A stretch of DNA of 64,000 nucleotides from Craspedostauros australis (GCA_030167865.1 JALAGF010005628.1:1-64000); one strand, 5' to 3'. Shown: positions 1 through 64,000, counted from the first letter of the stretch. Made by a program: numbers and translations. The notes: generated by a model not told the origin, from the sequence alone.

Positions 1-356
1 ACCGCAGCTTTCAACTTAACCCTTTACCGTTAATGACAGTCCCAACTCATGTCCCACAGCACACTCGTCCGAGCGGAGTAGTACCTTGGTTCTTGCCGAC
101 TGATGACACCATCGGGCTTCCGAAGGGTTTGTCCAACACGACACGTTGGTCGTGTTGTGAATTTTTCTTTTCCATTTTTTACGTTTCGAAGCACAATTTT
201 TGGTGTTGTCGTTGTGGTTGCGCCTTGAAAACGCGATTTCCGACTGATTGCAACACTCATCCATTTCCCGAATCGTGCAATTCTCATGTTGTATTTGTAT
301 TAAATGGTTTATTATTCCTGCAAAATGCCTGGTGTTGTCCAATTGTTGTTTGAATT

Positions 357-497
357 TGTCAGTATCGTGAGTGTGCGGTGTGTATGATGTGGTGCTGATG
401 ATGGATTCAAGACTACGGAGCTGTGATGTTGTTTGTTGTGTCAGCTGTTGCTGCTGTCAATGACATCTGTCATTGTACATGTGTACAGATGCCAATA
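357..497 (-). repeat. 3' LTR of the copia element (~141 bp)
   Basis: On the minus strand it follows a GGGGG polypurine tract (498-502), starts TATTGGCA and ends ...TACTGACA. It aligns colinearly with 6345-6481 at roughly two-thirds identity by eye. Confidence 0.75.
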
Positions 498-3400
498 CCC
501 CCATGCTTGTGGTAGCTAGCGGAAACAATTCACTCTGTCGTACAGAGAAGACTGGGATCACCGCACTACACTGGCGGCATTCACTGGCGAACGTAGAATG
601 ATGGAATACATCCCATGAGTAGGTCCATATGTCAAAAGAACATAATCACATGCATCTGCTTGTTGCACAGATCTGAAGCATTGGGGTTGGATGACACATT
701 GGCAATGAGGATGAGATCTCTGTCCACTGAATCGCAGACCGCATATGTGTGTATATCAATATGCCTGGAGTTCCTTGGCAGTTGGTTGGCGGTTGCCATC
801 ATTCTGGCGCCTCAGTTGTCCTTGTAGATAAGTATGGCATGCTGTTGGCGCATGCTGATCTTGTCCAGGATGGACCGAAACCAGAGCACCATATTGCCAT
901 TGTTGCTGGTGACAATGAACTCGGCTTTAGAGGTAATGAGAGAAACAGTGGGTTGGACACAGGTTTTCCACGCAACAGCAGGGCTGCCAAGAAGCAACAC
1001 AATGTCTCTGGTGAATTTGCAATGCTTTGTATTGGCACCCCAATCGGCGTCCATGTATACATGTAACAAAGTTGCCTGCATGGTGGCCTGGTCCGTTGGG
1101 CTGTGGCGCTTGTTTTTGGCAGGCAAGAGGTGTTTCAGTGCTGGCACATCTGCAAGCTGCGGAACAGGAGACAGTTGCCAGTAGGTGATCCCAAAGTCCC
1201 TGGTGGATGCAACATACCTGAAGAGGTATTTGACAGCTTTGTAGTGTACATGTGCAGGGTTCATCAAGACTTGGCTCAGCTTCACCACAGGGAAGGAGAT
1301 GTCAGGGCGACAGGAAACCATGGCCCAGATGAGCTTGCCAACGGCTCAGTGGTAGCTGAAGGACTTGGATTGCAGACCATAATGCTTGGTTTCCATGTTG
1401 GGTAAGACTGCCTGATCCAATTGCCACACTTGCCCATTGTCTGTGCGCATGGGTAGGCATTGTGTAGACTTCAATCCATGCCAATCGTGTCACTTGAGCA
1501 CCTTGTCGGTGTATGTGGAGCAGTGCACATTCACATGTCGTCGGGCCTGAGTGAGATCCAGCCTGTTGTAGTGTGCAAACAGACCGTACCAAGTGATGGG
1601 ATGGTTCAGCCGAGCATCGAGCATGTCACAGAACTCCTTGTAAAAGGTCTCATCCGTGGTTGCCACTGCAAAGTTATCCACCTGCCAGGGCACTTACACA
1701 TTGTGGGTGCTAAGGTTTCCAATGTGCAAACAAGGTGCTTGAGTTGTTGCAGTGAACCCCATGTCCTTGAGTAGCCAATTGGCGTGCAGACTCCACTGTA
1801 GCGGTGCTTCAGGATGCTCTGTAGATTCTTGAAAAAGCACAACCATGTGTTGACCCAGAACAACGTCATGCTTGTGCTTCCACCAGCTGCGGAACTGATC
1901 ATCGATTTGCATGTAGTGACCTTGTGCGCTGGCAGGCGCTTTGGCGACTGCATTCGCGATGTCAGCTCCGTACACGAGCAGTCCTTGTACTTCAGCAATG
2001 GCCACCAAGATGTGGAACTCCGTGAGGTCGGGAGTAGCAGCGTATGTATGACCAAAGATGTGCACATTGCCTCCCCAGGTGGACCCATCACAAATGGCAC
2101 AAGCTTTTTACAGTTGCTCCCATGTGTCTTTACGACGCCGAACCAAACCCAGTTGAAGACTGCCGTGCCTGGTCGTGCCTCAATGGGCTCACAGAACATG
2201 CCTTGGTGATGACATTGCTCCATTTTCTGGAGTTTGACTTGTTGCTCCTCATCTCAATCATCGCACTGGAGCAGTTTGCGCCAGGTGAGCTTTGGAGCAG
2301 CCTCCACTTGACATGCAGTTGGTGAGATGTGATCGAGGATGGGGCCGATATGCCCAAGTTGGTCAAAGTACATTTGTGGAACACCGTGCTGTGTGATGGA
2401 GTTGCGAACATTGTCAAATGCAAAGACCACGTTGCTCGCATCCAGTACAGCCTGGGTGAAATCCGGCAGCGAGCGGATATCATGGTCGCCGATGGCCAGC
2501 AAGTAGGCGCTCTTGAGCCAGAATCTCCACCGCAGAATGCGCGCTGCAGTCGAGCTTGGCTTGCATTGTGTGAGATGCAGATGCCCTCAGAGCTCATCAG
2601 ACACAAATTCCAACCCTGCAGTTGGAATGTTGTCAGAGAGGTGGATGTGCTCATGGAATACCCTTTGGTAGGGATCCACAGTCATGCGCATGATGTAGGC
2701 ACTGTCAACACCGTCAACAGAGCATGCTGCTGCAGCTGCATGGAGCATGTCATTGTCATGCGTACTGTAGTTGGCACACTTGATAGGAAGGCATATGACC
2801 ATTCGTCTTGGCTTTCTCAGCACCTGAACCATGTATGCCATTGCCATCGTGAGACAGTTGAAACCCAAGGTTGAGCAGAAGTTGTAGTCCTGGCGGACGT
2901 TCATGGACAGAGAAGTGGGCCTCATCGAAGATCAGGTTGCCAACGATCTTGATACGCCCCAGATCCAAGTTGAAACATTCCTGGAGCGAGGGTGTGGCAG
3001 TATGACCAACAAATATGCCGTTGTAGGTGTGGATGTCCAGCTTTGCGGCAGGATGGCCAGGCTTGCACACAACCACTCTGGAACCAAGACTTGCAGGTGG
3101 CTCAGGTTGGGCTTGACGCCATGCGGAAGCTGGTATGGAGTGGTGTTAATGATGGAGTGCCAAAGCCTATTCTTGACATACACTGCATGTGCAAGGGTAC
3201 GAACCTGGAACTTGGGATGCAGGTGTTGGCGAGTACATCAGTGATCTGGCCATCACACCAAAGGTGCGGTTGAGTCCCTCAACCTTGCCATTCATCCAAG
3301 CGCATCTGGCCCCAGTGGGTTCGAGAGTGTATCCCGCAGACCGGACGACCTCCTGGAAGGCACTCGATCATGCAAGCTCGCCACCAGTGTCGACCCTCAC

Positions 3401-6334
3401 CGCCTTGCAACCATCCTTGCAACCAAACTCATGAAGCAGGTTGGAAAATATGTCCACAGGTGGGGACCTGGTCTTGGTAGGGGAACTCCTAAGTGTACCA
3501 AGTGCACACATCAGTGACAAGAAAGTACAAGTGTACCCTTCAAGAGGCTGGACCACCTGTTCAACTTGGCAGAGTTGCGCGATGACTCCTGTCCATACTG
3601 AAGATCGGACGACCACATGAAGACTTAGTCAGCATGGAATCTTGCGCCAGTGGAGGGAACAGGGCTGCCATCTTGGGGTCCTTGAGGATCTGTCTGACAC
3701 TGGGCTTGGCTGCATGTAGCACAATGCTGCATTGGATGTGCACAGTGGCGAGGAGGCCTGAAATACCAGAACAGTGCATATGGAGCCACTTCATGTGCGA
3801 CATACCAGCGCAGCCCAGGCACAAATGCCAGAGCTCCGCACTGAGTGCAGGCGGTGCACGCTGGACAGCGAACGCAGCCAGCTTGACGTCACCATTGGTA
3901 TTGAAGAAGTAGAGTCCATTGCGACGACTTATGGGCACATCAATGGAACAGCTGCGGCCATGGAAGGAGAGAACAACCCCTGATGGACCGCCATGGAGCA
4001 CATAGCACACAAATTCATTGTCCTGCTGGCGAACAATGGCCTGCAACAAGACAAAGTCTCAGCCAGATCAGGGCAGAGCATTGTGTTGGCCTAAATCTCT
4101 CCACCACACAAGCTGGGAATGGTGAGAGTGCTTTCTCTCTGGCATACCATACAGGTCGCACTGGCATTGGCTGCAGCCAGTGGGACAACATTGGTGTACC
4201 ACTGATAGTCTTGGAGGATAGACCAGTCAGGCGCACCACTGACGTTTGCGCAAGGATAGCATTCCCCCATATTGTCTATAGGGTTCCATGCATGCACCGT
4301 ACTTCCAGAAGATGGGGCAAGTGAACAGCACAAGTGTGGGCAACTACAAAGGTGGCCAGCTTCGACAGAGTGATCTCTGGAGGGACAGACTGTGTGAGTG
4401 AGGGCACTTCATCAAGTGAATGTACTGCCTGTGTCCTGCTAGTGCATGGTGATAAAATATGCCGTTCGTCAAGAATTGTGCCCGATCCTGACCAGCGGGC
4501 CAAAATCGTGTTTAAGGGCATCCTGAATCGCATCAGACAAGATGAGATCAGAGAAGTCGCCGTCACCATGGTTCCTGAAGCGCTGTAGAGCATGAGCAGT
4601 TGCCTTTGACCTGTTGCAACCAAAGTGGGTGCAATAGCTTTTGTGAATCTTGTTGGCCTCGTCAGGATGCTCTTGCACAAAGTGCATGAGATGGGTGGTG
4701 CGCCCAAAGGCTTTGCACATACATGCCTTGTATCCCATGTAGCAACATGCTTCACAGAAGGCATCCAGATTGGGCTTGTAGAAGGTATTGTGCCGCCTGT
4801 GTAGCCAACTGTTGTCCTGTTGGTCGCCTTGTCTGCCACAACTACTGTGGGTTTGAGTGCAGTGGGCCTTGAGTGAAACAGCACTGCCAGGGGGATCTAC
4901 AATTCTTGGGCAAGCTGCTCGACATGCAGATTGAAAGGCAGTGCCTTGGGCGATGTCACAGTGCGCAGCATGGTGTGGGAATGCTCCAGCGTGTACCCGT
5001 GCTCACGCAGATCCTCGAGAGAGATAGGACTCAGGTTGAGGTTGGAGACAGAGCGGTGGAAGACGAGTCCCTTAATGTGCGGGAAGCCAAGCAGCTTCAT
5101 AGCAAAAACTCAACAGAGCCTTCAAAGGCCAGCTTAGAGTTCACATGCTGCTGCGCAGTGTCGAAAGCATCGGTGAGCACTTTGTGGAGGAGCATATACG
5201 CAGAGAGCTGGTGTTGTAGGACATCAAAAACTGCTAGCATACTTGAGCCGGATAGTGGGATGGTCAGGATTGATGATTCCCTTGCCCTGGAGCTTGTCTA
5301 ACAGCTTGCAGCTCGTGGAGAAGACACAAGAGCCATGGACGTTCCTGGGAATCACTGCTGTGCTGGGGTACAACAAATCCAATGAGCAAAAGTAGACATC
5401 CACCAATGCCACAGCAGCATGGAGCTGTGTGTACCACAAGAAGACTCGGTCGAGTGTATCATCCGCAACTTTGATCTGCTGTCAATCCCGCGCCTGCGGT
5501 GCACCGAAACAGAGCAAATCGAGGGCATCACCAATGGTGTAGCAATTTTGCTGACAGAGGGCAGGGGTGGAGTTCGCCACTGTGTAGGAAACACCAGACC
5601 CAGCAATGTAGCCGAGCTCAAATGGATCTTGGGAAGGAATGGTGTCCTCACCAGGGACAGAAAATACTGGCCTTGTGGAGAAAGCGCAGGGGACATGGCA
5701 TTGGCGAGTTTGGCACAGCCACAGTTGGTAGCCTCATCAACAGGGGCGTCACCATTGGCAGGAGCCTTGGAAACCTGGCATCACTGTCAGCGGTGGTGTC
5801 AACTGCATCAAACATGGGAACTGATGGTGGTGCAGTGCACATTGATGGAGTGATGTCGTAGGCATGCAGAACAGTGATGGAGTAGCGCATAAAATCATGG
5901 AACTCGCAGGCCTGGAGGTTGGTGACCCAATCGTCATTGTTGCTGTTGTCTCCACAAGTGTGAAACCACAATCAAACTTTCCACATGCCATGGCTGTGGA
6001 CAAGACTGCCACCCCAATGCACCAATTGGGCATGGAAGAAGGCATCATCATTGTTGAGAAAATTGTAGAATTCATGGTTGGTGGTGGTCTTGTTATCGTC
6101 TCACATGAGGGGAACCATGTCCAACTGAGCTGCTCAGAGATGAGGCAGGCATCAACAAGAGCATGCACTCCATGCTATCATTGTTGGAAGCCATGATGAA
6201 TGGAAGAAAGAAGCAAGAACAGAGAGTATGGGGCAAAGAGGTTGAGGGAAGATATTGTGAATGCAACAGAATGTGATGTCCCGAAATACTTAGGAAGAGA
6301 GGAAGTAATGATAGACTTATGTGAAGCATGAAAA

Positions 6335-6344
6335 GGCCATAACC
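6335..6344 (-). promoter_or_regulatory. Primer-binding site GGTTATGGCC (copia-type, internal initiator tRNA-Met fragment primer)
   Basis: Lies immediately internal to the 5' LTR and resembles the GGTTATGGGCCC PBS of Drosophila copia-type elements. Confidence 0.75.
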
Positions 6345-6481
6345 TTTCAATATTGTGTGAGTGTGGTGTGTTTGAGATGGTACTATTGGCAGATTTAGAG
6401 TATCGGAGATGTGATGATCTCTGTGGCAGCTGGTGTGCCTCCATCAGCGTCTGTCATCAGACGGAAGTACGCATGCCAACA
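6345..6481 (-). repeat. 5' LTR of the copia element (~137 bp)
   Basis: Starts TGTTGGCA on the minus strand, ends directly before the PBS, and is homologous to 357-497. Confidence 0.75.
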
Positions 6482-7181
6482 AGCGAGTTGCAAAAGCTGA
6501 ACACAACAAATTCAACAAAAATACGCAAAAATACGCTAACTTCGACCAATTCGTGCTATCAGAATCTGCATTTTGGCGCACTTTTGCAGGCTACATCATC
6601 CAAAACAAGAAAAATTTATGAATATGATCGCTTTCGAACGCCTGATGTGACGTCACGACACAGAATTGCGGGAAGACATCCACGAACAGAAGAGAGGGGA
6701 CGGAACGCATCGATGATAAAAACCTGTCGTAGTGACACACAGGATGGTATCGCATTCTGCTGTCGTGGTACCTGGCACCGTCAGAGACGAGAAACGACCA
6801 CACGAGTTTGGAAGGAAGAGTCACTAAAAACAAGCAATTTGGTTACCGCTCCCCCCACTTTTGATGACGTCGTTGGTGTCTCAACACATGTCGCAAAAAA
6901 GATAAGTTGCAATCATTTCGGAACGGAGGAATAGTACGAAGACGAAGACTTCTTCCAAGAATCCTCGTGTTGCTAGCAAGGCAAATAACAACCTGCACGG
7001 TGCAACCCAAGTGGAATCCACACGCTCAACGCATCACAAAGCAACTGTTGGAGCAAGAGTCTCAAACGCCATCGCAAACTTCTTTGGCGGAAGTGGAGCC
7101 AAACACGCCTCAAACAAGAAAGGTGCCAACGTGAAGACAGCATCAAAGAATACGGAACAACGTCAAAGAACACCGAGAAAG

Positions 7182-7709
7182 ATGACAGCTCCAAGACACA
7201 ACTACGGAGGCCATGCCAGTGGCCAGAATGCCCAGTACTGGCAACAGCAGCAGCGGTCGCAGCCACAGCAAAATGTCAACCAGATATCGGAGCTGATAAC
7301 GTACGCAAAATGCAATTACGAGGAGAATCCCACGGAGGCACTCGGGGCGCTGATGGAAGCCATGAAGCTCAACAGCGGTCAGGAGGCCGTCAACCGTGCC
7401 ATGCAGCTGCTGCAGCAGGAGCTCGGGGACGAGGTGGCACAACATGTCTCATCGAGGCACCTGCGAATGCGCAGGGCCGTGGAGCTCGTGGAGGAATTGA
7501 TGGCGGACGAATCCACCTTTCTTCATCAGCGCGGGCAGCAAGATTTGCTGCGTCAGGCCATGCAGGATGGATCGTCCGTGGTGTGCAGTCGCTGTAATGA
7601 TGTGCTTTCGGCCAGCCGGTGGCAACAGCATCAGCAGTACTGGTGTTCGGCGATCGAAAATGATGGTGGCGATGGCGATGATGATTCGGACATGGATCAA
7701 TCTGGTTGA
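7182..7709 (+). CDS. Small protein with C-terminal C2HC zinc finger (175 aa)
   Basis: First in-frame ATG is at 7182 (the track start at 7011 is GTG). Q-rich N-terminus, helical middle, and C-terminal DGSSVVCSRCNDVLSASRWQQHQQYWC (C-x2-C...H-x4-C), resembling a plant/algal C2HC finger family. Confidence 0.75.
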   Translation: MTAPRHNYGGHASGQNAQYWQQQQRSQPQQNVNQISELITYAKCNYEENPTEALGALMEAMKLNSGQEAVNRAMQLLQQELGDEVAQHVSSRHLRMRRAVELVEELMADESTFLHQRGQQDLLRQAMQDGSSVVCSRCNDVLSASRWQQHQQYWCSAIENDGGDGDDDSDMDQSG

Positions 7710-8373
7710 ATTGGATGGATTGGATTGGATTGGATTGATAGCATCTGAGGGTTGCCTCAACTATAGTGCATCTATCATGCACACAGGAATGAACAGATAG
7801 TGGAGAGTTTATGCCGAACTCTTCGCTTCCGCCAAGATAGCAGAAAGATTGAGCAACCCTTTGCCCTTCAGCTGCTTTACTTGACACAGCAGAATAAATG
7901 GACAGGTTCTGAAAATACATCGTATGCGCTTGACGATCGATTCCGGACCTCCTCTCCTCCCCCGGGCAACCAAGATCGAGCAAAGCATGAAGCACAGTAG
8001 ATCTTAGCCAACCACAGCTCCACGAAGTAGAGTCGAATATAATAGTAATGAGAAAGCCACAATGAAAGCCAATTGAGTACATTCGCTCTACTCCACCATA
8101 TTCAATATATATAATAGAATAATATAATGTATGTTTGTGCATGGTAGGAGTATGTGCACAAGTTACCTGGTCTTGTCCTGCGCTGCTGCACAGAAGAAGA
8201 GAGGCGTGGACACGTCCGAGTACGGGTACCGTCTTGAATGCTACTGCTCATGTGCGCACAGCACAGTCAATCGCCGCGTTTCGATGCGTTTCGTTTCTCG
8301 AAAGATGCAGAGGTCGGCGAAAATCCACACACAGCCAAGAAACGAAGAAACGAAGCGCCAGACAACTGCGAAA

Positions 8374-8424
8374 ACAATCACAAACACAATCACAAACACA
8401 ATCACAAACACAATCACAAACACA
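8374..8424 (+). repeat. 12-bp tandem repeat (ACAATCACAAAC)x4 upstream of EMC8/9
   Basis: Four exact copies read directly. Confidence 0.9.
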
Positions 8425-8563
8425 AAACGACAGACGCACAAATCTACTCTTCCTGCACAATTGAACTGGGCTGGAACTCTCTGGAGACCGCAAGCAGGCC
8501 ACAAACCAAAGCACAAAGGAGACAGCTACCACCACGACCACCATCACCACCATAAGAACGACA

Positions 8564-9142
8564 ATGAAGGTCACAGTCTCCTCCAAGGCATTCAGCGCCA
8601 TCAGTTTGCATGCCATCAGCCACCCCTTCGGTGCCGTCCACGGCGTCTTGATTGGAACCATCGCCTCAAAGAAGTCCGTCACGGTGGCGCACGCTGTGCC
8701 CGTCTGCCACGAGACCCCCACGAAGCCACTGCTCGATGCAGCCTTGGCGATCATTCAGGCCAAGATGCCCAAGGGCATGGCGATCGTGGGTTGGTACACC
8801 GCGCCAGAGCTGGTGGCAGAAGAACCATCCTTCAATCCCGTGGCGCTGCGCGTCGCCGCCAACCTCAACGATGAGGGGATCCTAATGATCGTCGACAATC
8901 AAAAGCTGGGGTCGTCGCTGAAGGGCGAAAAGGAGGCATCGGCCGATCAAGTGCTGAATGCGTTCGGGAAAGACTTCGGATCGCAGTGGAAGGAGCCGAT
9001 TCCGGATGTGACAGTGGAGGATGGCGCGAAGACTATCCAGGCAGTTCGGCAAATGCAACAATCTGGAGGAGGTGGCATGAAGGTTCTTGATTTCGTGGAT
9101 CATTTGGAGAATGAGGCCACATCAGAATGGTGCACTGTATAG
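8564..9142 (+). CDS. EMC8/9: ER membrane protein complex subunit 8/9 (UPF0172, MPN-like fold), 192 aa
   Basis: Motifs KAFSAISLHAISHPFGAVHGVLIG, VAHAVPVCH, IVGWYTA and terminal VLDFVDHLEN...W match the EMC8/9 family pattern. Intronless. Confidence 0.85.
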   Translation: MKVTVSSKAFSAISLHAISHPFGAVHGVLIGTIASKKSVTVAHAVPVCHETPTKPLLDAALAIIQAKMPKGMAIVGWYTAPELVAEEPSFNPVALRVAANLNDEGILMIVDNQKLGSSLKGEKEASADQVLNAFGKDFGSQWKEPIPDVTVEDGAKTIQAVRQMQQSGGGGMKVLDFVDHLENEATSEWCTV

Positions 9143-9549
9143 AGAGTACGAGCATAGAGATGGAGAAGTCATTTGGCCAACAATTACATTACGCAATAGG
9201 TATACTCCGAGAGCACTCCCCTCTCTTCTCCTCTGAAGCATCATACTTGATTCGTACGTAGCCGTCTCCGTGTTCAACCTTGTTGTGACTCTCTCTCTTC
9301 AGATTGTAGCGGCTGTTCCAGGACGGCATCGTGCTTCTACGCACGTCCTACTGGCATTGCGACCAGTGCATGCAGCGACTCATCAACCCACCATTCACAA
9401 TGCACCCGCCACTATTATCGTACGAGTATGGTACTAGTGTAATGCTAGACTGCCTTAGTCGTACGTATGCAAAGATGATACTTACATAATGGAACATGAC
9501 ATGCGTGGCTCTCTGGCTCGTATATTACAATAGGTCGTACATGCTTCGA

Positions 9550-12500
9550 TTATCGTCGGTCACCGCTGGGTGGCTTTCGGCTATCTGAAAACCCGCCAGG
9601 TTTTAAGATGATGAGCTGCACGCTGACATCTTGGACGACGATCTCGCCGCTTCGGAAGCGCTGCATGGCAAGGTCGGCCGACTTGCTGTTCTTGAAGCGG
9701 ATCAGACCGCAGCCTTTGCCATTGGAGGCGACAGCGGCCTCGTAGATCTCACCGAACTGCTGGAACGTCCTCGTCATGATGTCGGCCGTTGCTGTTTTTC
9801 GCATGCCGGTCACAATCAACGTCGTCACTGGAATATCTGTGGCCAGCTGCAAGCCGAGGATCGCAGCGCATTCGTGGATGGCGCGAGATGCGTCGTCCGG
9901 ACCAAGCACACCATGGCGGACGCTTGCGACCATCTTGTTCAACGTGCCTTGCATGAACAGCCGCCTGGTGTGCGAGTATTCGGAGGAGTGACAGTATCAT
10001 GGCCATTGTCATCGTTACGGGGAGAATGCAATACATGATGGTACGAGTGTTCACGAACGCGTGCAACAAGAAGCAGAGGCGAAACAAAGCAAATGCGTTT
10101 GGTGAGTGAATGTCTCGCAACGAGTGCAACGAACGGGCAAAAACTAATGCACACCAACACGCAGTCTTTCTCTTCGTTGCGACCCCCCTTTTGCACGTGC
10201 GAACATATCGAGAGTACTCGCGGGCGATAACCACGACAATTCCAATAGACACACGCCACGCGATTGCACATACCTCTCTTCAACCGTGGTATCTTCTTTG
10301 CGCTTCAACCAGTCCGTCACCTCTCCCAAAACTATGGCTTCAATCTCGATACCACTCATGGCCGATCGTCCGAATTTCGATCCGCTTCCTCCACTACCAG
10401 CAAAGAAGGACTCGCTGCCGGATGGATCTGTCGCACCATTCAGTATGAAAGAAGACGAGGCTGTCGTCGTGGAGTTGGTGGCGGAGGTGTAGTAGAAGGA
10501 ATCATCATAATGATCATCGATGAGGGCCTTCGTCATGGCCTTGCTCATCATACCATCGAAGCCGGCGAGGTTGCCTTCGACGTCCTTCCTCATCTTTTCC
10601 ATGTTTTGATCCTTGTACTGATCGAACTCGTCGGCGAGGTTGTGGGTAGCATCCGCCTCATCGTCTCCGGAATCTCCTTCCATGGCGCCGCCGGCAGAAA
10701 GCAGTGACTGGCTTGAAACCAAGGATTCGCTTGGAGAGATGATGCCGGAATTGCGATCGTTGAGGCGATTGGCCGGCGTGATGAGGTTGTGATCGTGATG
10801 CATGCCGGTGGTGTAGTACTCATCTTCGTTGGCACCGTAAAGCGAGACGGGCCCTGGGCGAAGCTGCAACGGTGGCTGCCCCTGCAGGCCGGGTATCTTG
10901 GAACCAGGAATCCCATGAGGGTGACCATTGGTGCCACGGTCGTTTCCGTATGCTCCGCGATCTGGGAGCTGGCTGCGCTCGGATCTGGGAGCGTCTAGCG
11001 ATTGGTATTGCCCGTCCTTCCCCATCCTTGGCTTGCCAACGTCGTTGCCGACCTTGTCATGCCCATTCGCGCTTCCGTGAAGTGCGTTGCTTTGGAATTG
11101 TTGCTCGCGACGTCGTTTGCGGCGGCGGTAGCAGATCAGCAGGACGACAAGGAGGATAGCACCCACGACAACAGCGACTACCACGACGACAGTGTTGCTG
11201 CTGCTTGAAGTCGGTGGTGGCGGTGGGATTTCGGTAGGCTCGGAAGAGTCTGATTCTGAAGGCGACGTGCTTGGCCACTGGCTCTTCATCCGGGTTGGTA
11301 GACCTGTCGCTTCCACCGGCATGGTCGTGGGGATGCGTGATGGCATGGACGATGGCAGCGTGCTCGGTCTCGCTGAGGGCTCGAACGAGGTTGTTGGGCG
11401 CTCGCTCGGCTGCACTGTTGGCTTCTGGGACAGGGTCGGTTGGAGTGTTGGCGCGTTCTGGAATCTTCGTGCAGGCTGGACTTCGGTGACGTTGAGCCCC
11501 AGTGCGCTGAGATCCTCTGCGATGCGGTCCAGGTTGTCGTTGATGAAGGATTGGAAGAGGTCTGGGAAGTCAGTCACATCAACATGCAGCGACTTGTAGG
11601 ACATGATGAAATCAACCTCGTTTGCAAAATTGCCCGCCAGCGCCCGTTGGTTCTGAACGCCACTTGCGATCTGCATATCTTCTCCATCGCCCGCACTGCT
11701 GTCGAAATCGATGTCATCGTCATCGTTGGAGGCATCATCAAAATCTCCAAGTATGTCATCTGAAGGATCTATGCGATCCTTGGGGTGGTAGTAGGAGAAT
11801 GGGCCATGTTCATGTTCGTCTTCCAGCTGATTGGTCTCATCGGTTTGATCGTCATGGTCTCCTGTTGAAAGGATCTCATCGGAATTCGTGTATTCACTTG
11901 GATCATGGAAATATTGACTTTGCTGTCGCTGCTGCTGTTCCTTGTGGCGGTGATCGTGACTGCGGAGGTATCTCCCGCGCTGTTGCTGTTGTCGTTGCCT
12001 GCGTTGTGTTCGTCGACGTTGTCCAAGGATAGTTTGAAAGTCGATCTCACATGTCACGTTGACTCGTCCGACGAGTGTCGCGCCTTCCGGAGTTAGTATG
12101 GGTTCAGTTGCGTTCCCATCTTCATCGACAGGAAGGTCAAAGCCCGTGAATTCGAAGGTGTAGCGTTGGTATAGCGTCTCAAATCTGATCTCTTCTTCCT
12201 GATCGAATTTGCGCCCAACCAGGACAGCGAAGCTCTGGCGGAATTTTTGCTGCGACTCGATGATCACCTCGAATGTGGGTTGAATCGTGGGATTCTGTGA
12301 CGGTTCCTGCGATGGCTCGGCCGACGGTGACAAAGATGGTTCCATGGACACGCTTGGTACCGAGGACGGGGCCGGGCTTGGTGCGACGGATGGCTCAATT
12401 GACAAGGACGGTTGATGCGAAGGAACAGCTGACTGGGTGGGATGGACCGACGGGGCGAGCGATTGAGTGGGAAGAGAACTTGGCAGGAGACTCGGCGAGG

Positions 12501-13056
12501 AGCTTGGCGATGGAGTCGTAGGTGCTGATGTCGGAGCTGCTGTGGGCGCTTGTGTTGGACCGGATGATGGAGTTGCCGATGGTCGCGAAGACTGCGACGG
12601 CTGCACGGACGTGGTGGGTGTCTGTGATGGCAGCTCACTCGAGGGTACTGATGAAGGTAAGAATGATGGTAGGAATGACGGCTGTTCGCTTGGAAGCAGC
12701 GATTCGGAAGGTTGCATGGAATCCGTGGGCGCATCTGTTGGTAGCTGTGAGGGTAATTGCGTCGGCGGCTGCGTCGGCAACTGCGTTGGTAACCGTGTCG
12801 GTAACTGCGTCGGTACTTGTGTTGGCAACTGTGTCGGCAACTGCGTCGGTACTTGTGTTGGCGTCTGTGTCGGTGCAGACGTCGTGTTTTCCGTATCGCC
12901 ATCGGTGGCATTGAAGAGCACGATTGGTGTACTCGATGTGGTTGCTTGATCGCCGATTGTTGATGCAAGTGGAGATTGCGTGTCCGCTGCCTCCTGACAC
13001 AGAACCGATGGGAGTCCCAGAAGCATGCAACATGACAAAAGAAGAAGACGTCCCAT
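9550..13056 (-). CDS. Type-I membrane protein: signal peptide, P/S/T mucin-like ectodomain, one TM helix, cytosolic tail ending in an RRM-like domain (~1065 aa)
   Basis: join(13056..10274, 9964..9550). Donor AG|GTATGT and acceptor CACCAG| keep frame (VEERRLFMQG). Signal MGRLLLLSCCMLLGLPSVLC; TM VVVVVAVVVGAILLVVLLICY followed by RRRKRRR; RRM TLIVTGM...FQQFGEI...KGCGLIRF. Alternative ATG at 13080. Confidence 0.8.
12740..12875 (-). repeat. 12-bp coding tandem repeat (PTQL/PTQV units)
   Basis: PTQTPTQVPTQLPTQLPTQVPTQLPTRLPTQLPTQPPTQL in the translation. Confidence 0.85.
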
Positions 13057-15533
13057 TCTGGCAGTGATCAGCGCCTGCATCGATCTTCTGTGTCGACACG
13101 CTTTGGTTGATTGCTGTGATGATGCTTGGGTGGTGAGTCGATGCGATTGATGGAGTTGATGTAGTCGCTGCCCGACATGATCTGAAGCTGATGACTGGAT
13201 GGACGGACGGGATGAGTCGATTGAATTGCATGATTCGAATGGCAGTGGCATGGACGGGCATCTTCGATTCACTTTCGCTGCTCCCACAAGCGCGACAGCA
13301 GGTGTGGGGTTGACTGCGTCGTTGGCGAGATGTCTGATGACACCGTTCATGGCATTATTCTGGTGCAGTTGGTTTGGGCGTGAGCGTGATCGTATCCGTG
13401 CTGTGCGATCGCACACAGGGTGGGTTGTGACGGTGACGGCAGCATCGCATTCGCTTGATTCCCACTGCTGATGGCGCAGGTCATTGCGCACAATCAACTG
13501 TGCGCAGTGCAGAAGATGACTTTCGGCCTCGTCGGAGCTGCATCCAGATCTCCGTCTGCAGCCACAACGGCTGCCACCGCCATATGTCACATGCTTCGAT
13601 GTCGACATTGCTTCGGTGCCGCAGGTGATTGTGATTGTGAGACGTCGGCTGTTGACTGTGAGTGCTGATCTTGGATTCGTTTGATTATCGGTGCTTTGCG
13701 TTTGAAGAACAAGAAGAAGAAGAGGATTGGAGTTGTTGATGTTGGTGACGTTGTTGGTGATGCTGCGGTTGGCTGTGCTGTTTTGCATCGGTTTGTGTCG
13801 GTGATGTTGGTGTGGCTTGCGTCCTGCCGCGATTATGGCTTCAACCACTGTGCAGTTGTGACTGCGGGTCCAATGCGCTGACGAGGTGTCGTAGGTTGCA
13901 AGATTCGCCTCTCTGCGACCTGTGCTCCGCTCGGACTCGATTTGCGCTTCCGTCGATGCCTGTGCGAGTGCTCAGAGACGGGTTCTGGGACCACCGCTGC
14001 GCTCGTGCTGAATTGCTTGTGCCTCGCTGTTGTCGTCCAGGCGGCCGCGCTCGTCAAGATCCCCTTCCTCCGTCGTTGATCTGCTCGTCACGATGCCAGC
14101 ATTCATGGTGTGCTGATACCAGCCTCCGTGTCTGCTACTATGCTGTTCTGCTACTATACAGATCTGTTGTCGTGTGTGCGCCGCAATAGGTGAAGTACAG
14201 TATAGCAGTCAACTCGAAGGACACGCGCAGGCAGACAAGATGCAGGAGAGTATCCAATCGTTCGTAATGGAGGGGAGCACTCTTCCACCCTCGGAATGCG
14301 GTCTCTGTCTCTCTATCTCTCGAACCGGTTGTCCAGGTCAGTGCTGTTCGTGCTTGGTGCTGCCCCTCTTGATGCGGCTGTCGTTGTTCTCTCCACCCTT
14401 CCGTGCAGAAGAGCCTCTGTTGCGCGGCTCGCTCTTTTGATTCCCTGTCTTGCCAAAATTGTCTTCGCACACCCGTCGTGCGTTTTTGTGTGTGTGATCA
14501 CCACCTGACGAATATACATTGTATTCATATGTGAATACAATCATATATTCACGAGCTGTTGGATTGTTCGTGTCTGCGCTCAACCTCTTCCGACGTCTCC
14601 AGATTTGTTGCCACCACCACCGCCAACACAGAGAAGATGCGGATGGAGAGTGTCCGTCTGCTGCAGGGTGAACAACATTCGGCTCCCAATCCTATTCCCT
14701 GCCTATCTCGATTTGCAGAGAGACCATAGTTTGAAATGTGCGAGCATAGCATAGCACAACACAGTGGAGTAGAGTATAATGGAATAGAATATTATGTATA
14801 GAATAGAGTGAAGCATGGAGCTAGATTGCCGCCATCGACCACAGATCACACTACTAGTACAATATGTTGCGCTAGTGGAGTACTATCGTGTTCTACGTTC
14901 GCGTCTTCATGAGGTAGGGCATTATGAATAGGACGATCTGCAGAATCCGCGTCATGCTCATTGTTGCCATCACCATTCGGACCTCCTGTCTTGGCGAAGA
15001 CAAACAAGAAGGATTTTGGCCATCGCCATTCATCCCGCATGCATTTTCGTTGTTTGTGGGTGGAAGAAGTTGGCCGAAACTCTGTCGCCAACAGACAAAC
15101 AATTGGCAATCGCCAGAAGAAGGTGGTCACTCGATTGCTCACGCAGAGCGATGTGCTCGAACAGTTCGATCTGGAACTACTAACTCGTATGCAAATAGCT
15201 ACGGTTACCCAAGCATAGGTCATGCTGCGATGGCGGCAAGATACATAGAATATTATCATAGAATACTATATTTCTCAAGGAACCTGGCTTTTCCAATCAA
15301 TATATCTGCGACGGTGCGTTGTCATGTGCTTGTGTCTTCCAACCACGGCGCACTACCAGCAACCCACTATCATCGCCATCATCGCGAGCAGCAACAGCAG
15401 CGAAGCACATGCTCGGACTCTACTCGTGCCCACTCCACTCTTCCTTCATGTACAGTATCACATTGCACCATCTGGTATCGAATCATGCGGCGCTTCGTGC
15501 ACGGCTCTCTGTCTCTCTAGTATGTGTATAATA

Positions 15534-18066
15534 TTACAGTCCCTTTGCGATCTGCGAGTGAATCCCTTGCAACAGAAATCCTTCCATCGCTGTGGCTGTT
15601 CTTGGCAACGAGGATGGGATCCTTCCCAGCCCTCCGGATTGGCTGCCGTGACTTGACATCTTCGCCGACGCAAGGCCCAGAGACGATGACGATGACAGCC
15701 CAAGCTTGCTCGCGCTCTTTCCTCCTCCGCTGCTGCTGCGACTGAAATCCCCGCTCTGCATGAGATGGATGCGAGGTCGGCTGGGCTTGCCCAGGTTGTC
15801 GAAGGTGGCATTCTTCTTGGCGCTCGTCGCCCATTCCCCATTTTGATCCTCCTGCGCTTGCATCGGCTTGGGGTGATTCATCAGACGGCCAGTGCGTCCC
15901 CATATCGGCTTGTGCGAACCAAAGTCTCCGAACGTGGCGTTGCGCGGACCGGATCCAAAGTCACCCGCGTGCGGTCTTCCGAATGATTTGAAACTTGCCA
16001 GCTGCGCGGTTGTCTGCGCCACTCTTTGCCTCTTCGCTGTTGGCAGCGATGGGCCCTTGATCTTGGGGATGATGCCGTGCTCCCACTGGATGGATCGGGT
16101 TTTGCGAATCTTGTCCAATGCCGCAGCGCCCATCTGTGCGTTGTTGCCGCCTTCCTTGTTGCCAGCAGCGCCAGCTTGCATCGCCGCCTTCAGCCGAAGT
16201 GCTGAAGGCTTGGCCTTGGCCAGACGATGGTTCGGTTCGTGCGGTCCGCTGGGAACCTTTGATCCAAGCGTTGACCCCAGCGGCGATGACAGCTTCAGCG
16301 AGCTCGAGAAGCCAGAAGAAAGGGCGGAACTGGACTTGCTACTTCCCAGCCGGCTCGAGATGGATCCCATGGGGTCGCTGGACTCGCTTTTGCCCGATGA
16401 TTCCTTGAGAGCGATGGCCTTCTCCACAGCCTTGAGCACGACGAGTCTGGCCTGCTGGATCATGGAAGTTAACAACGCGCCTGCGTCGAGCCGAATGTCG
16501 ACCTTGGTCAATGCGACAGGATTGGCACCCTGGCTTCTGTTTGTGTTTGCTGTGGGGTGGAATCAGAGATGAGTACATGGTGCGTAGTGATATGAATCCA
16601 TAATCCATAGTTCATCCACCCAATGATTCATTCATTGCATGTCCCACAGAGTGAAGCGAATAGAGGGTTGTTGGTGACGGTGTCAGTGTTGGCAATGTCG
16701 ATAATGGTGTGGTGCGATTGTGTGATGATGAGAGCATGTTCAACGGTGTTGGGTGGCGGACAACAGTAGCCAAGTAGCATGGCACGGCAGAGCAGCAATG
16801 GTGCGGGCGATCGTATGATAGAACGAGTGGTAACAGCACATGCACAATTGCAGGGGGTGAGAAAACAGGATGCAGAAACCGGCGTATCGACGGCACCTTT
16901 AATCTTCAATCCAGAACGGAGGAACTAGGACCCACGCACTCGGTGTCAATGAGTGTTTGTACTCATTTGTCCGTGCACTTGGCCGCACTCAAACATGGAC
17001 ATGCGGATGAATGCAGCACAGCACACAGCACCGCATACAACACGACTTGTAAACAGAAGTGCCTTGCTGCGCATGCGTATGTGGGGGAACCGAATAGCGA
17101 CTTACCTGCAATTGTTCCTGGTGCTCGCAAAGATACAGTCTCGGTCTTATCTTGGATGGACAAGCCAATCTTGACTTCCAGAAGCAATGGGAGGATGACG
17201 TCCGCCTCCTTCGGCTTCTCTTTCGCGGATTCTGGGAGGCTGAGGGCCTTGAAGTTGGTGGTTGTCGACTCTAGTTTGATCGTCGAGAAGAGCATCCTGA
17301 GCAGGTTGGATCGATCTGTTGGATTCTCAGACGTCACGGAGTGGCGCAGCAGTAGCACGGTCCACGTTTGCACTCTGGAGTCGATGAGGTACGAGAATGA
17401 TTCCGAAACGTTGTTGGCAATCGCATCGGAGGCGTAGAGCAAGGATGACTTCGTCCAGGACGTCAACGATCCCAGATTCTGCGCCGCGCTCTTGTCGACC
17501 TGAGCTGCCCGCGTTCTCGCATTCGCAACCGTTGTGATGAAGGAAGCTTCCATCTGAGGAATCTGCTCGTCGTCCTTGGCTTCCCCACTGGCTGGCTTTT
17601 TGGCGCTCTCACCTGGAGCGGAGGTGGGTGCTGATGCGCCTGGCAGGGAAGCAGGTGATGGCTTCGGGTCAGCTCCCGCGGCCACGCTCGGCGTTTCCTG
17701 TCCGCCAGGTGCGATTGCGCCTGTCGCCGTGGCAGTCGGTGCAGCGCTGGCGGCAGCGGCATTGGATGCAGGGGCATTGTCACCGGCGCCATCCGGCGTG
17801 ACGTCCATCTTCATGTGGTGCTCCCCGACCTTCGGCAGGATGCTTTCGCCAGAGTCGTCGTCGATCTTCCGGGCATCCAGCGAGGGCACCGTGCAGACTA
17901 CATCATGGTTCTGGATCTGTTTGGAAAAGCAGGCGAGCAGCTCCCGTGAACTCCATGAGGAAGCTGAGCGGGACGATGATGACGTAGTCAAGAATCGTGC
18001 ATCGGGGCGTTTGTTGCTCAGGAGGCTCGCGAACTTGGTGACGAGCTGTTCGTCTTCCGGATTCAT
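15534..18066 (-). CDS. Hypothetical protein, ~658 aa, ordered central domain flanked by S/A/G-rich disorder
   Basis: join(18066..17106, 16549..15534). Donor CAG|GTAAG and acceptor CCACAG| give a phase-1 in-frame join (APGTIAANTNR...LTKVDIRLDAGALLTSMIQQARLVV). Coding-like codon use; no family recognised. Confidence 0.75.
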
Positions 18067-19876
18067 CGTGCCTTCCGTTTCTTTTTGTTGTTCGTGATGT
18101 GTTGCTGGTTGTTGCTGTTGATGCTGCTTCTCCTTGTTGTTTGGGTATCACTTCGTGCACCGCTCTATTGGGCTGTGCTGTGATCTACTCTGTAGTCGTG
18201 GTGGCCTGATTTGGTCTGGGTCGAATTGATGTGCTCTGACCTGGCTTTGAACACTCTGGAGAAATGCTCTGCAGTATGGGCAGAGTGCTATTTGTATTGG
18301 AGCACCGGTGCTAATGCGCCTTACTCTTTTGGAGGGTCGACGGCTGTTTGTGATGTGTGTGTGTTGGTGGGTGGTGAGTGGAGCAGTGCCTGCGATGCTG
18401 CGCCAGCGAGCTGTCTGTTATACTACCGAGGGTATGGCACTAGTATAATGTGATAGTGAGGTGGTCTGTGCACCTTCTGCCCCATGTACTGATGCGCAGA
18501 GAGCCTTGGTGCCCTTTCGTGATTGGGTGTGCCTTCTTCGGCTGTTTCCGAGAGTCAGCAAGACGCAAGAAGCAAGAACGCAGCACAATGGGGCCCAACG
18601 CAACGTAACGTGACGCAACGTAACGGAAGCAGCCAGATTCTGATCGCCGCAGGTGCCGCTCTCTCTGTCTCGTTGGGACCAGAGTACTGTTATGGTGTGG
18701 GCAGGCAGCAAGCCAGATGGATTCTGCGCGAGTACAGCACGAGGACGAAGACGAGCTGCGCCTGCTTCCTTGTCTCGATGTACTTTGTGGTATTGGTATT
18801 GGTATGGTATGTCCACCAATCCACGCCCGCAATCTGCAACGGAGGTCTCTACCGATCTTGCTTCCTCTGGAGAGAGAGTGAAGTTGCTGAGGTTGGTTGG
18901 AGATGGCTCCTTGGGTCCTGCTGACGATGTTGCCTTCAGTGCGGTGCTGGTGTCACAGAGAGGTGGCGAGGTATTGGTATCGGTGTTCTTGTTGTTGCTG
19001 TTGTTGTTGCTGTTGTCGTTGCTGTTGCTGTTGCTGTTGCTGCCTTCGGTGGTGGTGTCGCCTCTCTTTGTCTGCGTCTTCTGTTTGTCATGGCTGGAGA
19101 ATTCCAACGAGAACGGCCTTCAGTGCCTGTTGCCTCTGTTGGTTGCGTGCTTCGTGTCGCTGCTGCGCTCTCCAACCAGCGATGTCTCTGTGTTCGTCTC
19201 TTCGTGTTTCTGCGCGTACGAGCTACTCGCGCCATGGTACTGAACGGACTCGATCGGACTCCGCGCACTCATGCGTCCACGATCTTCGGCGATTGTGCCC
19301 TGTCGCCACAGCAGAAACGCGCTCAAACCAGTAACAGTCATTTGGGCGGACAAAAAAGTCATGCGTTGACATTTCGAGACAAGAGGCTTTCGAAGTACCA
19401 ATCATCTTCATCGATTCATGCTGATCACAGAACTCGGGACTCAGATATCTGCTCCATCGTCTCCCGTCCAACCAATTCCGACCAAAATGGGGCAAGGCAT
19501 GGACAAATCAACCAAACAAACAACCAACAGAGTTCTCGTGGGGAAGCGCTGCACCAACTCCCCCATCCACACAAAGCAAAGTTCTCGGCACATCCACGCA
19601 TCCGTGTATCCAGGCATCAATACTGGCATGCATCAATACTGGCAGGCATCAATACTACTACTGGCATTGACAGCACACACTAATACCATTGTGAGAACGG
19701 AGGCAGCAACAAAAGTAACGCCCTCATTTAGTGATCATCCATCTGCTACTCGCGGTGCGATTGAGTAAATCGTTCGCGCAGAAACGTCAGGTCCGTCAGC
19801 GCAGTGCCAAGAGACAGGAGTTACGACAGGCAGATCGCAGGCCGATTTCCAACCAAGGCAATTCACAATCTCGGCA

Positions 19877-22708
19877 ATGAGCGAGCGAAGACGCAGCTCC
19901 GGCGGTGGATCGTCGCACGGTGGACCCCCGTCCTCCGACCGACATGGCGGCTACAGCCGTCGTGGCTCGCCCAGCGGCGGCGGATCGCCACGCGAACGCG
20001 GAGGAGGCTACGGCGACAGCAGATCCCGCAGCAGACACGACGAGCGTTCGAGACGGCATGAGAGGGGTTCCCGGGGCGGACGATCGGACCATGACAACCG
20101 CCGAGACGACCGCGCGGCTGTGGATCGTCCGGACAGCAACGGCAACCAGTGGAAGCGATTCCGATCGGATGACGACGAGCGCGATTTCGAAGAGGACCGT
20201 CGCAGGAAGCGCCAAACAAGGCAGTCCAAGTTTGATGTGGAGCCTACCGCAGAGCAGTTGGCCGCGGATGCGGCAGTGTCCAACCGTGCTGGCTCCGGTT
20301 CTGCACCTGCCGATACCTCAGGCGCTCCGCCAGACAGGAACCCGGCTGCGAACCTCCAGCACACGCGCCATGCCCGTCGCTTGTACATCGGCCACATCCC
20401 GGCCGATATCAACGATCAGGAGGTGCGACCCTTCTTCAGGGCGTCAATCGAGAAGGCATTGGAGCCGCCCGCCACCCTGCAGGAGGATCCGATTATGTCG
20501 GTCTATGTCAACCCACAGCGCCGATTCTGCTTTTTGGAATTCAGAACTGTCGAGATGGCAACGGCGTGTCTCGCGATGGATGGGATCAACATGAACGGAA
20601 AGGGCAAGCTCCGCGTTCGAAGACCCAACGATTACAACCCATCCATGGCACCCAAGGTGGATCCCGCCAACCTCCCGAAGCTCGACATTCATAAACTCGG
20701 AATCGTCAACGGATCCGTTCAGGATGGTCCGAACAAGGTCTTTGTTGGAGGTAAGTGCCTGCTTCGAATGCATCGTTGTCATCGTATGATTTGGGCTGTA
20801 TTTGTATTGTGCTCGTGTGGCTGTGTGGTCGTTTCCTTGTTTGGTCGCGTACTACTCGTACGTCGCGATGTCATGCGTGCTCTCCTTTCATTCATTGGGT
20901 TGTACACGGGGTGTGAGATGTTTGTGACATGCGGTGTGTTGATTGCCAGCAATGGTTGGGCAATGATCTACGTACTGTACAGTGTCGCATCCACATGCAT
21001 CACCCCACCTGGACGCTATGAACGCAAACAAGCACAAACCGACGGCGCTATCACAGCCAACGAGTATGCTGCATTGCGGAGCTGTGCACTCTACTCTACT
21101 TTACTCTGCTGCTCTCTCCAGAGGATTCTGCATGTATTCACCATGCTCGCAAGACATGGTGCAAGGCAATGACCATGCGCATGCTTATGCACACGCAGTG
21201 CAAGTCTTTCATCTGTCTCTCGCACGCTACCTTTTGTTTTCACCTGCGCAATACTCACCACTTGTCAAACATTCCACGTATCGCACGCCGCGCATCACTC
21301 ATACTGACACAATCATTTCAATCACCATTCCAACAACGTTTGCACCATGCATTGGTATCTTGTTGTGACGTTTCGCTGTTACACGTTTGCGTTACGCAAT
21401 TGCACAGGCCTTCACTACCACATGACCGAACCCCAAGTGCTTGAGATGCTCCAGACCTTCGGCCGAGTGAAGTCGTTCCACTTGGTCAAGAGCGAACCGG
21501 AGTCCCCAACCAGCAAAGGGTTTTGCTTCTTGGAGTATGAGGACACCAACGTCACCAAGGTCGCTGTGGAAGGCCTCAACGGCATGGATCTGGGCGGTGG
21601 CAAGATCATCACCGCCAGGGTCGCCACGCAAAGAGGAGCTCCGCCACCAGCACCAACGACAGTCCCCACGAGCGTCCCTGCTCCCGTCCACACTGGCACA
21701 GCGCCAATGATCATCGGTGGCTTCGAAATCGACAACCTTCTGGACGCCGCCATGGGCAAGTGCCCCATGCCAACCGCGCCCACTCACATGGATGCCAACG
21801 GGCTTCCGATCACACGCACTGGGACCTTCGTCGCGCTGCCGGGTGCACCGATGTCCACTGACAATGTGTCCGTGCCACCTCCACCGCCCCCGCCGCCAGC
21901 AGGGTCTGGCATAATGGCGGGCAAGTCGCCCTTGGACATTGCCAATGCCGCACTGGACGCCGCCTTCGGATCGGCCCCGGCTGCGGGCGCACCGGCAGCA
22001 GGTACAGTGCCACCGCCGCCTCCGCCACCACCTGCCTCGACCGGTCCAACAAGAATCTTGGTCCTCCACAACATGGTGATAGACGAAGATCTCTCAACTG
22101 ATGACGAGTACGAAGGCCTAAAGGAGGAGGTGGAAGGGGAGTGTGCCAAAGTCGGAAAGTTGCTGGGGATGAAGATCCCCCGGGTGGCCAATGAGAATGT
22201 GCAACCAAGCGCCATCAAGAAGGTCTTCTTGGAGTACGCAACAGTGCAGGATGCCACCACAGCAGAGAAGGAGCTCGGGGGCAGACAGTTTGGTTCCAAT
22301 GTGGTGAAGGTGAGTCGCACAAGTATTGGCGGTTCCATGCTTTTGCACGTACGCGAGGATGACGTGCGATATCATGCATCACATGATCTTGTATTTTGGG
22401 GCTTGGCGCGATAGCGTGGCAGTGCCTTCACATCCTACTGCTACTACTGCAAGGAGTACAACGATGGCTGCGATGTATGCCTGTCAAGTTGGGAGTGTCG
22501 TCTGATGTGGATGGGCGCTTGTGTCGTCCGATCGTTCGTTCGCCCGAGAGAGTGTGATGGAATGTCCTGGTCACCGGCCACACCGGCACTAACACTGAAC
22601 GATACGCTCTGTCCACATGTTTTCTCTTGGCAAATTTTGTCTCACATTTTGACGACACAGACGAGCTACTTGCCGGAAGAAGCATACAGCGCAGGAAAGC
22701 TCCAGTAG
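19877..22708 (+). CDS. U2AF2: Splicing factor U2AF large subunit (RS domain, RRM1, RRM2, UHM), 607 aa
   Basis: join(19877..20750, 21408..22309, 22661..22708). Motifs RQSKFDV (ULM-like), TRHARRLYIGHIP, LRVRRPNDYNP, DGPNKVFVGGL, SKGFCFLEY, TRILVLHNMV..EDL..DDEY, LGGRQFG. All junctions GT-AG and in frame. Confidence 0.95.
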
Positions 22709-24589
22709 AGCTCCAGCACAGGCCCAGCAAGCGGAAATGAGACACCAAAACGAGCGAGCAAAGGAATGCACGTAGGTACTCGTACCTGGAACACCACGGC
22801 ATCCCACACGGCAAGATAGCACGAGCATGGTTGTAACGTTGAGCAGTACGAGTATGATCTTTTGTACTCCTCTCCTGTAGACTCTGTGAATGCCCTTCAG
22901 CAGTGATAGACCCTCGTCTCGTTGATATTGATGTTGCTTCTTCCACTCCCAAGTCTTTCTCTCCATTTCTGGTGAAGTAACTCGTTCCATGGCAAAGAAT
23001 GCACACTCTTCCCTTCTATCACGAATACTCGTACCATCTCCAGTCCTGGACCGCTCCATCACGCAGAAGAGCACAGTGCACGACAAAGGATCACGTCGGT
23101 TGGCTGATGCTGTGGACCCTGAGTGGGGCGGAGTTGGTTGGGTTGGTGATGGTCCATCTGATCCACCCTCGTCGGTTGCGCAGTACCTCGCGTCCATTGG
23201 TTGGTACCATGTCCGTGGAGTACTCCGGCAACGACGGGTTGAAGTTGGAGCAACACGATGTTGGTCGTGGATACGAGTACTTCGTGGGTGATGGCACAGC
23301 CCCTGTGTTGGAAACAAGACTGGCTGTGACATTTTCTTGCACATGGTTTTGCTGGTGTCACACCCAATACCGCGTAGAGCAGGCACGTTGGTTGGAATGA
23401 CGCGACGTCTGTACGTCATCAGGTGGCGTCTATCGTTGGTTCTCCACCACGAAGGGAATGCTTTCTCCCGCCTTCGTGTTGGTGTGCACGCCAACAACGA
23501 CGCACCTGTACGAATGTTCGAAGGTTCGAACACTGTTGCGCGCGCGAGCACACACACGTGAGCGTGGCGAGTTGTCAATGTTCCCGGTGACATGTCTGAA
23601 CCAAGCGAACGCATCGTCGTTGCGTGCGTGCGGAGAGCCGTTTGTGGCCACCAATTTGTTTTGCTGAGTACCGGATCATCAGAGTGGTCATCACCGGCCT
23701 CCGTTTTTGTTTTTGGCTCGCTGCTTTCTGTCTTTGAGTATCTCTCTGCACGCCTCGTACGTGTGTGTTTTGGTGTTTGGGATGAGCTGAGCAAGTGGCT
23801 GATCGGTCGTGCGTTTGGTTCCTTTGTTCCTTGGTGACTTCGTTGGTTGATGGATGGAATGGATGGGTGGGAGGCCAACGGGGATGGCAGTCGTTGCGAA
23901 ACGATTCCGCCGACTTCCTTCCATCCATCCAACCAACCATCGATTCAGGCATCGATTCAACAACCATCGGACCTCGCGAGCAGCCCAGCAGCCATTCATC
24001 CCTCTCTGGTATCAAACCACACAGAGAGCAAAACAAGAAACCAAACGAAGTAAAGAAGCAACGAAGCAACGAAGCGTCAACTCCGCAAGCAACTTCAACC
24101 CACATCATTCCTTCTGGTACGATTGCTTCCAAGTCGCACCAAAGTCCATACGACATCGCGCACTGCTCCGCAATCACAGCCAGCCGAAAAGCGCGCCACA
24201 ACTTCAAAATCGCACAAACAGACCAAGACCAAACTGGAGGAGCATACTTCTACTACGCTGCCACTTGTTTCACTACCGACGAGCACTCTACGAACTACGA
24301 GCCGCACCAAGCACACACACAGACAGACACAGAGAGAGAGGCGAAGGGCGGCGGGAAGACGTCATTGTTCGAACTTCTGTTGAATAGGTCGTACAACACA
24401 TCACAGCATCAACTCGTAACGAGTATTGCAGCTACTCCAACACACTTCAATGCGACAACACACCATCAGCATCAGCCGCACCTGATTGTCATTTCGAATT
24501 TGCCTCCATTCGAAGAGCCTATCATCAACCAACCCGACAATCGATTTTATTATATTATTAGTTAGAAGCAAGCACGCGACTATTGTATT

Positions 24590-26906
24590 ATGCTAAGCAC
24601 AGACATGGATCCACCATCAACTTCATCATCATCATCAGCAGCAGCAGCATCCGTCGACAACCACAGCAGCAACCACAACAGCAACGAGACAGACACAGCG
24701 ATGGAGTCAAAGTCAGACACTGCGCCACCCCTGCGGCCTGCCGGGACTGTCAAGACATTGAGGTTCGCAACGCCGGAACCTGTCTGGAGACGACCACGGT
24801 CGGAAAGCGCACCTGCGGAATCGGCCATGCAGATGACATCGAACGCCCCCGCTCCCTTGCAATCGGGCAACAGCATGACCACAAGCAAGAGCATGAACAA
24901 CATGAGTGCCAGAACCAACAACACCGGCAACAGCAGCAGCAGCAACAACAGGAACAACTCCAACAACAACAATGGAAACGACATCGGATCGATCGTGACA
25001 AAGTCAAAGAAAGCAGCAGCTTCCATCTTTACTTTGTTGCATGCCAAGGTGAGGTAATCAGGTTGAAAGGATGGGGTACGGATGCAGCATACTCCACGAG
25101 TTTGCCGCATGAGTATTCCGCACCTACGTACGAGGAAAGCAATGCGGGTCAGCAGCCGACAGAGAACACGCTGGTGGAGAATGAAAGCCGATCGGAAAAG
25201 ATGAAGAGAGAGGAGAGAGAGACAGGCGATGAAGGAGCGGGTGCAAACGAGGGATCATGATCAGTCCTCCTGACCTCCGAACGACGTGACTGGTCCGTGG
25301 GAATTGATCGTGTGCTTGTCTGATCTTCTCTGATGGAGCACATGGCCTCCAAGCAATCTCTCGATGGACGCCTCTGGTGGATGCACGCAAAGCAGATCGC
25401 TCCAGGACCTTGCTTCTCACTCAATTTGATCTGCTGACTATCGAATATTTACGTGATTCTGCGATGCCATCATGCTACTACCATGCTCTGCCATCATGCT
25501 GTGATATTGCGACGCCTTGATCTTGTCTTCTGGCCTTTGCTTCTGGCTATTACTTGCACACTTGTGATTTCGTGACTCTTCATGTTGTGCTGTGGCAAAC
25601 GAATGAATGAACGAACGAACGAATGAATGAACGAATGGTCCCCGGATCCGCACGTGCGTATGTACTCGCACTCCAACACTTTCTCCAAACGAATCTGCAG
25701 AGCTGCCGACTGGGTCCGTACCAATGCCAGCACAGGGGCTGTGCACAGGCCAAGCTCACCTACCTCCATCTCAAGACATGCTCAGCCAACGGCACCCACA
25801 ATGCCTGCCCAACCAACTACCGAGGATGCGGTGACGCCCGGAAACTCCTGGCTCACTACCGACGATGCCGCGAGATTCGTGCCCGCCAGGCAGGCCAGCA
25901 GACGAGGATAAAAAAGGAGCATCTCTGTCTGGTCTGCACCTTCGTGGCCAGGCAGGCACGTGGCCAGCTCGATCGCAACCCCACCAGCGGCGGCAGTGGC
26001 AACACCGCAGGCAATGCGAGCAGCGGCGGCGGTGTGCGAAGCGGCGTGGCTGCTCGGAAGTCCAATACCAAGCACGTCTACAACACGTACTCCATCAACA
26101 GCGACAAGAAACTCGCCGTGTCCCTGGCCACCCACAGAATCTCAAGGAACACCTGCTCGATGGCGGGCAACGATGGTGGAGAACGTCGCATCCTGGCCTC
26201 CTTCCGCATCGTGGATGATGGCAGCAACGTCGTCAACAAGCGACCGCATGGGAACCACACTCCGCCCAACACGCCTCACATGATGCCGCCTCCCCCACCA
26301 CGCTTCCCAACTCAAAACCACCGCTCCCTCGACATGCCGGACATGTCCATGCGGCAAGCCCAGGAGCAGGAGACGAAGGATGAGGACAGCGCCATGGCGC
26401 TCTGCATGCTCGGCAACGCATCTTCGTCATCATCTTCGCTGGCATCAGTGTCGGCGTCTCCATCGCCCTTGACCGTCCCGGCAAAGCAGCGATCGCAGTC
26501 GCAATCGCCGTTGCAGCAGAACAACAGCCATTTGCAGGACAGCCAGGACAGCGCCATGGCTCTCTGCATGCTGGGCACCGGCGTCGGCGGCGCATCGTCC
26601 AAGCGGCGAACGCGACCACGTGCGGAGAGCCTCGACGTCCGTTCGAGCACAGCGAAGGCATCGTCGCAGTTCGTGTCAACCAACCCCCAGCAATCCTTGC
26701 TCGGTCAGCTCGTTGTCAGCCTGGAACCTCAGATCGAGGAGGAGATGGTGGAAGCGGAGCAACGTCAATCCTCACCGCAACGACGCATGCGCAGCGCATC
26801 CTGCAGCGTAATCAGAACGTCCACGAAGCCCATGGAGCCATTCAATCCTGCGATTGAAGGGTCCTTCGCCGAACCATTGTCCGAGTCCTTGGATCGTTTT
26901 GGTTGA
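24590..26906 (+). CDS. Stand-alone TAZ-type zinc finger protein (~554 aa)
   Basis: join(24590..25048, 25701..26906) gives LLHAKSC...CQHRGCAQAK...HLKTC...CPTNYRGC..ARKLLAHYRRC...CLVC, the three H-x3-C...C...C sites of TAZ fingers. The rest is low complexity. Confidence 0.82.
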
Positions 26907-27592
26907 GCAGAGAGCATGCAGCCAAGCAGTCGGGGAGGCAGACACGCAATCAGGCAGACAGGCAGGCAGCCAAGCAGTCAGATATGCATTGAGTAAATGG
27001 GCGAGAGAAACAAGGGGATTCAATCCTCACGGACCAACCATACGAAATCCAATAAGCATTCAGGCATTGGAACGTGGTGTGCGGGGAGCATCCTGATTTC
27101 ATCAAAGCGAGACGGAGCACGGATCAAACATATTTCGGGAATGTAAATATTGCAAACTAACAAGCGCTATCATACTAGTGTCACATCATGCTTGCGTTGT
27201 ATTATATCTATGAACAATCCAGTCACGCAGTATTGTTCTGCGAGTATGCGTTGTGTTGGTCTAGAGAAGCTTGCTCTTCCTTCCACCCCGCTGCCAGTGC
27301 CTTCACCCTTCAACTTACTCGTGCATGAGTTGGGTAGCCGATGGGAGGCCTTGCGATTGCTCTCATGGCGCAAATGCCATGGCGTATCATACGAGTACGT
27401 TCGTGGAGTGTACCACCGGAGGTCAATTGCAATCCTTCGGTTTGCGATCATTGGCAGGCACAGCGATCCACTCCACTCAACTCCGGAGCTATGTGGCGAG
27501 TAGCATCACAGTGCGGATCGTATGGTACCATTCGGATACGCTTACTCTACGGCATGTCACCATCAATGACAAATTGCGAGCATTCCTTGGGA

Positions 27593-29059
27593 TTAGAAGG
27601 AATGATGGTGTGGCTCGTGCGGGCTCAGGACGACACCGTCCTGAAACTCAATGGTGCGGAAATGGAAATCGGACTCCACCGCTTCCCACCACTTGAAGTT
27701 GCACATTGTCGAGACCCGCCTTGGCATCGTGTACAAGGTGTCGCCGTTGTCGTTCTGGACGTTGGCATCCAACCGATAGTCGTACACCAAGGTCTGGACG
27801 ATCTGCGTGACGTCTTCCACGCCGAGTTCTACGCGGCTGACCTTTGCCTGGATCATTTTGGACTTGATGTCCGCGACGGTGATGCCGTTGCCATTGTTGA
27901 GACGTCTGACGCACATCATGATGAAGGTTCTGAGTTCGGAGATGAACTCGTGATCGAACTCAAGGCCGCTGTACCATACACCGCCGGTGAGCTCCTTGGA
28001 TGGGACGAGGTTGTAGAGCATGTAGAGCTTCTTGGCCTTCGCGTTGACCGATTTGACCGGCTTGATGAGCTGGCGCTGTTCGAGATGCTTGAATATCTTG
28101 TTGAGGGCCTGCTGCTGGATGTTGGTCTGCATCCGGATCTCCTTGGTCCAGATGCCCATGTTGCCTGCCTTTTCGATGACTTGAAGCACCATGCGTTCCG
28201 ACACATCCAGGCCATGGTACTTTGCGGCGACGTCCTTCGAAACGAGCGTGTAGTAGAGCTCGGCGCCCATCTTGCTCATCGTCAGTCTCGACTCGCGCAG
28301 CAACTCACTTGGTGACGTACGAGCATGGTGGCGTTTTGCGAACATTGGAATTCGTGGTACAGGTATTGCAACGCATGATTCAACATGGCATTTGATGGGG
28401 GGACACATTCGTCGTGACATGTTGACAGGTTGGCATGGATTGGAGTGGATCGAAGCAGATGTGAGAATTGTGGAAGGGTCATCCAGCAGTGTGTGTTTCC
28501 TGTATGGTATAATGGAATAGGTGTCTGCAGCACTTGCTCGCTTCGCCCGAGTGCAAAACTAAAGCTCTGTACCCTTGGCGCAAGTCACTAGCGTTCGTGT
28601 GTTAGTACTCGTAGAGCATCCTGATTAACCACTTCAAACGTGGCATAATTTCACAGGAACTCAATGTAATGCAACACAATGCAATGCAGCACATTGCAAC
28701 TCAATGCAGCGCGAAACTGCGCGAAACGACACAAACATGCCGCATTCCTGAACGTACTTGATGACCAACGCCAGCTGCTCGAAATCTGTCTTGTTGGGGA
28801 AGTGTTCCTTGAGCTTGGTGCTGGATATACCTGACTTGTGCTGCGCAGTTTGGAACAGGGCGATGAATCGGTCCCTGAGCACCTCCTTGGACTGCGGCTG
28901 ATTGCGCCTCGTGGACGCTGAAATCGACCCGCCCGAACCTGGCTCGATCTTGATGCCCACGCCCCTTGCCTTCTTGCGTGGCTGCGATGTCCCTCCCGAC
29001 GCTGATTTGTGTGTCGGCAGCGCCTTGCCACTGCGTGCTCGTTTCTGAGGTCGGTTCAT
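27593..29059 (-). CDS. POLR3F: RNA polymerase III subunit RPC6 (C34/RPC39), 338 aa
   Basis: join(29059..28758, 28307..27593) gives LALVINELLRESRL. Winged-helix motifs VLQVIEKAGNMGIWTKEIR, LIKPVKSV..KAKKLYMLYNLVPSKELTGGVWY and EFDHEFI. Confidence 0.93.
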
Positions 29060-31107
29060 TTTGTTTGCTGCGATGCTTGCTTCTTTGCGGTCTCTGATTG
29101 CAGCAAATGGTCACCTGATGCTTGGTCCAACGTGCTCAGGGTGTCAACCGCATTCCTTGGTGACTTGTCGACTTGGCGACTTGGCGACTTGCGATGTTCT
29201 GTGTACGACTCCGAGGATGGTACGATTATTATGTGTTGTTTTGTTCTATTCTATTACGCTCGTATTGTATTGTATGTACGAGCTGTGGCAGCGACCTTGC
29301 CTGTTGGACAGGCCTGTTTGATGCTTTTGGCGCCAACAGAAAGAGCGTTGTGTTGTTGGAATTGTGGTTGTTGTGCCTGTTTGCGCTTGTGCTTGTGGGG
29401 AGAGGGACTGGGATCGTGATTGGCTTGGCGGGAGCATCAATCGACTGGATCGAACGGCACCAGTTTGAATCATTGGATCAACATTGGAATCGAGTGGCTC
29501 TGTTGGTGCAACAAGATCATCTCCATCAGTCGCGCGAAAACAGTTTCTCCGAACATCGTGACAGCGTCATATATCTCAGTACCGGACTGACCTGGTGGAG
29601 ACATCAGTTTGGGCCAATCATCGTCGTTGATGTTTTCGTGATGCCGGAGCCAGTTTGGGAACCGCGTCGATTGCTGCTGATTGTTGTGTTGAATCAAGGG
29701 CAGATGGACAGACGAGAACCCCACATTTGTGCCTTGTTGTGCAGTTCTGCCTCTTGTCACCTTGCGAAAAGGGAGGGAAAGGGCAAGACGGCGAAATTGA
29801 ATGCGTTGTGGTGAACGAACCAGCGCGTGTCTACGAGCAGGACATGACACATAGTCGTACGAGGCTACGTGGACGAATCGTACGCGTACTGTCAGTGATG
29901 ATGCTGCGCTGTCTGCTACTCGTGGGAGCCTCGCTGCACGCCATCACGCATTTCACGCACCTGCCTCACGACAACACGAACAACACGAAATTATCGCGCG
30001 ATCAGCAACAAGCGCTTTTGCCACGGAGGCAAGGAGAGGAAAGGGGCTTGTTTGTTCCGCTCTCTTCCCTTGCGGTTTGTGGGAGAGGACCACAAGTGAG
30101 GAAAACAGAGACGGAGGATTGCGGTCTTTGTTCATGTCTGGCAAGACTGCGCAACAACACTGAAGCAACACATTCAACATCACAATCATCCACGCCAGGG
30201 CAGTGGAGCTCGTGTACGCAGAATACTACTACTCCACTCTACTCTCTGCCCCAGCGAAGCGTTGTGGGAGCAACAGCAGTCACGGCATCATCATCCAAGC
30301 AACCAAGAGGGACGACCCTGTTCGATAGTTGTGTGATCGCAATCCTCTTTGCGCCTTCGAGCAAGCAGATTCCGAGCTGAGACGGTTGGCGCCCCCGCAC
30401 CAGCTCCCATTGGTCTGTCCTGTCGATACATCTCTCTCTCTCTCTCTCTCCCTGTGGAGAGCACAGACGCTGCTGCCGTACCAACACGACTGTCTTCCAT
30501 TAGAACACGCAGTGCGCAATACCACCATACTCTTTCCACACAGATATAGATTAGAGGAGCAGATATTGCCTGCACAGGTGTGCCATACCATCCCAGACCA
30601 TCCATACCACCCGCTCAGCACAAGCAGACCACTCACTCCGATAGACGCAGAAGCAGGAGCAAGATCAGCGGAGAGCCAACCGCAGACCACAACGGAACGG
30701 AGGAAGAAGGAAAGATCAGAACCCGAGACAGCAAGGAACCACACTGCGCACACCATACTCGTAGCTCGCAGCTCGTAGACAGCCGCAGCAAGCACACGAA
30801 GGTGGCCCTCTTGGATGGAACAAGTCCTTGATTGTCAGTAGATTATACAGCGGAGAACATATTGGATTGTATTCTACTATACAAGTGCACACACCACTGC
30901 GACCAATCTTGCGCACCAGGAAGTCCGACAAAGCCATTCGCTCTGACCCACACATCACCACTGCATTAGGATCTGACTTGTCGTTCATCCAGAGTATCGT
31001 CCCCAGACATAACTCACGGAAACAGAGAGCGCAATCAGCAGAAGACTTTTGAGAACCTCCACCACTCAGGAGCATACAGACACAAGTGTTGCTGAGCGTG
31101 AAAGGCG

Positions 31108-34100
31108 ATGTCTGCACCGAGAACAGCAACAGCAGCTGGTGGCGGCGCCACAGGACAAGGCGCTGCCAGACCGATGGCCAACGGCGGCGTAGGTGTTGGA
31201 AACCAAGGAGCGGATTCTCCAGGATGGGGACCCCCACCACCAGGATTCATGACCCAGGAGGATCAGCAACAAAAACATCACAAACTGCAACCTAATGAAG
31301 CAGCAGCAGCAACAAAAGCAGCGAACTCAACCGATTCCGCCGGAAACGACAAGGCCAGAGGAGGTCCAAGGAACGAGCGCTCCAACAGTTTCAGCAACCT
31401 CGCAGCGGCCTTGGGCACCGGTTTGGCAGAATCCATGGACATCTCCACCAGATCGAGCCTCGAGATCAAGCGTCAATCCGCGGAGGGCCAAGTGCTTGTT
31501 GATGCTTTTGCGAAGGGAGCCCCGGGGCAACCCGGAGTCGGAACGGCAGACCAGGACCTCAGCTACTCACGCATGATGCGTCATGCAGGATCCCGCATCC
31601 TCGGAAACGCGCCAAACCCTGGCGATGCCTTCACCGCCTCATCCAACGCCTCCGCCGCGCCTGGCTTTTCATCCTCCGAGGCCGACTCCATCCTCGCTTC
31701 TCTCAATCTCAGCGACGCCGCCACACCCAATGCTGCCTCCTCCGCTGCGGCGGGGGGATTGCGTGGCAGCACCATTTTTGATGACAACACCAACCTCGCC
31801 AACGCTGCCGCATACGGCGCCCGGCCTTCCGGTGCAGGTGCTGCTTCACCTGGTATGAAGGCAACAACAGGTCTGACCAAAGCATTTTCCGACGATGCTC
31901 TCGAGCACACGTTCCAAGCTGGTGGTCTGGCGGCGACGACCCACCGCTCCGGATCGACCAACGCGCTCAACCATTTCAAACAAAACCATCAGAGCCATCT
32001 GCAAACCTACGGCCAGAACCAGCAGTTCCCACAGCACGGCTCTAACCCCAACTTTCATGCCCCTCGCGACCAATCGAGGCTGTCAGCGACCAAGGATCTG
32101 GGCGTCGTCGTAATGGAACCATCCGAATCTGCTTCGGCTGCTCACAACAACAGCAGCAACAACAATCACGCCGTTGCGAATGGTGGTGTTCCTGGCGCAG
32201 GTGCAGGCACAAATGGCACGGCCAACCTGGGTGGTCTCCTCAACAGCAATGCCGCTGCCTTCCGCAACGATGGCCGCCAAATCGAGCTCGAGCGCGGAAT
32301 GCAATCTCTTTGGTCCAACGAAGCACCGCCAGCAAACGGTGACGGCAAGCATGCGAAGGGGAATGGCGTTGGCATCGAAGCCGCAGCCGCTGGCAACAAC
32401 GGTGGAACTTCGCTGTCATCGGCAGCACAGTCAGCTAGTTCGCAGGCGGCGGAAAATGCTTTGCGGCAATTTACGTGGGATTCGAGGCATCAAGAATCCA
32501 GCCGCATGCTGGCCATCATCCGCGCGTTCCTTCCATCACCAACAGAAGTGCGCCTCCAGTGCGAACGATATGGAAGCATCGAAACCTTCCGGGCCGACTT
32601 TTCCGACAAGGGCGTCTACTTCGTCGGCTACTATGACATGCGGTCGGCTCAGACGGCAGCGAGGGATCTGCAACCATACCTGCAACAACAGCAGCAGCAG
32701 CAGTACCCACCCAGCGGCAACGCCAACAGCAACGGAAATCAAAAGATCGAGGTCAGCTACTGCGTGCCTCTCAATTCGTCATCCCAATTCGATGAAAGCT
32801 TGGTCATCCTGACAGATATTCCATCCAGCATTGAGATCGATCATCTGCTGCAGATGCTCTCGATGTACGGCAAGGTGCGCTCCCTCAAGAGCCACGGCGG
32901 AATGTACAGCGGTTCGTCGTACGTCGTGGAATACCATGATGTCCAAGATGCCAAGCAGGCAGTGCTGGAACTGGAGAGTTCCCAACCTTGGGGACCGAAC
33001 GTCATGGTGGAGTACGGGCCTCGCAATCCATCCGATCGCAAGCGAGGTAGGGAGCTCCTGGCCCTCATCGGAAGGTGGCGTCGGGAGTCTTCATCCGGGA
33101 TGGGACTTGGTCACGGGGGCAGGTCGGATTCTCACCACCAGCTCCCTCATCACCAGCAAGGTGCGAACGGCGGCGGCGGAAACAGCAACAACGCACACAT
33201 GATGTACGGCGGTCATGGCAACAAGCATGGATCGCGAGGATCGTTCGGGATGCATGACAATGGAATGGGAGGATCCAACACATCGTACGGCCCTCACGAT
33301 CGGCAGTACAACCGCAACTTGATGCACAACGGACGTAACGACTACGGCTACGACAACGGTTACAATGGTCACGACAACAACCACCTGCCACATGACTCAC
33401 ACCTCGGAATGCGGTCTGATAGAGGCTACAACTACGGACACATGGACAGAAATGGAGCACCCTACGGGCGTGAAAACGGCAACCACTACCCGTACGGTGG
33501 CAATGGCGGTGGCGGCAGCGGTGGTGGTCATCGCGGTGGAAACGATTACATGAATCACGGCGGCGGCGGTGGTGGTGGCGGAGTGTCACCGCATCACAAC
33601 AATCGCAACAATCGCAATAATTACGGTCACAACCATCACGCGCCCAACCACATGCACCAGCAATACCCAAACAACCATCCCCAGTCCCATCAGTACCACA
33701 ACTCTTCCCAGTACCAGCACGGCGGATCTGGGATGAGCGACATGCACGGAAGCCATGGCAGTGGCCTCAACCAATACCGCGGTGGCAACAATCACAACGG
33801 CGGTTCGTCGAACTACCACAGCCACCACCATGATCGCAACCGCCGATCCATCTCCCCACCCTACCCGGATGGCCATCACGGTCACAACCATCGTTCGTAC
33901 GGTGGCGGTGGCGGCCGTGGAGGTTACTCGCGCGATTCGCATCACCATTCAGATGACAAATCCATCGGTGGCAACTCCCACAGCTCGAAATACAGCCACG
34001 GAGACAATCGCAGCGTCGGTGCCCACAGCACTGGCATGAGCACGCTGGCAGCATCCGCAACGGACGAAAAAGACAAGCGCAACCTGACCCTGGACCTCGA

Positions 34101-34638
34101 GATGGTGGAGGCGGGACATGACACCCGCACGTCGTTGATGGTGCGCAACATCCCCAACAAGTACACCCAGAAGATGCTGCTGTCGGAATTCAAGGAGAAT
34201 GGCCACGGGCCAGGCGTCATCGACTTCTTCTACCTGCCCATCGACTTCAAGAACCGCTGCAATCGCGGCTACGCCTTCATCAACTTCGTCAACTACACCG
34301 ACATCCTGCACTTCCACAAACGTTATTTTGGCAAGCACTGGCGTACCTTCAACAGCGACAAGATCTGCGACATCACGTACGCTCGCATCCAAGGCAAGGC
34401 CGCCATGTTGAAGCGTTTTGAGAATTCTGCTCTGATGGAGAAGGACGAGGAGTACAAACCGCTAGTGTTCGTCAGCAACGGCCCCGACAAGGGAATGCGC
34501 CTTCCCTTCTCCCAGAACACCTCTTCCTCCTCCTCTGGCAAGCACGGCAATGGTGGCGGTGGTCACAACCATCACCATCATAACGGTCCTTCCCACTCGC
34601 ATTCCAACCACAGCAACAACAACAGCAAGAAGTCGTAA
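31108..34638 (+). CDS. Mei2-like RNA-binding protein (two RRMs plus C-terminal Mei2-type RRM3), 1176 aa
   Basis: RRM1 YGSIETF...YFVGYYDMRSA; RRM2 YGKVRSL...VVEYHDVQDA; diagnostic RRM3 DTRTSLMVRNIPNKYTQKML...DFFYLPIDFKNRCNRGYAFINF...SDKICDITYARIQGK. Single ORF. Confidence 0.93.
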   Translation: MSAPRTATAAGGGATGQGAARPMANGGVGVGNQGADSPGWGPPPPGFMTQEDQQQKHHKLQPNEAAAATKAANSTDSAGNDKARGGPRNERSNSFSNLAAALGTGLAESMDISTRSSLEIKRQSAEGQVLVDAFAKGAPGQPGVGTADQDLSYSRMMRHAGSRILGNAPNPGDAFTASSNASAAPGFSSSEADSILASLNLSDAATPNAASSAAAGGLRGSTIFDDNTNLANAAAYGARPSGAGAASPGMKATTGLTKAFSDDALEHTFQAGGLAATTHRSGSTNALNHFKQNHQSHLQTYGQNQQFPQHGSNPNFHAPRDQSRLSATKDLGVVVMEPSESASAAHNNSSNNNHAVANGGVPGAGAGTNGTANLGGLLNSNAAAFRNDGRQIELERGMQSLWSNEAPPANGDGKHAKGNGVGIEAAAAGNNGGTSLSSAAQSASSQAAENALRQFTWDSRHQESSRMLAIIRAFLPSPTEVRLQCERYGSIETFRADFSDKGVYFVGYYDMRSAQTAARDLQPYLQQQQQQQYPPSGNANSNGNQKIEVSYCVPLNSSSQFDESLVILTDIPSSIEIDHLLQMLSMYGKVRSLKSHGGMYSGSSYVVEYHDVQDAKQAVLELESSQPWGPNVMVEYGPRNPSDRKRGRELLALIGRWRRESSSGMGLGHGGRSDSHHQLPHHQQGANGGGGNSNNAHMMYGGHGNKHGSRGSFGMHDNGMGGSNTSYGPHDRQYNRNLMHNGRNDYGYDNGYNGHDNNHLPHDSHLGMRSDRGYNYGHMDRNGAPYGRENGNHYPYGGNGGGGSGGGHRGGNDYMNHGGGGGGGGVSPHHNNRNNRNNYGHNHHAPNHMHQQYPNNHPQSHQYHNSSQYQHGGSGMSDMHGSHGSGLNQYRGGNNHNGGSSNYHSHHHDRNRRSISPPYPDGHHGHNHRSYGGGGGRGGYSRDSHHHSDDKSIGGNSHSSKYSHGDNRSVGAHSTGMSTLAASATDEKDKRNLTLDLEMVEAGHDTRTSLMVRNIPNKYTQKMLLSEFKENGHGPGVIDFFYLPIDFKNRCNRGYAFINFVNYTDILHFHKRYFGKHWRTFNSDKICDITYARIQGKAAMLKRFENSALMEKDEEYKPLVFVSNGPDKGMRLPFSQNTSSSSSGKHGNGGGGHNHHHHNGPSHSHSNHSNNNSKKS

Positions 34639-37286
34639 TCAACGAAGACGCATGATCAGTCGGTGGGTGGATTTGCCTTCGTGATCTCTCACCCTCTTCA
34701 AATGGAGGAGGTTTCATGGATGCATACGTACCTACCGAGTAAGAGTACGAGTACGAGTACATGATTGAAGGCACGGGTGGATGTGGGTGTGAGTGTGGAT
34801 GTTGGTGCACGAGTTGTCGAATGCATGGATGAAGGAACGAACGCGTGCATTGGCCAGTGTTCCATTGCCACTGCTAGCAGCAGTTACGAGAACAGGCACT
34901 CTACAGCAACGGCAACGACCTGGTGCGAATGTAACGCCAAGTCGAAGATGGCAGCTTGCGCCAATTTTGTGTGCCCACCATACCTTCGTTTGGTTTGCAT
35001 CCGTCGACAAATTTTTGAACAGCGTGATCAATGAAACGACAGGCAATCAAGCGAAACACGATGGGACGGTACAGAATGCTACTGCGAGCAATTACATGAA
35101 CGGGTGAGGAAGATGTGGCTGCATATCCGTACCCACCCTCCTTGCAACATGCTGCACCGTTCCACACATACATACTCGGAATGCGGACACACCATGGACG
35201 AAGTGCTCCCCCTGCAGGGACTTATTTTTCAAATTTTAAACTGAAACAAATCAAACACTGCACCAACGACAAGCAGCAATAGAATTACACCATGCAATGC
35301 TAGACTGGAGCACGCTGTATGGTGCAACAGTGTTCTACTACTCTGTCAATACTGCGACAAGAACCACGAAACAGGCTATTACAAGTATCGCTGCTGTACG
35401 CGTACACCTATCATAGGTCGAGAGTTGGGCACAGAAGAAAAGAGCACAGCAAGAGATCAGCTGAAACCAAAATGTGAACGCGGTGATGACAACATGAGCA
35501 TCAGCAGGAACAGGCATAAGGGCAGATGGAGGCACAGGAACAGGAACAAGCGTCATTTGTGTTCTCTGGAGAGAGCTCATGCATCATTGCTGGGACGAAA
35601 GCGTTCCTTCCGAGCAGCAGTTGCCCGTGTGTCCGTCCCATAGACCGACCACTCCGACGGCATGTTTCTCCCACGATTTTCGTTTTCGGTTTCGTTGTGT
35701 GGCTTTCTTCCTCTTGTGCCTCTGCGTGTTCTTGTGTTTTGTGTGTGTTGCTTTGTGTCGCTGGTTGTGGAAGCTGATAGTTCACGATTAACTCTTGGTT
35801 CACGACTTGGTCCAATCCCGGATAAGTTATTCCCGGTACGTGGTCGTGGGAATGGCTTTTCGGAATGAATGGACACATGCGCCGCCGATGTGACGTTGTA
35901 CCGAACACCGGTGTCAAGAAATAGGAGCATTTTGATGTTTTGGTTGGTTGGTTGTGGGTTTGGGTGGGCCAGCCGCGTCGCAGGGTGTCAACGTATCATG
36001 TCGCAGGCATCAAGGAGCGGCACCTCTCTTGCGCGCGCCGTTTTGTGTGGGAAAAACGGCGCGACACGTGAAATTGCTGCGAAAGCAGCACGGAGACTTC
36101 ATCAATCCGTCAGCGGTTGCCTCCTTTCTCTCCTTTTTGCTGACACCTGGGAGAACAAAAAAAGCAGCCAAACCAGATCACAGAGAGAGAGAGCGTGAGT
36201 GGTGAGTGGTGAGTGGTGAGTGTCGAGCGAGAGACAAGAGCGGTGTGGACAGAGTAAGAGCAAGCCAAGAGGGGCAAGGGAAGACGGAAGACGAACAAGA
36301 GACGAAGAACAAGAGACGAAGAGGAAGAACGACATCAGCATCCGCAACATCCGCAACATCCGTAACCACCTCAGCAATAGCTATAATTGTAGCTGCAACA
36401 CGAGTAGAAGTCGCAAGTGCATCAAAAGCATCAGCACGAGTATCAGCAACAACAACAGCACAAGCATCAACAACAGATTCCTGTTTGGAGGGAACGCAAC
36501 CAAGGCTCCCAACTGTCCGAACACATCACCTCACATCAGCCTCCATCCCAGAGTCAGACTCGGACTCAACGCAAGACAGCAGCACGCCACACCACACAAA
36601 CCAAAGCCAAGCCAAGCGCTTCCAGAGACGCTGTTCAACGGCCGCACTGAGCATCATCCTTGTGCACGAATTCGCAGCGCCTTTGAGCAACTTTGAGCAA
36701 CTTTCGGCAGCTTTGCGGACCTGTGACTTTGCCATCAGCCTGAGCTTCCAGTCTTTGCCTCTGTCATTCGGAAAGCCAATTCCATCCTCGAGACTACGAG
36801 CTACACACAGAGGTTCAGGAGTGAGACAGCTTGGAACGGCTTGTGACAGCTTGTAACAGCTTGGGACATCGCCTGTTGGCTCGGGCACTCTTCTCGCGCG
36901 CGAACATCAGCAGCGATCAGAACGAAAGCGCAGACTCACGAGGGTAATCCGCACCAGCCATACCATCGACACTGCCAACATCATCAATACCGGCAGCGCA
37001 CGCAATACAAGCAGCGCATTGGGTTCAAGTCAGCGTACTCCCCCAAGTGCAAGGCATCCAGCACGAACGGCAACCACAGCGTTGGTCCATTGAGAGCGCA
37101 TTGCTCGTGCAGTCTCTCACTCTTCATCTGTGTCTTCTGCGTCGAGCATCTCTGCAACACGGCTCATCCAATCCAGCCCATCCATCCGACACCACCTGCA
37201 TTGCTCGCAGTGTCAGCATTGGTATTGTTACCACACAGCCACTACTAGCCCCGTGCGAATACGAATACAAGCACGTTCTCAAAACC

Positions 37287-40200
37287 ATGGGCGAGCCAGG
37301 ATCAGATGAAGATCCGGAGGAAGCGCCAGTCAAGGGCGCCAACGGCAGGAACAAGTCAAGGAGAGAGCTTCCGGCAGGAGCAGTCGCAACTCTCAAGGCA
37401 TGGCTGCTCTCGCCTGAGCACTTCACACATCCCTACCCAACCCCGCAAGACCAGGCCATGCTCATGCAGAAGACGGGCATCGACAAAAAGCAGCTCAAGA
37501 ACTGGTTCACCAATGCCAGACGCCGAATATGGAAGCCAATGCTCAAGAAGCAGATCGAGCAGGGGAAGCTCCAAGCCACGGGTGCAGGCGGTGGCGGGGT
37601 CGCCTTGCCTGGCATCGTGCCGGGTCTCATGGTCCCAGCCATGCACGGGGCCATCGCCCCGCAACACCAGCAACCTGGACAACCAACCGACTTCCAACAG
37701 AACCAGGAACAGATGCGGGTCAACTACCAGCAGGCAATCCAGCAGGCAGGCGCCACGCAACAGCATCAGGAGGTGAGTCATTTCTATTCAGCGCGCTGAT
37801 TCTTCACCCTTCATTGCGCATCGAACAACTGTGGCACCGCTACTACCGGTACTCGCTCCGAAGTTCGCTTTTGCCTCCTGTGATCGTCTCCGTTTGTGTA
37901 CCGTGTGGTGCCATGAGGTGCCATGTGGTGTTCTATTTCGTCTTGGGCTGTTTCATTGCCCAGCAAGCCCACGCAATATGATGTTTGCGACATGAACATG
38001 CTGACTCACAGTCGCTCGTTACGCATTGTATCTCATCCAATCACTGCCGACGCTGTTCTCGTGATGCGCAACTGGTTACCTCCGCTTGTGATCGATCGGC
38101 TTATTGACTGACTGCGATGGCGTGTCGGTGCCACAGATGAACGCATTTGGCAGCCATTCCTTTGTCCAACACCAGCCACAGCAGCATCAACAACAGCATC
38201 AGCAACCACAAGCAGTCGCCCCTGCCCCAGGAAATCCAGACAACCCGGGATACTACAATCACCAGCAGCCACCACAAGCCCAGTTGCGACCACAACCGCA
38301 AACTCAGCCGCACCAGATGCAAGGGCAGATGTCATCAGACCAGTCGACTTTGCAACCAAACTTGGCACAGCAAGGCCGCTCGGGGCAACAGCAGCCAGAC
38401 GTACAGGCCGGCGCCACCATCATGGCCATGCACGCGATGCCTTCACAAGGCCAGCAAACCATGAGTAAGACGGACAGCCACGCTGTCCTCATGGAGCTCT
38501 TCGCGAGAGATCAGGACCTCGTCCGGGAGGCTGCCGCCAAACGTGCGCGACGCGACCATCATCCACCACAATCATCATTGTTCGGAGGAACCCAGGCCGG
38601 TCGAGGGCCGTTGTCCGATGCCGTAGATCCAGAGAACGCACAACAGCAGCAGCAATCCTCTTCCAAGATACCAACGGGAGGAGCACTGGGGCCCTCCGAT
38701 GGCGGAAAGCAGGCATTCGGCCAGCAGCACCAGCCAGGTCAGCTCAAGCACGATCCCTCATCGATGCAACCAGTCAAGAGCCCTTCGCAAAGTCGCCTGG
38801 TCCCGGTCCCAACTCTCAACTCGTGGCCACACTTCTCCAGCATATCTTCGCTCAACAATTTGGGGACAATGCCTGGCGTCAAGAGCATCACCAGTCTAAG
38901 CGGTGTCGACCTGGCCAGCCAGGGACCGGTCAATCGGGTGGGAAACCTTGCACAGGTCAAGAGCCAAGAATCGATGGGGAAAGCAGATTCTTATGCCTTC
39001 TTGGAGGTCCTCTTTGACGGGTCGGCATCATCGAACAACATGGCATCGCTTGGCAGTGGCCTGGGTTCATCTTCTCTGCAGCTGTCCGGAGGCATGACAG
39101 GGGGAGCTGGCGGCGGCGACAGCGGTGGGGCCGGAGGTGGAATCCTCAGATGGATGAAGCGGGAGGAGGACAACGATGTGGGGTTATCGCTGGAAGACGA
39201 AGGGCCTCCCGCCACGTCTCCGCGGCAGGATGTCGGAGCACGGTTGAATGGCACCGGGCTTGGAGAACCCGCGCCACCCTCATTCCTCCCATCGAGCGCT
39301 GGGATGAAGTCGGGACCTTCCAACGGCTTGAAGCGATCGCATGAGGCCACGATGGCTGCTAGAGGTCTACTGGCCGTTAGCCGAAGTTCAGAGAAGCTGA
39401 CAGACCTGGTCCTCCCGCCGAAAATCCAAAGGTCATTGTCGCGAGAGTTCATGAGACATGATATGCAGCAACAGCAGCAACAGCAACAGCAAACAATGAA
39501 TTTCACTGCAGCAGCAGCGAATGCACCGGCAGCACCATCGCATAACAGAAACGAACAAATGTCCAACAACCAACAGGGTCAGGTCTCGCGATCAGGTCAG
39601 CCCATGCCAGCGCCAACGACAATGGTAAAGATATTGCCAGCGAATACGAAGGCCGACAAGTCTGCGTCAAATCCAAAGGTTCAGGTCCCAACAGCGACCA
39701 AATGCGCCCTGTGTCATCAGACGAACGTGAACACCCAGTTGAGACCGTGCGGTCACATGTTCCACGAGAAATGCCTCAATCCTGCATTGCAGTCGCAGTC
39801 TTGTGGACCAAAGTGTCCGGTCGATCATATACCTATCCAATCGGCTGTACTCGCCGTTCCAACAGACGAGGTGAGTTCGTAGGGTGGCATGCAGCGCATT
39901 CTTCCTGGTCGTTTCGAGAAAGGCGCGACGATCAGCTGCCAGGCCATACACGGTTGGTAAATACCACTGTCAGTTTTTAATGCGGCAAGATTGCATTGCG
40001 ACCACTTCGTTGATCCAACCTGGTTAAGATCGATGTTGAGAATTGGCACCACTCGGCGACAACCACCTCGCTAACATCCAACCCTTTGCGTACGTACACA
40101 ACAAAAAATCGTGCTCCTCGGCGATGGAATAATGACTGCAAATCCAACATGATCACCGCATTCATTACATGGTCCTTGCATCCGTCGTTACATTTCCTCT

Positions 40201-40420
40201 GTATCGCCCTGCCTCATTTCGTGGTGGTAACTTGATACACACTTGCTCGACATTGATCGATCAATTCGACACCACACGACACGAACAGACGCAACCAACC
40301 TTGCCGCTGGGACCACCAAATGGGACTCCGGTGCCTTCTGCCATTCCACCATCATCGTCATTGCCGCCGTGGAATCCAGCCCCGTCGATCCCGCAAGCGC
40401 ACATCAAGTCAGAGTCATGA
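37287..40420 (+). CDS. TALE-class homeodomain protein with C-terminal RING finger (~783 aa)
   Basis: join(37287..37772, 38137..39870, 40289..40420). Homeodomain LKAWLLSPEHFTHPYPT...QLKNWFTNARRRIWKP; RING CALC...PCGHMFHEKC...CPVD. The third exon is inferred from GAG|GTGAGT at 39871 and a 246-nt AG-free zone; if unspliced, the CDS ends at 39882. Confidence 0.85.
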
Positions 40421-41151
40421 GGCTGGCGTGCCACAGCAATACCGACGCCTCGGTCGATGCGATGCAGTCGTGGGATCGTACTTTGACGTTGCGTGCTGAT
40501 GGACGAGCAACAGTTCCTCTGAGGACGTAGCGATGATGCGGAGATACATCCGTGACAGCCAGGCCCGAAGAACCATGACATTTGACAAGTCGCGTGTGTC
40601 GACGATGGTGCCATGCTGTTTGTACTCTAGGGCACTGGGGACAGCGCTGCTAATAATCGCAGGGTGCGGGGATGGGAAACATCATCATGGAGTGCGATGC
40701 CTCACGCTAGCTAATGACGAAGAAGCAACAACTGATTTTAAAAAAGAAAAATGAATCGTATGTGGTACTTTTCCCTATCATTCCTCGTACCGGATTAGTG
40801 TGGCACATGCAAACACTTCGCTGATGGTCCAGAAGTACTTCAGGGTACCAAACGTGTACGATACATGTCGCGTACTCGTGCGTGGACCGGGTATGCCGGA
40901 GCATGCATATTTGTGATCATCTGGTGGCATCCACTTGCGTGTTCGATCGTGCGTCGGCAGGATCGTGGATCAGCCTCTGTGGGTAGGTGGGCGAATAGTT
41001 GTACAAATGAAAAATGACACAAGCTAAACCATTAGTTTTATTGGTACTATTCCTATTATTACTGTTATTATTATACGTGATATGTTACGTTACGCATCCT
41101 ACACTCATGCTTTCTCGTTGTAGCATTCTCTGGTCGGTTGGGTTGTTGGGA

Positions 41152-42696
41152 TCAGCTGGTTTGGCTCCGTTTTGGCTGAAAGAACGACGCGATGCTTCCC
41201 TTTTTCGGTCGCTGGCGCGATTTCTTGAGGTCACTTGCGGATGTCATGGTCGTCGCTGATGCTTCAGCCGCGCGCTTCTTGGCAGACGTGCTCGTTTTTA
41301 CTTTGGCATCACCCTTCTGTGTCGACTTTGGAATGGTACGAAAGAAAGATGCCACCGATCGTGGCTTTGGAATTGGCTGGATGGCACGTTTGTCTTGGAA
41401 GCTCACGGAACTCATGTCCGGAGTCACCATATGCCAGCCAAAGCGGTTCTGCTGGATCGCCGCTTGATATTCTAGTTGCCGCAACAGCTCTTCGGACGTG
41501 GGATTCTCAAGCCATTGCAAAGCGAGGGACATATCCCAGATGGACACGGGCATGCGATGGTGCATCCATTCAATCTGCTTGTTCGCTTTGGTGGTGAGGA
41601 TGGTGAACGTGTCGGCCCAAGGTTCCTCGGGAATGCCAGTCGCAACGCGATTCCAAAGGCCTGCCAACACGAAGTATGAGTTTGCAGGCCGCGGCTGTTG
41701 CTCTGGCGCTTGAAAGGATGACGGAGATGAAGCTGCCGTTCTTGGCGTTGGGACATCCTGATCCTTGTCGTTGTCCCATTTGCCGTACATGAAATACGGT
41801 TGCTTCCTCTGCCCCTTGAGAGACGGTCCCTTCCATTCGTAATACCCATCAAGAACAACGAGGCATGCTCTGCCTTGCGATGCCAGTCGTGCGAATGTCG
41901 GCTTTTGGTACAGCGTGTCGCTGCGAGCGTTGTACATGAGGTTAGAGAACTGGATGCCCATCCTCTTTGTGTCGTCTTTGGGTGGAAGGGGATTTTGCAA
42001 AGTCCCAGCCTTCGTTAGCAAACCCCATGACTTGAGGGATGCCTCCAGTTCGCGTGGCTGATCCTTGCTCCTTGTGAAGACCAATGCATCCATGCCAGGC
42101 GACATGTTGTAACTATCATGCCACCCTCCTTTCTCTTCACCATCCTCGCACCACTGCTGCTGCTGTTGTTGTTGTTGTTGTTGTTGTCGCTTTGGGTCTT
42201 CCGGGGTCTGATCAATGTTTGAAAAGATTCCATCAGTGAACGATGCTGCAGTTGTTGTTTTGGACGGCGACGGAGACATACTCGTGGCTTCGTCCAACGA
42301 TATCACGTCCAAAGGTTTGGGTGCAACGTTTGAGGCGCTGGAATCAACACTGACGTTGTGATCTTTGGTCATGGCAGCATCATCTGCATCATCTGCACCA
42401 TCATCGATTGGAGGAGCGCTGGAGGCTTCGCAGGAAGTCATGCAAATGTCAGCATGGACACCACCGCAACTCTGCTGCGTCCCTTTGGATGCAGAACTCG
42501 TGCATGCAATCGACGAGCTCGGAGGAGTGTTGGCGGGAGTGCTGCCCAAGGTTGATGCCGTGGTTGAAGAGCCATGCAACGCAGCAGAGTGGCGCTGGTG
42601 ACTGGCCGTCGTGCGAGTACTACGGCCACGCGCATTTCCAAGGGACCGAGCCGCAGCTCTCAGCGCCCGTCTGGTCTGCACAGCACGACCGCACAT
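41152..42696 (-). CDS. HMCES: HMCES/SRAP abasic-site processing protein (DUF159), 514 aa
   Basis: Start at the MCGR motif (catalytic Cys2), then YNMSPG, SWGLL, YNARSDT, CLVVLDGYYEW, KQPYF, LAGLW, FTILTT and WMHHRMP. Confidence 0.92.
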   Translation of the reverse strand: MCGRAVQTRRALRAAARSLGNARGRSTRTTASHQRHSAALHGSSTTASTLGSTPANTPPSSSIACTSSASKGTQQSCGGVHADICMTSCEASSAPPIDDGADDADDAAMTKDHNVSVDSSASNVAPKPLDVISLDEATSMSPSPSKTTTAASFTDGIFSNIDQTPEDPKRQQQQQQQQQQQWCEDGEEKGGWHDSYNMSPGMDALVFTRSKDQPRELEASLKSWGLLTKAGTLQNPLPPKDDTKRMGIQFSNLMYNARSDTLYQKPTFARLASQGRACLVVLDGYYEWKGPSLKGQRKQPYFMYGKWDNDKDQDVPTPRTAASSPSSFQAPEQQPRPANSYFVLAGLWNRVATGIPEEPWADTFTILTTKANKQIEWMHHRMPVSIWDMSLALQWLENPTSEELLRQLEYQAAIQQNRFGWHMVTPDMSSVSFQDKRAIQPIPKPRSVASFFRTIPKSTQKGDAKVKTSTSAKKRAAEASATTMTSASDLKKSRQRPKKGSIASFFQPKRSQTS

Positions 42697-43355
42697 GTGC
42701 TTGCTCGTAGTATTACTGTCGTCTTTGGCTCCTTCCAACGTTCGCTGGCTTCTGCTGCCCGCTTTCTTGGTGTCCTTGATTCGATGCAACGCTACTTGGC
42801 TTCTGGTGGGTGTTTCGATTTGTGTCGTTGACTTGGTTTCGTGTTTCGCCACGATTGTGAGGTGTGCTGGATCTGCGGCAGATACTGTGCACACACATCG
42901 TCGCACATGTGTGGTGGCGTACAACTACTTGTGCCCATTCTTCGTGCCACTTCGAAGCGTTCCTTCATGGCTCTTCCACCGGAGAGAGAGAGAGAAAGGG
43001 GACCACGATTTTGTTGGTTGGCAGTGTGGAATGAACTTTTTGAAATCGTGTTGTTGCAATTACGGTTACAGGCAGTTAACTTCCGCGCCAAATTCGTTTG
43101 CCTCCGAAGGTGTGCATGATGCGACCTTCGAACAAACAATGTTGGTGGTGGGGTGCTTGGAGGGGATTCACGGCACAGACTCACCAGAGCACTAATAGTA
43201 GTATGTACAGAAGAGCACAGTACTGTACGGCACAGAAACCCAAGCTATTTGCCATCTCATGCTGTAGGTGTTTGTGCGCGATCGTGGTATACAAATACAT
43301 GTTCTCTCTCTCCAGAGCGCTGCATACGCACAAGCATCAGCCACTTTCGACCAAG

Positions 43356-44961
43356 TCATTGAATGTTGCACATGGACGGCCGATTGGGGCTGGTCAAATC
43401 CTGCGGGCCCAGAATGTCTCCGCACATGAGCATGCTGCCGTCGCATGTTTTTTGCACGTCCGCGCTGTCCGTCGATTCCGCGAACTTGGGACCCTCCGTG
43501 ATGTCATCGTCATCGTCGCCGCAATCAATTGCAGCCTTCGCGCCGTCCCCATTCATCATGCTCTTCATACCCGGTGATCCGCCAGCTTGCATCATTCCCG
43601 TTGTAGCCATCCCTGCAGTATCCACCCCGACCTCCGCAGGCGAGCTAAACGGCGGCGGATTGGGTTGGTCGCTGGAGTTCGGAGGAGATTGACCATTCGT
43701 GCCTGATGGTGATGATGGCGAACCGTTCATTCCTGCTCTTGACTTGGGACTGCGCTGGTGTATCTGAGAATGGTGCCGATTGCTGTTCCTGTCAGTTGAA
43801 GCAAGACCCAACGACTGACCGTCTTGGTGACCTTCTGCGTACGACCCTCCTTGTCTCCGACGTTGAACTTGTCCATCATTCGATTGGGCTGTAAACGTTG
43901 ACGGTAGTTGGAGGCCATCGTTCCGCTGCTGATGCAACAGGACTCGCTGCGCGATCCGCTCGAACAGGCATGAGACGTTGTGATTCTGCTTCGCAGAAGT
44001 TTTTAGGAACATGGCGCCGATTTTGTCTGCCAGCTCCTCCGCGGCTCGGACATCGATCATGTCCGCATCGACCAGATCACATTTCGTGGCGCACATCGCG
44101 ATGACGAGGTCATCGCATGATGCATTTTGCTGCAATTCATGTATCCAGTACTTGAGAGTTTGGAATGACGGCGGTGATGTGCAGTCGTAGCAAACAATCG
44201 CAGCTGCGGCGCTGCGGTAATACATGGGAGCGATCTTCTTAAATTGCTCCTGACCCGCGGTGTCCCAGATCTGAATCTTGCACGTGACGCCATGCACCGT
44301 CAATCTCTTCGTGATGAAGTTGGCCCCTACCGTTGCGCTGCGCCCGGCGTCTCTGTAATACCCCTCGGTGAACCTCAGCACAAGCGACGTCTTGCCAGCG
44401 AAGGTGTCGCCCAGCATGACGACCTGTGAGTATCATCAATCCATCAGCGATGGTACATACGTTGTTTCATACGTTGTTTCATTCGTTGTTTCATTCGTTG
44501 TTTCATCCAACGGCGTTCAATTCCATTCCATTCGATTCAGTTCGATGGGAGTTGGGTGCGATTTGAAATATAGTGGAGTATGACATATTCATTGTACCAC
44601 AAGGTGAATGATGTAGAGCATGGCACCACACAAGCACGTGGATGAGAACCGAAGTGGTGCAAAAGGACAATCAAGCAGACAATGGCGGTGAGGAGAAACT
44701 TGCAAATAGCCACAAGCAATGCATCTTATCACAACATGGGCACTATCGTCGTCAATGCCAGCGTCTTGTGTATGTCGAATTCTCGTGGTTCATGTGTTGT
44801 ACACTTGCATGTTGCTGTGCAGCATGATCAGTGTCCATCAGCAAGAAGAAGAACAAGAGCAGCAGCACGACCAATGCAACTGACATGGAGTGAACTTGGT
44901 TCGATCGGCATGGTTATTTGCGCACCTTGAATTCGGCCTGAGGAAGCTCGACGTGCGGCAT
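43356..44961 (-). CDS. Rab GTPase, Rab5/21/22-like, with long C-terminal extension (367 aa)
   Basis: join(44961..44926, 44423..43356) gives MPHVELPQAEFKVVMLGDTFAGKTSL. G2 ATVGANF, G3 IWDTAGQE, Rab5-family APMYYRSAAAAIVCYD, G4 TKCD, G5 TSAK; ends MCNIQ. Confidence 0.9.
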
Positions 44962-45969
44962 GTTGGCGATGAGAACTGCGTGCGTGCTGGAGTACTTGTG
45001 TGGCAGCGTATGGTATGATCGGTGGGAGCTGTTGTTGAACCTCAAATACGATTAGATTGTGTTGGTGGACGAGAGCAGATTAGATTGGAGTGGAGTAGAG
45101 TACTCTCCTCGACGTATTCTCTCTCTCTCTTGGTAGAGAGCAGAGTAAGGCTCCGTCTGATGCCAGCGATGATCGGAGCGTCGGTGTCAGTAGAGTACTC
45201 TCTTACTCTTGCTCTTCCTTTCTGTCTCTCGGGAGCCAAACTCTGTTACTTGCGGTCGTTGGCAAAAGCTCTCCGCTCCTCTTTCTTCTGGAACGATGAC
45301 TCTCAAGCAGATTGCAGTCCTTGACGGGTACGTGTTGGCCTGTGTTGGTATGTATTGGTATGCATTGGTATGTATTGGCATGCATTGGTCTGGTATCCAC
45401 AAGGACGAATGAATGCCCGAAGTTTTTCTCCCTCCGAGTTCGCCAATGGAGCGGTTGCGTGCAAGGTGGAGAGCCTTCACGCAGCATTTGTGGGTTTCGT
45501 CATCGCGCTGAATTGACGTTGGGAAATTGTATCCGTTGAATCTCCTCATTGAATCACGAATACATGCTGACACTTAAATCACTCATAGATACCTAACACA
45601 TTGTACCCAAGTACAACATATGTGGAGTATGGATGTTGTGTTCTCGGCGATCATCGATCGTCCCCTAGTAGTAGCATGGGGAGCACACTGCCCAGAGTAA
45701 ACATTCATGGAAACACAAAAGCAGAGGCAGCCGCCACACTTGATCACACGCCGCATCTGCATCGTTTCAATGAGTCTATTATAATAGTATGTAGTGTACT
45801 CTATGCTGGTATCTCTATTTGTATATGTTTCGCGCGCATGTGCATGTACATGCGCAAGATATTGTGTTCATGATCTCCATGTTGGGTGGGCGAGCACTGC
45901 ACCTCCACGCATCAACACGAACGGCGCTCCTCTTCCGTTGCGCCCATGCACTGATGGTTCCGGAACGCG

Positions 45970-48900
45970 CTATCCAAAGGCCTCATCCATATTATCCTCG
46001 TTCTTGTGCTTGCTCTTCTTGGTGGCGTAAGACTTTGTCGTCGTCTTCATGAGTCGATCGAACACATTCTGCTTGGCATATTCATTCACTTTCGCAAATT
46101 CTGGACCTTGATTTGCGGATCTTGCGTCCGCGTCCTTGTCATCCAGGATGCCATCCAGCATCTCTTCGGCGATGTTCTTGTGCTGCTTCGGTGCGTACGC
46201 CTGTGTGGTCGTCTTCGTCAGTCGTTCAAAGACATTCAGCTGGATGTAATCATTCCGCTTCTTGCGGTTGCTCGGCGACGTGCGGTCCTTGCGATCATCC
46301 GCGCGCTCCCTGTCTTTGCTTGTCGTCGCAATCGACGAAGCAGGTGCCGCATCTGTCAGGGGTTTGCGATGTTGCGACGATTTGCGAATCGGCGTCTTCG
46401 CAGTGTGCGAGACTGGGGCCGATCTGTGGCTGTCGGTAGCCTCGTGGGCAGTCACGCTCGTGCCGCCCGGCGTCGGATGTGACTTCAAATGGCTCTGCCG
46501 TTCCATGCTGCGGCTGGTGTCATCCTCGCTTCCAAATTCAGACCCTGATGACGGGGAGCCAGATCGGCGGGAGTTTGAATTACGATCGACCAACTTCTGC
46601 TTCTGCACCCCCGTGAAACGTTTTGGGTCACTCAGCCGATCGAAGACGTTGCTGCGCTGTGTCGGCTGCGGGTTGGCAAAGTTAATCTCCTTGCTCATCA
46701 GCTTCGTCGCATCGTCTTGCATCAAAGAAGAAGGCATCTTGCCTTGCGCGATGACTGCTAAATCGGCCATGATCTCATCCGCCCATGCTGGATCATCGCT
46801 CTCATCATCCTCGCTGTCGCATGAATCGATGTCCAGAATGCTCTGTGTGAGCGACGCTGTTTTTGTTTCGAGCTTCCGCGGCACATAAGTCGACCCGGGG
46901 TCGGGATGTGTTTGCAACTGTGCCTGCTGTCGCAGTTGGGTCAGCCCATTCAAGGCAATGGATTTGATGGTCTCTGTGGTGACTTTCATGGTTCCTGCCG
47001 CTGCCCCCTCGCCTCCGCTCGCTGCACCAGCGCCACCCCCATGGACAGCGTGCTCTTCCTTGGTGGCACCCGTCCTCTCAATCTCCGCAAGGATGCGCTC
47101 AAGCGCGACTGTCGATCTGTTGCTTTCATCGTCTCCATCATCGCCTCGTCTCCCCTCGTGGAGCTGAATACCACCGACGCCAGATTTCGCCAGAGTCGTT
47201 TCGGATTGCAACGACCGCTTGCTGTCCTCCAATTCTTCAACTTGACGCTCCAATGTCACGATCCTCTCGTTGGCAAGGATCAGCATTTTGGGATCGGGCA
47301 CGTACGCTCCAGCATGGCCTTTACGTGCTTGCTGCATGTCGCCAGTGAGGACCGCACCGGTCTGGCTGGTCCTCATATCGCTTTCACCATCAAGCCCAGT
47401 GCCTGCATTCGTGTCGGAACTTTGAATGTCGACACCGTTTGCCTGTGCACTGTGAGATTTGTCTTGCACCATCTCCATCAATGACAAAATATGCTCCTGA
47501 TGAGTCTGAATGAGACCAGTGATCTCCTCCTGCTTCTCTTGCGTGAATGTTCGGAATGCAATCTCCTTGCTTCGCACCGTGGAATCAGCCTCTTGAACGC
47601 GTTCATCGAGCTTTGAGGCCGTCCTCGCCAGCTTGGTCACTCGACGTCTTTCCCGAACCACCATGCCAAACAAAACCTTGACTGCATTTCTTGCTGCAAT
47701 GATTGGATCTGGCCCTGCAGTTCATGCATGTATCGTGCATCGTATGGCGTATATCATGTAGCACACCGTGTGGAATGATTGGACAACACCACGGGCAGTG
47801 CACAGCCGCAAAGCATGTTGCATTGGGATGTATGGTACGAGTAGTTGTATCTCAATGTCGTCCAGAGCATTGGGAAAGAAGAAATAAGTCGATGTTAGAC
47901 GTGCATGAGCATGGTACGGTATGAGCACACAGTCCGAGCCCTCACGACGTCTTCATTGGTTGCACTCAGAAGACATGTACACCATGAACTCCTTGCCACA
48001 CGACACATGCGAAAGGTCAAACGGCACGCACCTCTGCAAAGTTCCTTGAATTTAGAATCGAACAGGAACGAATTCTGCTCCGCCCTGGTGTCTTCCTCCG
48101 CAACTCTTCTCCCCAACCGCGATGCGAGCTGCCGGATCCGTTCCTCCTTGGATTGAATTTGTGACTCGATGGAGAAAATCTCCTCCTCGCAAGCACTGCC
48201 CTGATCATCGCGATCCAGCAACTCGACTTTTCTGGTGGACAGTTCGAGATGGTCTTCCCATTCGTGGGCCAACTTTTCTGCCAGCGCCTCTCGTTTGCTG
48301 ACGGTGGAGACTTTGCCATCAAAGAATTCACGCAACGCACTTGCATCCAGCGTCGCCGTGCGTTCTGCCCGGTTCGACATCGGTCTACCTCTCCGGGTCC
48401 TCGACGATTGTTCCCGACGACCGGTCAGAACATGATCAAAGCCTGCGTGTCGCATGACTCCCGTTTTCACGGTTTGCAGCCGCAACTTCTTCTCGACCTC
48501 TTTGTTGCGCGCCTTGAGCAGACTCAACTGCTCCAGCCTCGTCTTTGCGACCTTCTTGGCCTTCTGCGCGTCCTGTGCATTGTCCTCTGACTTTTTCTCC
48601 AGCTTCGACATTTGCCTGTCCTTTTGGATCGATTCCTTCTTCAGTTTATTCATCTCTTGCGCGTGGAGTTTCCTCTCGTCGGTGATCTGTTTTTGCAGCA
48701 AAATCTTCTTGCGCTTCATGTCAATCACGTCCTTGCGGAGCCTTGTTATTTGGGATTGGTTCCTCGATACAACCGATGTTAATTTCGTGAGATCCCGCTG
48801 CTTTCGTTTGAGCTCTGCAATCTGAGTCTGCTTTTCCTTCAGTTTATGTTGCATGGCCTTGGACATTTCATGGTCCGAACCCATCTGCCTCAGCTCGTCT

Positions 48901-51091
48901 GCCAGTTTCTCACTTTCGAGCTCCTTGTTATGCAGCAAGCCGCCCATTTCTTGCAACTTTGACTCGTAGAAGAGTCGCATTGCCTGACGCCACCGACGAA
49001 CACACAGAGATGAAGCGAGAAGCCGTTCATTCGAGAGAGACAGGTGGTGCAGATGCGCCATTTCCAACGCAAGTCATGTCGACAAACAATGGGATAAAAT
49101 TGCAGTGTTTTGCAGCGTGTGAGTCATCATCCTGAGCTGCGCTCGTAGAACGAATAGCGCTCCGACTGTGCTGCGCATCAGCATGCTGATAAATGCCCGC
49201 AGTGTACTCACCTCATACTTATCATGGCTGGCCTGGAGCTTCTCAATCAATTCTTCCTTGACCACGATCGAGGTTGAAAGCTCGTACAGATCTACCTCCA
49301 GTTGCTGCTGATTTTGCGAAAATTCCTTCGCTTCCAGATCGCTGATGGGTGATGATCCCAAGCCAGAGTCTTCTCGTGCACCATCGGCCACAGAGTCGCC
49401 ATCGTCGTTGCGCAAGTACTTCTTCGTCAGTACCATCTCCGCCTCCTCCGCTGCGCTGACTTCGGCATCGATCTGCTCACTTTGCGACATGCTGCCATGC
49501 ATTTGTGCCTTCAGCCGACTGAGTTCCGGAGATTCGGATCGATGCTTCGATCCAGACGATTTGCGTTCCAGCGGCGTCTTTGGCGGCAGGCGCGCCATCG
49601 CAAGACCAGATACTTGTTGATCTGACATTCCCGAGAGCCCAGATCGAACAGAGACGTCCGGGCTTGGCGAATTTGAATATCGGTATCGCTGCAAGCCCCG
49701 GAGGGTCATCTTCAAGTCCGCGATTTCACGTTCGTATTCCGCCGCACGCCGTCGGAAGACCTCTTGGACGGCTGAACCGGTGCTGTTGTCATCGCCATTG
49801 TTGCTTGAACCAGGCATGGTGCTATCGCCATTAGCCCGTGTCGATAAAGCTTCAAGCTGAAGCCTGTACACTTCCTTCTCCGCTTCCAGCGCACATATCC
49901 TTTCTTTCGATTCATCCGAAAGCGTCGATCTATACTCGGACCTCAGCCCCGCGTGTGACATCAACGGACTGTGTGGGTAGCGGGATGGTGACTGCTTATC
50001 GCCTGGGATGAATGCGTTGTGGACTCTTGGATCGGCCCTCCTGTTGCTCCGTCCAGCGCCAGTCATAATACTGGGACTACCACCCGCATTGGTATCCGCC
50101 CCCGCGCCTGCACCTGCGGCAGCCCTGTCGCCCTTGGCGAGGCTCTCCACTGCTTCCAATGGTATTTGGTAGTCTCCGTCGCCTTTGCGGACTCGCAGCA
50201 CGTCACGCGCGAGGCTCTGAAGTTGACCTTGGAGCTCTTGGACCAGCCGTGTCGTGGCATCCACGTTGACCACGGCATGGTTCTGAATATTCTTCGCCCT
50301 GTTGGCATAGCGGAGGCAGTTTAACGTCTCTTCCATGTTTAAATTGGACGGCGAGGCGCAGGCGATCATGAGCGTTTTATGGTTGCCTCCCAACGACCCC
50401 TTCAACAACCTCGTGAGCTTCGAGTCTCTGTACGGCACGAACGTCTTGCCCACGCGGTTCGGATCCCCCAAGGCCGATATCACATTCCCCAAAACCAAGA
50501 GTCCTTTGTTGATATCGATGCCTTCCTTCAGGCGCTGGCCGGACGCTTGCGTTCTCTTCTGACGTTCGGAACCTGCCAGGTCAACGAAGTTGAATTTTGA
50601 TCTCTTGGTCTGCATGTGCTGCGATTTCTCTCCCGGCGTGCCCACGGTTGGTGTGGCCGGCACCCCATTTTCCTTGTCGGAATCTTGGATGACAGTCGAC
50701 TGTTCGATGAGGAGCGACAATATGGCATGCGATCGGGAAGATGTTTCATTCATTGCTGTTGCGCCTGTGACTCTTCTGAGCATCCCGCGAGTCAAGCACA
50801 AGAGTGCGTCGTCGGCAGATTTGACTGGATGCTTCGTGGCACCGAGCACTTCCGGCTCATCCATGCCGACATCCCGGATAGTGAGTTTGTGATTCTTGGA
50901 CGATGAAGTCGCTGTGGATAGCAAATCTCGTATCTCCTCGCCGTACACCTCCAGAAATTGGATCTTCACCTGGTACTCAAAATTGGGCGTGACGTCGTCG
51001 CTGTCTGCGTTCTGATTCAAGGTTGACCCTCGATCTGGATTCTGATCATCTCGCCCATTTTCGCCGGTGAGATTGCTACTGGTACTGGTAC

Positions 51092-51133
<42 letters not shown>

Positions 51134-51710
51134 CGTCGTCGTCATCGTCTGCAAATAACCTTCTTCGTTCAGCATCAATGTTCGTGCTGTCGTGAGTTTC
51201 GAGGCTGTCGGCCTTGTGGCTGCCATTCGTTGCAGAGTTCTTCTGCGCTTTCCAGACCCCCAGCGTGTGAAAGATGGTTCGAATTGCCCGTGGGATGACC
51301 CCTTGGTGGATCTCATCTTGCACAATCCCCGTCGAGGAAGACGGTCCCATGATGGTATGCGTCTTGCCCGATCCGGTCTGCCCGTACGCAAGGCATGTGG
51401 CATTGTATCCCTCCAAGCAGTTATCCACGAGAGGCTGCACCCTGGTCGCAAAGAACTGAAGCTGGCTGATCTTCGCATCGAAGGCCTGGTCGAAGGTGAA
51501 TTTGGGTCCGTTCTGTCCTCCTATGCAGACCACGTTCGGCGGGACGGTGCTGGACGATGATCGGATCTGGATGCAGCTCGTCGATCCTGTTTCGTGGCGC
51601 AGCATGGGACGCAGCCTGACCACAACCTGGACGCTCGAGCCGGGCGATGGATTCTGCGATGGTTGTTCATTGTCGCTCTTTGTGGCCATGGCAGAACCGC
51701 TTGTGTGCAT
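45970..51710 (-). CDS. Kinesin-4 family motor (KIF4/KIF21-like), ~1731 aa
   Basis: join(51710..49212, 48983..48032, 47714..45970), all in frame. P-loop YGQTGSGKTHT, SSRSHA, FVDLAGSER, LKEGIDINKGLLVLGNVISALGD, VPYRDSKLTRLL, LRYANRAKNI, followed by long coiled coil. Alternative ATG at 51689. Confidence 0.93.
51093..51131 (-). repeat. (AAC)13 microsatellite encoding poly-Asn within the kinesin motor domain
   Basis: Perfect GTT run on the + strand, flanked by a GTC/ATC run encoding poly-Asp. Confidence 0.9.
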
Positions 51711-53902
51711 TGCTGCATGTAAATTGGTCGCTCTCGCTTGTGTCTCCACCTGTCACTGTGCTGATGGCCTTGCGTCTCCGTTTTGTTTGAGTGGTGGGAA
51801 GCGTTGGTGGATGAGACTGCGCCGTCGATGCTGCAGTCGCCGAAGTCTCTGTGGTGTGCTTGTGTGTTGGGTACAACGGTGGTATGGTCCGTGTTTCTGT
51901 GGTACGAGTATGATTGCGTATGATTGAGGGATTGGTATGGCTCGTACTGGTAGTCGTACCATACGACTACACCAACGATGTTGCGGAGTGCCGTGGAGTG
52001 CGAGTGCAGTACGAGTGCGAGCGACAAGTATGGCGTCCGTGTTGCCAGAGACGAGAACGAGCCCCTATTTGTGCGAGTGCAAGTCTTATCGTGATAGCTG
52101 GATCGTGGCTCTTGCAAGTATCGATGCTGAGTCTGCAGCGTCCGTGGTGATGTCGTGAGTCCTGTGTGATTCCTCTGGAGTGCCGCGGAGTCCGATAATT
52201 AGGAGTTGGACTTGCTGCTCCGTTTGGAACGGGATTGGTCGTCAATGGAACTTTCTCTTGAACGGCACACTTCATGTGCTTTGCATCACAGAAGCCTTGG
52301 CTCAAGAACTGGTGCAAGAACTGACGCAAGAACGATCCAAGTCAATCTGCCTTCGAGTTGACTTCGAGTTGCCTTCGAGGCTGGATCACTAGTCGGCTGA
52401 AGCCTCTCCACCAGAATCCGCACTCGGTGATCACCAGCCTGTGCTCTGTGACTGGTGCCAATGCGCAAACAGCGAGCCGTTTTGGTTTGGCACCGCGACC
52501 TTGGGGTGGGACTTCGAGTGGGACTCTGGTCTGTGTCGAGTTGGTGGAACCTCCACCTGCGGCAGCTGCAGTCCTTGCGATGGTGATGGTGTTGTTCCTT
52601 TCACTTTGTCAACGATCTCATGCCAACCTTGCGTGGCGGTGGGCGCATTTGATGGAACAGAATGACGAAGAGTGGTGTGGAGCGGGTGTGGATTTCGTGG
52701 TATTCGTGATTGTGCTGAAGTGCGAGTATGGCATCCACGCAGAGGCTCCGGCAGCGTGTCAACGTTGCGTGCGTTTGTGGCGGTTTCGTCGCTGCCGTTC
52801 AGGTTCTTCGTCTCTGTTTCGTTTCGGCCGTGTTTTGGTCTCGAATCGTTCACCAACTTTTTTTCCGAGCGGCTACGAACCATGACTGCCACCAAAACAC
52901 ACAAATCGCCAAACTTCCAGGCACGAATGCGCCAAAAGCCGCATTTCACCATGTGACAACGGAGCGGGACTCGTTATCGTGATTGATGGAAACATAGTAT
53001 TAAATAGTTAATTCACTGAACCCACGTAACACCAAACAATTAACCATATCCTTTGTTGAAAGGGGATATCGGCGAATGCATATTTGGAAAGTATTGGTTT
53101 CAGTTGTGAAAACAGGAATGAAACAAAAAGTGTGTGCGAGCAACTCAACTGTTCTTTCCATGCGTCTACGTATTAAACCTAGAAATCATCTGCTCCGCAC
53201 AACATAGAGAGGTAACTACGACTAGAACACAACAACGAAGAAACAAGCCGCGGAAGGCCCAAGACGATTGAATTGGAACTGTAGCTCATGTGTTACGGAC
53301 GACTAAAATACCAAACAAGGAAGCCAAGTAATGGTTGAGATTCAATTGCTACTATTCCTGATCATACGAGGACTCTACTTATGCTGCTATGTTGCTATTT
53401 CAAATATATATAATGTAATAATATGAAAGTTTGGGAAGAGCAATCTTGATCCGGAAGTGCTGTCTGTCTCTTTCAGCCAAGAGGAAGGTCAGCCCATCTT
53501 GTCACTTGCCGGTGGAGGTGATGTGTGAGAAGATGATTGCACAAGGGTTACACCCGCAAGCGCCCATCTTGTCATCTTGGATGCCCATCACCCATCACCC
53601 CTCTTCCATCTTCGTTCATTCTTTCATTCATTCTTGTTTCTTACTTGCTTTGACTTGTGTTTTTTTCGTTGCTTGTTTATGCATATGGGTACAAATACGA
53701 GTGTACAGGTGTGTACACGTGTGGCGTTGTGATTGGTGGTCTCAATGGCAGTGATCGAAGTCATGCCGTGATGTTTAGTTTGCCAGCGCAGAAATTGCTG
53801 CACAGCACGAATCTGCACAGCCTTCTTTCTGCGGGGATGGATGGGACCCACGAGGCAGCGGGGTTCCTCACGCTGCGACCCCCTCTGTGCCATCCTTCCA
53901 AT

Positions 53903-56900
53903 CTAGGCCACGGAGATGATGAGTGTTTCTCTGTCCGTGCAAGGCAATCCGCTGGCCACGGAGGTTGCGCTGGCAAAGAGAGCGGGGATGATGCTCCTTC
54001 CTCGGGACTCCAATAGATTGAGCGTGAACCGCTCACGAACTCGGAACTCGTCGTCTCGGAAGAGGCTCACGGGGTTCAATATCAGTTGGCGAGGAGGTTC
54101 GTTGTTGGCAGCAGTGATTGCGCGAAGGGCGCTGGTCAACGACGCCTCGAGCGAGGTTGGGTTGCGGACGATGTACGTCAACTCGATCAATTCCTTCACG
54201 AACGATGATATGTCGCCCGCCTCGAATCCAAGGAGCTGCAGAGAACCGAAGGTGTCCAGGAGTCTGATACCGTTCTGGCTGCTGCATCGAGTGGCAAAAT
54301 TTGACAATTCTTGAAGAACGTTGCCGCCTTCCTGGTCGAAGATGGTGATATCGATCTCGTCAACGCCTTCTGGGATGTTGATATCGAAGATCTCGCCTTC
54401 CATGACAGTTGCGAAGAAGAAGAGAGTATCACCGTCGCCGGCCTCGATGTATGCATCTCCGGGTTTGGGGATAGCATCGTTGCCACACTGCAATCCAGTC
54501 ATCGTGTTGTTTTGGTTGTTGCAGGTCAAAAGCGAGCCATACGTGAAGGCCAAGCGCGTTGCCTGTACGTCATCGATAACGCACTGGGTGGTTTGGGGGG
54601 CCTGGAGTCCTTGGCAGTCGGCTCCTGTGCGGACAACTATGCATGTGATCTCAGCTTCCAACGCGCATGCGGTTGTGAGAGGATCCGGAGTTGGGAAGAG
54701 GGATTCTGTCGGTGTCATCGTTGGTTGAAGCGTCTCGAAGATGGCTGGGAGGCGGTTGCCTGCGATGAATTCGAAACGGTCGAATCCGAAGCACCGGTTG
54801 CCTTCGTCAGTTCGGCCAGTCAAAGTGGTGACCACCACGTACGATTGACGCACAGTTAGATCCAGCTCGAGAATGCCCACTGCAGGGATGGGCTGAGAGG
54901 TTGATGTCAGCACCTGATCGCGCACCTGGTCGGACAGATCTTGAGACTCATCGTTGGTGCTCAAGAACAGGGTCTCAAGGATGACGTCGGTGCCTGGGTT
55001 GACGTTGATGGGGAAGCTGAGGTTGAAGAAGATCTGTGTGCTGGCGAAGCACGAGACCAGACCCTGTCGCTGATTCTCGAAGGAGACCAGCTGCACGGCA
55101 CCGAAGCGGTCCTTCAGGTACAAGTTCTCAGAGCACGAGCTGTGGTACTTGACGGTCTGGAGACGATTCTCGACAGTCACAATGGCGTCACGATCAGTCA
55201 CGTTAGCTGGAATATCGTAGATGGTGATGTTCATATCAGATGTGAATCTGTTGCTGGCCTGTGTGAGGAAGACGTCTCCAACTGTGACGGGTTTGTCGTG
55301 ATACACCTCTCCGCCTCCGAGGGCAAATGCGACGATCCACGATTGTCGTCCTGTCGTTGCGAGTGGCGGACCACCGTTGAAGTCGTCGCAATCGAAGTCT
55401 TCGTTGTTCTGGATGTTGAAGGTTCCGTCACACCCTCCTCCATTGTAGCGGAATTCCATATTGAATGCACGCTGTTCACATATGGGGCGGAACTGCGGGA
55501 TGTCATCGCAAGAAGGCGCCTGCACACCGCCGATGACGGGCGGCTGGCATTCAACAACGAGCTCGATCTCACACACGTCAGTGGGCTGTGGACTTGGGAC
55601 ATCACTGGGCTGATTGGTTGGGTTGGCTGATGGGATGGCGGATGGCGTCGTAGACGGAGTCGTACTTGGTGGAGACGACGGCGTTGCGCTTGGCGACGTG
55701 GATGGCATGGAGCTGGGTGTGGCACTCGGAGATGTAGACGGTGAAGTTGATGGCGTTGCGCTAGGAGAAGCGGATGGCATGATGCTCGGTGATGCTGATG
55801 GCGTTGCGCTGGGCGAAGCTGATGGTGTGGCGCTTGGGGATGCTGATGGCATGATGCTTGGTGATACTGATGGTGTGGCGCTTGGAGATGCTGATGGCAT
55901 GGCGCTTGGTGATGCCGACGGTGTGGCGCTTGGTGATGCTGATGGCATGATGCTTGGTGATGCCGACGGCGTGGCACTAGGAGATGCCGATGGCATGATG
56001 CTCGGTGATGCTGATGGCGTTGCGCTGGGCGAAGCTGATGGCGTTGCGCTAGGCGAAGCAGATGGCATGGCGCTTGGAGATGCTGATGGCATGATGCTTG
56101 GTGATACTGATGGTGTGGCGCTTGGAGATGCTGATGGCATGGCGCTTGGTGATGCCGACGGCNNNNNNNNNNNNNNNNNNNNNNNNNNNNNNNNNNNNNN
56201 NNNNNNNNNNNNGCTGGGCGAAGCTGATGGCGTTGCGCTTGGAGATGCTGATGGCATGATGCTTGGTGATGCCGACGGCGTGGCACTAGGAGATGCTGAT
56301 GGCATGATGCTTGGTGATGCCGACGGCGTGGCACTAGGAGATGCCGATGGCGTTGCGCTGGGCGAAGCTGATGGTGTGGCGCTTGGAGATGCTGATGGCA
56401 TGATGCTTGGTGATACCGACGGCGTTGCGCTAGGAGATGCCGATGGCATGATGCTCGGTGATACTGATGGCGTTGCGCTGGGCGAAGCTGATGGCGTTGC
56501 GCTTGGAGATGCTGATGGCATGATGCTTGGTGATGCCGACGGCGTGGCACTAGGAGATGCCGATGGCATGATGCTCGGTGATGCTGATGGCGTCGCGCTG
56601 GGCGAAGCTGATGGTGTGGCGCTTGGAGATGCTGATGGCGTTGTGCTAGGCGAAGCAGATGGCATGGCGCTTGGAGATACTGATGGCGTTGCGCTTGGAG
56701 AAACGGATGGCATGATGCTCGGTGATGCTGATGGCGTTGCGCTGGGCGAAGCTGATGGTGTGGCGCTTGGTGATGCTGATGGCATGGCACTTGGAGATGC
56801 CGACGGCGTTGCGCTTGGGGATGCCGATGGTGTGGCGCTAGGCGAAGCTGATGGCATGATGCTCGGTGATGCTGATGGCGTCGCGCTGGGCGAAGCTGAT

Positions 56901-59900
56901 GGTGTGGCGCTTGGAGATGCTGATGGCGTTGTGCTAGGCGAAGCAGAAGGCATGGCGCTTGGAGATGCTGATGGCGTTGCGCTAGGAGATGCCGACGGCG
57001 TTGCGCTTGGAGAAGCGGATGGCATGATGCTCGGTGATGCCGACGGCGTTGCGCTGGGCGAAGCTGATGGTGTGGCGCTTGGTGATGCTGATGGCATGGC
57101 ACTTGGAGATGCCGACGGCGTTGCGCTTGGGGATGCCGATGGTGTGGCGCTAGGCGAAGCTGATGGCATGATGCTCGGTGATGCTGATGGCGTTGCGCTA
57201 GGCGAAGCAGATGGCATGGCGCTTGGAGATGCCGACGGTGTGGTGCTTGGAGATGCTGACGGCGTTTCGCTTGGTGATGCTGACGGTGTGGTACTTGGAG
57301 AGGCTGACGGTGTGGCGCTAGGCGAAGCAGATGGTGTAGCACTGGGCGAAGCTGATGGCATGGCACTTGGAGATGCGGATGGTGTTGCACTCGGCGAGGC
57401 AGACGGCGTAGCACTCGGTGTGGCGCTTGGAGATGCTGACGGTGTGGCGCTAGGCGAAGCGGATGGTGTAGCGCTTGGAGATGCCGATGGTGTTGTGCTT
57501 GGTGATGCCGAAGGCGTGGCACTAGGCGAAGCGGATGGCATGGCGCTTGGTGATGCTGACGGTGTGGTACTTGGAGATGCTGACGGCGTGGCGCTAGGCG
57601 AAGCGGACGGCATGGCACTTGGAGATGCTGACGGTGTGGTACTTGGTGATGCTGACGGCATGGCACTTGGTGATGCTGACGGCATGGCACTTGGTGATGC
57701 CGACGGTGTTGCACTCGGTGAGGCAGACGGCGTTGCACTCGGTGTGGCGCTAGGCGAAGCGGATGGTGTAGCGCTGGGCGAAGCTGATGGTGTTGTGCTT
57801 GGAGATGCCGATGGTGTTGTGCTTGGAGATGTTGACGGCGTTGCACTTGGGGATGCCGATGGTGTAACACTTGGTGATGCTGACGGCATGGCACTTGGAG
57901 ATGCCGAAGGTGTTGCACTCGGTGAGGCAGACGGCGTTGCACTCGGTGTGGCGCTGGGCGAAGCTGATGGTGTGGCGCTTGGAGATGCTGATGGCATGAT
58001 GCTTGGTGATGCCGACGGCGTTGCGCTAGGCGAAGCGGATGGCATGACGCTTGGAGATGCCGACGGTGTTGCGCTTGGTGATGCCGACGGGGTTGCGCTA
58101 GGAGAAGCGGATGGCATTGCACTTGGTGATGCCGACGGCGTTGCGCTCGGCGAAGCGGATGGCATGGCACTTGGAGATGCGGAAGGCGTTGCGCTCGGCG
58201 AAGCGGATGGTGTGGTACTTGGTGATGCTGACGGTGTGGTACTTGGTGATGCTGACGGCATGGCACTTGGAGATGCCGACGGTGTTGCACTCGGTGTGGC
58301 GCTAGGCGAAGCGGATGGTGTAGCGCTTGGAGATGCCGATGGTGTTGTGCTTGGAGATGTTGACGGCGTTGCACTTGGGGATGCCGATGGTGTAACACTT
58401 GGTGATGCCGAAGGCGTTGCACTTGGAGATGCTGACGGCATGGCACTTGGAGATGCCGACGGTGTTGCACTCGGTGTGGCGCTAGGCGAAGCGGATGGCA
58501 TGGCACTTGGAAATGCCGACGGCGTGGTGCTTGGAGATGTGGATGGTGTTGCACTCGGTGAGGCAGACGGCGTAGCACTCGGTGTGGCACTTGGGGATAC
58601 CGACGGCGTGGCGCTTGGAGATGCCGAAGGTGTTGCGCTTGGAGATGCGGATGGTGAGGCGGATGGCATGCCGCTCGGCGATGCACTTGGGGATGCCGAC
58701 GGCGCAGCTGATGGCGACGCGCTCGGCTGGGCACTCGGTGATGCACTTGGGGAGGCTGATGGCACAGCTGACGGTGGTGAACTTGGAGCGGGACTTGGGA
58801 AAGGAGTTCCGACCGTCACATCGAAGTTGTACACATCGTTGTCCTCGCAGATGAAGCCATTCACATCCGTCTCAGCGATCACAGANGCTTCCGCATTGTA
58901 CCGCTTCGAAATGCACAGGTCAATCTCGGTCACATCGAAGATGCTCACGGAATCGGCTGGATTGAGCATGGTGCTGCTGAGGTTGGGGAGCAGGTCGGTT
59001 GTCATGCCGTTCAGCGAGGTTGACAACGTGGTGATCGTCAAGCCCGTTTCTCCCACATTGCTCACGTCGAACGTGTAGTTGGCGTTGACGAAGCAGTTGT
59101 GTGGTTCCTCGCTCACTCCAGCGCAGGTGTATCCGACGAAGTCGACTGCACCGAAGGCATCCAGCAAGGTGATGCCTCTGCCGTCACAGGAGGCATCGAT
59201 AGTGACGGATTGGACGACGTTGGCAGCGGTGCCGATTGAAGTCTCCACGACCAACGAAGATGGGAGGCACTCATTGCCGGAGGCCTTCACGACGACATCA
59301 GCGTTGCCGTTTCTCGATGCAGCGGAAGTCTGGAAGAATGGGTCGCTGCTGTCGCTGCTGAACGCACGAATGATGACGTCATCAGGGAGAGGTGAGAGGT
59401 TGGTGTCAACACATCCTGCGAGGTTTTCACATTTGTTGCCGGTGTAGCGGAGGATGAGTTGGTTGGCGCAGTTGCTGTCGCACATGCATTCCACCTCAGT
59501 CTCTCCAAGAAGATCATCGCATGGGATGCTGGTTGCTCCTGTCAATGGGTTTGCGATGACTGCGCAGTCCAAGTCCAGATCGATGGCACAAGTGACGTCA
59601 ACTTGGAACTCGTACTCATCCTCATCTTGGCACATGTCACCATTCGGTGGATCGGCCTCGACCACAGTCGACACCTTGTACACGCCAGGGATGCACACAT
59701 CCAGAAGCACAACCTCCATGGCTGTGGTGGATTCGCCCGGTGACAGCTCTCTGTCTTCCACGCGGTCAAGGAGGTCGCGGATCACACTGTCTGCCGTCAC
59801 GTTCAACGCTGTCACGTTCATATCGTCGGTCCCCACATTGCGGAGATCGTACACGTAGGTGATGTCGAGGAAGCAATCCTGGGTATCTCCGTTCACGTCG

Positions 59901-62234
59901 GAGCAAGCTTCGAGCTCCATGGATCCGAACTTGTCCTTGAGGTTGAGCTCGGAGGATCCGGATGGATCGAAGGTGAGCACCTGGAGGGGCTGGCTTCCCG
60001 TGGAAGAANNNNNNNNNNNNNNNNNNNNNNNNNNNNNNNNNNNNNNNNNNNNNNNNNNCTGGAGGGGCTGGCTTCCCGTGGAAGAAAGAGTGCAAGTGAC
60101 GCTGCTTGGAAGCTGGATGTTGGGCATGGAGGATGAGACGATGAACGTCTCTCCTGCGCCGATCGGTCCGCTGGTGGTTGTGAGGGGCATCTGGTTGCTT
60201 GCATCGACACAGCTCACCACCATCTCACTGACGGTGGTGATGTCGCCTGGCTCGCTGCACACGGATGGCGGCATGGGTTGGGTGTTGACGCTGTCGCCGC
60301 ATGGTGATGGAACGAACTTGAAGCGAGTCTCGGAGATGCTGTCGCCGTCGGAGCACTGGGCAGGGGCCTCAGTGATCTCCATGCAGTCGCGACCGTTCTC
60401 GTCGGTGCATGTGATGTCGACATCGACGCGACATGCCACAGCAATGTCGAAGGTGAATGTTTCGTCATCCTGGCATGTCGGGCCGAACGGTGGGTCGGCT
60501 TCGACACGGACGTTGGTTGTGTATGTGGCGCCCATGCACACGTCCACCACATCGGGTTCGTTGATCTGTACTTGGTCTCTCACTCCGATGGTCTTGTTTT
60601 GGATCAATCCGAAGAGGCTCTCTTCAGCACCGCCGCGCTCGCGGAAGAACAGCGTGACCTCCATGGGAACTTCGCCGATGTTTCTCAAGAAGTACGAGTA
60701 GCTGATGTCGACGAGGCAGTTTCTCTCATCGCCACCGACATCACATGATTCCAGCTGCAGCATTCCGTACTTGTCCTTGAGGTAGAGATCCATGTTGCCG
60801 CTTGTGTCGATGGAGAAGTTCTGGATTTCGTCCCCTCCGCTTGTCACTTCGCAGATGGTTGCAGTTGGCAAAACGGTCACGCCATCTCCAATGGTGATGC
60901 GATCTCCCACGACGACATTTGTTGCAGGCAGGATCGTGGTTGTGGATGAATCGAAGCAGGTGATGGTCATGGTGGTTCCTGGTTGTGGCATCGTTCCGGT
61001 GTCCTCGCAGAAGGCATCGAGGGGTGTCATTCCGTCGTTGGCAAACATGTACTGAGTGTTGAGACTGTCGTTGCATGTTCCGCCTGTGACGACGAAGGAG
61101 AGTTCGGTGATTGGCTGTCCGGTTGAGCATTGTCCGTCTGGTGATTGCAGGTCTTCGCATGGGATTCCGCCGGCTGCGTTGCAATCAATGATTGCCTGGT
61201 GTGCGCGAATGTGCATGTTCCATTTCGATGAGAATCACGCGTTTGACAGATCACGGGAATGTAAAAACAAAAGGGTCAGTCGGTTTGCTCTCCTCCAACA
61301 ATTGTGCGCCTGCTGTGTTGGTGTGGTGATGCCTCTTCAATCTTGTACCATACATGCATCGAGTTGCAGGGACGCAGTGAGAGCAAGAACTTACCTCCAC
61401 AAGGCATTCACCGGGCTCGGTTGGTGTTTGCGAGGGCATCACGGATGGAAGGCTGGATGGGCGTGCGGAGGGGTTGCTCGATGGATTTTCAGAGGGAGTT
61501 GTTGATGGGGTTGGTGACGGTTGGTCGCTTGGCGTGGCACTTGGAGGAGTGCTGGGGGTGCTGGAAGGCGGTTCACTCGGAGTGACTGACGGGGTTTTCG
61601 AGGGAGTTGCCGAAGGCGTGGCCGATGGCGGCACGCTTGGTAGGCTCGAAGGATCCACTGAAGGTGTCGCCGATGGTGTTGTTGATGGTGTTGTTGACGG
61701 TGTCGCCGATGGTGTTGTTGATGGTGTTGTTGACGGTGTTGTTGACGGTGTTGTTGACGGTGTTGTTGACGGTGTCGTTGACGGTGTCGTTGATGGTGTC
61801 GTTGATGGTGTCGTTGATGGTGTCGCCGAAGGTGTTTTTGAGGGTGTCTCCGAAGGAGTGGCCGATGGTGGCACACTTGGATTGCTCGAAGGTTTGACTG
61901 AAGGCGTCGATGACGGCGGTTCACTCGGGGTGTCGGACGGTTTCGTTGAAGGTCTTGCCGACGGAACGGGTGATGGCATATCCGAAGGTTTGGTAGACGG
62001 CCTTGCAGAAGGCGTCGCAGATGGCGGAACCGACGGCTCCTCGGAAACGATGACGCTCTCACCGACTTCCTCCATTAGCCTTGCGTAAAACTCTTCATCC
62101 TCGACGTCGACACCAAGGTTGTCTCCAACATCGCCACGAGGCTGCGCGACCACTGTCAGAATATCAGTTCTGCAACAAGACAGCACGACTGTCGTGACGA
62201 GGAAGGGAACGAGGCCCTGTGTGCGCAACCTCAT
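53903..62234 (-). CDS. Giant secreted protein (~2700 aa): signal peptide, PS/PT repeats, five Cys-rich modules, ~1000-aa PSASPSAT array
   Basis: join(62234..61395, 61195..53903). GAG|GTAAG ... CACCAG| gives GECLVEAIIDC. Signal MRLRTQGLVPFLVTTVVLSCC. Module signature L(K/L)DxF/YGxx(Q/E/D)L/F occurs five times. No TM segment. Contains two N gaps. Confidence 0.85.
55620..58800 (-). repeat. Coding minisatellite with 12-bp subunit / 24-bp unit (PSAS-PSAT and variants PSAM, PSIM, PSTT, PSVS)
   Basis: About 3.1 kb continuous periodic array, interrupted by a 50-N gap at 56163-56212, so the true length is uncertain. Confidence 0.95.
61660..61830 (-). repeat. 12-bp coding tandem repeat (PSTT)n in exon 1 of the giant secreted protein
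   Basis: GGTGTYGTTGAY units on the + strand. Confidence 0.9.
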
Positions 62235-63702
62235 GGTGATGCTTCGATCGGCAGCTCTTGTCGGATGCCTCGATGCTATAGTAGTATGCTGGCACGTTGT
62301 CTCCGTTCAATGTTGTCTCCTGACTGATCTTGTATTCTCGTTGAGTTCCAGGATCCGCAAATGGGTGAGGAAGGAAACGAGATTGTTTTGTGACGGAAAA
62401 ACAAAACATGCTTTGCGGATTGATTGCTTCTCTGCGTTGTGAGTGGTGCTTCATATGCATGTATTCATGTACGTATACTGTTGATATATTGTTGTTTAAT
62501 TGCAGCGTTAGTTGCGTCGTGTCATCAGCGATTTTTCGAGGACTGAGTTCATCTAACACTATTACGCTGGTACTGTTTGAAGGTCATGTGATTCAACGCT
62601 TTCCGTTAAAAATGTTCATACTACACTATCATGTGACACGATTAAAGCATCGTTACTATCGCAATACTGCTGGAAAGTACGACACATGCCGCATCACTCC
62701 CTGATTTGCGACAACAATCGGCTCTTCCACACACAAGATACCAAAGGCGCAAACAAGCACTCCCTTTTTCTGTGGTGTTCTCGGACGAACGAAATAGGTC
62801 GTCGGACTGCACGAGCAGGGCATACAGCGGAAGTCTCTATTGGTACCTATTCTGCTTTCCCTCTCTCTCTATTTCTGGAGAGAGAGTGTGTGTGTGTACT
62901 TATGGAGCATTGCGAGAGCCGTGTGCTTGCTCGCATCGCAGAGTAAACGTGACCATCTTCTTGATGGTCGCAATTCGGACAAGAAGTCAAGAACGCTTGG
63001 TGGAGTCCAATTAGAGTCCGAATAGAAGTACACGCAGCGGACATATTGTACGTACAATGACTGTTCGCGAACAATACGGACTGGCTGAAACGTGGATGAA
63101 TCAATGGTTGGGGAAGGTACTCAGTAAATGTCTTTTTAGAACACCGGCATTCATTCTATTCTTTGTCATACGTCGATATTGTTAGGGTGTCTCTTTGTCG
63201 TTGCCAACACGAGGCGGTATCCGAATCAGATGGTCCCTTATGAGTCGTTTTGAGTGTTCCCGATAAGTCCCGCAAACTGTAGAGAGGATCTTGTTCACGA
63301 ATGATGCAGTTCAGAACACGGATACTAGTAAGTCCCGTGTGTTTCCACGATGAACGAGGGGTGTTGTGTGGTGTTGTGTGGTGGTGTGAGTTGGTGGTGC
63401 CAAAACAGGCACGCAACAGAGAAGGAAGACAAGAGATGAGGCAATCGAGCAGATCATCATTGTCATTCATCCGTCGCCAGCATCGTTGCAATCATCTGTG
63501 TGATCGTCAACGAGATCAGTGCGGGAGACTGAGGAAGCATAGTCCAATTTCCGAGCAGCCTGCTCTCCAAACCTTAGCGGTCGCAAGCGCACTGACGAAC
63601 GCGCTGACAAACGCACTCACGAGCCAAGTCGTCTGCTCCTGAGGAAGGAAGAGCGTCCAGTTTGGCACAGCAGACCACCTGCCACAGAGCATCGCCGCGA
63701 TC

Positions 63703-64000
63703 ATGCAACCGATCCGAAGCAAAGACGCGCAGCCAAAAGATGTTCAGCACAGGGTGTCGTTGGGCGCGTACAAGACGGTGAAGAGCCAGGGCGAGTTTCC
63801 TTCCATCGGGTCGACGTTGGGGCAGTTCTTCTCGGTTGGCAGGCTGGGAAAGGGGACCTTCTGCAGCATCCATCGCTGCATCAATCTCAACCACTTCCAC
63901 TCGCAGGACCAGCGCCGAAGTGAGAATGATGGCGCCAGCAGCAACGACAGCAACGACAGCAACACCGGCAGCCATGGTGATGGCTCCAGCAGCAAACGAG
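63703..64000 (+). CDS. Ser/Thr protein kinase, 5' part, runs off the window end
   Basis: ATG at 63703 opens a frame with no stop to the end: MQPIRSKDAQPK...FPSIGSTLGQFFSVGRLGKGTFCSIHRC, matching kinase subdomain I (LGxGxF). Absent from the ORF track because it has no stop. Confidence 0.72.
   Translation, partial: MQPIRSKDAQPKDVQHRVSLGAYKTVKSQGEFPSIGSTLGQFFSVGRLGKGTFCSIHRCINLNHFHSQDQRRSENDGASSNDSNDSNTGSHGDGSSSKR

Follow-up and report, generated by a model that had tools for sequence, protein, structure and literature searches.

The window, by which we mean the whole 64-kb stretch of DNA that was analysed, is nuclear DNA of a pennate-type diatom, and its intron-containing genes include an RNA polymerase III Rpc34/RPC6 gene, a homeobox-RING gene, a Rab-type GTPase gene and a kinesin gene. 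All 12 GT..AG introns of the original prediction are present where it had placed them, and the lengths it gave for the AG-free stretches upstream of their acceptors were reproduced exactly. Further introns were sought in the window by ORF structure, Pfam and homology, and none was found; the claim that every intron carries a very long AG-free zone thus applies to each recognisable intron, and UTR introns could still exist. For seven of the 12 junctions, transcript contigs, homologues or conserved intron positions provide external support, and the other five are predicted from splice signals and open frames alone. The transcript contigs are assembled contigs of run X1, which is presumed to be RNA, and the eight listed pieces (from seven of 16 contigs) cover approximately 3.8 kb.

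The first intron is located on the minus strand (9965..10273, 309 nt) and has an AG-free zone of 147 nt (10113..9967). A branch-site-like CTCAC spans 10106..10102, and its A at 10103 is separated from the 3' G by 138 nt; YTNAY is absent from the last 50 nt, and the junction was confirmed by a spliced transcript contig. The minus-strand intron at 16550..17105 (556 nt) has a zone of 345 nt (16896..16552), with the A of CTCAC at 16858, 308 nt from the 3' G. Frames are open for 79/80 aa either side of this junction, and transcript contigs end at 16543, barely within the downstream exon. On the plus strand, the intron at 20751..21407 (657 nt) carries a zone of 201 nt (21205..21405) and a CTCAC whose A, at 21257, is 150 nt from the 3' G; the frames are open on both sides, and a second RRM domain begins at the exon start. 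One transcript contig starts at 21347, 60 nt inside this intron. The next plus-strand intron (22310..22660, 351 nt) has a zone of 106 nt (22553..22658), a CTAAC whose A, at 22592, is 68 nt from the 3' G, and a second motif, CTCAC, 16 nt from the 3' G; a transcript contig spans and confirms its junction, the shorter arm being 204 nt. Two motifs are found in the plus-strand intron at 25049..25700 (652 nt; zone 25406..25698, 293 nt), a CTCAC with its A at 25419 (281 nt to the 3' G) and a CTGAC with its A at 25437 (263 nt). The position of this intron (LLHAK / xC[RK]LG, phase 0) is conserved in seven other diatom contigs, and its counterpart is already spliced out in two cDNA-like contigs.

In the RNA polymerase III Rpc34/RPC6 gene, the minus-strand intron at 28308..28757 (450 nt) has a zone of 190 nt (28499..28310), a CTCAC whose A, at 28462, is 154 nt from the 3' G, and the acceptor AAG. 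Homologue P0002 aligns without a gap in its residues, 3-86 ending at 28760 and 87-325 starting at 28309. The intron of the homeobox-RING gene, on the plus strand (37773..38136, 364 nt), has a zone of 123 nt (38012..38134) and CTGAC/CTCAC motifs whose A, at 38004/38008, is 132/128 nt from the 3' G; the zone's bounding AG falls 2-6 nt past the motif, and the donor position (..QE/GT) is conserved in loci L037 and L010. Also on the plus strand, the intron at 39871..40288 (418 nt) has a zone of 246 nt (40041..40286), and the A of its CTAAC, at 40074, is 214 nt from the 3' G; the frames are open on both sides. The Rab-type GTPase gene contains a minus-strand intron at 44424..44925 (502 nt) with a zone of 273 nt (44698..44426) and a CTCAC whose A, at 44689, is 265 nt from the 3' G. 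Exon 1 of this gene reads MPHVELPQAEFK, and the Ras domain begins (profile position 2) right at the 44424 acceptor, three residues past an in-frame stop.

Two introns are found in the kinesin gene, both on the minus strand. One (48984..49211, 228 nt) has a zone of 146 nt (49131..48986) and a CTCAC with its A at 49120, 136 nt from the 3' G; kinesin homologues P0137, P0148 and P0159 have no residues matching this intron, and many database fragments begin at kinesin query residue 32, one past the first codon of the exon (residue 31). The other (47715..48031, 317 nt; zone 47850..47717, 134 nt) is the sole intron lacking a branch consensus at the 5' end of its zone. CT[CGA]AC is absent within this zone, and the only candidate is a CTAAC with its A at 47895, 180 nt from the 3' G and 45 nt upstream of the zone, from which a T-rich tract and a single GAG separate it; the 88 nt upstream of the GAG are AG-free. 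Residue 1037 of homologue P0125 aligns at 48048 and residue 1042 at 47715. This intron is an exception to a strict rule of first-AG use. The last intron, on the minus strand at 61196..61394 (199 nt), has a zone of 90 nt (61287..61198), a CTGAC with its A at 61276, 80 nt from the 3' G, and open frames of 80/80 aa; its junction, like that of intron 39871-40288, comes from the sequence only.

The AG-free stretch before the acceptor therefore ranges from 90 to 345 nt, being at least 100 nt in 11 of the 12 introns and at least 90 nt in all of them. Pooled, the zones (2,294 nt) contain no AG and 112 GA (GA observed/expected 1.15), where the base composition of the zones themselves would predict approximately 96 AG. 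As had been claimed, AGs are numerous in the 5' parts of these introns, with 136 in 2,613 nt pooled (observed/expected 0.88), and the next AG-free gap further upstream is only 0-88 nt (median 9) compared with 90-345 nt for the first. When all 16 dinucleotides were compared, AG had the longest gap before the 3' end in every one of the 12 introns, while the remaining 15 reappeared 0-173 nt from the 3' end; the exclusion in the zones is specific to AG. The comparison with shuffled introns proposed in the original prediction was carried out on these 12 introns using 2,000 dinucleotide-preserving shuffles of each intron body. The observed length was attained in at most 6.5% of trials for each intron and in 0/2,000 for six, including the 345-nt zone of intron 17105-16550 and the zone of intron 39871-40288 (in the order described above, with intron 49211-48984 before 48031-47715: 14, 0, 11, 30, 0, 0, 130, 0, 0, 0, 71 and 8 per 2,000).

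Such zones could in principle be an artefact of strand composition, low complexity or repeats, or of introns and acceptors having been picked for their long AG-free runs. The zones are G-poor (G 0.14-0.25), which would fit an effect of composition, but the 112 GA and the missing AG are made of the same two bases, and chance is made unlikely by the shuffle control. When both strands were scanned without annotation, intron zones accounted for six of the window's eight longest AG-free runs, the other two being low in A or antisense to coding sequence. A cruder count of 'surprising' XY-free runs over all dinucleotides was less clean and not unique to AG/CT, with CC, CG and TC high too, and the longest runs in the window free of other dinucleotides include 451 nt for TC and 383 nt for CC, which also speaks for an artefact. 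Against this, seven of the 12 junctions are fixed by evidence that is blind to AG content, tandem repeats occupy small parts of four zones only, and the introns are mutually unrelated. All-against-all BLASTN of the 12 introns gave only matches of at most 35 nt with E values of at least 0.002, and no sequence matches were found between the introns and the rest of the window plus 41 related loci. An artefact is largely refuted by these results and we regard it as extremely unlikely. Since the introns have no mutual sequence similarity, the zones arose independently.

The motif positions in the original prediction were correct to 1-2 nt, and two motifs were added to its list, at 21257 and 22592. 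By direct observation, 11 of the 12 introns have CT[CGA]AC at the zone's upstream end, with its A 68-308 nt from the acceptor and at -8 to +52 relative to the zone start. The usual spacing between branch point and acceptor is 20-40 nt. In an unbiased count, in which 487 5-mers were tested in 70-nt windows around the zone starts against the other 3,911 intron nt, CTCAC ranked first, with eight occurrences in eight introns and two elsewhere (p = 6.8e-8), followed by T-rich words. CTCAC is a textbook yUnAy branch sequence. The pyrimidine content is 61-65% in the 50 nt following the motif versus 42-60% ahead of it, with no long uninterrupted tract, and this enrichment is weak. Just before the AG the introns are A/C-rich without a polypyrimidine tract, in agreement with the original prediction (last 10 nt: A.24, C.41, G.19, T.16). 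The segment between the 5' splice site and the putative branch site is 91-506 nt long, and all 12 donors are of the GT[AG][ACG]G type, for example GTAAGT, GTGAGT and GTACGT.

Two known intron classes were considered and rejected. U12-type (minor) introns have a rigid 5' splice site ([AG]TATCCTT) and a branch site TCCTTAAC near the acceptor, and none of the 12 donors begins GTATCC. Introner-like elements, which are repeated, transposon-derived introns, were rejected on the lack of similarity among the 12 introns, the window and the 41 related loci.

It is also conceivable that AG is excluded by selection while the branch points are proximal, or multiple and degenerate, with CTCAC acting as an enhancer or protein-binding site; AGs would then be avoided over a long stretch since any AG lying upstream could capture the 3' splice site machinery of this species. 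Seven of the 12 introns have a loose YTNAY within their last 50 nt, but YTNAY is missing from this region in the other five. The strict CT[CGA]AC occurs there in three of the 12, at 16, 25 and 3 nt from the acceptor G, the first two being additional motifs in introns 22310-22660 and 37773-38136 that would suit a proximal branch; CTCAC, however, is enriched at the zone start only. In five introns the AG-free zone begins 33-52 nt ahead of the motif, farther than chance alone would suggest, so that a different, non-consensus site may at times be the true branch, which again favours this alternative. It does not predict the loss of exactly the A of CTCAC in an unspliced contig, as described below, and AGs upstream of a proximal branch are harmless in known systems (PMC1431707). 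On balance we consider proximal branching unlikely.

Among the listed differences between the window and the transcript contigs there are no substitutions, and the only indel is the loss of base 10103. This base is the A of CTCAC in intron 10273-9965, i.e. the predicted branch adenosine, and the placement of the gap is unambiguous. The deletion sits in an unspliced contig (depth 28.9; the spliced contig has a depth of 32.9) that ends 11 nt short of the 5' splice site of this intron. Given that approximately 3.8 kb is covered, a chance hit on base 10103 is of the order of 1 in several thousand. One run X1 contig is only 95-99% alike to the window, and therefore further, unlisted differences may exist. 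The deletion was seen in one contig and may be read in at least three ways.

The similar depths of the unspliced and spliced contigs are also what might be expected if the spacers were AG-free as binding sites for a regulatory protein or RNA, with the distance serving regulation, such as intron retention, and not being a neutral by-product of intron growth. This idea is modelled on the PTB sites that in animals lie between distant branch points and regulated exons, and human distant-branch spacers do carry regulatory elements (PMC1431707). The contig starting inside intron 20751-21407 would fit as well. When spacer folding energies in the 12 introns were expressed as z-scores against 100 dinucleotide shuffles, the spacers folded slightly worse than the shuffles (mean z +0.66, z > 0 in 10 of 12), which is again compatible with regulation, but outside the motif-adjacent region the spacers yielded neither a common sequence nor an enriched word. 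A regulatory role would add to, not replace, distant branching with first-AG choice, and as a separate explanation we judge it very unlikely.

Two introns, 25049-25700 and 37773-38136, had usable orthologues in other diatoms, which are 70-168 nt long with AG-free zones of 17-73 nt. The counterparts of intron 25049-25700 are 70-168 nt long versus 652 nt here, and those of intron 37773-38136 are 93 nt (L037) and 124 nt (L010) versus 364 nt here. Where CT[ACG]A[CT] is present in the orthologues, its A is 19-52 nt from the acceptor, compared with 281 and 132 nt in the window. Because the orthologues are short and have a closer motif, the expansion of the branch-to-acceptor segment can be assigned to this lineage. 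The original prediction that the introns were lengthened between branch point and 3' splice site is thus supported for the 3' segment, but since the segment between the 5' splice site and the branch is also long, lengthening was not confined there.

Distant-branch exons with AG-exclusion zones are known from human and rat (Gooding et al. 2006, PMC1431707), and the examples named in that paper include PTB exon 11 (branch -351), GABBR1 exon 23 (-275) and alpha-tropomyosin. In its human data set (PMC1431707), a zone of at least 100 nt is present in 838 of 67,334 introns, of which true distant branch points are only a fraction, typically at regulated exons. In the verified human exons the zone opens at its 5' end with a branch site and a pyrimidine tract, AG is as frequent as normal upstream of it, and AGs no more than 12-15 nt from the branch are bypassed. 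The diatom introns share at least 100 nt without AG before the acceptor, normal AG density upstream, a branch consensus at the 5' end of the zone with pyrimidines weakly enriched after it, and an acceptor that is the first AG downstream, and the bypass of branch-close AGs fits intron 37773-38136. The human cases are rare, whereas 11 of 12 introns of a random window, in ordinary genes, have such zones in the diatom. There, pyrimidines are only weakly enriched in the tract past the branch, and the motif itself (CTCAC) is far more uniform.

In trypanosomatid trans-splicing the acceptor is the first AG after a polypyrimidine tract. The first-AG-downstream logic and the variable, sometimes long distance are common to both systems, but trypanosomatids use trans-splicing and a strong pyrimidine tract, while the diatom introns are cis-spliced GT-AG introns with a clear branch-like motif. 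Meyer et al. in 2011 reportedly described yeast introns in which RNA structure shortens the effective branch-to-acceptor distance. COF1 of Saccharomyces cerevisiae is an example of a long distance shortened in this way (PMC3239191). Yeast and diatom have in common an acceptor chosen after branch formation and a distance beyond the usual range, but in the diatom the distances extend to 308 nt and are the rule rather than the exception. Yeast-type spacing bridged by structure was rejected for the 12 introns, with the mean z of +0.66 and an exterior-loop distance not below that of the shuffles. The second-step factors Slu7 and Prp18 permit use of distal acceptors. Yeast Fyv6 is another second-step factor permitting distal acceptors (PMC11092753). 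Factors of this kind set the usable reach from branch to AG, and none of the three is encoded in the window.

Based on these 12 introns of one 64-kb window, we think it probable that this species by default combines distant branch points with the choice of the first AG as acceptor. Such a mechanism is already known; its use as a rule is new. The interpretation in the original prediction is partly upheld, by the AG-specific exclusion and by the motif at the zone start in 11 of 12 introns, while intron 48031-47715 breaks the strict first-AG rule. The introns would consist of two parts, the first having a GTRAGT 5' splice site followed by a G-rich stretch with normal AG density. The second would open with the branch site, CTCAC or less often CTAAC or CTGAC, and continue with approximately 50 nt that are mildly pyrimidine- and T-rich and an AG-free spacer with C over G, ending in CAG. 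U2 would base-pair with CTCAC at a distance of 68-308 nt upstream of the acceptor, and after lariat formation the spliceosome would search 5' to 3' and use the first AG more than approximately 12 nt downstream of the branch. A new AG in the spacer would capture splicing and hence be purged by selection, which would give rise to the AG-exclusion zone. As the orthologues are short and conventionally spaced, this lineage would have lengthened both sides of the branch and kept the first-AG rule.

A further-reaching possibility, which we put forward tentatively and with some doubt, is that the exon-ligation step of this lineage routinely reaches acceptors 70-300 nt from the branch via unstructured, protein-poor spacers, so that a long-range first-AG search is normal 3' splice site choice. 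Intron growth would be tolerated because exon ligation reaches distant acceptors, and the second step might be slow, with intron-3' exon intermediates accumulating. The unspliced contig, in which the branch A is missing, the end lies 11 nt before the 5' splice site and the depth is mRNA-like, could be such an intermediate. The species would in that case be a natural system for distinguishing linear scanning from diffusion-capture in 3' splice site choice.

The debate on how the spliceosome finds the 3' AG once branching has occurred still relies on a few special animal and yeast introns, and the candidate mechanisms are linear scanning, distance-limited diffusion, and help from structure or second-step factors. 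If distant branching is the default, essentially all introns of this species would have a uniform branch motif 70-300 nt out, lacking both structure and a strong pyrimidine tract, giving hundreds or thousands of natural test cases. The usual 20-40 nt spacing would then not be imposed on the spliceosome as a hard mechanical limit. Software for gene finding or branch-point prediction that is restricted to the last 50 nt would mis-model this genome, and single AG-creating mutations across approximately 40-60% of each intron should disrupt splicing.

All twelve introns studied have GT...AG ends at the coordinates first proposed, and the AG-free lengths recomputed upstream of their 3' AG were identical to those of the original prediction. 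When all 16 dinucleotides were measured, AG was the one whose last occurrence lay farthest back from the 3' end in 12/12 introns; the other 15 reappeared 0-173 nt from the intron 3' end, mostly at less than 60 nt. Pooled, these AG-free zones (2,294 nt) contained 112 GA (obs/exp 1.15) and no AG, where about 96 would be expected from zone base composition. The 5' parts of the introns had been described as rich in AG, and 136 AG were indeed counted there in 2,613 nt pooled (obs/exp 0.88); the next AG-free gap upstream of the zone was 0-88 nt long, with a median of 9. C exceeded G in 12/12 zones and G equalled or exceeded C in 10/12 5' parts, a shift that is partly what AG removal alone would give.

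A dinucleotide-preserving shuffle of each intron body (2,000 trials), which had been proposed as a check with the original prediction, is conservative because the already lowered AG count is preserved. The observed zone length was matched in 0-130 of the 2,000 trials per intron, and in none of them for six introns. In an annotation-free scan of both strands, six of the window's eight longest AG-free runs were intron zones; of the remaining two, one is poor in A and the other lies antisense to a coding repeat. A cruder annotation-free count of 'surprising' dinucleotide-free runs was not specific to AG, since CC, CG and TC also scored, mostly in coding repeats. Tandem repeats made up small portions of four zones. 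Two repeats lying within AG-free zones, one of GAAT type (25598-25637) and one of a 12-mer in 4.2 copies (44456-44546), have GA and never AG.

Words of five nucleotides were counted within 70-nt windows around the zone starts and in the rest of the introns. Of 487 words, CTCAC ranked highest, occurring 8 times in 8 introns versus twice in 3,911 nt elsewhere (p = 6.8e-8), and the next-ranked words were T-rich. A motif of the form CT[CGA]AC, the candidate branch site, had been predicted at the far end of the zone, and its adenosine was found at -8 to +52 of the zone start in 11/12 introns. For the six introns in which 0/2,000 shuffles reached the observed length, this adenosine is at 16858 (intron 17105-16550, minus strand; 308 nt to the acceptor), 25419 or 25437 (25049-25700, plus; 281 or 263 nt), 28462 (Rpc34 intron 28757-28308, minus; 154 nt), 40074 (39871-40288, plus; 214 nt), 44689 (Rab intron 44925-44424, minus; 265 nt) and 49120 (kinesin intron 49211-48984, minus; 136 nt). 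It is otherwise at 10103, within CTCAC (10273-9965, minus; 138 nt; shuffles 14/2,000), 21257 (20751-21407, plus; 150 nt; 11/2,000), 22592 (22310-22660, plus; 68 nt; 30/2,000), 38004 or 38008 (37773-38136, plus; 132 nt from 38004; 130/2,000) and 61276 (61394-61196, minus; 80 nt; 8/2,000). The exception is the other kinesin intron (48031-47715, minus; 71/2,000), whose only candidate branch site is separated from the zone by a GAG. This one GAG divides what would otherwise be 224 nt free of AG (134 + 88 nt), and upstream of it a CTAAC is followed by a T-rich tract; either the first AG would apparently be passed over here, or the GAG would be a recent mutation.

The motif adenosine lies 91-506 nt from the donor, and the 50 nt downstream of the motif are 61-65% pyrimidine. 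In five introns the zone starts well upstream of the motif, and in intron 37773-38136 the AG bounding the zone is 2-6 nt past it; AGs that near a branch are known to be bypassed, and this one is within the range described in PMC1431707. In the last 50 nt YTNAY was absent from 5/12 introns and the strict motif was present in 3/12, in one case too near the acceptor to serve. The distance from CTCAC to the next AG did not discriminate CTCAC from its permutations, as other C-rich words sit within the same zones. Donors were AG/GTRAGT-like (exon/intron); eleven acceptors read CAG and one AAG, and the bases ahead of them are C/A-rich rather than pyrimidine-rich, as originally noted. The signals are not those of minor-type splicing. 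No sequence shared among the twelve introns, or with other sequence compared, was found, and they do not form an introner family.

Open reading frames are joined by 12/12 junctions, and seven of the twelve have support independent of AG content. Transcript evidence came from contigs of X1, a public sequencing run guessed to be RNA, which link 9964 to 10274 and 22309 to 22661. These contigs occupy 15/30 bins across 18.9 kb and bridge 2 of the 6 introns within; the four others had no bridging contig and are uninformative in either direction. For the Rpc34 intron, diatom Rpc34 proteins match as far as residue 86 ahead of the intron and resume at residue 87 after it, and both kinesin introns are skipped by full-length kinesin homologues. 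Intron 25049-25700 falls in phase 0 between ...LLHAK and xCRLG; seven other diatom contigs bear an intron at this position, and two cDNA-like contigs show it already removed. The donor of 37773-38136 (...QE/GT) is kept in two syntenic contigs. The junctions of 17105-16550, 20751-21407, 39871-40288, 44925-44424 and 61394-61196 are based on signals and frames alone, that of the Rab intron (44925-44424) being tightly constrained by the domain start. An X1 contig at 21347-21632 (depth 8) starts 60 nt inside intron 20751-21407 and continues into the next exon; it may come from a retained intron, from an internal start or from an intermediate.

No additional introns were found within the 64-kb window. 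Twelve other AG-free runs (91-169 nt) were considered; in none do an initial motif, a donor and a terminal CAG occur together, and a transcript contig passes without a break through one of them, 27025-26890. The kinesin motor-domain alignments have a gap at 51190-51020, which was considered as an extra intron with no AG-free zone and rejected, as it is an in-frame poly-Asp/poly-Asn insertion. This Asp/Asn-rich segment (51020-51190, minus strand), in which 13 Asn come after a DDDDDD run, is missing in homologues.

Among the X1 contigs listed, with 11 others outside the listing and one placed contig 95-99% alike, the sole difference from the window was one base left out at 10103, seen in one contig. 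Positions 10106..10102 read CTCAC on the minus strand, and 10103 is the A predicted to be the branch adenosine of intron 10273-9965; the gap is placed unambiguously because the plus strand has a lone T between Gs. The loss is carried by an unspliced contig (9937-10262, depth 28.9) ending 11 nt short of the donor, and the spliced contig (depth 32.9) is continuous from exon 1 through the joint. The contig may stem from an intron-3' exon intermediate whose branched nucleotide was skipped by reverse transcriptase; misreading of the branch nucleotide, including deletions, is documented for reads over the 2'-5' bond in PMC4315302, and we infer read-through along the main chain. It is also possible that the contig represents an allele or strain lacking the branch A, in which splicing would fail and the intron be retained. 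Either reading would favour 10103 as the branch. Coincidence is possible as well, on the order of 1 in several thousand covered positions.

The window is eukaryotic nuclear DNA, TA-poor and with a G+C content of 53.8%, and its Pfam gene content is ordinary: RRM proteins, a TAZ zinc-finger protein, Rpc34, a Mei2-like protein, a homeobox-RING protein, SRAP, a Rab GTPase, a kinesin and a very long repeat protein. Tandem units of 24 nt (8 residues), with higher-order periods of 48, 72 and 180 nt, extend over about 3 kb at 55740-58765 (minus strand), inside an ORF of 2,443 codons (53903-61234) that has five DUF7467 matches and PT repeats and in which the assembly leaves three gaps (N at 56163-56212, 58886 and 60009-60058). 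Rpc34 (RPC6, an RNA polymerase III subunit; ORF 27593-28558, minus strand) has its best matches in diatom proteins, at 60-77% identity to those of Phaeodactylum, Seminavis, Fragilaria and Cylindrotheca and to many environmental sequences.

One Rpc34-alignment scan of metagenome contigs gave 41 loci (178.6 kb in total) from environmental diatoms, with an Rpc34 identity of 75% in the closest. Conservation does not extend to the Rpc34 intron; the gene is intronless in most of these loci, and six have introns at other positions, which were discounted as evidence since most have two in-frame AG acceptor candidates. Genes neighbouring Rpc34 are syntenic, with the TAZ gene in 12/41 loci and the homeobox-RING gene in two, L037 and L010. 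Gene order is conserved with window positions 24562-42924 in L037, L010, L012 and others, the TAZ gene lying tail-to-tail with Rpc34 in all 12, and L037 also carries the homeobox-RING and SRAP genes in the order of the window. The TAZ contigs L004 and L009 are spliced and cDNA-like, with LLHAK directly joined to NCRLG, while their close relatives L007 and L010 carry the intron; genomic and transcript assemblies are therefore both present in the collection.

Intron 25049-25700 of the TAZ gene is 652 nt long with a 293-nt zone, whereas its orthologues in other diatoms measure 93, 113, 88, 168, 80, 126 and 70 nt, with zones of 17-73 nt and a motif-acceptor distance of 19-52 nt where plausible, three having no motif. 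Likewise, intron 37773-38136 of the homeobox-RING gene is 364 nt long with a zone of 123 nt, and its orthologues are 93 and 124 nt long, with zones of 71 and 51 nt and motifs 28 and 37 nt from the acceptor. An apparent 148-nt deletion between L008 and L010 lacks GT-AG ends and was discarded, and an orthologue of 39871-40288, whose flanking coding sequence is of low complexity, was not found in L037 or L010. On these comparisons the long spacing is a derived trait of the C. australis lineage, accompanied by four- to nine-fold intron growth on both sides of the motif. The original prediction of lengthening between branch point and acceptor held for these two introns, but growth was not confined to that segment.

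The same anatomy is described in PMC1431707 for mammalian exons with distant branch points, in which splicing uses the first AG past the branch and AG has been purged from the stretch between the two. That human set had 838 of 67,334 introns with a zone of at least 100 nt, true distant branches being only a fraction of them, whereas 11/12 introns here have such a zone. Further differences are that the genes here are ordinary and not known regulated exons, and that a weak pyrimidine tract accompanies a uniform candidate branch word. Yeast cases bridge the distance by RNA structure; the motif-to-acceptor segments here are not like that, showing no gain in structure over dinucleotide shuffles (mean z +0.66, 10/12 above zero). 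No paper on diatom branch points or AG exclusion was found in open-access text and bioRxiv, and the passages of PMC3033335 consulted give no branch distances for Phaeodactylum. A distant candidate branch site with choice of the first AG as acceptor, the reading originally offered, is largely supported and not proven, by twelve introns of one window with one exception (48031-47715). The mechanism itself is of a known kind; if it were the default for the whole intron population of C. australis, this would be a new use of a known mechanism.
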